Below are positions 1 through 64,000 of a stretch of DNA of 64,000 nt, piece after piece. The DNA is taken from the NCBI RefSeq assembly GCF_964355755.1, contig NC_092672.1, positions 5,270,001 to 5,334,000 of the forward strand, read 5' to 3'. How positions within the stretch are numbered: the stretch's first letter is position 1; the number at the start of each line of letters is the position of its first letter. Below the pieces are notes generated by a model. It saw only the letters and a program-made list of their open reading frames with translations, had not been told where the DNA came from and did not search any database. The DNA comes from Antedon mediterranea. Taxonomy: Eukaryota; Animalia; Echinodermata. Both the position numbers and the translations under genes were made by a program.

Positions 1-1230
1 TTCACATTGGTAGGCAACCATTTAAACCAGCCGGCGTCTCCTTCTAATTCTACACACGAGGGGCCTACGTCGGTGATTGGTCTCCACATGACGTGTTTTG
101 ATATTCAACACACACTCGCGGACGTTTCTTTTCAGTTATTTAAATTTATAATCAAGGTCCCGCAAAAAGGGCACTCTCTCTTCTCCTTTTTTGAGTTCAT
201 ATTTTCTTTCACATTGGTAGGCAACCATTTAAACCAGCCGCGTCTCCTTCTAATTCTACACACGAGGGGCCTACGTCGGTGATTGGTCTCCACGTGACGT
301 GTTTTTAGTTTCGCCAAACTCGCCCTTCTTTCATTGTTCGTTTTTTCTTGGTGTACTGTTTTAATGTGGCGGGACACATTTATAATCAAGGTCCCGCAAA
401 AAGGGCACTCTCTCTTCTCTTTTTTTGAGTTCATATTTTCTTTCACATTGGTAGGCAACCATTTAAACCAGCCGCGTCTCCTTTTAATTCTACACACGAG
501 GGGCCTACGTCGGTGATTGGTCTCCACGTGACGTGTTTTGATATTCAACACACACTCGCGGACGTTTATTTTCAGTTATTTAAATTTATAATCAAGGTCC
601 CGCAAAAAGGGCACTCTCTCTTCTCCTTTTTTGAGTTCATATTTTCTTTCTCATTGGTAGGCAACCATTTAAACCAGCTGCGTCTCCTTCTAATTCTACA
701 CACGAGGGGCCTATGTCGGTGATTGGTCTCCACGTGACGTGTTTTTAGTTTCGCCAGACTCGCCCTTCTTTCATTGTCCGTTTTTTCTTGGTGTACTGTT
801 TTAATGTGGCGGGACACATTTATAATCAAGGTCCCGCAAAAAGGGCACTCTCTCTTCTCCTTTTTTGAGTTCATATTTTCTTTCACATTGGTAGGCAACC
901 ATTTAAACCAGCCGCGTCTCCTTCTAATTCTACACACGAGGAGCCTACGTCGGTGATTGGTCTCCACGTGACGTGTTTTGATATTCAACACACACTCGCG
1001 GACGTTTCTTTTCAGTTATTTAAATTTATAATCAAGGTCCCGCAAAAAGGGCACTCTCTCTTCTCCTTTTTTGAGTTCATATTTTCTTTCACATTGGTAG
1101 GCAACCATTTAAACCAGCTGCGTCTCCTTCTAATTCTACACATGAGGAGCCTACGTCGGTGATTGGTCTCCACGTGACGTGTTTTGATATTCAACACACA
1201 CTCGCGGACGTTTCTTTTCAGTTATTTAAA
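1..1230. repeat. Tandem satellite, alternating ~206-bp and 234-bp subunits (440-bp higher-order unit), runs off the left edge
   Basis: TTCACATTGGTAGGCAACC (one copy with a substitution) recurs at 1, 208, 442, 648, 882 and 1088. ORFs 132-551 and 572-991 are near-identical and 440 bp apart. The minus strand reads CPFCGTLIINVSRHIKTVH (C2H2-like). Confidence 0.92.
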
Positions 1231-1433
1231 CTGTAGCCTATTACCGTATAATTTTCATCAAAAAGTAAATAAACCAAACACTAATTCACCATAAATCGTA
1301 GTTACTTTATTTGAACGCCTTTTTCATAATACCGTGGACATAATTATACAACATACTGTCAACTTCTTCGCTTATCAACTGACCAAGGAGGACGGACAGA
1401 CACCTTCTGATAACTATTGATTTTGAAGTCTAA

Positions 1434-1595
1434 AGCTCTGTTTACACTCTCAAACTAGTTTGACAAAAAAGTGTGATATGCCTAAATATGGTAGTGATAT
1501 GCCCAAATATAGTAGTGATATGACATCATCATGTCTATATGGGTACCAAGCATCACATTTATAGTCATTAGTCATTTTATAGTGTAGACAGAGCT
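1434..1595. mobile_element. MITE family 1 (PIF/Harbinger Tourist-like) copy
   Basis: Terminal inverted repeats AGCTCTGT(C/T)TACACT...AGTGTAGACAGAGCT, with the same internal sequence as the other family-1 copies. Confidence 0.8.
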
Positions 1596-2130
1596 TTTAT
1601 ACAACTTCAGTTTGAGTTGCCTTATTCCACTATGGCTGAAAACCTAACCACATGGGTGTATGTTGCAAATGGGGATTATTTTAGACATGATATGAGCTCA
1701 AATACTTTAAAGAATTAAATGTGTTAAGAGTCACTTGACCAAACTCTGAAGCAATTTAATTAATTATTTAATCTGTTTAGCATTTGTTATCAAAGTATTG
1801 GTATCATAAACAGAATTCTACATAAAACCTCTCTCTTTGGGACACCCCTAATAATGGGGACACTTTCGTATTAAATGAATGATGCACAATATCTTTTTCA
1901 AACCCTATTCAGAAGACATGCTAATATAGAGATATTTTGTTGAGCCTAGTTGATATTCTTTGATATAGTACTAGAATGATAAAAAATGAACAAACAAAAT
2001 TAATTTTATCAATTTAATGTGATTGCAAAATATCACTCTACTTTTTTGTTTCATGACACAATGATTGAAATAATCGCGCTTTTTGTTTATCACAGTTTAA
2101 GTTTTTGAAATATTTTTTTTACAATTTTAG

Positions 2131-2148
2131 ATGCTCAAGGTGAAAATG
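2131..2148 (+). CDS. Candidate 18-nt micro-exon of the RING E3 ligase gene (DAQGEN)
   Basis: ttttttttacaattttAG|ATGCTCAAGGTGAAAATG|GTAAGC. Phase 1-1, joins in frame to the exon at 7389. Confidence 0.5.
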
Positions 2149-3034
2149 GTAAGCAAAGAAAATATTGTAGTTATAGAACAATAACATTAAACTTCCATCT
2201 TGCCATCCATCTTTGTTTTTTACATCTTGCATAGATGACATAGTCATGGTGGTTTTGGAGCATAATGTCATCACCTTTCCAATTTATACATTATATTTTG
2301 CTTGTGTTCATATGGTTTATAAATGCTAAATCTAAATTGCCTCACTGTCAATATCTCTTTTTGTCATTTTTTTTCATTTATAAAATTCAAGATAACTTAA
2401 CAAATAAATATCTGTTTGAATAAAGCACTCTGTTGAGCTCCGAGTCAAAATGTTTTCAAATACCTGAGCTTTTACACGGATAATTAATATTTTCCCCCTC
2501 AAATATATATTTTTTTTCAATTTTGTTGTTGAATATGCCATTTTAATGTTACATAATAGTTATTCACTGACAAAAAATTGAATTGAAAAAAAAAAAATAA
2601 TTTCTGAAATAAAAAAAAAAAAAATAGTCAAATTGGTTGCATTTAAATGTTTGTTATTTTATAAGTGAAAACATTTTTTTTTAGGAAAATGGCATGTTCA
2701 AAGTCTGATTTTATTAATCTTTATGTTTTTGGGAGATAATACTTAAACACTGTTGCAGTAGGCCATCTATTTTGCTTTGGAAATGTTAATTTGATAAGGG
2801 AATATCTAATTCAAGGGCATAAGATTTCTTTTTTTTTCTGTATTAATTGCGAGTTGATTTCATGCAAATTTGCTGTGTTCAATCATAAAAAGTGTACATT
2901 TTAAAATCATAATGATTGACAGTGCAGATAAATTGTAATTTTAAGTTTTTCCATGATCTGCATTTTGTCATAGATTTTCTGATAAAGTTTATAAATTAAT
3001 TCAGTATGGATTTAAATGATATATAGGGATAATC

Positions 3035-3220
3035 AGGCCTTGTCTTTTGAAAAGTATAGGTGTGCTACAAATTGCACTCCTCAATACATTCAGGGGTGCT
3101 GTAGGTGTGCTGTTTGTATTTTGGTGTGTAGAAGTTTACCAAATTTAAGCGTGTTGTAAATTGCACTCCTCAAGTGTGTAGGTGAGTGATCACAATCACT
3201 CGCCTTAAAAGACAAGGCCT
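3035..3220. mobile_element. Short MITE-like element
   Basis: Inverted termini AGGCCTTGTCTTTT / AAAAGACAAGGCCT, with an internal direct repeat AAATTGCACTCCTCAA. Confidence 0.55.
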
Positions 3221-3886
3221 AGATAATATTTGATAACTTTTTTAGGGTCTTGAGTGGTTTAGTTTTTAGAATAGAATATGCGGTCTCTGTTAAATAACTT
3301 ATTTATATTCTCTTTTTAATCTTATTCTATGGCGCTATGGAAGAGTACTTTTTGCTACCATAGAGGGATTCTTTTTTTTTTTTTTGTTCCTTTGAGAGTC
3401 TGATCTGAACTGTATCTCTTAGTTTTCGGCTATCACTAACAACAGTTATTTCCAAGTTTAGCTGGAAACAATTATTATTTTTATTATATAACACAGTAGA
3501 ACCATTCTTTGGTACACTCTATTAAGAGGACATCCCTAGAGGAAACTTTGTTGGCTTCTGAAGGTGTCCCCTTATAGGGGTCCTACTGTATTGTACTGTA
3601 ATGCATATCCTGGAAATCATATTCATGTAGACAACCAAATCTGTTTCTAGAAATTTCTATTTTATTGCTTGTTTCAATGAATGGCTACAGTTTTAAAGTA
3701 AATTTCAAAGGGCATACAGTATTGTGTAAAAACAAATATAAATAAGCAAGCAAATAGAATAAGTGCTTAAATACATACTGGGAAATTATACATTTATATT
3801 CACATTACAGTGTACTGGTAATGTTTATAGTGTAATAATATATGTTTCAGGTATACTTGGCTGATCATTCTAGATAACCATCCTAA

Positions 3887-4024
3887 AGCCCTGTTCAGTA
3901 TCAAACTTAATTGTGACAAAAAAAATGTGATATGCCCATATATGGACATGATGATGTCATATCACTACTATATTTGAGTATCACACTTTTTTTGGAAAAC
4001 TAGTTTGTATGTGTAGACAGGGTT
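3887..4024. mobile_element. MITE family 1 copy
   Basis: Degenerate family-1 TIRs, TAA on both flanks. Confidence 0.75.
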
Positions 4025-4109
4025 TAAGATATTATGACTTTATAACTGGTTCAAGGTGATAGAAGGCCAAATCTAATAGCATTGTACAAAATACCATGTG
4101 TTTTAATCA

Positions 4110-6836
4110 TCTATATATAAATTTACGTAAGGGCAAAATTCGGTAAATCGCGCCTTACTTCTAGAATTTTTACTCGATGGTATGTAAAGTTGGTTTGTAC
4201 TTTCGGTACTGATTTTAACCGCCTGATGTAACCCTGTTTACTAATTAAATTAAGTTAGATAATTAGTTATTGACGATTAAAACGAATTTAGGTTCAAAGA
4301 TTTGCCCCAAATAGGGGTGTTTTCCGATCGTGGTATACACTGTCTAATGGATGTCCATCTTGAAAAATACCCGCCACAAAAATGCGAGGAGGCTTCGCAT
4401 TTTCCTATCTCCTCCTACGATAATTGTTTTTAATAGCTGAAAACCGGTTGAACAGCTAGAGTACACCATCATAATGTTGAAGACAGGCCGATTTTCTTTA
4501 AAAAATACTATTTTGATAGATTTAATATACGATTATACAAATGTATTGATTTGCGATGAATGGAACATCCCAATCTCTCAGTCTGCCAGAGTTTGGTTTA
4601 ACACAAGTAGGTAAATTTATGAGCCCTTGGTTTAACACATACGGTAGGTAAATATATGGGCCCTTTGAGAATAAACTTGCAATACTTTGACAATACTGTA
4701 AATACCTATTATGTTCGTCCTGTTAGATTAGATTAGATGTAATATAAAAATATATACAAATAAACTTTATTACTGACATTGTGGACAGGCTCTACAGTTA
4801 GATATATAAACACATTATTATATACAAATAAACTTTATACTGACAGTTCCTTCTCAACGTTTGTATTAATTAATAATTACCAATAATATAAACGTCGTAG
4901 TAGTGTATCGTGACATGTACTTTAATATTTCAATCGATTATGACAGTGACAGTTTAACAAAGTATTAAATCGTAAATGTTTTACTGTATTTAGAGGTATA
5001 TTATTTATAGAATATAGGCCTATAAAACATGAAAAAAATATTTCGTTACTGAGTGGATAAAGAATATATTAAAAAAATGTTCCTCTTTGTACCTATCCGC
5101 TTTCCCATCCCTCAACCCTAATGTTACATACAAAACACAAATTGGGTTTCTTTAAATGAGTCCAAATCAAAAATTTGGACTCATTTTGTGATAAGTTTCT
5201 CCTTCGGAAGTAATTCCCAGGGTGCTAATTTTAGTTGACTACATAAATCATCGTGTCTATTTATTCGTTTCTGTAAACGACAATGTATTATAGTCCTGCG
5301 GTACGTACATTTGAAATCGCCAGTTTTGTTACGCTGAAATTACTGTATATTCGAGAACCATCTGTGGGCAAGACCTGATGGTACGCGAGCAAAGCGAGTG
5401 CTGCAAAGTAAATTTACGTAAGGGCAAAATTCGGTAAATCGCGCGTTATTTCTAGAATGTTTTCTCAATGGTATATAAAGTTGGTTCGTACTTTCGGTAC
5501 TGATTTTAACCACCTGATGTAACCCTGTTTACTAATTAAATTGAGTTCGATAATTAGTTCTTGACGATTAAAACGAATTTAGGTTCAACGATTTGCCTCA
5601 AATAGGGGTGTTTTTTTTAATGGATGTCCGTCTTGAAAAATACCCGCAGACAATAATGCGAGGATGCTTCGCATTTTCCTATCTCCTCCTACAATAATTG
5701 TTTTTAATTGCTGAAAACCGGTTGAACAGCTCCAGTACAGCATCATAATGTTGAAGACAGGCCGATTTTCTTTAAAAAATACTATTTTGATAGATTTAAT
5801 ATACGTTTATACAAATGTATTGATTTGCGATGAATGGAACATTCCAATCTCTGTTCCACAAGCGTCTATTCCCTCAGGCGTCGTAAAGGCAAGTACTGTA
5901 TACTCATAACAGAAATTCGATCCATTTTTTTTCTCAATCTGTGCTGCAGAGGTTGGATATAAATTTTTTTTTAACGGATATTATGAGCTAGCGTTTTCAC
6001 TCGCCGTATATTATGTAGGCCTACACATCTTTATTATTGCAGTTAAACCACCCACATCAACACCCTTCCCTCACTGGCATGAGTAGCGTTGTAAAACCAG
6101 TAGAAGATAGGCCTATGGTACATCACATGCCCTAAACGCAGAACAACTTTGGTGGGTAGGGTAGGAACCAACTTAAGTATGAATTGGCTCTAAGAAACAA
6201 TTGAAAACCATTAGGCCTACTAATTAAGTTGAGTTAGATAATTTAATATTTATTGACGATTAAATCGAATTTATGATTTTCCCCGAATAGAGGTGGTTTT
6301 CACAAATTGTTTTACATTATATAAACATATACACGTCGTAGTGATGTATCGTTACATGTACTGTACTATTTCAATCGACTATGACGGTGATAGTTTCAAC
6401 AAAGTATTAAATCGCAATGTTTTACTGTGTGTTGTGGTATATTATTTGTAAAACATGAAAACAATTAATATTTCGTTACTAAATGGATAAAGAATATATT
6501 TAAAAAGTGTTCCTCTTTGCACCCATCCTCTTCCCCATCCCTCAACCCTAATGTTACATACAAAACACAAATTAAGTTTGTTTAAATTTGACTTAAACAA
6601 TTGGTCTCATTTTGTGACAAGTTTCTCTTTCGGAAGTAATTCCCAGGGTGCTAATTTTAGTTGAGTACATAAATCACAGTGTCTATTTATTCGTTCCTGT
6701 AAACGACATGTATTATTGTCCTGCGGTACGTACATTTGAAACCGCCAGTTTTTTAACGCTGAAATTATTATGTATTCGAGAACCATCTGTGGGCATGACC
6801 TAGATGGTACGCGAGCGAAGCGAGCGTACCATCTAG
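4110..6836 (+). mobile_element. Non-autonomous Helitron, two units head-to-tail
   Basis: 5' end A|TCTATATATAAATTTACG. 3' end is the hairpin CTAGATGGTACGCG..AGCGTACCATCTAG|T, ending in CTAG and inserted between A and T with no TSD. A second unit restarts at about 5409 (AAATTTACGTAAGGGCAAAATTCGG). Confidence 0.85.
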
Positions 6837-7388
6837 TTATAAATAATTCAAGGTATATTTCATTCATTCATTCATTTAAAATCATACAAAAGGCTGCCAA
6901 AGGCTGAAATATATACAATCCTAATTTTTATCATCAAATTAAATCAAAAAAATACACAGGTTCCTCTCACAAGGCTAAGATCAAAGTTTGAATTAAGTCA
7001 AACATGAGACTAAAATTTCTAAGCCCAAGAGAGTACGGTTTTGGGAAAGTTAACAGTTGTATACAAATAAGGAATGTTTTGTATGCATTGGAGAAACAAT
7101 TTTCATTCTTTAAAAGCCTGACTGTCCTAAATATATAACACATTTAATTTCACAGAATCAAATGTCAAAGGCTATGCTATGGGGGGGGGGGGGTCTATGA
7201 TTTGCCTGTGGAGTAGTAGAGCAGTTTATAGGTCACCAACACCTTGGCTCTCAATCATGAGCCTGTGCATTGCTCAAAATGTTTAGGAAAAACTGAGCAT
7301 GCAATAGTATCATTAATCATTGAAATGTGATAAAAGCATGTCAATTTTGTAATGCAGTACAATTATTTTACAATTTCATCTTTTTAAG

Positions 7389-7564
7389 ATCCGCAAAATG
7401 AAGATGATGAAAACCTGTGTAAGATATGCATGGACGCAGGGATAGACTGTGTTCTTCTTGAATGTGGACACATGGTGACGTGTACAAAGTGCGGTAAGGT
7501 CCTTGCAGAGTGTCCAATATGTCGTGTTTTCATCACACGTGTTGTACACACATTCAAGTCGTAA
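7389..7564 (+). CDS. RNF34: Last coding exon of an RNF34/RFFL (CARP)-type C3HC4 RING E3 ubiquitin ligase; upstream exons lie mostly outside the window
   Basis: tttttaAG| then [57 protein letters not shown]. The [19 protein letters not shown]...ECPICR...V.F[KR]S end is the recognisable RNF34/RFFL C-terminus. Not in the ORF track. Confidence 0.9.
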
Positions 7565-9046
7565 GGGATAGTATGCTTTATGTTAATGCTGAAGTTACTG
7601 TTTTTGTAGCCGTCTTCTTCTGAAGATACATGGCCGCCATTGACGGATACTTAGTATCAGTTGACTTCAATGCTGGTGTTATACTCAAGATCTAATTTGT
7701 GATGTGTTGTACACGCATTCAAGTTTTATGTGATAAACGCTTTAAGTTAATGGTGAGGTGGTCGCAGAATATTTAATTTGTGATGTTTGTTGTAGACACA
7801 TTCAAGTTTTATGTGATATACACTTTAAGTTGATGGTGTGGTGGTCTCAGAATATCTAATTTGTCATGTTTTATCACATTTGTGTTGTAAGAGATTTACA
7901 CATGTTTATGTTGAGGTTGTCGCGGAATATCTCATTTGATGTGTTGTTCGCACATTCAAGTTTACATGATAAGATTTGTTCTAAAGGGTAATTTACTGTG
8001 ATGATTATAGTATTTAAGCATAAAAAAAATATTTTTGTACTGTATACACTTTACTACACTTGCATACCAGAGATTTCTTACTCTATGTGTTTGAGGTCTT
8101 TAATTCAACAATATTATTACTGTTAAATTCATATGAAATGTATATTTTTGGATACCCATTACATTACAAATTATTTTAAATATTTGTACATTCAAATATG
8201 TTCATTCACAAACTCAGTTACAACAATTTTTTTTTCACATTGCATTTTCACAAACTTTTGATAAAAGTTTTTTTGCGGAATGAAATTAGATTTATAATTA
8301 TATATATATAACCATTTTTATGCTCATTATTACTATTCATTTTATTTTGTATATAAGTATATATAATATATGGTATCTGAAATACAACATAACTAGAGAA
8401 CGGCACTTATCTTCGATAGCTGCTGGTTAGCAAATTTCTCAGAAACTGCAAGAATTCCTCAATTCTATTGTATTCCTAAAATACGTACACACACACAACG
8501 GCGTTACGGAAAGAAGTGATGACAATTTGAGATGGGATGGTGCCCACTAGAGTGCGTACTTCGGGTCGATACCTTTATCTGATAGGGGAGGTTATCAGTA
8601 TTCCTCTCTTCGGAGAAATAGCCTATTGTCTGTTTATCCAGTAAGTTGCACTCATAGACTACCAACACCAGTTAGTGTGTGTAATATATATATATGGTAC
8701 CTGAAATACAATAGTGAGTTTTTATGAATATAGTACATTGTGACTGTTAGTCATTCATAATTGATATTGAAATAATACTAAATTTGCATACCCAGGTGGA
8801 GCTATAAGTTCCCCCTATCTACAATCGGTAATACAAATAATAGTTTGTATTAATTCATATTCTATATAAAAACAAAATTCGCTTAATCATAACATTTTTA
8901 TGATGTGGAGTCTGGAAAATTATGTTAATTAAAGCAACCTATTTAAGATTTTTAACCTACAAAATATACTATTTATAAATAATAATAAAAAAATAATAAT
9001 ATTGATAATAAGGGACACCAATGAACTGATCAAAACCTACCATGTT

Positions 9047-9155
9047 AAGAGTGGTTCCCACTGACAAGCGACAGTTCGATTAATCCATCGCTTGTAATTG
9101 GTCAAATACGTTGCGTTACGACGTTGTGTTGCATCTCAACTGGGAACCACGCATT
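9047..9155. mobile_element. MITE family 2 degenerate copy
   Basis: GTGGTTCCCACT...TGGGAACCAC inverted termini, related to 45031-45177. Confidence 0.6.
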
Positions 9156-11404
9156 AGATGATAAACAAAAGCTATAGCGTTGTATTGTGAACTACAGTCA
9201 CAATTTGGTGCGTTCACTTGACGATGACCTATAAATATGACACCAAATATCCACTAATTTAAAGTACAGAGGGTAAAACAACAAATGCTAATTGAAGTCT
9301 GATTGTAGAAAGTCCTGGTATTAATGTGAATTGCATCACCAATAGGCTATGTTTTGGTTTTGTATCGTGAGAGTAATACACTGCACACAATAGGAGTGTC
9401 CCCTTAATAGGGGTTGGCTGTGGTAAAGCATATATTGCCCGTTATTCGTTTGTCAGTAAAGTGGCCTCTTAATTTGGATGTCCCCTGAATACAGGTGTCC
9501 GAAAGAAGAATAAATGTTCGTATTCAAATGATAAGCCATTGGCTGGGATTACTGTATATTCTGTTGGAGTGCAATTTTGATTCAAGTTTAAATATTTTCT
9601 TTCTGACATAATATAGTACAGTTGCTATTTCATTTGCTGCCCCCAGCAAATGATTGTAACCCTTTTACTTACTCTTTTTTTAGTTATTAATAGTGTGTAT
9701 ATTGGTAAAAAAAAGCTTCAGACATGCTATTGGCCCAATATAGGCACCTGTATGCTAATTATTTAAATTAGGTGTAAAAAAAATACATTCCATATTGTAT
9801 AGTATATTTGTTCATTATGTTAAAGTATAAAGCTAAATTATCAATTCTTAGGATAGGAAGCTTTCAATTTGCGACGATTGATGACCAACCTAGGTCAGGT
9901 CAATTGATGCGTTGTTGGTCGTCACCGTGACCTAGGAACCAAACCTGTGTTTCAAGGTGAAGAGCGCACAATTAACTGAATTATGACATGTACAGCTACC
10001 GAAGAAGATATGTGTTATAAACCACACTATTTATTTATTTTTTCAATTAATTATTGTTTCTCTATTTTGTAAATGGTGGTCTCTGCTTAAAGTCTACTTT
10101 TAGACTTATTTTGACCACCATCCACATTTATACTTAATTAATTATAAAGAAGTGTTAAATATATTATCATTTGTGGAAATCAATAAACAAACAAACAAAA
10201 CTAACATGACATGTTTGGGTCATCAGTCGCCGCAAATCATAGCTTGCTATTGTTAATTACTCTGTTTTAAAATTCTATGTTTAAAAAAAAATATTTATTA
10301 GTTATTGTTTAAAAAGACAGCTGAAATCCAAACCTTTAAAAGAGACATTTTTTTTTTAATTAGCATATAAAATTTTTTTTTTCATGATGACAAAATGCTC
10401 ATAAAAGTTGTTTTACTAACTGAAATATATATATGAAATGAAATGATATTTCAAGGTCAAATAGTAGAAACATTATATTGGCAGTTTTCAAACAGCAATA
10501 AGTTATGATGAGCGCCCTCAAATAGGCCATTAATCAATTAGTCCATTTCCATGGCAATTTTAGCTATTTAATATCTCATCAGTGTTCTCAATATAGAAAT
10601 CAATTCTGGATATTTAAGTGACAGGTATTGCATACTGTGATATAGTATATGAGTTTTATACATTCTACAAACAAAAAAGGTCAAAAGGTCAAATATATTT
10701 TACTTTAATGATCTAATTAACAAAGTTTAAGCCTCCAATTGGTGTTGGTCAATGCAAATTTTTAGTACTGGTCGGAGCAAATTTATTTTGGTAAATTGTG
10801 TTGGCAAACCTGCTTTGGGAGAACACTTCATACCTCGATGGTTAAACAAATATTTTACTATTTCAATTTTACCCCTGTTTACAATTAATGTTTTGCTATA
10901 TATAGTGGCGTAACGGCTATGAGCGCTCACTGGCTAAACCCAGGGGCCCTGGATCAACCCAGGATCTTATGGGTCCCTGAGCATTGTCCAGAGGAAACTA
11001 AAAGAGGCATTCAAATATGTGGAAAAAGGCTAAAAACACCCGAGGCCTCCAGCGATGGAGGGCCACTTTAGGGTTCCTAAGCCAGGGGCCTCAGGCCTCT
11101 GCATTATGCCACTGTGGCTAGATAATATATATTTTTAATAGCTCTTATAGTATGTAGGCCTAGTAACCAAGAAAAGCCTGTTTTGCACTAATGTAGAACT
11201 ATCGCTGCATTTTAAAATGATGTTTAATAATGTTATTAAACGAGAAGAAGGATACAAATGTTGTTGTTTCCAGATTAATTATTGTAATTCATGTTTTAAC
11301 TTTAATAAATCAATACACTTTGTAGACGTTAGTCTCGTATATTTTTTTTTATCATTGCACAAAAATAACAGAAGTCAATAATAATTATGTAGATTGCTTT
11401 TTTA

Positions 11405-11519
11405 AAACCTGTCTACACTATCAAACTGACAAAAAAATGTGTTGTGTCCATATATGGACATGATGATGTCATATCACTACCATATTTGGTGATACCACTA
11501 CCATATTTGGGCAGAGCTT
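11405..11519. mobile_element. MITE family 1 internally deleted copy
   Basis: CTGTCTACACTATCAAACT...CAGAGCT with the family-1 core. Confidence 0.65.
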
Positions 11520-12559
11520 ATAGTCTCAGATTTTTTTTATCACACAAATAACAGAAATCAATAATAATTAAGGAAATTTATTTTCAGATATATTACCTCT
11601 TGCGCAATATTGTTGAGTGTACATAAGAGACATTTTCTTCAGAAGAAAGAAATATCGCTTCATTAACTCTGCTTTGATAATCAGACAGTTCCAAAATAGG
11701 TTGAACAATAGTCACAGTTTACCTAAAATAATCGTATTTCAAAAACCTATAATGCTCAATTACTTATAACAACATTTCCATAAATGCCAAATCATTACCT
11801 ATTTACAGTAAGTTAATACCGATAATCAAACTGGCCCGTCTTTTAAAGTTATGGTATATCTGATACTTTGTTTTGACACGTAATATAAGTATTATATACA
11901 CGTTTTGTCATCTTTAATTAAAAACGAAATTGCGTATCGTGTAACTGTGATTTTAAGCAATTTACGACCTTTGACATAATTTATGATTAAATAACATTAA
12001 CCATGCGGACGAGTTGTCTAATCGTTCGTGAAAATAAACAAAGATATTCAAGTTTAGATGAATACACCCTTTACTGGACAGAGACCCTACATTTTCGTCA
12101 TAGGAACGTTCATTATTACCTTGGATAAACGTATGTATTAATTATAAACATATGGGATTGAAATTCTACATTTTACAATGCTGAAAATTGTAAGTCAACC
12201 TTGCTATGTTGTTGTACTTAAGTTTATAATTAGTGTTTCAACCATTATGGAGGATACTACTCCACTACTACAAGAAAAGTAACATATATTGTCTTATTAG
12301 CTTTTCTGTTTTCATAAAATGAGATGAATTAATTTTTTAGATTTTGTGTTTAAAATATGCATAGTTGTCATATTTTACTTACATTTTCTGTCATTGTTAA
12401 TTTGATAACTGTAATGTTAGTTTTTTCTGCTTTTAGCTTCTTTAAACAATTTAGTAAAATAATTCACATTTATTTTTTTCTGATATTACAAAATACTTCT
12501 TGAACAGCTTATAATTTTATTTTGTTTGTTTGGCAGGTTTTTTACAATAATTTCTAAAA

Positions 12560-15500
12560 ATGGAAAATTTCAATGACGTGGACAGTAAAGCACTTGTACC
12601 TTACAACTCCAATGTTCAGGAGAAAAAGTTTGAAGATGAGAACCATGCCGTTAGGTACAACTTTTTAAAATATACAAACACTTATAAGTACATTTGTGGT
12701 TCAACAGGCTAAAAAGCAAAATGATATTAAATAATCTTAATTAAAGAAAAAAGACAGATAAACATGAACAAAAAAATGTGAAATGGAAAATAGTATTCAT
12801 AAATTTTCGTTTTTTTTTATTTCAGAGAGAGTAGGGAGAAGAGGAACAGCCGTGGAATGTTGGTGTTTAGTCCACAAAGTAACCACGGAACTAGTTCAGG
12901 GACTTCCATTGTAAAGTAAGCAAACTGTGTTATGCTATTTTATTTGATCATGTACCAGCGAGATGGCTCACTTTGCCGCGCAAGTCTATGAACTGTTAAA
13001 GAAAGAAACCTAAATAAAAGAATCATTGATTGAATAAAAGTTTACTTTAGGATAATAAATGTTTTTAAGTTTTAATGAGGGAAAAAAGTATTTTAAAGGA
13101 ACCAATTCAACTTGTAAGGGAAATGATTTCATTTGAAAGAACCATTCAAGTTGTGAAAATATCCCTATTCAACAAATTCAAACATTATTTGTTTTGTTAA
13201 GCTCTGTCTACACTATCAAACTTTATGTGACAACATTTGATGTGCCCATATATGGACATGATGATGTCATATCACTACTATATTTGGGCATCACACTTTT
13301 TTTTCAAACTAATTTGATAGTGTAGACAGAGCTTTACACACATTAAGTAAACTTTTATTCGATTTCCATCTTGAGTACCAGTCATAGAATAGACTCATTC
13401 AACTTGCTGTTCCATTCAACAAGCTGGAAGTCAATATTGCAACTCATGAAAATATTTTCACCATTCAATGGTTACAAAACATTAATTATCATTAACATTT
13501 CTATACAATCATGTGTGTACTACTCTATTATTAAGACATTTGCAAAACATCGATATATATACAACAGTCTAAAATTGATTGTTTTTTTACTGCCTCAGAC
13601 AATACAAATCTCTGGAATATTAATGTATAGTAGGCCTACAGTTGATTTGTAATCATCTATGTTATTAAGTTTAGAGTTATTTGACAAATATATGTATTTT
13701 TATTTTTAATCAGAAACAGTGGAGACGAGGGTAGTGCTATCAGTAAAATGTCAAAGAGAAAGTACAAACAAAATGGTAAACAAAAGTAAGTAAAGATGAT
13801 CAAGAAAGATGGATGTATGACACACAAAACTGGTATTAAATTTATAGATGCACCTCAGGCAGATCCAAGGTGTGGTGGAGGATGGGGAATTAGACCCAAT
13901 CAATTACAACTCCCCAAATTGTGTTATAATGCAAAAGATATGACAGGTCAAGATTTTGATTAAAACACATGTCACCAACTTGCAAATTGCTTTTAAGTGT
14001 AACACTGTGTAAAGCTATACATATACATTGTTCATTGAAATATGACAATTATTTTTTAAAGGTAATTTTAACTTTTCTTTAAAATTTCAGAGATAGTGGA
14101 GATGAAAGTGGCAGTCAGGGAATTTTAGCGTTTAGTCCTAAAAGTAACTATGGAACTTCTCCAGGCACTTCCATTGTAAAGTAAGAGAATTTTTGTTCAA
14201 GCTTAAAGATGTATTGTCCCTTTGACTAATTCCAAAAAAATTGTAAAAAAAGATATTGAAAAAAAGTGGGTCATTTTGAAGTATCATAATAGTTATTAAC
14301 TTTCACCAAAAATTAGTCCAAAAAAAAATCATTTAACTGAAATACAGATGTTTTTTTGTTAAAAATATAACTTGGACTTCCAGTCAAAGTTTTTGATCAA
14401 AACATATCTTATAAATGCAAATTTGCTTGTTTGGCTACTCTGTATGCATAATCATAAAACTTCCTCGCGATCTGTGTGAAAACACCTTCTCAACCGTGAT
14501 GAGTTGTAAACAATTCTAATTAGCATCATGCATAATGCATACTCGTGGTTTGAAAACTTTGTTTACTTTCGCTCGCGACGATTTTCCAGACGAAATATAA
14601 TCAATTAATTTACCTGTTAATTACGTAAACTTGTTGTTTTTGGCTCAAATTTTCGACTTAAAGTTAATAACTTTAATATTACTTTGATATGGCCAATTTA
14701 AATTTAGAATATTTTGACGTTCATTTTTGTGTGTTTCAAGGGACAATACATCTAATTCAAACTTTTAAACAAAAAAGAACTACAAATAATCTTTGCTTCT
14801 TCTAGCTGACATGTATTTGTGTTTGTATTGTGTTGTGGCACCAACTGGTATCAGGGAGAGGGTGCGTGAGTAAGATCAGAAATGGAGCAACAATAGCTGA
14901 ATATGATGATGTTATATATATATTTCTTGATTTTCAAACAGGAATGGTGGAGACGAAGTAGATAATCGTGCTAATGTTGTGTTCAGTCCAAATAGTGCTC
15001 ATGGCAACAGCAGTTCAACCAATCAGAAGTAAGTTGTGTAATACAGAGATGCAGAATTCCTAAAAAACAAATGAAAAAGACAAAGCAGTTAAATTAGCCT
15101 TTTCCAAAATAAAAAATGTTTTTTTATTCTTTTTAAAGAAATTTCTCATATTTAACAACTACTAGTTGAAATATATTTCGTTTGTGTTTTAGTGGTGTTA
15201 AGAAAGAGAACGATATTCATTGGAAAACTGACCACCCTTCTGCTCAAAGAGGTGTTGGTACGCAGATGGCATTTGTACTGGATCGACCTAGGATCGACGG
15301 CAGCCGCCTCAAGATAGAGTCAATTGGTACTGAATCATTCAAAGGCAATAAACAGGGAAAATCCTCAACAGGGAAAAAGTCTTCTGAAAAACAGAATACT
15401 ACAGATGACGATGCTAGTTCAGTAAACGCAGATGCGTCCTACCACGGCGACTGTGTTCATGACATTGTAGAATACTTTGCCACTGATGTGACCACTTTAC

Positions 15501-18500
15501 ATGCATTGCCAAACGTGTTCAAGTCGTGTACGCTACTTGCGAAAAGCTTGTGGGCTATCGTTTTTATGACGGGAGTGTTTTTGTTTTTGTTTCAAGCATC
15601 GTTCGTCATCAACAAATATCGTGATGGACCAATCCAAGTTAACGTAAGTACAGTACTAAAGCCTGTAGCCAAGATTTTTTTTTTCTTCATAAAGGGAATT
15701 CAAGCGTAAGCAAGCACTGTGGACTAAAAGGGTCCAAAACTACTGAAGAAAGTATTGTTGTAGGCCTAGCCAAGTAGATGGAATTTGCCTGCTGACTCAG
15801 CAGGATTGGCCAAATTTATTGTCATCTAATCACTCTGTTGTTGGTGAAGGCTACTTCAGAGGAAAATCACCACAGGCTTGGTATATATTTCATACTGTAA
15901 AACCACGAAAAGAATCCCATGGGCTTCTTTTTTTCTTTTTTTTGAGTGTGCTCTTTTTGTGATGGGTTTCTTTTCGAGGTTTTACAGTATTTTGTTTGAA
16001 GCTTCAAAACTTTCATCAATTCACAGCAATACAAAGATTATTCAGTTTACAATATGCATGTGTACTTTGGTTACTGTTTTATGTATATATTTTTTTCAAT
16101 ACTATCAATTTTATCTCCATTCCAGCTGGAAGTCGTAACCAAATCATCGCTTGAATTTCCAAAAGTTACAATTTGTAACACAAATAAACTACGGCGGTCT
16201 GCTGTCGCTAACTCAAAATATCGTCAAGTTTTGATTGTGGATGAACTTAAATCACTTCCTTATTATGGTAATAAAAAACTCTATACACATATCTATTTAA
16301 TACTATAGTATCTAACATCTATAAGGCCTCAATAGGAATCTTAAACACTGCATCAAAAAATACATTTTTTTGACCAGCATATTATTAATACAGTAAGCCT
16401 ACAACATATTATAAAAATGAAAAATAGTGGGCAGGAATAGCTAATCGCTGTAACTCAACCAGCTACCACTCACATTAAAGTATATTGTTGATTTAGAAAA
16501 TGTTTTCTTTTATATATGTACAGCACCGTGTATAGAGGATGACTTCCAATGTGTCAATGAATTGATTTGTGTCAAACCGTATCTAATCTGCGATGGCGTT
16601 AACCAGTGTCGCGACTTCAGTGATGAATATGACTGCACTTACCGTAAGTCTAAATTTAATTAAGTTAGATTAAGTAATAATTAAATAACTGTTGTATACA
16701 CTTAACTGGTTTAACATACGATTGCCGTGTTCCATATTTTATCTGGCATTGTTGCACTGTATGACTTATATATACTAGATGGTACGCTCGCTTCCCTCGT
16801 GTACCATCTAGGTCGTGCCCACAGATGGTTCTCGAATACACAGTAATTTCAGCGTAAAAAAATGCTTTTTTTAATGTACGTACTGCAGGACGATAATAGT
16901 TATTATTGTTTACAGAAACAAATAAATAGACACGATGATTTATGTATTAAACTGAAATTAGCACACTGGGAATTACTTCCGAAAGAGAAACTTGTCACAA
17001 AATGAGTCCAAATTTGTTATTTGGACTCATTTAAACAAACCCAATTTGTGTTTTGTGTGTAACATTATTTTTTAGGGATGGGGAAGAGGATATGGGTACA
17101 AAGAAGAACAATGTTTTAATATATTATTTATCTACTCAGTAACGAAATATGTTTTTCACTTTGATAGGCCTATAAATAATATACCACTTGATACAGTAAC
17201 ACATTTGCGATTTAATACTTTGTTAAAACTGTCACTGTTATAGTCCATTGAAATAGCATGTACATGTAACGATACACGTACCACTACAACGTTTATGTTC
17301 TTTGTAATTATTAATTACAAACGTTGAGAAGCAACTGTCAGTAGTACAGTTTATTTGTATATTGTACGTTTTATATAACAGTAGGGCCTACTCACAGGCC
17401 TATAAATAATATACCACTTGATACAGTAACACATTTGCGACTTAATACTTTGTTAAAACTGTCACTGTCATAGTCGATTGAAATAGCATAGTACATGTAA
17501 CGATACACGTACCACTACAACGTTTATATTCTTTGTAATTATTAATTAATACAAACGTTGAGAAGCAACTGTCAGTACTACAGTTTATTTGTATATTGTA
17601 CGTTCTATATAACAGTAGGGCCTACACTCACAGTAATACGTTTATTTGTACATGATTGTGTTATACATCTAACAGTACCCACACTCACAGTAAATTCAAT
17701 GGCGACCACAAATGTTAATACTTATTTACAGTAATGTCCAAGTATTGCAATACTTATCTATATATAGGTTTTAGGTTAATTCCCCAAGGGCCAATAAATT
17801 TACCTACAGCTGGTGGTACTTGTGTTAAAGCAAAGAGTTATTATTGGAATGTTCCATTCTTCAGAAATCAATACATTTGTATAAATGTATATTAAATCTA
17901 TCAAAATAGTATTTTTTTAAGAAAATAGGTCTGTCTTCAACATTATGATGCTGTACTCGAGCTGTTCAACCGGTTTTCATCCATTAAAAACAATTATCGT
18001 AGGAGGAGATAGGAAAATGCGAAGCATAGGAGGAGATAGGAAAATGCGAAGCATAGGAGGAGATAGGAAAATGCGAAGCATCCTCGTATTATTGTATGCG
18101 GGTATTTTTCAAGATAGACATGCATTGGACAGTGTATACCACGATCGCAAAACACCCCTATTTGGGGCAAATCGTTGAACCTAACTTCGTTTTAATCGTC
18201 AATAACTAATTATCGAACTCCATTTAATTAGTAAACAGGGTTACATCAGGTGGTTAAAATCAGTATCGAAAGTACGAACCAACTTTATATATCATCGAGT
18301 AAACATTCTAGAAGTAAGGCGCGATTTACCGAATTTTGCCCTTACGTAAATTTATATATAGATATATATAATGACTGGGAATAAACTTGAAAAAAAAAGG
18401 CACCAAAGAGAAAAAAGAATGATTGGATATAAACTTGTGATATTCGTTTTTCAGCATCATGTAAAGAAGGATTTTTCCGATGCAGTAACGGGAGTAATGA

Positions 18501-21500
18501 TGGCGTATGTATCGCATCAAGCAGGGAATGTGACAGAGTGGTAGACTGTTATGATGGGGCTGATGAAAATGAATGTGGTAAGTTGTCTTTTGTAGTGAAG
18601 CTGTAGTTTGGTGGTTAAACGTGCTTGCTTTCTAATCCAAGGGTTCAATCCAGTGGAACTGTTTTCAATCCACTCGATAAGCTTCAAATGAGTATATAGT
18701 TTATCAATCCTTTAATTTGCAAGTTAACTCACTGCTGTGCAAGGCTGTAACAAGAGCTTAACAAGAGACGAGGCAAAGATGCTTTTATTAAAATAAAATA
18801 TGATGATCTCTGCTGGGAATTAGGGCGAGTAGTGAAAATTACGGCCCTGATGTATATGAAGTAAAGTGTATATTTGCCAGAATAGCATCAGAAGAACCAC
18901 TCTGAATACTGTTATAAACTATTGTAAACCCAGGATAAAAACTATTTAAAGATTTGTATCAGCGGCCAGAAATTTTATTCATTTTCAAAATGAAATCATT
19001 TGTTCATGTTTGGTTAAATTTTCAAATAAACCCTTTTGTTTCTCTAAAATAAAGAAATTACGCAATAAGTGTATGGACTTAATTCATGAAATCTAAATCA
19101 AATACCGTAGATTACTGTAGTTAAAGTATCAATAGTCCATAGTCTCATCAAATTATTGATGTTTTATTGATTATAGTATGTAAAGGAACTGAATATAAAT
19201 GTGTATCAAGAGGAGGTTGTATTGATAAATCAAAGGTCTGTAACGGTATTGATGACTGTGCGGATAAAAGTGATGAAAAAGACTGTGGTAAGCATTCTAT
19301 GTATTGTACTACCATTATTATTATTTATACTGAGCGACCTCATCAGTCAAAGACTGGTCTCCGAGAGGGCCCAGTTATGACCAGTGGCTGTGTAATAATA
19401 ATAATAATAATAATAATAAGATTTATAGAGCGCACATATCCACAAAGTGCTCAAGGCGCTTGTGAAAACCATGAGAAATGCAAATGTATGTGCTTAGTAC
19501 ACCGGGGTAACCCCCTACTCGTCTCGAATAATGTACTAGTGCACATGAGCTAGATGTGTACACTGGACCTACAGTTTGTAGTCCTTATCTGAGAAGACTC
19601 ATCCTACCACCAGAACCATGCAGCGAGTGAGCCTCAAACCCTTGCTGATGTTATGGCTACATAATTACGGTTCCAATGTCTTAACCGCTCGGCCACTCAC
19701 TATTATAAACAAAATATGTATAAATTAATTAAGTTCTTTTACTTCTTTTTGCAAACCCAGAAACAGTTCTTAATTTAATGTAATTTTTGGTAACCTCTAA
19801 TTCTAAATTAGCCTGGGATAACCAATAAATTTAGTTATGTCTGTTCCCAACATGCTATGACAATCCATTGAAAAGATAGGTATTTGATATACTATTCATG
19901 GTTTAATTTACATAAGTATTTAATCGGTAATTATAGATGTAGGTGATGATAGCACTGAATGCGGTGATGATGCATTTCAATGCTGGGATGTTGACGAATG
20001 CATTAACCGTCAATTCCTTTGCGACGGTTATTACGACTGTAAAGATGGATCGGACGAGGATCCCACTGAGGTCTGTTTTGTTCCCTCAACGGTTGCACCT
20101 ACGCCAACGTGTAAGTAAAGCTTTGTCTACACTATCAAACTTTATGTGTCAAAAAAATGTGATGTGCCCATATATGGACATGATGATGTCATATCACTAC
20201 CATATTTAAGCATAGCACTACCATATATAGGCACATCAAACTTTTTTGACACATAAAGTTTGATAGTGTAGACAAGGCTTTAGGTTTGCTTTTCGTTCTT
20301 GGTCTCTCTTAGCTATCCCCATCAAGCCCATAGTCATTGAGTCATGTTACACATGAAAGACGTCTGATTGGTCAAAAGAATCAACATTGAATATGTGTTG
20401 ATTTTTTGGTTTCTATTCTCTCTACTACTTATTAAAGCAGTAGTGCTTGTATGATCAAGGTAATTTAACAGGACACTGAGCTCGCCTTGCCAAGATAGGA
20501 ACTCGTAACATTCCTTTGATCTTATGTCTGGTTGCGACAAATACCAACAGTACTGTACTATGTACATATTCTCCACGGTGTGCGGTGTCTGTTTAGTCTA
20601 TTTCGTGAGATCCCTACCTGTATAGACTCTACATATGCCATTATTCCCAATATGGACACCCCTCGAAAGGAAAATGGAATTGTCCAGGCGCCGTAGCCAC
20701 CACTGTTGGTTTGTGTATTTGTGTGGATACTGTTCTATATTGTTTAGTCTTAACTTTGTACCCTTTTAACATTCTCAAATGCCAGTGTACCCACTTGTCT
20801 GTTCGGCTGATGAGTTACAGTGTGATGGTCTCAATTGCATCCCGTCCTACTGGGTATGTGACGATGTAGCAGATTGTCTAGACGGAAAAGATGAACAGAA
20901 TTGCCATGATACACTAAATGAAGTAACTGAAGCTTCAGCAGTTATCGGTAAGATTTTAATACACGTCTTTATTAAGCAGTAAAATATGGGCACACTTATA
21001 TGATTGGATAGGAGTTACTAAAAATAATATGTAGAAGCACTAAGTCTTTCTTAACAGTAATACTTGTTATGTTATTTTCAGTAAAGTATAGGAATATTTC
21101 TTAACGGTAAGACTCTGGGAGGAAAGACTCTGGGAGGAAAAGGAGCTTATGTTATTTTCAGTATAGGAACATTTTCTTAACAATAAGATTCAGAAATGGA
21201 TAAGATTTTTTATTTTATGTCTTTAGACGCATGTGGCCATGGATTACCAATAGTAAATTAATCACTGTCCTATCAAATAGGTGGTAATCCCCCTGATACA
21301 GGGGCTATTTTGTGAACCAGTTCACCGGGATAACCCTCTACTTGTCTTGAATGATAAACTGGGTTTTTGTGCACAAGTGGGTTTATATAGTAATTGTGTA
21401 CACTGGACCTATGGCTTATTGTCCTTATCTGGAGTGGAGTTGTGGCTTGGTGGTTATGATGCTTCGCTACCACTCTAAGGGTCCTGGGTTCAAGTTCCGT

Positions 21501-24500
21501 CACATGTCAGGATTTTTTCTAAGGACAAAATTACAACGCCTCTCCAAAGACTTGTAATAAGACTTTGTTTTTATGTAGAGCATCTTGTGTATATGTTTGT
21601 CTTGGGAAACTCTCTCTGAGGGTCCCTAATGATCAGCAATTGCTGGATGGATCACCCTCATTGAATATGGTCAAAACAAACAAAACAAATCTGAGAAGAC
21701 TTGTTCCACTACCAGAACTAGGAGCAAGTCAGCCTCGAACCAATGCCGATTTTTTTACTCTTTAGGTACTGTAAATGTTTTAACCGCTCGGCCATTTGAC
21801 TCACTCATAATATGCAATATTTCCTTCAAAACATTTATAATGTATTGTATTATGGTATTTATTACAGATGATGGCTGTTCAACAACTGAATTTGAGTGCG
21901 ATTATGGTTACTGTATCCCAATCTCCTGGGTGTGTGATGGTCAAATAGACTGTCAAGATTACACAGATGAGACTGGCTGCAACCCAACAACCGTGTCACC
22001 AACAACAACTCCTGTAAATATTCTTCCAGTTAGTGGTTCAGGCTCAGGACCTATTGTTACCAATCAGCTGCCGGTGATAACACCGCGCATGACCACATTA
22101 CCCATCACTACAAATGCTCCTACAACTGCTCGACTATTAACGACACTAGGGTTAGAAAACTGTAAGTTTTCGATATAAATCTCTATACAATATAATTATA
22201 TTTTAGTTTTAGTATTCAATATATTAAGATATTAAGCTTTAGAACCTAACAAATTGTCCTCGTTCTGTATGGAACTATCGCCCGTATTCGAACTTCGAAC
22301 TACGACTAAAGTCCGGTTTAAGAATACGGGCGTATGTGTTGACATCATCTAAAGGCAATATGTTTACAATGCCATTCCATACCATACAAACATTGTTGGC
22401 ATATTTATGTGCAAATAAGCTACTAGCATGACGAATATTAAAACACTAGTTGTAAAGTTTGCGCTACACCCTGTATTTCCAAAAGAAAATAACGTATGGT
22501 TTAGAGTGTCTCGATGTTTCAGTTCTTGAACTACAACCATCTCCTTATGAATTATTTTTCAGTTCGCGTTTTCGATGGCACACTGGCTGTCAACAAAATA
22601 AACAATGAAGATATTTCATACTCAACAGCATTGTCTATCCCTGGAAATATTGCGTATGTACAGTACGAGTTACTTTTCAATAATTTGGTAAGATCATATT
22701 TCATTGTAATATGGACCTATAAATCTAATTTATAGATCCTTGGTAATACTTAGCATTGTAATTAACACCTTTACATAAACTCTTTAAGTTCCCAGTGATA
22801 TACTGAAAATTAATCAATTAATTATAAACAATGAAAATGGGAATAAGAAAAAAATAGATCCAAATCCGTAATTTTCTGCTTGATATGCAGAGAAATCCTA
22901 CCACTGGGACTTCTATTGAATGGTCCTATTGGATTGGATAGCAACTCGAATGTCCTTGTAATGGTACAGTTGAATAACACTAGTTCTCAATTGTACTCAC
23001 ATGCAACAAAGATCAAATTGATATACCCTCATCTTTGTAATATTGATTCACAAAGAAGAGTTACAGGTAGTAGAGATAATTTGGTAATACATTTTTGTTG
23101 TATGTGGGAATTGTGTATAAAGGCAGAATGTTCAGTTTCGCCCTAAGATAAGCAGTACTTGCACTGCAAAGAAAACAAGTTTGAGATACTGTAAAATGGA
23201 AGTTTCCAATCACAAATTTCTTTTTTTTCTAGTTGCAAGCTGAGTATTCACAATTATCACCTACAACTGTTATGGTCAATGGTTTCAGCCCTGGAAGCAT
23301 TATCGTTCATTACACTCTATTGTTTGATCAATCTTCACATCTGACCGTCTATGAATTGGCTGATGTATTTTCGTTTGCGCCCTCAGAAACGACAGCTACA
23401 ATCACCAACGACGGTAGGACATTTGAATATAGACAGTCATCAACAAATATTTATTGTAAGTATTTTTTTGTATTCTCATTTAAATTGCACAAAATAAACA
23501 ATGTTTGGTTTTGAGAACCACAATTCTGGCATTTTTTAAGTTGATGCAAGACTGGTACGAAGTATGCAGATAATATAAATTTACTTTACCTATATCCTGT
23601 AGTGGCACTGTGGCTTTGTAGTTAACATGCTTGCTTATCAATCCTTGGTTCTTTGGTTCACATCCTGAGCATCCTTTAAGTCTCATTTAAGAATTGGTCT
23701 ACAAATAATGGGTCTTCTATTGTGTAATTTGTGAGTCATGCGCTTGCTCTTGATTTGTTTAAACATTTTTTTAGTCATTTGTGTGTATATTTTCCCATAA
23801 TGTATTTTTAAATGGATGAACAAATGTAAGATGTGATACAATGATTTTTAAAAGTAATGTTCTCTAGTAAATTTTATTTTTCAGCTCGATGCCAAAATGG
23901 TGATTTCTCCTGTGATGGCGAGTACAATGGAGGTACCTGTTTGCCTTTTGATTTTAGGTGTGATGGTGTATGTGACTGTAGGGATAGGTCTGATGAGCTT
24001 GACTGTGATAATGCTGTTGATTGCCCCATTTGGGTTCCAACAACACTACCTCCAACAGAAGCAGTTTACACAGGACCAACAATAGTAGCACAAACAACTA
24101 ATTTACCAACAACTGTTGCACCAACAACAGTTATACCAACGACTGAGTCACTAACGACAGAGTTACCAACAACCATGGTACCAACAACAGTTATACCAAC
24201 GACCATGGTACCAACAACAGAGATACCAACAACCATAGTACCAACTACAGAAAAACCAACAACAGAAAAACCAACAAGCATTGTACCAACTACAGAAAAA
24301 CCAACAACAGAAAAACCAACAACCATTGTACCAACTACAGAATTTGAAACTACCGAGGTACAAACTATGAAAATACCAACAACTATGAAACTAATGACAG
24401 AAATAACAACTACCGAGTTACTAACTACAGAATTGACGACTACCGAGCTACCAACTACAGAGAAACCAACAACTACAGTACCAACTACAGAATTGCCAAC

Positions 24501-27500
24501 TACTGAGCGGCCAACTACAGAAACACCAACAACCCTCAATCCAACTACCATGGTCCTAACTACAGAATTGCCAACAACTGTCATGCCAACCACAGAATTG
24601 CCAACGATCATAGCACCAACAACTGTTCAACCAACAACTGAAAGAATACCTACAACCATGGTACAGACTACAGAGAAAATATCCACCATAGAACAAACAA
24701 CGAACCAACCTACCATAGAAACAACAAACATAGAACTGATCAGTACATGGCCCGCTGACAGAGAGTCATTTTTTACACCTCCAGTATCACAAACTACAGG
24801 TAGGCCTACTGTAGTCTATTATGTATAGATTGTATGGATTTCTGAAAGACCATTAAGCTTTGTGTACACTATCAAACTAGTTTGACAAAAAAATGTGATG
24901 TGACCAAATATCGTGGCGATATGCCCAAATATCGTGGTGATATGATGTCATCATGTCCATATAAGGGCACATCACATTTTTTGTCAAATAATTGTTTGAT
25001 AGTGTAGACAGGGCTTTAGGGTAGATGAAGTTGTTGTGCACAATTTAGTCCTGTAAGCTGCAAGTGACAAGTTATTCTCAATGTATTAGAATAGTATAGT
25101 AATGTTCCTACAGAGTAAAATTGTTCAATATTATCTAAATTTTAGGTTTTTCTGCAGAGAGCAGACAGGTTGATAGAACTTATTCAGGTTCCTTTACTGC
25201 TACCGAACTAGATGGTGAACCTCTTCAGTATGACCCTGCTTTGAACGACACAACATCTGAAACATTCCGACAAACCCGAGGACTCTTTACAACAATGGTA
25301 GGAGGAGACTTTATTTTGCATTATGCCTGCTACTATAAAACATAGTTTGATTATTGTGCGAAATAACATGTTTTTTTCTTAATAGTTACTACAATAAAAT
25401 TTGCTAAATACTTTACTTTACTAATTATTGGTTTCAGGATAACAAAACAAAAGTAAAACATACACTGCTGCATAATTTAGAATATAATGTTTTCTTGTGT
25501 GTTTATATAAAGGACATTTCAGAATAAAATGAAAGGTGTCCTCTAAAAAATTACATTTAGGTTTTGTGTGAGGTACTCACCAATGTATTAATGCAATGAC
25601 AATACAGTTATTACAAATTTACACATATGACAGCTGCATCAAAGAACATAGCATTTAAGTTTGAGTGTCCATTCTGATAGAGTGGTTCTAAATTATATTT
25701 GTTGTGAGAAGCAGTGGCCGTATTCACCAATCACAAGTGAGATTACCCTTAAATATTAAGTATTTCACTTAACTCAATAGATATTTAAGTATTTCACTTA
25801 ACTCAATAGATATTTAAGTATTTCACTTAACTCAATAGATATTTAAGTATTTCACTTAACTCAATAGATATTTAAGTATTTCACTTAACTCAATAGATAT
25901 TTAAGTATTTCACTTAACTCAATAGATATTTAAGTATTTCACTTAAATCAATAGATATTTAAGTATTTCACTTAACTCAATAGATATTTAAGTATTTCAC
26001 TTAACTCAATAGATATTTAAGTATTTCACTTAACTCAATAGATATTTAAGTATTTCACTTAAATCAATAGATATTTAAGTATTTCACTTAACTCAATAGA
26101 TATTTAAGTATTTCACTTAACTCAATAGATATTTAAGTATTTCACTTAACTCAATAGATATTTAAGTATTTCACTTAACTCAATAGATATTTAAGTATTT
26201 CACTTAACTCAATAGATATTTAAGTATTTCACTTAACTCAATAGATATTTAAGTATTTCACTTAACTCAATAGATATTTAAGTATTTCACTTAACTCAAT
26301 AGATATTTAAGTATTTCACTTAACTCAATAGATATTTAAGTATTTCACTTAACTCAATAGATATTTAAGTATTTAACTTAACTCAATAGATATTTAAGTA
26401 TTTCACTTAACTCAATAGATATTTAAGTATTTCACTTAACTCAATAGATATTTAAATATTTCACTTAACTCAATAGATATTTAAGTATTTCACTTAACTC
26501 AATAGATATTTAAGTATTTCACTTAACTCAATAGATATTTAAGTATTTCACTTAACTCAATAGATATTTAAGTATTTCACTTAACTCAATAGATATTTAA
26601 GTATTTCCCTTAAATTGTATTCACTTAGATAGGTGATTTTTTAATTTTAAGGGTTAGTTTTTTCCTAGCCTAATGGTGAATACGGTCACTGTTCTTTATA
26701 TCATGCCTTCATAGGATTTCCGGCCAGAAATTGAATATCTGGAATGTACATAGGAAATTCTACATACCCTGTCAGGTACATCACTACAAGTAAACTTTTA
26801 TTTTCAGTTGGAAGGTGTGTTTAACACTACACCAGGTTTTGTGAATGTAACAGTTGATGGCTTTAGCTCTGGAAGTTTGATTGTTAATTTTCATGTTTTG
26901 GTCAAAACTGATGATACAACAGTGGCAGGTGATCAGTTGACAAATGCCTTCACAGAAAACACTGAAGATGGCTTATTTCAAAACAACGATTTTGTTATAT
27001 TATTCAATCCGGAAAGCGTATCTGTAGAAGGTAATATATATTATCTCTTAGTGTACATGACTTCTGTAATCCGATAGGTCAATAATGAGATATAATTCCG
27101 TATTACGCCCATTTACTCAGTAAAGCGGATCAGAAGGGTAATATATCCTGTAATACCTGTTTGATGTTTCTATGCGCGCGTTGTTTATGTATTGTATTGT
27201 ATTTTTATCGTTGAGCGCATTCGTACTTGTGATTTCAACCATCGAATATGGCCTCATTGAATATGTAACCAAAACGCAGATATTTCCCGTGAACAAGCAG
27301 GGTGTAACTAATAATATTCAATTTATTTTGGGATTTCTGGTCCATTGAAAAAAAAAAGGAAAAAGTGTTATATGAACAAAACATTCATAATGTTTATGTA
27401 AAAACCTAAAAGATCTCTTCTTTTCCCATTTCACTATAGTAATTTCTGTACTGTTTTCAGCACTTCTTAAAAATATATTTGGCCTATTTAATTTTGTATT

Positions 27501-30500
27501 GATACAGGTATTATTTCTATAACCCTTTTTCTATATTTGTAGAGCAATGTCATGAATATGATTTAATGTGTGACGATGGTAGATGTTTATCAGCCAGCTG
27601 GGTTTGTGACTTGGTTCCAGATTGCTTAGATGGTACAGATGAAGCAATGTGTGAACAAGAGTTGACCAAAGTGTTTGCAGGTCAATGGCAGCTAATACAA
27701 ATAGATCAAACTAGAGTGTCATTCAGTGAAGACTTGTATGATCCAGATTCACAACTGTTTTATGAATATTCAACAAAAGTGATAGATGCAGTAAGTTGTT
27801 ATACCAATTAAAGTCCCATTCCCTACGTTTTTTAAATCTAATTTAAGGTCATAAACTAAATTTAATGTAAAAATAAATACTATATGGTCCTATTGATTTT
27901 TTCATCTTTAAATGGTTAAAAATGTGAAAAATAAGTAGATTTTAATAATTTGAGCGGCCCGCTATAAATCCCAACATTGCGCATGGATTGATACTGCTTG
28001 CTTGGTGTTATTGAATAACACTCTATAAAGTAATATATGCAGTAACTATTGGTGTTATACCATAAAGCTCATCTACACTTAGTTTTGTGACATCATGTCA
28101 AGTTACAAGTGTTATTGATTACTTTGGTATGCAGCAGCCATACTCTGTAGAATAGTTAAGTAACAAGCCTGATGAAAGAACAACCAAAAAAGCAAAGGGT
28201 GGTTCACATTGAAACAATACAAGGTGTTCACTTTGTGCATGCAAATTGCCCACTTCTGTATGAAAGAAACATGCATAATTCCATTTGTTGTAACATCTTT
28301 TTCTTTTCTAGCTACAAGAAACTCTTGCTCTACATTATCAAGTTGAAGATATGTACGTTACCAATTTCTACCAATACCTACAAGAAGATATTGTTTTTGA
28401 GTTTCAAATGGAACTGAATAATGCAAAAAATGTGACAGAGTTTGATATTACTGAAACGATATTACACTCAGTAGAAGTTGAGCCAGAAACAGGTTTCTCT
28501 ATTTTAACATCAGGTTCAGGAAGTGTTTCGTTTAACTCATCAATTAACATTATTGAAATAAATAGTGGCTCTTATGAAGGTACTGATATACCATGGGAAG
28601 GAAGCGAATCACAACCAGAAGGTACTGATGTAACATGGGAAGGAAGCGAATCACAACCAGAAGGTACTGATGTACCATGGAAAGGAAGTGAATCACAACC
28701 AGAAGGTACTGATGTACCATGGGAAGGAAGTGAATCACAACCAGAAGGTACTGATGTACCATGGGAAGGAAGCGAATCACAACCAGAAGCTACTGATGTA
28801 CCATGGGAAGGAAGTGAATCACAACCAGAAGGTACTAATGTACCATGGGAAGGAAGTGAATCACAGCCAGAAGGTACTGATGTACCATGGAAAGGAAGTG
28901 AATCACAACCAGAAGGTACTGATGTACCATGGGAAGGAAGCGAATCACAGCCAAAAGGTACTGATGTACCATGGGAAGGAAGTGAATCACAACCAGAAGG
29001 TACTGATGTACCATGGGAAGGAAGCGAATCAGAGCCAGAAGGTACTGATATACCATGGGAAGGAAGTGAATCAGAGCCAGAAGGTACTGATGTACCATGG
29101 GAAGGAAGTGAATCACAACCAGAAGGTACTGATGTACCATGGGAAGGAAGTGAATCACAACCAGAAGGAACTGATGTACCATGGGAAGGAAGTGAATCAC
29201 AGCCAGAAGGTACTGATGTACCATGGGAAGGAAGTGAAGCACAGCCAGAAGGTACTGATGTACCATGGCACGGAAGTGAATCACAGCCAGAAGGTACTGA
29301 TGTACCATGGGAAGGAAGTGAATCACAGCCAGAAGGTACTGATGTACCATGGGAAGGAAGTGAATTACAGCCAGAAGGTACTGATGTACCATGGGAAGGA
29401 AGCGAATCACAGCCAGAAGGTACTGATGTACCATGGCACGGAAGCGAATCACAGCCAGAAGGTACTGATGTACCATGGGAAGGAAGTGAATCACAGCCAG
29501 AAGGTACTGATGTACCATGGGAAGGAAGTGAATCACAGCCAGAAGGTACTGATGTACCATGGGAAGGAAGCAAATCACAGCCAAAAGGTACTGATGTACC
29601 ATGGGAAGGAAGTGAATCACAACCAGAAAATACTAATGTACCATGGGAAGGAAGTGAATCACAGCCAGAAGGTACCGATGTACCATGGGAAAGAAGCGAA
29701 TCAGAGCCAGAAGGTACTGATGTACCATGGGAAGGAAGTGAATCGCATCCAGAAGGTACTGATGTACCATGGGAAGGAAGTGAATCACAGGCAGAAGGTA
29801 CTGATGTACCATGGGAAGGAAGTAAATCTCAGCCAGGAGGTACTGATGTACCATGGGAAGGAAGCGAATCAAAACCAGAAGTTACTGATGTACCATGGGA
29901 AGGAAGTGAATCACAACCAGAAGGTACTGATGTACCATGGGAAGGAAGTGAATCACAGCCAGAAGGTACTGAAGTACCATGGGAAGGAAGTGAATCAGAG
30001 CTACCAAGTACTGATGTACCAGAGGAAGAAAGTGAATCAGAGCTACCAATTACTGATGGGCCAGAGGAAGAAAATGACTCAGAGCTACCAATTACTGATG
30101 TTCCAGAGGAAGGAAGTGATTCAGAGCTACGCATTACTGATGTGCCAGAGGAAGAAAGTGATTCAGAGCTACCAATTACTGATGTGCCAGAGGAAGGAAG
30201 TGATTCAGAGCTACCAATTACTGATAGGCAAGAGGAAGGAAGTGATTCAAAGCTACCCATTACTGATGTGCCAGAGGAAGGAAGTAATTCAGAGCTACCA
30301 ATTACTGATGTGCCAGAGGAAGGAAGTGATTCAGAGCTACCAATTACTGATAGGCAAGAGGAAGGAAGTGATTCAGAGCTACCCATTACTGATGTGCCAG
30401 AGGAAGTAAGTGATTCAGAGCTACCCATTACTGATGTGCCAGAGGAAGGAAGTGATTCAGAGCTACCAATTACTGATAGGCAAGAGGAAGGAAGTGATTC

Positions 30501-33500
30501 AGAGCTACCAATTACTGATGTACCAGAGGAAGAAGGTCAATCAGACATTGTACCAGAAGAAGAAGGTCAATCAGACATTATACCAATTACTGATGTACCA
30601 GAGGAAGAAGGTCAATCAGACATTATACCAAGTACTGATGTACTAGAGGAAGAAGGTCAATCAGACATTATACCAAGTACTCATGTACCAGAGGAAGAAG
30701 GTCAATCAGACATTATACCAAGTACTGATGTACTAGAGGAAGAAGGTCAATCAGACATTATACCAAGTACTCATGTACCAGAGGAAGAAGGTCAATCAGA
30801 CATTATACTAAGTACTCATGTACCAGAGGAAGAAGGTCAATCAGACATTATACCAAGTACTCATGTACCAGAGGAAGAAGGTCAATCAGACATTATACCA
30901 AGTACTCATGTACCAGAGGAAGAAGGTCAGTCAGACATTATACCAAGTACTCATGTACCAGAGGAAGAAGGTCAATCAGACATTATACCAAGTACTCATG
31001 TACCAGAGGAAGAAGGTCAATCAGACATTATACCAAGTACTCATGTACCAGAGGAAGAAGGTCAATCAGACGTTATACCAAGTACTCATGTACCAGAGGA
31101 AGAAGGTCAATCAGACATTATACCAAGTACTCATTTACCAGAGGAAGAAGGTCAATCAGACATTATACCAAGTACTCATGTACCAGAGGAAGAAGGTCAA
31201 TCAGACATTATACCAAGTACTCATGTACCAGAGGAAGAAGGTCAATCAGACATTATACCAAGTACTCATGTACCAGAGGAAGAAGGTCAATCAGACATTA
31301 TACCAAGTACTCATGTACCAGAGGAAGAAGGTCAATCAGACATTATACCAAGTACTCATGTACCAGAGGAAGAAGGTCAATCAGACATTATACCAAGTGC
31401 TCATGTACCAGAGGAAGAAGGTCAATCAGACATTATACCAAGTACTCATGTACCAGAGGAAGAAGGTCAATCAGACATTATACCAAGTACTCATGTACCA
31501 GAGGAAGAAGGTCAATCAGACATTATACCAAGTACTAATGTACCAGAGGAAGAAGGTCAATCAGACATTATACCAAGTACTCATGTACCAGAGGAAGAAG
31601 GTCAATCAGACATTATACCAAGTACTCATGTACCAGAGGAAGAAGGTCAATCAGACATTATACCAAGTACTCATGTACCAGAGGAGGAAGGTCAATCAGA
31701 CATTGTACCAAGTACTCATGCACCAGAGGAAGAAGGTCAATCAGACATTATACCAAGTACTCATGTACCAGAGGAAGAAGGTCAATCAGACATTATACCA
31801 AGTACTCATGTACCAGAGGAAGAAGGTCAATCAGACATTATACCAAGTACTCATGTACCAGAGGAGGAAGGTCAATCAGACATTGTACCAAGTACTCATA
31901 TACCAGAGGAAGAAGGTCAATCAGACATTATACCAAGTACTCATGTACCAGAGGAAGAAGGTCAATCAGACATTATACCAAGTACTCATGTGCCAGAGGA
32001 GGAAGGTCAATCAGACATTGTACCAAGTACTCATATACCAGAGGAAGAAGGTCAATCAGACATTATACCAAGTACTCATGTACCAGAGGAAGAAGGTCAA
32101 TCAGACATTATACCAAGTACTCATGTACCAGAGGAAGAAGGTCAATCAGACATTATACCAAGTACTCATGTACCAGAGGGGGAAAGTGAATTAGTTCTAC
32201 CAAGTGAAGCAGAAGAAGGTGGATCACAACGGCGTAAGAAACGCCAGACAAATGAAGGTCTGCAACCATTTAATCAATTTTTCCTTCAAGTTTTGTAGAA
32301 TTAATACTCAATTCATAGCTATTAACCTAACTTTTTTTGTCAATGTAAATTTATAGTATTTTTATCATTTTGATATGTGGATCTGCATTATGAACCATAA
32401 GTCTAAGATTTTTTTACGGTATTCCAATTTAATTTGTTATGGCAGCTGGTGACTGTGGTGAAGGACTGTTTTCTTGTTTTGTTGGATCACAGTGTATTCC
32501 ACAAGACTTTCAATGTGATGGCACACTCGATTGTCAAGATGGTAGTGATGAGGAGGACTGTGGTAAGTATAGGCATGAGAACTGAGATCTAGTTATTCAA
32601 TTAATAACCACCTCATGAGGAATTAGTTGAAATCAAATTAGACCGGCTCTCCAACTCAAAGCATTGATGTTCATTACAAATACAAGATAATTGTAATTAT
32701 ACATTCCATGTATATCATAACTATTAGCAGAACTTATTATGTTACCAACAAAATATCCATTTAAAGATCTATTGTCCCCTAAAAATAAAGGTCAATAAAA
32801 TCCGACTTTGAATAGGCCATTTTGCAGTTTTAATAAAGTAATATTCACGTCTGTAGAAAAAAATCAACAAAAATAATTATTTCACTTATAAAATGACAAA
32901 ACAAATGAATTAAACAAATAATTTAAACCAAAAATCATCATCTGACAGACAATTTAGGTATTAATGTTTTGCTTTAGATTACATTTTTTCAGAGAATTTT
33001 TTTTTTTTTATCCATTTTTTTGTCAAATTGGCTAACTAGTATGTAACATTAAAATGGCATATTAAAAAAAAAAATTTTAATTTAACTGCCATTTTATGAT
33101 TTCATTGCTTTCATTTTTTTTAGACTGTGATGGTTTTGTTTGCGAGTCAGATAACACCTGTATTTATTCTGGACAAGTTTGTAATTATGAAGAAGACTGT
33201 GCTGACGGAAGTGATGAGTCAGAAGAAGTCTGTGGTGGTAAATATAAATAGATACATTTTTTGTTTGTACTTTATTGATTTATTTGTAGTGGTGATGATG
33301 GAATTTTGATGATGACAACAACAATGATGATGATGATGATGATAACAGAGGAAATATCGGAACCACCATCTTGTGTTGTGTATAACCAACAGCCCCTACC
33401 CAATAAGACCATAAAAAAAGGAATACAAAAAGAAAATCTCCTGATATTCTATTTCATCTGCCTCTTCAGCTAAAATGTAATTTTCTTAATTTTTAGATAA

Positions 33501-36500
33501 ACAAAAAATGTGTACACATTTTTGCTACTACTAGGCTCAAGATAGAGCTTTTTTTAGACTTTGGCATGCCTGACATACCCATGTTTACTATAAATATTTA
33601 GATTTTGATTAGCTTCCTCTATGGTTTAATATATTTTTCAAAATGTTGTAGCGCTATTTTAGTTTCGACATGCTTTCATAAAACCTTCTAATATTTTTAA
33701 TTTTTCCAAATTATGATGTCTGCATATATGTAAGTAATTTTATTTTTAGTTATCGATGAGTGCACAGAGGGGAATGGATTGTTTGAGTGTATAACCGTGC
33801 CAGGTTGTATACAAGCCAATTGGGTCTGTGATGGTGAAGGGGACTGTGACGATAACTCAGATGAGGTTTTTTGCAGTAAGTGATCAATAAATTTAGTTTA
33901 ATTGAACACATGTATTTTGTGGAATGATACTAGGATTTTGGCTTCATTTTGATAGTGAGTTTAAAAAGGATTTTATTGATTTCCACTTCTTTACTGTAAG
34001 GAGTTGGGTAGCCGAGTGGTTAGATTTCGTCACTGTCATACAAAGAGACCCGGGTTCAAATCCCAGTCTACTCAGCTGTATATGAGTACCTGGTTGAAAA
34101 TACTAGGAAGGATAAGGCGGCGTGAAAAGGAACTGGCCACCATACCACATTATGTCGGGGCTTAGTACAATGAGCTTCTAACAGCTTATTATGTTCATAA
34201 ATGAATACCAAACTTACCTTATCTTTACTGTAATTAAGTATTAACAATACTTAACGCCAAGAATAACACTAGTGAACACTTTATGGGAGTTTTACTGTGT
34301 AAATACTAATAATGTAATTGAGTTGATTTAAATAAAACATATTTTAATATAAGGAAAACAATTTCTATTTTTCTTAAATAGGTTGTGAAGGATTCCAATG
34401 CATAGATTACAGTCTTTGCTTACATGATGTAAGTCTAGTTTGTGATGATGAACCTGACTGTGCTGATGGCTCTGATGAAGAATACTGCAATGGTAATTAT
34501 ACTTTTATATTACGGACGACCTATGACCTATATATTATATGTGTCACTGGTCTTCACCTGGAACTGAAATAAAAAATGACATAACTTGTTTAATATAGGT
34601 GATCCATCCAGCAATTGCTAATCCATCCAGCAATTGCTGATCCATCCAGCAATTGCTGATCATTAGGGACCTTCAGAGGTTCACAAGACAAACATAGACA
34701 CAAAATGCTGTACATAAACAAAGTCTTATTACAAGTCTTTGGGAGGGGAAGTTGTAATTCAAACAATAAAAAATCCTGACATGTGACAGGACTTGAACCC
34801 AGGACCCTTTGAGTGGCAGCCAACCATCATAACCACCAAGCCACAACCCCACTCTTTTATTGATGTTTCATCATAAATCAGGAGAAAAACAATACCTGCT
34901 TTTGACATGTATTATTATTATCAAACAGATACTGTATTTCAGTTTATTTAACTAATTTATCTAAAAACTTAGATCATGAAGGAAATATACATTTCCTCCA
35001 TGCTTAAATAGATATAAATCCAGATAAAACTTTATTACAATATAAAACTTATATGCCTATAGTATAGTATAATCTAAAAAAGAAAAGAGTAGCATCTTTT
35101 CTGTTTCAGGCATACATTTAACACCACAATGCATGTGTCTGTATTATATTTCAATTAATTTTCACCTCCAGCTGAATATTACGCTTGTTATAGCAACCCA
35201 TGTGATCCAATCAGGTCGGTGTGCCTATCTGACATTGGTCTCAATTTGAACTACACGTGCCAATGTGTTGATCCGTGGCTGGGAGAAGGCTGTTTAGGTA
35301 GGTGTATAAAACATTTTATATAGCTTTACAGCTGTCAATTCAGAGGAAAGAAAGGGATTAAAATATGGTGAAAAAGGCTAAAAACGTCTCAAGCCTCCAG
35401 CGTTGGAGGGCCACTTGGCACATCCTTCTATGGGCCTCAGGCCTCTGCATTACACCAATGTGTCAATTTTATGTATGTAAGATATCAAACCAGTGAAACT
35501 GTAATGTGTATATAAATTTCTTTCATTTACATTCAGATTGCAGCGGATTCGTATGTGAAAGCGGTGACGAATGTGTTTTGTACGATCACTGGGTTTGTGA
35601 CGGTATTCCAGATTGTACCGATGCATCTGATGAGGTTAATTGTTCAGGTTAGCTCTTCACAAGTTTTCACTTTTTGGGTTTCGCCGCTCTTATTTATAAC
35701 TTTGTAAAGAAAATATAAATAAATGTTCTGTTCTGTTCATACCATCCAAAACAACATTAAAATATTAGTTTGATGATGCATTGTTCGATTTAGTATAATG
35801 TTTTATTCAATAAAAGTTTCATGTTGCGTCTTTAGAAAGTTGTCATCACAAATGCGAAAGTACTAATGAATGCATTGCCGAGTTTTTAATTTGTAACAAC
35901 TTTCCTGACTGTGAGGATGGCACTGATGAGATTGGTTGCGGTGATCCTTCTACAAGTAAGTAATGGTGAAGACTGACTGAGTAACTGGCAGACATGGCTG
36001 ACTGAGGCTGCTTGACTGACTGACTAACTAACTAACTGGCTGACTAACTGGCTGTCTGAGGCTGCTTGACTGACTGACTGGCTGAAAGAGGTAGCTTGAC
36101 TGATTCAGTAACTGGATTACTGACTGAGTAACTGATTGACTGAGGTTTCTTGACTGAGTAACTGGCTTTAATGTGGCTGCTTGACCAATTGATTCACTGA
36201 CCAACTGCTTAACTAACCTGACTGACTAAAGTTTCTTTAAGTTTGCTTGACTGGTTGAGTAAAGACTTTTAACATAGTAATTGGCTACTGAGGTTGCTTC
36301 TAACCCAGTAACTTTCTGTGAAATTACAATTTACTGTATTTTATTTTTTTTTACTTTTCACAACTAGTTTGTCAATCTGGTGAAATACGTTGTAAACCAG
36401 AAGACAGCGTGTGTATTTCAATGTCATCTGTCTGCTCATGCTCAGTTGATTCTGAATCCTACAAGTTGTTTTGTCCTCTGGCTGGTGTCAACGGCTCACT

Positions 36501-39500
36501 CTGTAAATATAATAAACTAATTTAAAACATATAGTAATATTGTACAATTAAGATATTTTATAAGATATACTGCTGGACAAAAGACACAGCAGCAATGTGA
36601 TTGACAAGACATGGCATGTATTATTTGAAGACCTTAATTACAGTTTTTGTACCATGCAAAATTTCCTTTATGTCTACCATTTCTGTTCATCTTGTGTGTG
36701 TAAAAGCTCTTCAAGGCCTTACCTGTTTTGGGAGTTTTTAGACTACTTTGTAAAGACAATTTATAAATGTTTTCATGATTGATTTTTCTATTGAACTTTC
36801 TAGATTCTTGTCCAAATGACTATGTTGCGTGTCCATCTGGTGGATGTATCCACAAATACCATATGTGTGATACAGCCTATGATTGTTTTGATCAGAGTGA
36901 TGAAGATGATTGTTATGGAGTTGGTAAGTACAATGTATATGGGGGAGTAATAACCTGCGACTTGCTGCACCTGTGCTACTGTGGTGCATTTGCGCACAGG
37001 TGTGAACAACACAGCTTTCTCCTTTCCTTAGAGTCCCTTGGTGTAGTACAGCTGCCACTAAATGACACTCATTCATCTGTCTAAAACGACAGGAGTACAC
37101 TGGTAACGCCCTACTGTTTTGAAAAATGAACTGGGTTCTTTAAAGTGCACACGTGCAAGATGTGTACACTGAACCTCCAGTTTTAAGTACTTTCAGGAAG
37201 ACTTGTTCTACTAACAGAACAATGGCCAATCGGTGACTTAACCTTTGCTGATTGTGTATAGCTATGGTTTGCAGCGCCCCTGCCTTAACCACTAAACCAC
37301 TCGCCTGTTGTTGTTACCATTTGTACTCCTACATATATATACTATACTATATTGCCAATAATATATTCTATTTATTTCTTCCCTTAATCTAATATGTGAT
37401 GCCACTGGCGACGTGGTTCCCACAAGGACGTAACGCAACGCAAGTGAATTGACCAATCACAAGCGATGGCTTATTCGCTTGTGATTGCTAACTGTCTATA
37501 ACTCCGCTTGTCATTGATTAAAACGCTTGCGTTGCGTTTACGTCCTTGCGTTACGTTCTAGTGGGAACCAAGCTTTAAGCAATTATTTGTTAATCATAAT
37601 AATACAATACAAATTTTGTTTAAGGTGGAAGCATTGTCAACCCTTTTACACCTGGATGGATGGATCCGTATCAACACATTACTACAGAAAGTTCAATCTA
37701 TGAGAGTTTTGTCAATGATTTCTATACAGATCTAAAATTTGATAGAGTAAAAGGGTTTGATCCACCGGATTGGAACGGGTTCTTTGCTTATAGTTCAACT
37801 GCCGATTACAGTGATGCAGAGGATGTATTGAAGCTAACCAAGGAAGAGATATCTCTGCTTGGCCACCAAATCGATGACTTTATTTTACAGTGCACTTATG
37901 ATAAAGTTGATTGTAGCAGAGATGCGTAAGTAGATATAAATGGCATCTGTGATGTAATGACTATGAGCGCTCACTGGCTAAACCCATGTGGCCCAGAGCT
38001 TAAGGGGCCCCCAAAGCATGAGCAGTCCAATGAAACTACCCATCGTTGGAGGGCCCCCTTAGGAGTACACAACCTTACAACACTGAATGTCATTTTTTAT
38101 TGCATGCTATCATCTTTTAAACCATAATACTAATGGCATTTGTAGATGAAGATGCTGATTTTTTTGTGAATCATGTTTCTTTACTGTTTTTTATAAAGGG
38201 ACTTACAACTACAGCACCATTAGAAATTGTTATTATTTTGCTTTTAAGATTTTACGAAACACAGGATGACAAATATGGAAATTGCTTTACATTTAATGAT
38301 CCAAGACAGTACAATGAAACATTTTCTTCCACAAGAACTGGAGCTAGTAACGGTAAGAATTATAATGACAGTCGCTTAAATTGTACCATCATTGGTCTTT
38401 GATCACATGTGCATAAATGCACAATAAAAACCTTAGCACACTATATTAATAATAGGAAGGTACTAATGTTCAAATAGACGTGTTCTGTGACTACACAGCT
38501 GTCGAGTCAAAAAGTCACTCTTAGAAACATCTTCATTTTTGTTAGGATTAATTGGGTTGGGTCCTGAATCTATTCATCTTCATATGTTCCCTCCTTTGTT
38601 TTTTTCAGATGTTTTATCATGTTTTTATGTATCAACGACCTCTTTTCATATTATGTATGATATATAAATAAACACACACAAACAAACTGAACATTCACAG
38701 CAGAATGACTATTAGACAGCCATGACAGAATAATTGTACATATTATCTTAATTTGTTACTTTTATTAAAACAATAAATTATGTGTTGTAGGATTGAAGCT
38801 AACTTTGAATATTGAGCAGTCGGAGTACATAAGTTTATTTGGAAAAGATGCAGGAGTTCGAGTAGCAATCAACCCGACATCTAAACCTGAGTATCCGTAT
38901 GAAGATGGCATAACTGTACGACCTGGTGTCATTACGTCAATAGGTCTACGTTACGTAAGTAATTCAGTTAGAATATGGTACTTATAGCTGGTATTAAAAT
39001 ATATTTATTCTGTATAAGTAAATTCTATGTTTAAATTCAATTGTTAAAGTATTGGTTTTATTCTTGTGATTTTTTACCTAATCTTAAGCCTCTGTCTACA
39101 CTATCAAACTAGTTTGCAAAAAAAAGTGTGATGTACCCGAATATGGGAGGGATATGATGTCATCATGTCCATATATGGGCACATCACATTTTTATTGTCA
39201 TAAACTTTTAGCTTAATTTGTCCTTCTTACTTTATATTAGAATTATATTTCAAGACTCTGGACAAAAACTGGCAGTTGTACCACTGGACTTGATGAAATT
39301 GCCGAACTTAAAGAAAACAATGATCCCTTCTTTGAGGGCTATGATACGTACGATGAACGGGTAAAGAATTGTCATTGTTATTATTATTATTAATCAGAGA
39401 ACTCATTAAGAAAAAACAGTAATACGAAAAAAAGTTTTTATGAAGCTCTCAACAAAATAGAAGGTTCTATAAGGATGGACATTCAGATAAAACAAAAACA

Positions 39501-42141
39501 CTTAATCAAAAATCAAAAAGTCATATTATAATGCATGGTTTAAAAAGATGTTTGTGCTCTGAAGTCTATGTAATAAAGGATTGACTTATATAACAACATA
39601 CACACTCAATTCTGTGCATAAGAGTAGGCCTACACAGTTCCTGCTGCTGTACATCATGTGTACTACGCTATAACATTTCAAGTTCACTTATCTTTCCTTC
39701 TATAGACTTGCCAAAAGAGATGCATAAATCAGTACATTAATGACATATGCAACTGTACGGATACATTAGTGGTTGAAGGAACACCATGCAACCTACTTGA
39801 AAAGGACCAAGGTAAACACCATACTGAACTTGCCAACTCCTAGGTACAACCAAAACCTGGTGTGGTACACGTATATCATGGTACAAAACACACCATAAGT
39901 ACAAGCTTTACTGTCTGAGATCAGCAAGTTTACCTCACCCATACATGTACAATATATCAATTGCATTCTATTGTGAATTCAATATAAAAGCATACTTAAA
40001 TGTTTTTTTTTAATCTTTAGATGTTTGCAGACAACTCATGAATCATTTTTACCAAAAAAATGCTCTTGGTTGCGATTGTCCGCAGTCTTGCGAGTAAGTA
40101 GAGCTATAGCTTGGTGGTTAAAATGCTTGCCTTCCAATCCCAAGGTCCAGGGTTCAATCCTGACCTAGTGCTAGGGTTGTAACTCACGACTCTTTTAACT
40201 CCACACCCTATGCATCAAACGAGACTTAGTTTATAAGCACGAGAAATTATAAAATAGTTCATTCTGTAAATGGAGAGTTGCTCGCTGTTAGATGCATATA
40301 AAGGTATTTGTATTAATTACTTTGTGAAAGTTCATTTTAAAATATTCAATAATTACTTAGCAGATGTTGGCCTAAAGTGTTATTTTTCTCAGATATTCTA
40401 TTAGTTACCAGCTAAGTTGTTTTTTTCAGTGAGGTTTACTATTCAATAACTCAATCGCAATCATTGTGGCCTTCAAATATATACTTGGTAAGAACTATCT
40501 ATATTAAGATTTAGTTTTTTTTAGTTTGTTGGTTCACATTTGGAGAAAAAAATGCATTATGAATTTTCGTTTTGTTTATATTGATGAATTTTTCCTTGAT
40601 AGAGAAGGATAGAGGTCGCCTAATGCAATGCTCCCTTTGTAATTATTACACCACGCTCTGTCTACACTACCAAACTAGTTTGAAAAAGTGTGATGTGCAC
40701 AAATATGGTAGTGATATGCCCAAATATGGTAGTGATATTACATCATCATGTCCATATATGGGCACATCACATTTTGTTGTCATATAAAGTTTGATAGTGT
40801 AGACCAAGCTTAACAAATGTTAGAAGTGAATAAGAAACCATGTTTATGTCTGTGCAAAATGTAGCTCATTAGATACACATTTTTCTACCCTACTGACACA
40901 ATTCAAAGTCATCATCATCTTAAATGCTAATTTAAGAAGTACGTTTTTGAGCAAGCATATGTATAAGTAATCTTTCTTTATTGTAGGACTCATTAAAGAG
41001 GATCATCCATACAGAAAACAGCAAGACTAAAGCCTTACAGACTAAGGAAGATATTAGGTAAGTACGTGTATGAATAACATGTAGCAGCCATTCTGAACAG
41101 AGGTGTATCTAAGGCCTTTCTTTGACTCAAAATTACCCTACTAAATTCATATGTTGACTATACTGGGACCTTTGCATTTTGTGTCATTGGTTGTCATCGA
41201 GACCTGGAATCGGCCAAAAGGAATCTAGTAAGGAAGCACACTCCAATAGTGAGTGTCAGAATACACATCTTGCATCAACTAGGTAATTTCAAATCGTCCT
41301 CTAAATGAAAGGCTACAGCTCTGTTACCACTTTAAAATGCCTGTAATTTAGCATCTTAAATGTCCAACCTTTAGAGGAGGTGAGGACATTGTTATCTCAT
41401 CCTTTTAGTTGAGTAAATATTTTAAAAATATTTATGATTTTTATTTATTTTATCAGAGAAAACCTTGTTAGACTTGAAATTTACTATGAAGAACTGAACT
41501 ATGAGAGTACTGTGGAATCATCAGCTTATGGGGTAGGACACAATGTCTTATTTTTTACAGGCTTTATACAGTAGTGTTACTAAGCAACTACAAGTGTCAA
41601 AGTATACAAAAACTACAGTACAGTAGAACACCTATTATGGGACACCTTCTAAACAGTATCCATTAAATTTAATAATAGTGTCATCCCCTGAATATGGGTT
41701 GGCTATAGTGTTAATATATACATTGCCCCTTAGTATTATGGATGTGGTTGAGTAGTAGCCCCTTGTCAGTTTCATGAAATAGTGTGTCCTTTTAATGGAG
41801 ATGCCCTGAATAGGGGTGTACTAAAGGAGGGGTCCCACTGTAACTACTTGCTATCTTCTAATGTTATTAACATCTTGCGTTTTTAGGCTCCAGACCTTTT
41901 TAGCGATTTAGGAGGAACCGCCGGGTTATATCTCGGCCTCTCCGTCATCAGTATTCTCGAATTCTTTGAGCTAGCCTACGTTATCATTCAGTACATGTGT
42001 CGACAACTTAAAACCGGCGTGCAGAAGCGAATAGAAGCGGCGAATAAAATGGATCACGAGAAAATGGAAAGCCAGCGACCATATAAGCGACCTCAGGAAC
42101 CACCGCATTGTTATTATAATTATAAGTCTAAATTCAGATAA
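12560..42141 (+). CDS. Gene A: giant DEG/ENaC (amiloride-sensitive sodium channel family) subunit with LDLa x16, SEA x3, mucin, acidic repeats and EGF inserted in the ectodomain (~3416 aa)
   Basis: GT-AG exons read by eye with consistent phases: 12560-12654, 12826-12915, 13714-13785, 14091-14180, 14942-15028, 15193-15643 (TM1), 16126-16267 (FPKVTICN), 16524-16643, 18455-18577, 19177-19287, 19937-20110, 20786-20947, 21868-22161, 22563-22687, 23233-23455, 23885-24799, 25146-25297, 26808-27030, 27543-27790, 28312-32257, 32446-32562, 33124-33237, 33750-33875, 34382-34492, 35172-35297, 35537-35647, 35836-35955, 36368-36502, 36804-36923, 37625-37925, 38249-38352 (YGNCFTFN), 38791-38954 (GLKLTL), 39241-39360, 39706-39811, 40021-40093, 40430-40487 (WPS), 40987-41057, 41457-41532, 41887-42141 (TM2 [23 protein letters not shown]). 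The total is 10251 nt, a multiple of 3. The start and a few acceptors (19937/19943, 25146/25158) are ambiguous. Confidence 0.9.
13200..13333. mobile_element. MITE family 1 copy with TTA TSD
   Basis: TTA|AGCTCTGTCTACACTATCAAA...TTTGATAGTGTAGACAGAGCT|TTA. A 3-bp TWA TSD is typical of PIF/Harbinger. Confidence 0.88.
14207..14753. mobile_element. Non-autonomous DNA transposon, Kolobok-like (TTAA target, AG terminus)
   Basis: TTAA|AGATGTATTGTCCCT...AGGGACAATACATCT inverted termini. The right-hand TTAA is degenerate. A related end sits at 32761. Confidence 0.6.
15193..16267 (+). CDS. Gene A exons encoding pre-M1, TM1 and the post-M1 DEG/ENaC signature
   Basis: [17 protein letters not shown]...[29 protein letters not shown]|[25 protein letters not shown]. 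Confidence 0.92.
16524..22161 (+). CDS. Gene A LDLa modules 1-6 (one phase 1-1 exon each)
   Basis: Six-Cys LDLa consensus with DCxDxSDE-type acidic motif, e.g. [36 protein letters not shown] and [35 protein letters not shown]. Confidence 0.92.
16775..18362 (-). mobile_element. Non-autonomous Helitron (same family as 4110-6836) in a gene A intron
   Basis: The minus strand reads A|TCTATATATAAATTTACG...hairpin...ATCTAG|T. It has an internal ~228-bp duplication (17168-17625) and a 27-bp triplication (17999-18081). Confidence 0.88.
19490..19700 (-). mobile_element. tRNA-derived SINE (family S1), reverse orientation; related copies at 21320-21800 and 37095-37305
   Basis: The minus strand begins GTGAGTGGCCGAGCGGTTAAG (A-box-like). 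The body GTACACTGGACCTAC..GTCCTTATCTGAGAAGACT is shared between copies. Confidence 0.6.
20119..20279. mobile_element. MITE family 1 copy, inserted 8 nt after a splice donor
   Basis: Family-1 TIRs and core directly after GTAAGTAA. Confidence 0.8.
21432..21688 (+). mobile_element. tRNA-derived SINE (family S2) nested inside an S1 copy
   Basis: A-box TGGCTTGGTGG, B-box GGTTCAAGTTCC and an A-rich tail (CAAAA)n. It splits the S1 sequence GTCCTTATCTG|AGAAGAC with ATCTG duplicated. A reverse copy lies at 34597-34853. Confidence 0.7.
22563..23455 (+). CDS. Gene A SEA domain 1 (two exons)
   Basis: RVFDGTLAV...[23 protein letters not shown]|LQAEY...[19 protein letters not shown]. This is the SEA pattern with the F-x-x-G-S-I-I-V motif. 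Confidence 0.85.
23885..24799 (+). CDS. Gene A LDLa 7 plus Thr/Pro-rich mucin-like stalk (PTTxx pentapeptides)
   Basis: ORF 23857-24828: CQNGDFSC...[16 protein letters not shown], then about 45 degenerate PTT(E/V/M/I)x units. Confidence 0.9.
24856..25015. mobile_element. MITE family 1 copy with TTA TSD
   Basis: TTA|AGCTTTGTGTACACTATCAAAC...GTTTGATAGTGTAGACAGGGCT|TTA. Confidence 0.82.
25146..27030 (+). CDS. Gene A SEA domain 2 (two exons)
   Basis: [35 protein letters not shown]|LEGVF...[21 protein letters not shown]. Confidence 0.87.
25712..26691. repeat. 29-bp minisatellite (~30 copies) enclosed by 18-bp inverted repeats
   Basis: Unit ATATTTAAGTATTTCACTTAACTCAATAG from about 25752 to 26610, flanked by CAGTGGCCGTATTCACCA and TGGTGAATACGGTCACTG. 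Confidence 0.92.
27543..28560 (+). CDS. Gene A LDLa 8 plus divergent SEA domain 3
   Basis: [35 protein letters not shown], then [35 protein letters not shown]|LQETL...[20 protein letters not shown]. The phase-0 intron position matches SEA1 and SEA2, but the GS motif is absent. Confidence 0.75.
28576..32185 (+). repeat. Coding acidic tandem repeats in the 3.9-kb exon of gene A
   Basis: About 34 x 42 nt ([14 protein letters not shown]), about 12 x 42 nt ([14 protein letters not shown]) and about 36 x 45 nt ([15 protein letters not shown]). The frame is open throughout and followed by RRKKR. Confidence 0.95.
32446..36923 (+). CDS. Gene A LDLa 9-12, EGF-like module, LDLa 13-16 (15 degenerate)
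   Basis: Phase 1-1 exons. The EGF exon 35172-35297 reads [36 protein letters not shown]. Confidence 0.88.
34000..34221 (+). mobile_element. tRNA-derived SINE with Deu/Nin-like core and 12-bp TSD
   Basis: A-box TAGCCGAGTGG, B-box GGTTCAAATCC, core CTCAGCTGTATATGAGTACCTG..GGAACTGGCCACC. TCTTTACTGTAA sits on both sides (33988-33999, 34222-34233). A degraded copy lies at about 58370-58600. Confidence 0.8.
34597..34853 (-). mobile_element. tRNA-derived SINE family S2, reverse copy
   Basis: Reverse complement of 21432-21688, with a triplicated GATCCATCCAGCAATTGCT segment. Confidence 0.7.
35970..36300. repeat. Degenerate (GACT/AACT)n microsatellite
   Basis: Runs of gactgact/aactaact. Confidence 0.7.
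37412..37575. mobile_element. MITE family 2 copy
   Basis: GTGGTTCCCAC...GTGGGAACCAAGCT with a largely palindromic interior. Confidence 0.7.
37625..42141 (+). CDS. Gene A C-terminal channel core (finger end, palm, beta-ball, thumb, knuckle, TM2)
   Basis: [15 protein letters not shown]; YGNCFTFN; [13 protein letters not shown]; AGVRVAI; CQKRC...CNC...C...C...CDCPQSC; SLWPS; [16 protein letters not shown]; [25 protein letters not shown]. Confidence 0.95.
39087..39212. mobile_element. MITE family 1 truncated copy
   Basis: Left TIR and core present, right TIR mostly lost. Confidence 0.65.
40655..40811. mobile_element. MITE family 1 copy
   Basis: GCTCTGTCTACACTACCAAACT...AGTTTGATAGTGTAGACCAAGCT. 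Confidence 0.8.
41621..41840. mobile_element. Tc1/mariner-type MITE (TA TSD, CAGT termini)
   Basis: TA|CAGTAGAACACCT...GGGGTCCCACTG|TA. Related GGGACACC/GTGTCCC fragments at about 1830, 3493-3590, 9395-9500 and 51247-51331. Confidence 0.6.
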
Positions 42142-43076
42142 AGTGATTGAAAAAGTATATTTTTTTATGATCAAGTATAACCAGTTGGGTAGGTTAAACT
42201 ATTTCGAAAGGCATTACATCAAAAAGTGGAGAAATTTGGAGGCTATAATATAAATGATCTAAAACTGCGGTTAGATAACGTTTACATTAAGTTCCGACGT
42301 TCGAAGATTTACAAGGAAAAATAGTAATGTTTATACAACCATAAATTTTTTCGGTTTACATTAGTTAGAATAAAAGATCACTATTAACATATATTTGCAT
42401 ATTCAAATTTTGCCGCAGTCATGTAAACATACCCTAGACAGCTCCCTATAATATACTTGAGTAGGCCTAATATTGACAGCCACAATAAAATATTTTGGCA
42501 ACTTATTATTTATATACGTAAACTATTTATAGATTTATTCTATACAATATAGATACAATAATAAATTGAACTGAATATAGAAATATTAATAACTTCCATT
42601 TGCATATATATACATAGTGAAAAAAGTCAGCTATAATGTTTACCTACTGCGCAATTTTATAATTAATTTCTATAACTAGATGAAACTTACATATTTTGAC
42701 GTTGATTCATTAACTGCCGCTAAAACACGATGTCTAAAGAGTGTAACACAAACTTTAAGGGTTTATTAATTGTTAGACAGAATATATCCCGCATTTCTAT
42801 AGGCCCTAGGGCAATAATATTCGTAAAATTGTTTAAAAGAATACTAACAAATGGAATATATTTCAAAATAGAAATGAATTCTACATTGATTTTATAGCGC
42901 AAAAATAGTTTACAAATGTATTCAAAATAGGTAAAGCAATTATTGAATAAATTTTACTTTTATATAATCATGATTACGGTAAGAAAAGATTTCTATTTAT
43001 AACTTACTGGGGATTATATATATAGCGAACCATGCTTTTACAGAAACCCGCTTACAATACACTTTTACCATTATTA

Positions 43077-43231
43077 GGCTCTGTCAACACTATCAAACTT
43101 TATGTGACAAAATGTGTCCATATATGGACATGATGATGTTATACTACCATATTTGAGCAACCATTACCTATCACTATATTTGGGCACATCACACTTTTTT
43201 GTCAAACAAGTTTGATAGTGTGGACAGAGCT
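43077..43231. mobile_element. MITE family 1 copy with TTA TSD, between the two channel genes
   Basis: TTA|GGCTCTGTCAACACTATCAAACT...AGTTTGATAGTGTGGACAGAGCT|TTA. Confidence 0.85.
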
Positions 43232-44507
43232 TTAGTATTAGCGCGTTACGGTTTCTGACGTCAAAAGGTAGTCATTGATCGAACTTTAGAAATATTAGAA
43301 CGTGGATGACAAGCTATTTGACAACAGCCTAGGTCTAAATAAGTACAACTAAAGTAAAACTATTTATAAAAATCTAGCGATATGTAACATTATTATATAC
43401 ATATGTACATTATAGTAATAATAATCATAGACTATATTATATGATAATTAAAAAATAAAAATATATTTTAATCTATTTTGTTGAGTTTTTTTAAATTTAC
43501 ATAAAAGAAAAGCACAACATAAAAATATTTAAAATGAAATACAAATAAAGACAATTTAAATTAAATATACCTGTAAGTACAATTTCACCGCGTTTACTAT
43601 TTCACACCTCTGTTTAAAAAAAAAAATTCACAAGCTATTGGGTCGTGCGGGTTACGAGAAATAAAACAACGTTTAAGAGTTTTTAATTATATTAGAGGTG
43701 GGTTGTTCCCACGAAACACAAACAAAAAAATAAATATAACGTTTTAATAATTGATTGCCGAATGCGATGAACAGTTACAACTTCCTGGTTTTACCATGTG
43801 CGATGCTAACGATATGGAAATAGAAAGAATCTTTTAGTAGAGTTAGAACTATACTGTCTACAGTATAACGTGAATAAAAAATAAAAGTTAAATTGCTAAA
43901 TTTACGATACGTTGTTCTAAAATTTCAGGTACCCCCGTAACAGAGTGCACCCCCTATTGAATTACAAATGACGTCACAGTCTAATTTGCATTGCGATCCG
44001 CCCATATTTTTTGGATATAAATTGCATTTATGTTGTGCTATACAGGTAGTCATACACACATCGAATATATACATAGCTTTGGTAAATAGCAGTATAAATA
44101 GCCTAACTAACTAGTTTATATTGATTGGTACAGAACATGCGTACTACAAATCGATCATTTTGCCTTGCAGATGCAATATGATATTGTTTGAGGTTTGCTA
44201 ATGAGTTATGATAACTTATGACTTATTACGATTAAATAGCATACCATATGTTGATTCCCGTAGGTAGCTCAATTCTTACTTCACACCATGGATATGACTA
44301 ATGAACATTCATGTTAATTTTGTGACGTTTCATGAGGGGGTTCCCAACTTATGTACGAAAAGAAATATCGCTACCTGTCAAGATAAATAAAAGCGGAATT
44401 GAGTCGGGCAATAGAAAATACTTGTTTTGCAATAATTTATTCGGACGGATCGGCGTCATCCAGACGTTTTGGATGTTAATTTCTATTTAGAGTACCGGTA
44501 GCCAGTT

Positions 44508-47500
44508 TCATACTGTAAGATCATCACAGCGACTGTTTTTAGCGCCTACACTGTGGTATCGCTTCATTTGCTTCACAAGTTGAAAAAGTAGTTCGAGAAA
44601 TTCACAAAAGCTGATGAATGAAATTCCAATGTACAAACCAGCCGTCCCACCGATGTCACTGAACAAACTTTCAACCTTTAAACAATAATACAATGTGATG
44701 TCAAAAATAGTAGAAATACAGAATAAGCAAAACCATAATTAAATTAGCGCATTTAAAAATAATTGTAAAGCTCTGTCTACACTATCAAACTAGTTTGACA
44801 AAAAAGTGTGATGTGGCCAAATATGGTAGTGATATGCCCAAATATGATAGTGATATGACATATCATTTCCATATATGTGCACATCACATGAAGTTTTATA
44901 GTGTAGACAGAGCTTAATATTGTGAACATTGATTCACATTGTCAATGTCAGTTATTGTTATGTCAAATTACATCATCGTTAGATGTGTCGATTAGTATTT
45001 ACGTACACATACTCATCGTGATTATTATTAAAGCTTGGTTCCTACCAGGACGTAACGCAACGCAAAGTTATTTGACCAATCTCAAGCGATGGATTATTCG
45101 AAAAGTCGCGTGTGATTGGTCAACTCGCTTGCGTTGCGTCTACGTCCTTGTGTTGCGTCCTAGTGGGAACCAAGCTTTTAGTTCCAATTGTCATCGGTAG
45201 TAATTGCTATACCTGATATGCTGGTTCTTGTACGGTACTTTCGAAGTTTAATTCCTCAAAGTATATCGACAGTCTAGCAATATTCTCTCTGAAATTATAA
45301 GAACATGAAAAACAAGTTATTACAATATGATGTTTAATGATTCTGTATGGTGACACCTGTGTCTGACCTACTGTAGAATCCGTAATACCAATCAAATTAA
45401 GGGGAGGGGGGGGGGGGGTTTCATCGGATCTAACCAACCTGAAGTGACTACGGGAGCAGAGGACGCTGGCAAGTGACTGGTGTTGGTGCGGCCATCACCG
45501 AAAACGACGTACAAAAAAAAGCTCTTAGAAGGTAATTGTTTTCGTTTGTTTCTACAGTTTAACATGTATGCGTTACTTTAGGTTCGTTTGTATAAACACT
45601 ACGTACTTAACATTTACACCACCCACATTTGAATGTTTTGTATTTGTTCCTTAGGATCAGCAACGTGTAACCAAGATGCTCCCGTCATGGTATTTACCCA
45701 CAGAAGCTTAGTAGAATATTGTCAGTAGGAAGGTACGCTTACGCTTATTATGCCTTATTATGCCAATCTCTGTCTACACTTTTTTTTTATCAAACTAGAT
45801 TGATATTTAAAACTAGCTTGACCCAAAAAAGTGTGATGTCCCAAATATGGTAGTCGTGTCTATATATGGGCACATCACATTTTGTCACATTAAGTTTGAT
45901 ATTGTAGACAGAGACTACGATATCGTATTATACGGTACCATTGCCATCTAGGCAGATCCATGTTGAACGAACGATTTGAAAATGTTTATTGTATATATAG
46001 AACTATTATGTCATTACCTGACGGATGCCATATCATTGAGACCGTTCGTCTTTTTGTTAATGTTATGGATACTTTTCAATAAGTGTTTCTATGGAAAACA
46101 AATCATACCATTTTTAACAATTTAGAAGTATATACAAACATCAGTACAGTATTGCCAATACTACAAAGAATCGCAAAAAAAGAACCATATTAGTAAGTAC
46201 AGTCGACATACTAGATAAACCTCCGAAGGCCAAAGAGATTGTGATACTGTCTTTGAATAGTATTCTTCACTGAAATCGAAAAAAAATAAATAAGTTAGCC
46301 TAGTCGTTAACCATAATTTATCATAAAACTATCTGTATAATAGTTCGCGTATTATATCAACTTACTGTTAGGCTACATAGTCTATCGATCTGCTAAATAC
46401 TACGATTATTTCTGCTACTCTAGACCGTGGAATTTAATCTTAAAACCCCAAAATATCGTATGGATTTTGATTAGGAGATTTTTACTCAATACAATCATTG
46501 CCATTAATGCATTTACCTGCACTGTTGTTTACAATCGCATCCAAGGAGCTGTCGTTGGTAAAAGAAATACATAAGTTGTTTGCAAACATCTGAAATGGTT
46601 AAACACATCAGAAGCAAGTTTAGTAACAAATCCTAATAGTCCTACTATAGTAAAAATAAAGAAAACCTGTCTCGAAACTGTACCTTGTTCTTTGTTTAAA
46701 ACACGACATCTTTCACCTTTCAACGAAACGGCATCGGAACACCCACACTCTTCAGCAATTTTCACAAGTACGCAACTTTTTTCACATGTCTAAAATAAAA
46801 AATACAGATACTGTACACACTAATTGAAGGTTCTGTGTTCTTCAGATAATACCACCGTCTTTAGCGGTTGTCAAGTGGTTTGGAACGAAAAACGGATCTG
46901 TCTTTGACAGTAAAAGTATACTTGCCTTTCTGTCATAGCCATATACATACTTGTTAACACCATATGCTTGGTTGATCATATCATGGTACCTCTCATTACC
47001 CTCTGACGAGCAGTTTCCGTACGGTTTACCAAGTTTAGTAACGACATTCTAGAAGAAGAAGGAAAACAATTCTGAATTGAAAAACTCGTCTGTCCTCTAA
47101 CATTCTGGTTAGGCCTATATTTGAACCAAATTCTCGCCACTGCTCTTGTTCCGCTACATAGTTGATTGTTGTTAAATACTTACATATCTCAAACTTAGGG
47201 ATGTAATAACGCCTGGCCTGATGGTGATGCCTTCGTCTTCTGGAAACTTCAGCCTATCACTGTTATCGACAACAACGCGTACACCCGCTTCGCCGCCATA
47301 GATGCTGATGTACTCCTCTTGTTCCGTGAACAGAGTCAGCTTAAGACCTACGAGATTGCAATGAAGAGATTATCTAAAAAGGGCAAATACTGACATTACT
47401 TATCAACAGCTAATTTTATTCTTTAGAAACTGTTTATTTTAATCATCATTGTTTTTCTTTTACCAAATTTTGCTCCAGTCCGTGTTGAGTTTCTGACTGA

Positions 47501-50500
47501 TTCTCCATTCTGTCCATGATTGAAGACAAAACAATTTCCATATGCATCATTTTCAAAATGACTAAAATCTCTGGAAAATACAACAATTTTTGACTAGCTT
47601 GAGAATGATATGTTTAAATATAGACCGTGTCACGTGTGGATACTGTCTGACTTAATGCTGTTCAGACGAGAAGTCTACCGAAATCTCCGCTTCAGTTGTG
47701 TTAAATATTTCCATTTTGACGCAAATAAAGCAGTTGATTCTCGGTACTGTATCTATAGGAATATGGTGTAATACGGTATAGTAGTATCATATCATATGTG
47801 GTATAAATAGATAGTATGTGGAATTACAGCTCTGGGAATCGGGTGAATAAAGGATGATGTAGGCCTACGCTTCTCGTTCGTCCTTGCGAAAGACTTCCTA
47901 GTAGTAAGAACCAAGCAGCATTACCTTATCGAACACTGATTTTGATCAAAAGTACACTGTAAGATAAAATCATTCGCCTGGTGCCCATGTTCATCAATAT
48001 CCTCTTTTGTTAGTTTAAGAACATCTTCTAAGTCACTGTAATCCGGGGTCGAACTGAATGACATGAATCCGTACCAATCTGGTGGAAGTTCACCTTTGAC
48101 CCTCTCGAAGTCACGTTTCTTGTAGAAAGCGTCGATAAATTCCTCGTAAATCTTTTCGTCATCTGTTATATGTTCGTACTTTGTGTGCCAACCCTTCGGA
48201 AATGTGTCTGTGCTTACGTTTGCTGGTGAAATAATAGTAATTTGTTGATTAGTTGAAGAGGGAAACAACATTTACAAGTGTAGACATTGAATTGCTGTAT
48301 AAAACAAAAATTGACAAATTGGTGTTCGAAATACAATTATAACGTATTCGTTAATTACGTTGAATTCAGACACTTTTGTCGTCTGTAACGGCAACACCTG
48401 AGATGTAATTAGTCGATCTTTACCCGAGTTGATGCAACGTTTGATGCAGAATACTGTTGACAGTAGATTCAGCTGTCAGCAATGCATCATTTTAGTACAA
48501 ATTCGTTGCGCTTCCCTGAGTTTATGTAACGTATACTGCTCAGTTGCCGAGGTGGTATATCCTAAACACTAGAATTACCTTAAGTGAAATTAGTTATTAT
48601 TACCTGAGTTTATGCAATCTTCTTCGTCACTTTGATCAAAGCAGTCAAATATCGAGTTACATCTGCTGTATTCATGTATACATTTACCAGATCCGCACCT
48701 AAAATATCGCTCTGGACAAGAGTCTACAAAATAAGGATTATGTCACTTATTAGAACGGGACCGACTTTCACATAGATTAGGGTGTTAGTCTTAGACAGTA
48801 GTACTAATTTACCTGTAATGTTTGTTGTGCAGTAAGAAGGTGTTTCATCAGAGTTTAAACTACAATCGCTGTTGCCGTCACACTCAAGCAGAGCATCAAT
48901 GCATCGATCTTCTAAGTGACACTTTATCTCTCCGGGATCACACACTGAAATGAAGGAAAATGTAAATTCAATGAACATAAAGAGTGGTTCCCACTGACGC
49001 AAGGACGTTAATGCAACGCAAGTAAGTTGACCAATGAGAATCGACAGTTAAGTCTCAAGTGGAAACCAAGGATTAACGATACTAACACCCGTAAAACGAA
49101 GATAGAAATACGTTCTCGTTCAGACAAATTATTGCAAGGCCGGATTACGTTATAACACAGTAATAATAATATAGTTACATACTGGATTCGACTGTTCCGC
49201 ACAGGTACTCATCGCTACCGTCTGAACAATCTGGAAAGTTGTTGCATTTCATCCAGTGTTCAATGCATTCCCCAGACTCGCAGCTAAACCCAGACGTACA
49301 TACTATAAAGATATAGGTTACGTGATGATTATAATATGTTCACTACCGAAATTATTTATTTGAATAGTGCCTCTTCAAAAGTCAACGTGCATATTATACT
49401 GAAATTTGTAATCACATTTTAAACATCATAACGTTTTACTTTCTTGTGATTTATTCATAAATATGATGTATGAAATGATTATATGCTTAAGTATACTCAC
49501 TTGGTGATACCGTGCTAACTGATGCTGGTACTTCTGTTGTTGCATTGGATGACTCATTAGCACCTCCAAAGTCAGTAGAGGTATAATAGTCAATACTTCC
49601 ATTACCATAGCTGTCGTCGGCAAATCGCCTGCGTCTTACTGGAGCTGAATCAAAGTCGGTACTGGATTCAGATTCGTTGTCCGAGCCCGGTAAATCAGTT
49701 GCAGACTCTGATTCAGACATCGACTCGTCTGTAGAGATGTCAACTGACTCAGTTGTGATCTCAACATCAGGTGTATTACCTGACTCATTGTCAGAAGATT
49801 CAGCTGGCTCTGTTACGGAATCTTCTGGTTCAGATGTCCAATCAGTTGATGAATCTATTTCAGATGTATCACCCGGTTCAGTTACTGAATCGTTGTCAGA
49901 AGATTCGGCTGGTTCTGTTGCTGAACCTTCTTGCTCAAATACCGAGTCAGTTGCTGAATCTATTTCAGATGTATTACCCGGTTCAGTTACTGAATCGTTG
50001 TCAGAAGATTCGGCTGGCTCTGTTGCGGAACCTTCTTGCTCAGATGCCGAATCAGTTGCTGAATCTATTTCAGATGAATTGCCCGGTTCAGTTACTGAAT
50101 CGTTGTCAGAATATTCAGCTGGCTCTGTTACGGAATCTTCTTGTTCAGATGCCGAGTCAGTTGCTGAATCTATTTCAGATGTATTACCCGGTTCAGTTAC
50201 TGAATCGGTGTCAGAAGATTCGGCTGGCTCTGTTGCGGAACCTTCATGCTCAGATGCCGAATCAGTTGCTGAATCTATTTCAGATGTATTGCCCGGTTCA
50301 GTTACTGAATCGTTGTCAGAATATTCAGCTGGCTCTGTTACGGAATCTTCTTGTTCAGATGCCGAATCAGTTGCTGAATCTATTTCAGATGTATTGCCCG
50401 GTTCAGTTACTGAATCGTTTTCAGAAGATTCAGCTGGCTCTGTTACGGAATCTTCTTGCTCAGATGCCGAGTCAGTTGCTGAATTTATTTCAGATGGATT

Positions 50501-53500
50501 TTCTTGCTCCGATTGAGATTCACCATCAGATGGTTCGTCTTGCTCAGATGCGTTAGACTGGTCACCCGACTCAGTTGATGTATCAACAGATTCAGGTGCC
50601 GAATCTTTATTAGATGGTTCATCTGGCTCTGTTTGTGAATCATTGTTAGAGGTAATCTCTTGCTGCGATTGAGATTCGCCATCAGATTGTTCATCTGGCT
50701 CTGTTTGCGAATCATTGTTAGAGGGAATGTCTTGCTGCGATTGAGATTCGCCATCAGATTGTTCATCTGGCTCTGTTTGCGAATCATTGTTAGAGGGACT
50801 CTCTTGCTGCGATTGCGATTCGCCATCAGATTGTTCATCTGGCTCTGTTTGCGAATCATTGTTAGAGGGACTCTCTTGCTGCGATTGAGATTCGCCATCA
50901 GATTGTTCATCTGGCTCTGTTTGCGAATCATTGTTAGAGGGACTCTCTTGCTGCGATTGAGATTCGCCATCAGATGGTTCATCTGGCTCTGTTTGCGAAT
51001 TATTGTTAGAGGAACTCTCTTGCTCCGATTGAGATTCGCCATCAGATGGTTCATCTGACCCTGTTGGCGAATTATTGTTGGAGGAACTCTCTTGCTCCGA
51101 CGATGACGAAGATGAATGATGATAACCGTAGTAGTTGTAGTAGTTGTAGTTGTAGTAGTCATTATAATATGATGACGAGTAGATATCTGTTAAAAATGTT
51201 AACTGTTAATCTGGCTGTATTTAGTGTTTTTAACTGTCCACCTTATACAGTCGTTCTGATAACTATAGAAACCCAGGAGTGTCCCTTGAATAGGGGTGTC
51301 ACAATGGACGGGTTATTTATACACAGACTGTATTACCTCTTGTTCATTTCACGAGAAACTGTCCCCTTAGTATAGGTATCCCAGAAAGTTTCATACAGAA
51401 ATATAAACAAATACTCGTTTAGTCTAAACAATATCATGGTATATAATATATTAATTGATACAGTAGAAAATAGATAAACATAAATAGAAAAGAGTAAAGC
51501 CAGTATACATATTTATATTAATCAGAATCCATCCACTTTAAATCAAGACTTTGTATTTCAGCAATGAAAGAAAGATTGTATTGTTAAGAGCAATAATTGT
51601 GTTATTTTATTTTCGTCACGTGTCTGAACAACAAAAATATTGTATTTTTTTTCGCAGAATCATCATTGTATTTGCTACAGAAATAGAGATTATTATCAAC
51701 AATCATTTTAAGGTAGGTATAACTCATGTTTTTGTAAATAGTTTAGAAAGTTTTAAATTAGTAATTACTTCGCTACGTCGTTCGTAAAATATTTAAAACG
51801 AATAACCAGTAAAATAACTTACAGTAATCTCCGTTACAATCGGCTTCGTCTGACGCGTCGTCGCAATCGTCGTAGCGGTCGCATTTCCACCCTCGCGGAA
51901 GACACACTTGGTCACTCACGCAGATAAAACCCCTACACTCTGGAATTGAATTTTTTATGTTACAATTCGTAATTATATTAAAATCATTATCATCATCATC
52001 TATTATTTGAGTCAGCTTCCTCTCTTACAAGGGGTTACTGACTGTAACTCGTTCCAAGCTGCTACACCATCTCTCTACTTCTTCCTGTCTTGCCCATCAT
52101 GTTCCTCCAAACCAACTTTCCTGCTTTTCTTCTTTACCATATTTTTCAACGTGGTCTTTCTGTTCTACCTCCAAATTCAAAATGTCTCTTTACTGGTTCA
52201 TATTTTCTTGGAGTCTTAGATTATCAGTATTATTAAAGTAGTGTCAGGAGTGTACAGTAGCTGAGTAAGATTGGTTAAATTTGAGAAAGGTTGGGAGAAA
52301 GAAAACTTACCACAGTCAACCTCATCAGAATTGTCACCGCAATCCGAGTATGCATCACATTCCCAGTTTTGCGGGATACATTGCCAACCGTTCGCACAAG
52401 CAAATTCATAAGGTTGACACGCATCAAAGTATAGGCCTAACCCGTATGAATCTTTTCGAGAAAAAAAAATAACAATTGCATTTAATAAGTCACAAAAACG
52501 TCCCAAACAGCACTATCTACACTTTCATAATATCGATTTAAAACCAGATATTATGATATTTTTTTTGCATTGATTTTAACTATAAGTTTTCGTGTAGTAG
52601 ACGACCTAGAACTTGTCATTCTCCCTTAATTTGTTTATTCTACGTTCCTTGTACAAATACTAGTACTAGTATTTATATATAAACACTTCTAGACTAAATG
52701 TTAATTTGATTTTCCTAACGTACAAACTGAAGCCCAGTTTCACTTGGCAAACGTTATCAAATGTTGGAATCGAGTTTGCTAGTGTATTCCATCTAACTTG
52801 CTTTCTGGTAGTTTTTCAAGATTTGCCAACTGCTCTACACTAACTTTGAAAACTATTCTTGGAAATTTTTTTGGAAAACTCGGAGAATACTCGAGTTTCT
52901 AAAGAAACGCCAATGCCAGTGTAGATTTCTGCAAATTTGTTTTTGGTAGTTTCCGAAGTTTGTCAACTGGTCTACACAAACTTTGGAAAACGTTTCTTGA
53001 AAAACTTTCAAGTTTGCAAACAAACGTTTGTCAGTGTAGGATTCTACACACTTGTTTCCTGGTAGTTATCCGAAGTTTGTCAATACAACTGGTCAACTAG
53101 AAAAGTTTTGATAGTTTACTTGAGTTTCAAAACCAAAAGTATGCGAGTGTAGACGGGATTAAGAACGTTAAGAAAGTTTAATGAACACTTACAGGATCCC
53201 CAACAGTCCTGCTCATCGCTACCATCCGAACAGTCTGGTTCGAAGTCGCATACCCAAGACCCTATTATACACTGGTAATTCAAACACTGGAATTCTCCAG
53301 CGGAACACGCTGTTAAAGAAGTGAGAATTCATATTTTTATATATTGTATAACTTATGCTCTGTCTACTTGATCAAACTTGTGTAATGTGCCTAAATATTA
53401 CATCATCGTGTCCATATATGGGCATATCATATTTTTTTTGTCACACAAGGTTTGATAGTGTAGACAGAGCTAGATATTTCATTGTTAATCCATCCATCCA

Positions 53501-56500
53501 TCCATGTACTGTTATCTACTAACTTTATTCAATAGTTATGTGGGAAAGATCATATTATTCCTTAACTTAATTAAAAATATTTTAAATTGACCTTAATTAC
53601 GTTCTCCGTTTCCCTTCTCCTGTTTTCATTCTCTCACACACCACCATCATCATCAGTATTATCACAATCATTTAGAAAATGATGATTTCATTTTACAATG
53701 TTACTAATATTGTTAATCTGCAACATACTGTACGCCAGATGAAAGAAATAATAGACCTATATATTATGTACACTATTCAACCATGTAAGAATTATTTACA
53801 TGTTTATTCCCAGAATCCTATATGTAGTAACTTATTTAAAATAATTATTAAAATAATATTTAACCTGGTGCCAGCGTTGTTATAACAATACAGTTTTCTT
53901 CCAACTCGTCTTCGCCTTTTTTGCAGTCTTTAAATCCATCACATCGATAGCTATTTGGAATACAAGCCCCGTCTTCTGGACACTTCCAACCATCCGTACA
54001 ATCGCCATCTGCAAAGAAAAAATACTGTACAAAAAATACTGTAAAAAAAATACAGTAAAAAAAATATTGTAAAAAAAAAATATTGTAAAAAAAAATAATG
54101 TGAAAAAAAAATACTGTGAAAAAAAATACTGTAAAAAAAAATACTGTAAAAAAAAATGCTGCAAAAAAAAACTGTAAAAAAATACTGTAAAAGAAATACT
54201 GTAAAAAAAATACTTAAAAAAAAAATACTGTAAAAAACCGATTGACTTAACGCGCCACCGATCAGTTGAAGGTTGCCAGATCTTTAGAAAGATTTCAAGT
54301 AATCATTATTATGCTAAAAATGATACATCTATAATATTCAAATTATCCGTATTTTTTTACGCATGCGCATATATTCTTTACGCGCTCTATTATTTCTTTT
54401 GTTTGGTGCATCGTCGCGGAGTAAACAGTTTCTTACCGCATCCAACCTCATCACTACCGTCGGTGCAATCCGTCGTGTTGTCACATACAAGTTTCTTTTC
54501 AATACATCCGCCACGCTCCACACATTTAAATTCTTTTATTTTACATTCTACAAAGAAAAGGGTCATTATAAATTCAGAATGTTGTTATTTATTTTATTAT
54601 ATTTATTAATTATAATTAAACCTAGTTTTTCGGTAATTTATTTCATTAAATATTCTTTTGAGTTTTAAAAACTTTTCTAAAACAAATTAGTAGTTCATTG
54701 TAAATGTCTTTATTCTACATATTCGTATGAAGAATCATTTTACTTTCTAACTTGTCTACCTGACTAACTGAGGCAGGATATAAAAGAATAAATATTCAAA
54801 GGAGTAAAAAAACGAAAACAAGCAACCAAATGTGACATTAGATATTACATTATGTTGCTATTGGTTACAACAGATGTGTTCGTGATGAAAATGAATGACC
54901 TGATATTGAATATCTGCAACAAGAGTTGTCGATGATGATTTCATATAATGAAAAAATATTTTACTAGTTTTTCTACTGTCAATCAAAAGTAGGAAAAATT
55001 AAAAGTGATGCCGTTTTTAAAATATGATCTATACTGGCCATCATACAAAACAAAGATCGCTATACAATAGAATAGTTCAATATAATAACAATTTGACAGG
55101 AAAAGCGTGCTTTTATCTCACCACAATCGTCCTCGTCTTCGCCATCATAACAATCTTTCTGTCGATCACATTTGCGTAAAATATCAATACAAACTCCACT
55201 AGCACTTCCATTTGAACATTTGTATAAGACGTCGCTACGACAGTCTCCTGCCAATGGTTACAATAAAAGAAAATCAATGTTAAATTAGTTGCCACAGTGT
55301 CCATTTAATATGAGTTAAAGTCAACGTAACTTTATTTCTGGACGATTGGCCATTGACCAGGTTAATTCATTGGACACTATTGTATACTTTGTGTTGATAT
55401 AGCATTATATTTCGTCTGTCAGCTGCATATGGCACACGGTCACGTGTGTGCTATTTTAACTGTATACATTGCACTCAGACACTAATATTGACCAATAGAA
55501 ATAAACAGTCTTCGGGCAATTAAAGCCATTTTCAACTCCTCTAATTAAAGACCAAACGATTAAGTCCTTTTCTCTACCCGTTATTAAAACAAATTATGTA
55601 TTCTGTGATTGTTGATTTTAATTAAATACTCCTAATACATTATTAAATATATATTAATGGTTATAGATTATCTGTTGTATCAATTACGAATGACGCCGGC
55701 AAATTGGAATTATTATTGTTTCGTCATTACAAACTTTTTAAATGTTATAGAATGTGAATAACCCAGTCACGATAGGAAAACAAACGCATTACGTCGTCTG
55801 GTGTATGTACGACGCTGATATTATTAGATGTGAGATTCAATGAGGAACACAAATATTCTGGCATAAACTTACACGTATTAAAACTTACCGTAAATACAAC
55901 CCGCCTCATCACTGAAGTCCCGGCAGTGATTGATTCCATCGCAGCGTAAATAGGGCTTGATACAAATTTCCCCAGACCCACAGGAAAAATCGTTTTGTAG
56001 ACAAGGTGCTATGGAAAAAGACAAAAAACATATTAACAAATTAAAATGTGGAAGTATACGATATTTATTTATACAGTGTAATTCCTTTTATTCCTTAAAG
56101 CCCGGTTTCCACTGGAGACGGACGTAAGCGCAATACCTTATTTGACCAATCACAAGCGATGAATAATTCGAACTGTCGCTTTTGATTGGTCAACACGCTT
56201 GCGTTTCGTCTACGTCAAGCTTCAGAGGACACTCAACAAAGTAAGGTTAGCCGTTATAGTGTTAAAACAAAATATACAGTTCAATTCAATTCATTTTTTT
56301 CCTTCAATCCTATTTATTTATTTCCTCAAACACTCAAAAACATGTCTTGCTTTTCACGGATAAAAAAATACAAAAACCATAAAGAGAAGAATCAATCGCA
56401 TCATAAAAATATCACAGTATTTCCCCTCGTTCTTTTTACGGGAAGTGTCCCATAATAGAGGTTCCAATAACATTACGTATTCTTCCTTCTTTATATACAT

Positions 56501-59500
56501 TTTTTGGAGAATTTATCTTCAACATTCCACAATTTATTAATGATCGACATTTAAATATTGTTCCATAATATCAATATAGTTAATGGTCAATAGATATCGG
56601 TAGAATATCGATATGTCGCTTCCTTTTATTTTCTGGACATGCAGTTAATTAACTTAAAGAATATATACTTTAATATTGTGATCTCCATTATTAGCTACAT
56701 ATAATAAAGCAATGAAATTCGATGCATATCAATATTCATTTTACCGGTGTTTTTTGTTTTCCTTTTCAGTCAGGTGTCTTAACTTCAATTAGACAAGATC
56801 GATAGAATACAAAAACAAAAGGCTTGTCTCATTCTGTAACTTAATGTTTGAACAAGAACTTTCGATCTTATTATTATGCTTTTAAGAATATGAAAACAAT
56901 ATCAAATATTTATTTGGGCCACATTTCTTTATTTGTAGACTGCACCACGGTTGAGGATCAATTACATCTTTTGGGTGACAGTTTGCTCTTTATTTGCACG
57001 ATATGTATTGATCAGCAACGAACTATAGTTTAGGTTAAGTGGTTCTTTTTCTATATTAACATTTAATAATACGGTTATGTAACTGCCTTCTGTTCTATAG
57101 TACATAATTTAACTAATAATATAATTGATTATTGTATTTCCACCATGATTACAAAATCGCGACAAAGGCCAACTTCAGTAAAAATGGTTTAATTGATTAC
57201 AATGTTTATACTAGTATTGCAAGACGTGAGCCAATATGATTAAACATGTTACCATACTTTCTCACCAGCTACACAATATATATACTAGTTGATAAATAGT
57301 ATTGATAGCACACTTTATTAAAGAATATAAGGCTCATGATGTTAGCCAACGTGATGAAACTATTATAATGCAAAAGAGCTGTACAAATTACATACAATAA
57401 TTAAGTTATATCTATAGTCAGTACAATCTTGAAATTAAAAAAAAAAAGAAACTTTAGTAGAATTCCGAATGTTTTCTTGAACAAAAAAGTATATATATTG
57501 TTTGAGGATGCATAAACAGTAACCCATGTGGGAGGACGGTTGCCGTCAGCAAACACGAAACTGCGTGGATGTTTATCATCGCTAAACATGATACCACAGT
57601 TGAATCAGTTTGATAATTAGGCTTGGATTAATGAACTATCATATAATTACATATTATGAACAATTACTCAATTTTGTCCGAGCTTTTGTTTGAATTACCA
57701 CCCGCATTTTACGTCATTTTTCTGTTGTAATTTATTGTACATGTATTTTATTATTCTGTGATATAATTAAATATATCAATATATTGCCTTGAGGAGGATG
57801 AGGAAGGGTTAGTGTTATCTGAAAACTCTGTAATGTCGTTCTGGCTGTTTCTATCTATCGTTTTGATTTAATGTCTTGTCTATTTTATTTGTAACTCCAT
57901 TTAGATCCAGTCAGATCACCGATACCCACATAATTGTCATTGTTCTCAAGTAATTTTCCTTTGATAAATATAATGGATTGATTAAATATACGTACCATAG
58001 TAAGGCAAAGTTGTGTCTTTATCAACAATCAACAACTGCCTGTGTTCTGAATTTGCTATCGATGATTTGCGAACCTTGTTGTTATTGCATATTGTCACAC
58101 TTGGAAAGCGCTGCTCAGATCTTGATATTACTTCAATCTGTATGAATAAATAACAATAGCAACAATCAAGTCTAAGATAAGATAAGATAACTTTTATTGA
58201 TCCTTAAAAAAGAAATTCATTGCTCGTCATAAAACAGAAAACACAATAAATAAATTATAGGATAGAACAACCATTCATATAAATACATCTAAAAAGTAAA
58301 AAATAAATTAAGTTATCTTCTTGACTTCCTGTTGTACTGGATGATACCGGAGGGGATAAAGGATTTGGCATATCTATATGTTCTGAGTGGTTGCCTTATA
58401 CATAAAACCCATGTTCAATTCCCGATAAGAACAATTCCCAGTCAATAAGCTGTAAATGATTAGGCCTACCTGGTTGAAAAATACCACAGGAAGGTGGAAG
58501 GTGGCGGGGAAAGGAACTGACCACCCTTACCACATGATACTGAGACTCAGTACAATTCTATTTCCCCTACTTAAGAATGAACACTGGAGTAACGTCTTCT
58601 GGCATGTAGAAACAACTTTGCTCTGTTAACTGTTTCCAATCCTCCACCACTCCACTACTAACTTTCCACTATATAAGATTGAAGACCCATTTGTGTTGGT
58701 GTATATCAATTAAATAACCAAACTTTTGATCACAGCACATTAAAAAAAAGGAAATATTTACCTCCGAAATTTTCCTCTAACAGCTGATAACGTTTACAGA
58801 TACATTTTTTTTTTCACTATGTTGTGATTTCCACCAAATTGTCTTTCAGTATATGAAACGTTCTTTCATCAAAATGCCCATGTGTATACTTAATTTCCCT
58901 AATCTCCCTTCTCCTCCCATCCCCTCCTCCTCTCTCTTCTTCGCCCATCTATATACGTTGCTTTTTGTTTCATTTTATTGTTTACAGACGTGACTTGAGT
59001 ACCAACTTTTGTGTATTTGTTCGATTATATTTATTTATGTCCATAATCGTATAATACTAATGTTTAATTACTTTTTCTAATTCATCACACGTTCAACAGT
59101 AAATTTAGTTGTCAAGAAGTACATGATGCATCGTTTGGTTGTCTTTGTTTTTGACAATGAATCGACAAGGCACTTTCATAACAGTCATACTTATTTTATG
59201 AATATCTATATAAATTAACTTAATAATTTTAGTTATACATACCTTTACGTTGACTGGATAACCAAAGTAAAGAACGGCTAGTGTTGCAACCTGCCATATA
59301 AACATACTAACTCCAATCAAGAATAGAGTTGCCCAAATTGCACGACTGAACAAAGTTGTAGATTTGAAAACATGGGGTAAACCATGGGTACTGCTAACAT
59401 TTTTAGCGAACGATCCAAAAAGCGCGCCAACCGATTCACGGTCATACAACTCTTCTTCGGGTTCCGGCGGCGGTACAGGTAGCATCATCGGAATGTTAGT

Positions 59501-59599
59501 TGATTCGGACTTGATAAACTTTTCCTTTAGTTTCAAGTCGGTCATGCTGGCAGGAGTTGGTGTCCTAACCCAAAAAATACTGTCTGAGTTGGCATCCAT
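44508..59599 (-). CDS. Gene B: DEG/ENaC subunit with 10 LDLa modules and an acidic repeat region in the ectodomain (~1558 aa); paralog of gene A
   Basis: Minus-strand exons: 59599-59243 ([13 protein letters not shown]1), 58137-57996 ([10 protein letters not shown]), 56008-55889, 55247-55122, 54547-54437, 54008-53865, 53309-53193, 52451-52311, 51939-51823, 51186-49501, 49302-49183, 48944-48813, 48723-48604, 48222-47925, 47570-47464 (YGNCFVFN), 47347-47184, 47048-46926, 46789-46684, 46589-46517, 46269-46212 (WPS), 46088-46018, 45288-45213, 44675-44508 ([23 protein letters not shown]). The total is 4677 nt. Many exon lengths equal those of gene A (142, 120, 111, 164, 106, 73, 58, 71, 76). Confidence 0.92.
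44769..44914. mobile_element. MITE family 1 copy with TAA TSD
   Basis: TAA|AGCTCTGTCTACACTATCAAACT...ATAGTGTAGACAGAGCT|TAA. Confidence 0.88.
45031..45177. mobile_element. MITE family 2 (Harbinger-like), most complete copy; others at 48981-49074 and 56097-56222
   Basis: TTA|AAGCTTGGTTCC...GGGAACCAAGCTT|TTA, with inverted interior arms GACGTAACGCAACGCAA..TTGACCAATC / GATTGGTCAA..TTGCGTTGCGTCTACGTC. Confidence 0.8.
45767..45915. mobile_element. MITE family 1 degenerate copy
   Basis: TCTCTGTCTACACT...TGTAGACAGAGA. Confidence 0.7.
49740..51100 (-). repeat. Coding acidic tandem repeats in the 1686-nt exon of gene B
   Basis: 72-nt unit ([24 protein letters not shown]), about 6-7 copies at 50620-51100. 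105-nt unit ([35 protein letters not shown]), about 7 copies at 49760-50495. Followed by RRRR. Confidence 0.9.
52731..53159. mobile_element. Longer Harbinger-like non-autonomous element with internal repeats
   Basis: Degenerate termini AGCCCAGTTTCACTTG / CGAGTGTAGACGGGAT resemble family 1. Internal repeats TCTACACAAACTTTGGAAAA and GGTAGTT..CGAAGTTTGTCAA. Confidence 0.45.
53376..53471. mobile_element. MITE family 1 short copy
   Basis: GCTCTGTCTAC..ATCAAACT / GTTTGATAGTGTAGACAGAGCT. Confidence 0.7.
54017..54237. repeat. (AAAAAATACTGT)n-like minisatellite abutting a gene B splice acceptor
   Basis: About 16 degenerate 12-15 nt units. Confidence 0.85.
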
Positions 59600-59858
59600 G
59601 ACGAAGAGTCCTACACAACAACCATATTATATTGGTTAATTAACTAGATTACGCTTATATGAATGATATTTTTGCACAACTTTTAGCTGTTACGGTTTCG
59701 TATAAAAGTAATTTGAGATTTATTAAAAAAACTGCGACTTAACGGGTATTGCCGTAAAAACAAAATGTAATTACTGCAGGAGAATCATTTTGACATTGTC
59801 ACTAAGCAATAGTTTTGCTGTACATAAACAAATATGTAAATTAGGTCAATATACTTAT

Positions 59859-60009
59859 GTCTATCAAACTTTATGTGACAAAAAAATGTGATGTGCCCAA
59901 ATATGGACATGATGATTTCATATCACTATCATATGTGGGCATACAACTACCATATTTGGGTATATCGCACTTTTTTTTGTCAAACTAGTTTGATAGTGTA
60001 GACAGAGCT
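59859..60009. mobile_element. MITE family 1 copy
   Basis: Core plus right TIR AGTTTGATAGTGTAGACAGAGCT|TTA. Confidence 0.75.
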
Positions 60010-62222
60010 TTATATAAACTATACTAACTATAAACTAAACCCAAACGCTGTAAATCCATATTATTTTATTGGGTACAGATTATGTTAGTTCATGTATGAA
60101 AAAACATCGCCTGTCCAACACGAAAGTCAAAAAGATCCTTTAATAGAGGTCATATCATCGCTTACGGTCTTTAGCTATATATCTTAGCAACTCTATGTCT
60201 GGTCTCATACTATTTTCTTTACGAACCTTTACAAGCAACAAGTAGAATAATCGCCGAAAACATTGATTTTGATATCTAGAATAAACGTGTGACGTTAAAG
60301 CTAAATTATCGCTCACGGCTTTCCTTCGATCAAAGATCAGAAAATCGTTAAAAGAATTGAGAATTTAGAAGACATAGGCCCATTTCAACAGTAACAAATA
60401 AGTAAGATAAAATTATTAGGTTCCTAAAAACGGTTTTATAAGCGCGTCTGCCGATACCCGGTCGTTAGATTTTTTCTGAGAGCTCTTTCTCTACCTTTCA
60501 GTTTGTTTCGTATGTGTTTCAAATACAAATGTGTATTCTGCAAAAACCTTCAACCTACTTCATTCGATATAAACCGGAGTGAAGAAGTGTTTTCCATAGG
60601 AGCTCATTAAAGTTGTTTGCATATTTGTTTTCTTTCTTTTAAACATTAGATGACGAACTGCTCTTTTTTTTATAAATATCTAGGTTGATAACAAAAGCCT
60701 CAGTTTTTTGTTTAACTCTCTTGACTAAGCAAATGATATATAAATACCAACCAAATGTCTAACCAATGTTTTAATTTATTGTTCTATCACTAAAAATGTT
60801 CAATTCAACATACCCAAGTTAATATGACTAATTTGTGATTTCATCTTCTTATCGAGAAATTTAACAATTATCATAATTCATTATCACGGTATAATTTACA
60901 AAAGTTACAATACCACTTACCTCTTTACTACAATAGGTAATCTGTCCCTTAAACTAGGCCTTATAGTACACCAATTGTTTCACAGACAACAATATTGCAA
61001 TAAACTCAAAGAAAATGAGTTGTTAAAATTCGTATTGTGTCTCCTGAGCAACTGCATGTAAGAATCGATTACATCTTATGTGTGTAGTTTTACATTACAC
61101 ATTGCTCCAATACCAGGCCTAACTTACTGCAGTTTCTTATAATACAACGCCACCAACCTGTCTCAAACAGTAATTGCTACAGGAATGTAAATGCGTCGTG
61201 TATATCAGGATGTTTGAGACATGCGCAGAGACGTTCTTATAATTTGGCGAGTTTTCAGCAAAACATTTTTTGTAGGCCTACTATTAGTAACATGGAACAT
61301 GCCTATGGTAAGCTTGCAATTTCTCATACTTAAGGTTTTTGGTAATAATGTGTTATAAAATAAATCAAATATAAAAAGTGTACCGGTTGTGGCTTAAGTA
61401 TAAATATGTTTAAAAAATATAATATTTATAACAAAGTATGATAATAAAAGTGGGACGAACCCACACAAGACAAAAAAAAAGTATATAGGCCTAAATATTG
61501 ACATAATTCCTTTTATTTTAAACAAGGTATCGATATTTTTCTCTTCACCACCAAAGACTGAACACGCTGTTTAGTCCATGTGTAGTTTCTGAACAATTTA
61601 AGCCCTAAATTGTATATCTCCGATTAGTGGTTGCTGAGATATGAGAATTCAAGGTCAAAGGTCAATAATGTTAGAAATAGCACTTCTATTCATTTTTAGA
61701 CAAACTTTTTCAATAAAGTGAATATAAAAACATATATTCTAAAGATTTTGACACCAAAATTAAGTAGGCCTATCTGTGACTAGCGGTTTCCAAGATACAG
61801 AGCACGTTATTAAAAATGGCGGCCATTTTAAATTATGCAAATTAGGCTACTTCCCATTGTCGAAAAATGTCCTAACGTTGATAAATGTGTTCAGTATGGT
61901 CTAAAGAACACATTTCATCAAAAAAAACCTTTTCTTGCAATTTGTGTGAGAAAAGGGTCATTTTTTAGCTAAATCCCATGGACTAGTTACTAAAAGGATT
62001 TTGTGCCATAAAAAATACACGGGTAGTTTTCATCATCACAATTTGGAATCGCGTATATTCTCTCCATAGCAGCAGTAGAAACAAAGAATGTTAATAAATA
62101 CAACAACAAAGCAACATCATGTCAATGAGGACCAATTTGTTTAAAACTTGACAGGAAAAAAAACGCTTACGAAAATAAACAACAATATTTTGATTTAAAT
62201 AGTTACACATTTTGGGATATTT

Positions 62223-62936
62223 TTGTATAATATGGAACAACGGGCCGTAGTAGAAAGAAAACGAAAATGGCGAAAGTCAGAGACGGAGTCAAAGGTCACA
62301 TCTTGCCTGAAAAGTCCCATCCGACTCAAACGATCATGGCGGAAGAATGGTAATGTGATGATGAATACGGACATTGTGAAGAAAGAGAGTAAAACAAACA
62401 TTACGAATGATAATTGTGTGGTAGGCCTAGATTCAACCACGACGGTGCCTGTGGAATGTCATTTTGCTAGGACCGATCGATCGATAGAAAAAGATAAGGC
62501 TAAGAGCAACTTTATGCCGTCGACTCAGTCTGAAATGAAGAATGTTGATTCGTCAAAACACAGACAGAGCATTGCTAGGCATAAACTTCAACCTACACTC
62601 GACAGTGAAGTTAATATCAACATTAAACCAACAACTCCGATTGAACAACCTGAAATAGAAATAGCTGTCGATTGTACGCGACCTGGTCAAAGTATTTTTT
62701 CGAGGCTTGAACCTAAAAGAGACACCTTTAAAATAACCGCACCTGAAACTGTCGAATCTGCGCGGACCGGACAAAGTGTTTTTCATATAGACTTTGATAA
62801 GAGCAACTTTAAGCCAGTTACTATCATTGATAAATCTCAATTAAGTATAATTAAAAGACCTAACCAAGAACTAAATTGTTGCAAAGATTCAACTTCTAAA
62901 CCAAAGGTGGATGAATCGGAAAGAATCGTAATTTAG
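62223..62936 (+). CDS. Hypothetical protein (no recognised domain)
   Basis: A 237-codon open frame in AT-rich DNA. ATG at 62232, basic patch RKRKWRK, weak internal repeats (ARTDRSIEKDKAKSNFMP / ARTGQSVFHIDFDKSNFKP). Confidence 0.4.
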   Translation: MYNMEQRAVVERKRKWRKSETESKVTSCLKSPIRLKRSWRKNGNVMMNTDIVKKESKTNITNDNCVVGLDSTTTVPVECHFARTDRSIEKDKAKSNFMPSTQSEMKNVDSSKHRQSIARHKLQPTLDSEVNINIKPTTPIEQPEIEIAVDCTRPGQSIFSRLEPKRDTFKITAPETVESARTGQSVFHIDFDKSNFKPVTIIDKSQLSIIKRPNQELNCCKDSTSKPKVDESERIVI

Positions 62937-63874
62937 ATTGCATTGACAATATTAGGCTAGTTGCAATGAGTTTAAACTTAATATATTCGATTTTTAATAT
63001 ATCAACAAAACAATTGTTGCAAAAATACCAATTATATTTATTAAAGTATACGTAAACCTGTTTTATATTTACTCTGTATTTTCAAATAATTGAAATGAAT
63101 TACTGATATAAAGTACCGCATAAAGATGCTTAACGCATCCGCATAATAAATCTCTTCTTCCTCGGTCACATTTGCCTAGACAGAAGAAGACTAACCTAAC
63201 CCTCTATCTCTCTCAACTATTAAAAAAAAACACGCTATTGATAGACCTCGAACCCAGGGTTACCTGTACCACTCGACAAAACATTTTGGTTGGGATAGTC
63301 ACGTAAATTGACATGGCATGGTTGTTCAGTCTAGTGTGAACACAGTATTCGATTGGGAACTTTCGTTGTCAACGTAAAGATTCGTTGGGTACTTTTTGTA
63401 TTCGAATTGTAAATTTGTGCTTAACAGAAAGTCATTCGAATAGAAAACGTTGACAACGAAAGCTTTTTCGTTAAGAACAATCTCAACGCTCAAGATACTC
63501 CGCCGTTAAAGAAGTACTAAAGTCTAAATCGAATACGGATCGTTATAAAGAGTGACTCCATTAGAAATAGGTTGCTGCCTCAAAATAACAATACAGGATT
63601 TTAGACGTGTTCCAAAGAAGCATAGGCCTATGTATATATAGAATATAAATGCCTTGTTGTAAGTGGTAAATGGATACTTTATCAACCATATCGTGCAAAC
63701 AGTATCAAAATTACAGGTATATATACACATCCGGCAAGCATCTAGGCAGTAGGCCGCGTAGTGTAGTAGCACGTTGCTTAGTAGTTATCATGCTTGCCTG
63801 CAAATTGAGGGTCATTCAGGCTCTTCTAATTGGGCTTATTTATGAATGAAGATGAAGTGTATAAAGCATGGTTT

Positions 63875-63950
63875 ATAGAGTGTTCATTCAGATAGATTGT
63901 TCATTTAGATAGAGTGTTCATTTAGATAGAGTGTTCATTTAGATAGATTG
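63875..63950. repeat. 17-bp tandem repeat (ATAGAGTGTTCATTTAG), ~4 copies
   Basis: Directly visible. Confidence 0.75.
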
Positions 63951-64000
63951 TATTGTAATTTGCGGCTTGTTAAAAAAAAACACGCGATGGTAACAGCCAA

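Follow-up and report, generated by a model that had tools for sequence, protein, structure and literature searches.

Gene A of the echinoderm Antedon mediterranea is a single receptor–channel fusion gene, whose insert lies in the finger domain of a DEG/ENaC channel. It is found in a 64,000-nucleotide stretch of contig NC_092672.1 (the window; Table 1), where its 39 exons form a single open frame of 3416 aa from the ATG at 12560 to the stop at 42139–42141, with all 38 introns being of the GT-AG type. Its hydropathy profile has just two hydrophobic stretches, TM1 (~aa 257) and TM2 (~aa 3347), and the insert within the finger measures 2632 aa. This bears out the original prediction of a ~3400-aa DEG/ENaC channel with its ectodomain inside the finger. 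The interpretation then proposed is partly supported: spliced contigs, junction positions conserved in relatives and alignment to ASIC1/ENaC structures back a single receptor–channel fusion gene with its insert in the finger, while gating by a ligand or tether is hypothetical. Sequence comparisons further show that gene A is one extreme member of an ambulacrarian family rather than a one-off.

Table 1. Coding features of gene A, the alternative donors and the neighboring gene B (positions in the window)
Feature	Positions	Strand	Content
Exons 1–5	12560-12654, 12826-12915, 13714-13785, 14091-14180, 14942-15028	+	Cytoplasmic N-terminus, short repeated units; open frame, GT-AG
Exon 6	15193-15643	+	Pre-TM1 motif His-Ala, then TM1; Pfam ASC 4-54
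Exon 7	16126-16267	+	β1–β3 and finger helix α1; phase-1 intron at end marks insert start; Pfam ASC 63-88
Exons 8–13	16524-16643, 18455-18577, 19177-19287, 19937-20110, 20786-20947, 21868-22161	+	LDLa 1–6 and Ser/Thr/Pro linker; Pfam LDLa above cut-off
Exons 14–15	22563-22687, 23233-23455	+	SEA-like domain 1, G-S-I-I-V motif; partial own-profile match
Exon 16	23885-24799	+	LDLa 7 and Thr/Pro-rich mucin-like tract
Exons 17–18	25146-25297, 26808-27030	+	SEA domain 2, G-S-L-I-V motif; own profile
Exons 19–20	27543-27790, 28312-32257	+	LDLa 8, SEA domain 3 (without G-S motif), acidic tandem repeats, RRKKR
Pair of in-frame 5′ splice donors with a 24-nt spacing	32233 and 32257	+	Upstream one would remove RKKR furin motif
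Exons 21–29	32446-32562, 33124-33237, 33750-33875, 34382-34492, 35172-35297, 35537-35647, 35836-35955, 36368-36502, 36804-36923	+	LDLa 9–12, EGF-like, LDLa 13–16
Exons 30–39	37625-37925, 38249-38352, 38791-38954, 39241-39360, 39706-39811, 40021-40093, 40430-40487, 40987-41057, 41457-41532, 41887-42141	+	Remaining finger helices, palm, thumb, knuckle, TM2 with G-L-S filter, stop
Gene B (convergent paralogue)	44508-59599	-	23 coding exons, 1553 aa; gene model, no spliced RNA piece among those listed

The in-frame splicing of every exon from TM1 to TM2, on which the prediction leaned, holds, but it is weaker evidence than claimed: 20 of the 23 introns 7–29 are in phase 1, so that skipping a single module, or even the insert as a whole, keeps the reading frame. 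Spliced-contig support comes from run X1, which we guess to be RNA. In X1 the LDLa exons 26–29 are spliced onto the channel core, and one 2826-nt contig over exons 30–39 matches the exon lengths exactly, with a 3′ UTR reaching 43139; among the joints listed are also the splice 10>11 and, by contig arithmetic, 13>14>15>16. Exon 6 is covered over 15437–15643 with 0 differences; the 28 nt that a contig has ahead of this exon are too few for a bridge, and two contigs run unspliced into introns 9 and 15. The junctions 7>8, 8>9, 9>10, 11>12, 12>13 and 16>17 through 24>25 are those of the gene model, while the SEA2, SEA3 and acidic-repeat exons (25741–32199) and the donors 32233/32257 are defined by sequence only. 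The module exons could be a modelling artefact, either as a nested gene or as mostly skipped exons, given that a 7>30 skip stays in frame to leave a 784-aa channel, the 7>8 joint (16267/16524) falls outside the spliced X1 contigs and several database models, including that of the orthologue, lack TM1. We find this hardly credible: exons 26–29 are joined to the core, intron 7 is only 256 nt long with no in-frame Met ahead of exon 8, the 7>8-type junction recurs at a conserved position in the gene models of 25 database proteins and gene B, and synonymous changes make up 7 of the 12 differences listed for insert exons, where 22% would be expected (p about 0.007).

With respect to the core, Pfam ASC matches exons 6, 7, 32 and 39, and exon 31 weakly; the orthologue from Anneissia japonica, whose core is 81% identical, scores 219 bits. 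The TM2 retains an intact G-L-S filter (G-x-S). In the pre-TM1 motif gene A has His-Ala, while 34 of the 36 sequences examined, including gene B and 33 database proteins, have His-Gly; this is a variant residue and no ground for exclusion from DEG/ENaC. Exon 7 aligns weakly (E 0.04–0.08) to residues 78–106 of human ASIC1, such that the insert interval extends on this protein from an N-side match ending at ~106 to a C-side resumption at ~159–161; exon 30 alone gave no channel match in PDB. In ENaC, the protease-sensitive GRIP domain lies between α1 and α2 (PMC6197857). A model of a relative (P0021, not gene A) retains a core mostly above pLDDT 80 despite its insert, with Foldseek TMt of 0.68–0.80 to ASIC/FaNaC. 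Thus, the channel fold is predicted to survive the insert in P0021 and, as judged on this relative, gene A would have the palm, thumb, finger and knuckle. None of six relatives passes the cut-offs of TIGR00859 (ENaC; 428, relatives scoring 218–318 bits) or TIGR00867 (nematode degenerins; 598). The phmmer scores to ASIC (clade A) and ENaC (clade B) are similar, with the reference channels lying outside our core tree; the W-P-S knuckle motif presumably points to clade B (ENaC/DEG/FaNaC-like). The YWTD propellers of LRP/LDL receptors were detected neither in the 30 exon pieces scanned nor in the orthologue.

An exon-by-exon scan of the insert recovered the predicted module order (six LDLa, then SEA, mucin, acidic repeats, RRKKR and four LDLa, with the intervening modules as in Table 1). 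Pfam called ASC and LDLa but neither SEA nor EGF. Fifteen of the 16 LDLa-type exons are above the cut-off, the remaining one (exon 28) being degenerate (E=0.2). In LDLa modules an aromatic residue and two aspartates have a role in binding lysine on the ligand; this pattern is kept in 8 of the 15, while the channel-adjacent modules (1–3 and the last) lack the canonical aromatic residue. The split SEA half-exons, searched separately and not joined, had no Pfam or PDB sequence-search match. We built a profile from SEA-bearing proteins found with exon 18 (Pfam SEA in 4 of 5 hits scanned), which detects SEA2 (E 3e-15, its C-half being partly circular), SEA3 (6e-7) and, partially, SEA1 (1e-3), as against a best control of 1.3 bits among 20 shuffles, 2 reversed proteins, gene B and P0001–P0047. 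A phase-0 intron interrupts each of the three domains at the corresponding helix. On sequence, two SEA-like domains (SEA2 and SEA3) are well supported and SEA1 partly so. The G-S motifs of SEA1 and SEA2 resemble, as motifs, the GSVVV site of MUC1 (PMC4456727); such a resemblance does not ensure cleavage, since in MUC16 the cut falls elsewhere than at the predicted SEA site.

The mucin-like tract of exon 16 spans 256 aa with 39% Ser+Thr and repeat periods of 15/30/45/60/90 nt. The acidic tandem repeats of exon 20 (about 1210 aa; 42-nt x45, 126-nt x5, 45-nt x36) contain 29% Asp+Glu and 1% Lys+Arg. Exons 21–29 are 57–73% identical to the Anneissia orthologue; the EGF-like module among them (62%) displays six-cysteine spacing, with no Pfam EGF call in gene A or in the scan of the orthologue. 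A weak Pfam 'Omega-toxin' match on exon 22 was rejected as an overlap of cysteine pattern with LDLa.

It had been anticipated that LDLa-bearing DEG/ENaCs may already exist in invertebrate annotations, and database searches indeed recovered a family of them in echinoderms and hemichordates: 39 database proteins (RefSeq models) from 8 species, plus gene B, carry LDLa at the matching site. These channels, from starfish, brittle stars, feather stars and acorn worms (for example, Saccoglossus XP_077866593.1 and Patiria XP_038045203.1), are unstudied and represent simpler forms of the design, 766–1720 aa long (one 1940-aa model merges two genes), with numerous paralogues per genome. The Anneissia orthologue model, XP_033114115.1, comprises only the C-terminal 998 aa, without TM1. 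The first LDLa begins 34–35 aa past the anchor in 23 of the 25 database proteins scored and in genes A and B, and a positional test (23/24 and 22/24) identifies LDLa1 and LDLa2 as orthologous by position throughout the family. In the core tree the insert-bearing members form one clade (split 100/99); the echinoderm clade has 99/98. Other payloads are swapped by subclade: SRCR, kringle, PAN(+kringle), CUB, HYR, F5/8 and TSP1. No SEA, mucin or >1000-aa acidic repeat was seen in the relatives examined, and all 47 other proteins tested are devoid of SEA and mucin, gene A being alone among those examined in having both. A search for long relatives (1748–4990 aa) yielded only two models, both merging tandem genes, and Atlas only ordinary ASC clusters, at 0.82. 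No LDLa members were found in sea urchins or sea cucumbers; as the first search missed a ~80% identical orthologue, this gap is not evidence of absence.

Gene B has the insertion points of gene A and carries seven LDLa, about 500 aa of acidic repeats, RRRR and three LDLa; its His-Gly is intact and one of its introns is GC-AG. The spacers of genes A and B are alike in charge (Asp+Glu 0.29 in both) but not in sequence, their repeat units being unrelated, as expected of a length-setting spacer. This adjoining paralogue, the change of His-Gly to His-Ala and the alternative donor in the furin site are observations beyond the original prediction.

The predicted RRKKR motif depends on donor choice: it is kept with donor 32257 and would be lost with donor 32233, the latter scoring better (2.3 vs -3.7 on our own small matrix of 59 donors); the orthologue model retains it. 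Across the echinoderm clade, 11 of 15 proteins have an R-x-K/R-R motif within the insert against 1.1 expected from shuffles, each followed by the last 3–8 LDLa. Only 1 of 26 hemichordate members has one (3.1 expected), and four brittle-star members have no strict furin motif. Thus, cleavage is not essential to the ambulacrarian LDLa family. Of six related echinoderm channels that have no LDLa, five also carry the motif (0.03 expected), as do, in sequence, lancelet channels, so that it may predate the LDLa modules.

We tentatively favor, with considerable doubt, the reading that gene A encodes a furin-cut, self-tethered mechanosensory subunit. It starts from what is observed in gene A, namely the open frame, the domain order, the finger location and a last LDLa block spliced to the core, and from attachment points that are fixed family-wide. 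Furin would cut at RRKKR, so that the TM1 half keeps an arm of ~2270 aa and the TM2 half an LDLa/EGF arm of ~360 aa. The longer arm, with the mucin, SEA domains and acidic repeats, would then tether the subunit to the surface coat or matrix, and pull on it would gate the channel: the LDLa modules adjoining the channel, without the aromatic residue, might sit on the finger helices as a fixed adaptor, mucin and acidic repeats might provide reach and entangle in the glycocalyx, and the distal canonical LDLa modules might bind matrix proteins. SEA domains autocleave and come apart under force (PMC10556640); SEA1 and SEA2 may likewise self-cleave as release points under overload. Since its His-Gly motif is altered, gene A is probably the tether-bearing subunit of a heterotrimer, for example with gene B. 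By analogy, the position of the insert in the GRIP interval of the finger, the family's gating corner, would favor a tether, as would gating by finger closure in FaNaC, the fixed attachment points, the fold predicted to survive in P0021, the furin motifs of the echinoderm clade and the charge shared by the spacers; a tether to matrix has been proposed for MEC-4 and ENaC (PMC10148893). Against it stand the hemichordate members, mostly without the furin motif, the four brittle-star members without a strict one, the better-scoring donor that would delete it and the MUC16 precedent for the SEA sites. As SEA and mucin are lacking in the other 47 proteins, the ancestral role need not have been tethering; the SRCR, kringle, PAN and CUB payloads would suit ligand recognition equally.

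Indeed, binding of a protein, glycan or microbial ligand, whether soluble or on a surface, to the LDLa and payload modules might move the finger without force. FaNaC binds its ligand in the finger and is gated by finger closure (PMC11026163), 8 of the 15 LDLa keep the ligand-binding pattern, and the subclade-specific payloads and numerous paralogues are reminiscent of a receptor repertoire. We nevertheless consider macromolecular gating somewhat unlikely: most canonical modules are separated from the channel by flexible stretches of hundreds of residues and would couple poorly to the pore unless loaded, and the modules next to the channel lack the aromatic residue.

It is unlikely, in our estimate, that the insert is a giant inhibitory domain comparable to GRIP, wherein furin primes and a second cut, by an extracellular protease docked by the modules or by SEA self-cleavage, sheds it to open the channel. 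The position is that of GRIP, the furin motif of the LDLa-free echinoderm and lancelet channels may be older than the LDLa, and modular serine proteases have an overlapping set of modules; yet a repeat-rich insert of 2600 aa is far beyond what inhibition needs and hemichordate members mostly lack the motif. Quite unlikely, too, is a mainly structural role, with the subunit anchoring or trafficking heterotrimers to a matrix or membrane domain with little effect on gating. LDLa and mucin modules commonly serve in adhesion and sorting, and changing the Gly of the His-Gly motif, which is Ala in gene A, lowers ENaC open probability (PMC7308080), but the intact TM2 filter, the conservation of the core and an insert at the gating site rather than in a tail speak against it. 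It is very improbable that gene A encodes a sensor of calcium, pH or mineral, whose acidic repeats and Ca-dependent LDLa would capture Ca or calcite in tissue that forms skeleton and transmit this to the pore: the extreme composition of the repeats and the acidic spacers of gene B and LDLa-free relatives would fit, but long acidic tracts are missing from most members, among them every hemichordate one read.

Returning to the tether, it can be extended to a picture of undescribed ambulacrarian 'adhesion ion channels' with a fixed LDLa finger adaptor and an exon-shuffled payload slot, although on balance we think this doubtful. Gene A would be their transmembrane-mucin version, with furin and SEA cuts turning the insert into a force-loaded, releasable tether and the donor switch producing cleavable and uncleavable forms.

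Several known systems share aspects of this architecture. ENaC α/β/γ (PDB 6WTH, 9BLR) likewise place an extra domain with furin sites between the finger helices of a DEG/ENaC core, but their GRIP is a compact β-strand domain of the order of 100 aa with two cuts, in contrast to the shuffled modules and one furin motif of gene A. A matrix tether is also proposed for the C. elegans degenerins MEC-4/MEC-10, where it consists of separate proteins, whereas that of gene A would be part of the subunit. FaNaC (PDB 8ON7, 7YVB) and ASIC1 share the fold (as modelled in P0021) and gating via finger and thumb; however, they are peptide- or proton-gated with compact ectodomains and no modular insert. EGAS-1 to -4 of C. 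elegans also combine DEG/ENaC with extracellular modules, but these are EGF repeats as opposed to LDLa/SEA/mucin (set apart here by description, not sequence); oocytes expressing them gave no current (PMC10424705). MUC1-type SEA mucins, adhesion GPCRs and Notch have a long glycosylated arm with cleaved-but-associated domains and proposed release by force, resembling our proposal; these are single- or seven-pass receptors, whereas the arm of gene A would be on an ion channel and start as a loop. With LRP2/megalin gene A shares LDLa clusters. Where relatives bear that name it reflects only the shared modules, as their LDLa lie inside a two-TM channel with no β-propellers detected. The unnamed ambulacrarian LDLa-DEG/ENaC models have the same insertion points, orthologous proximal LDLa and clade as gene A.

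A keyword search, with subscription journals and most supplements outside its scope and 'DEG ENaC' probably missing the slashed spelling in part, returned no literature on an LDLa–SEA–mucin DEG/ENaC architecture. The terms 'LDL' and 'lipoprotein' have 0 occurrences in the DEG/ENaC phylogeny papers PMC9822975, PMC10507113 and PMC9949801, as does 'LDL' in PMC10148893; channel terms have 0 in PMC4729200 (main text and 2 text supplements) and in the main text of PMC10855680.

The family has been hidden in annotation, RefSeq labelling its members 'uncharacterized' or 'LRP2-like'. That the finger can accommodate large inserts of modules is relevant to the diversification of gating modes among DEG/ENaCs, and the insert-bearing family offers a natural template on which receptor-gated channels could be designed. 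The tether model of DEG/ENaC mechanosensation has been hard to test, as the tethers are separate matrix proteins lacking in heterologous cells (PMC10148893). If true, a subunit with its own tether, together with a natural series of paralogues in which attachment is fixed and payloads are swapped, would allow that model to be tested directly through deletions and exchanges.

The gene A model, assembled manually from the genomic sequence, comprises 39 exons (10,251 nt) encoding 3416 aa in a single open frame whose sole stop is terminal, with every intron of the GT-AG type and two TM stretches. Pfam searches with 30 exon pieces recovered ASC segments on either side of the insert and 15 LDLa modules above the cut-off, with exon 28 supplying a degenerate 16th, bearing out the original prediction of a DEG/ENaC subunit of about 3400 aa. 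The insert spans aa 343-2974 (2632 aa). Since exon 7 aligns, albeit weakly, with human ASIC1 78-106 and in relatives the ASIC1 match picks up again near 159-161, these alignments place the insert in the finger domain, as had been proposed. Tandem repeats in the coding exons have periods that are all multiples of three, and the large intronic array has a period of 29. Exons 2, 4 and 5 (within 12826-15028) are duplicated phase-2 exons; the cytoplasmic units they encode are near-repeats of one another and contain a V-F-S-P-x-S motif. Ser-Gly-Ser-Gly motifs, which we take to be possible glycosaminoglycan attachment sites, lie near SEA domains at aa 628 (exon 13) and aa 1366 (exon 20).

Each SEA candidate is divided over two exons (SEA1, exons 14-15; SEA2, exons 17-18; SEA3, the region of exons 19-20), and Pfam and PDB searches with single half-exons gave no match. 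Exon 18 as a query against a representative library matched six proteins, one of which was omitted from the Pfam scan owing to its excessive length; four of the remaining five have a Pfam SEA domain over the same stretch, and the other one, a PASTA protein, is unrelated. Of the three SEA domains originally called, our own profile of 20 SEA copies recovered SEA2 (E 3e-15) and SEA3 (E 6e-7) and only part of SEA1 (E 1e-3), with the best control at 1.3 bits; it matched neither gene B, the convergent paralogue, nor any of the related database proteins P0001-P0047. The EGF-like module is called from its cysteine spacing and its conservation in the Anneissia orthologue.

Searches with the channel core identified 39 proteins combining ASC and LDLa from eight species (Amphiura, Acanthaster, Patiria, Asterias, Anneissia, Ptychodera, Saccoglossus and Glandiceps), in keeping with the suspicion that such channels were already annotated in invertebrates. 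Their payloads include HYR, SRCR, kringle, PAN, CUB, F5/8 and TSP1; for P0010 and P0012 the kringle assignment derives from a UniRef name and manual reading rather than Pfam. This module set overlaps that of modular serine proteases. Anneissia XP_033114115.1, which by sequence is the gene A orthologue, shows 70% identity across 840 aa, rising to 81% in the core, and keeps RRKKRQ, four LDLa, the EGF-like module and four further LDLa in a gene model without TM1. Lancelet channels possess Xlink, F5/8 and kringle domains and lack LDLa; P0047 (a gene model that runs two tandem genes together), P0056 and P0057 carry such inserts, with furin-like motifs after finger helix 1. The W-P-S motif points to DEG/ENaC clade B. 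This clade includes uncharacterised ambulacrarian channels, LDL going unmentioned in the passages searched (PMC10507113), and keyword searches found no description of LDLa-bearing DEG/ENaCs in the portions of the literature they returned.

In a midpoint-rooted tree of 47 cores, built without ENaC, ASIC or FaNaC references, 39 rows form one side, all of them LDLa-bearing except for a single partial model, and are split from eight LDLa-free rows at 100/99, and 15 echinoderm rows cluster at 99/98; P0002, P0056 and P0057 were excluded, and the P0030 and P0034 cores were too short. In 23 of the 25 scored database proteins, as in genes A and B, the first LDLa starts 34-35 aa past the anchor; five proteins whose C-anchor the pattern missed are left out of this count. 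Across 24 proteins, LDLa1 of gene A best matches the first module in 23, LDLa2 the second in 22, LDLa3 its counterpart in 14, and the last gene A module its counterpart in 13; the middle modules show no such positional order.

Contigs from one run of one study (X1, presumably RNA-derived) support 18 of the 38 gene A junctions, plus two with flanks below 31 nt. A 2826-nt contig matches exon 30 directly at contig 500-801 and exon 39 from contig 1573; by length arithmetic, exons 31-38 fill the interval and exons 26-29 plus 14 nt the upstream part, which supports the 36923/37625 junction (29>30). Differences occur at equal depth in its exons 27, 28, 31 and 32. Other contigs are spliced at 10>11 (direct match) and at 6>7 and 13>14>15>16 (arithmetic), with the exon 6-7 contig stopping 20 nt before the 7>8 junction (16267/16524). 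Two contigs read unspliced into introns 9 and 15, and X1 therefore also contains precursor or DNA. All joins from TM1 to TM2 are open as described; however, this is weak proof of a single transcript: of introns 7-29, 20 are phase 1, and even a 7>30 skip remains in frame. A nested separate gene for the insert exons seems unlikely, as intron 7 is only 256 nt and has no in-frame Met. That the model is an artefact we consider scarcely credible.

Gene B codes for 10 LDLa, acidic repeats and RRRR, with core intron positions identical to those of gene A. Its intron after 46926 is of the GC-AG type, and a Tyr/Asn-rich stretch precedes the acidic repeats. A short, very high-copy interspersed MITE-like element with inverted ends occurs throughout the window and dominates the read matches.

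Coordinates of gene B and other features of the window
Feature	Position	Strand	Remark
Gene B, second LDLa-insert DEG/ENaC	44508-59599	-	1553 aa; convergent with gene A
14/15-bp array	54017-54237		inside gene B intron
440-bp x2.7 array	1-1230		start of window
29-bp x30 array	25756-26613		intronic; 98% matches
245-codon open frame	62199-62933	+	no Pfam match; perhaps exon of neighbouring gene
MITE-like element	13200-13340, 20120-20280, 40650-40810, 44770-44930		example copies

Of the 15 echinoderm-clade proteins, 11 carry the R-x-K/R-R motif within the insert (1.1 expected), and so do five of six LDLa-free echinoderm relatives (0.03 expected), as against one of 26 hemichordate proteins (3.1 expected); one further hemichordate protein has a motif just ahead of the counted stretch. 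The starfish and sea urchin channels P0040-P0045, which lack LDLa, are sister to the LDLa-insert family; the five from starfish have a furin motif at the same finger position, possibly the ancestral state; a low-complexity Ser/acidic insert precedes it in the two starfish sequences read. A second in-frame donor (32233, score 2.3) falls inside the gene A furin-motif codons and its use would delete the motif, the motif-retaining donor at 32257 scoring -3.7 (on a matrix from 59 donors only). The pair could be a splice switch or a cryptic site; the gene B motif holds a comparable but out-of-frame donor, so the sequence may be incidental. Ahead of TM1, gene A reads His-Ala (15500-15505, its DNA confirmed by an X1 contig) at the motif that is His-Gly in 34 of 36 sequences, and TM2 retains G-L-S. 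The predicted model of P0021, an 831-aa relative, keeps the channel fold with an insert (mean pLDDT 74.5), its CUB region not being resolved in the model.

If cut at RRKKR, the loop would become two arms, one of 2268 aa attached to the TM1 half and one of 364 aa attached to the TM2 half. The long arm, with its mucin, SEA and long, poorly conserved acidic spacer, would resemble a transmembrane-mucin ectodomain mounted on the gating corner of the channel. We tentatively put first, among six partly overlapping alternatives whose gating steps are all inferred, a self-tethered mechanosensory subunit. Gating by a macromolecule is a less probable reading; the ligand fingerprint of LDLa modules is an aromatic plus two-Asp pattern. 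GRIP-like gating by a protease we regard as doubtful, a mainly structural subunit as more doubtful still, and a Ca/mineral sensor as very improbable.

Across the family, module order and placement amount to an adaptor that stays fixed and a payload that can be swapped. Gene A is a striking, extreme case within an ambulacrarian family of DEG/ENaC channels with modular ectodomains; the family is apparently undescribed, although public gene models already contain it without a name.
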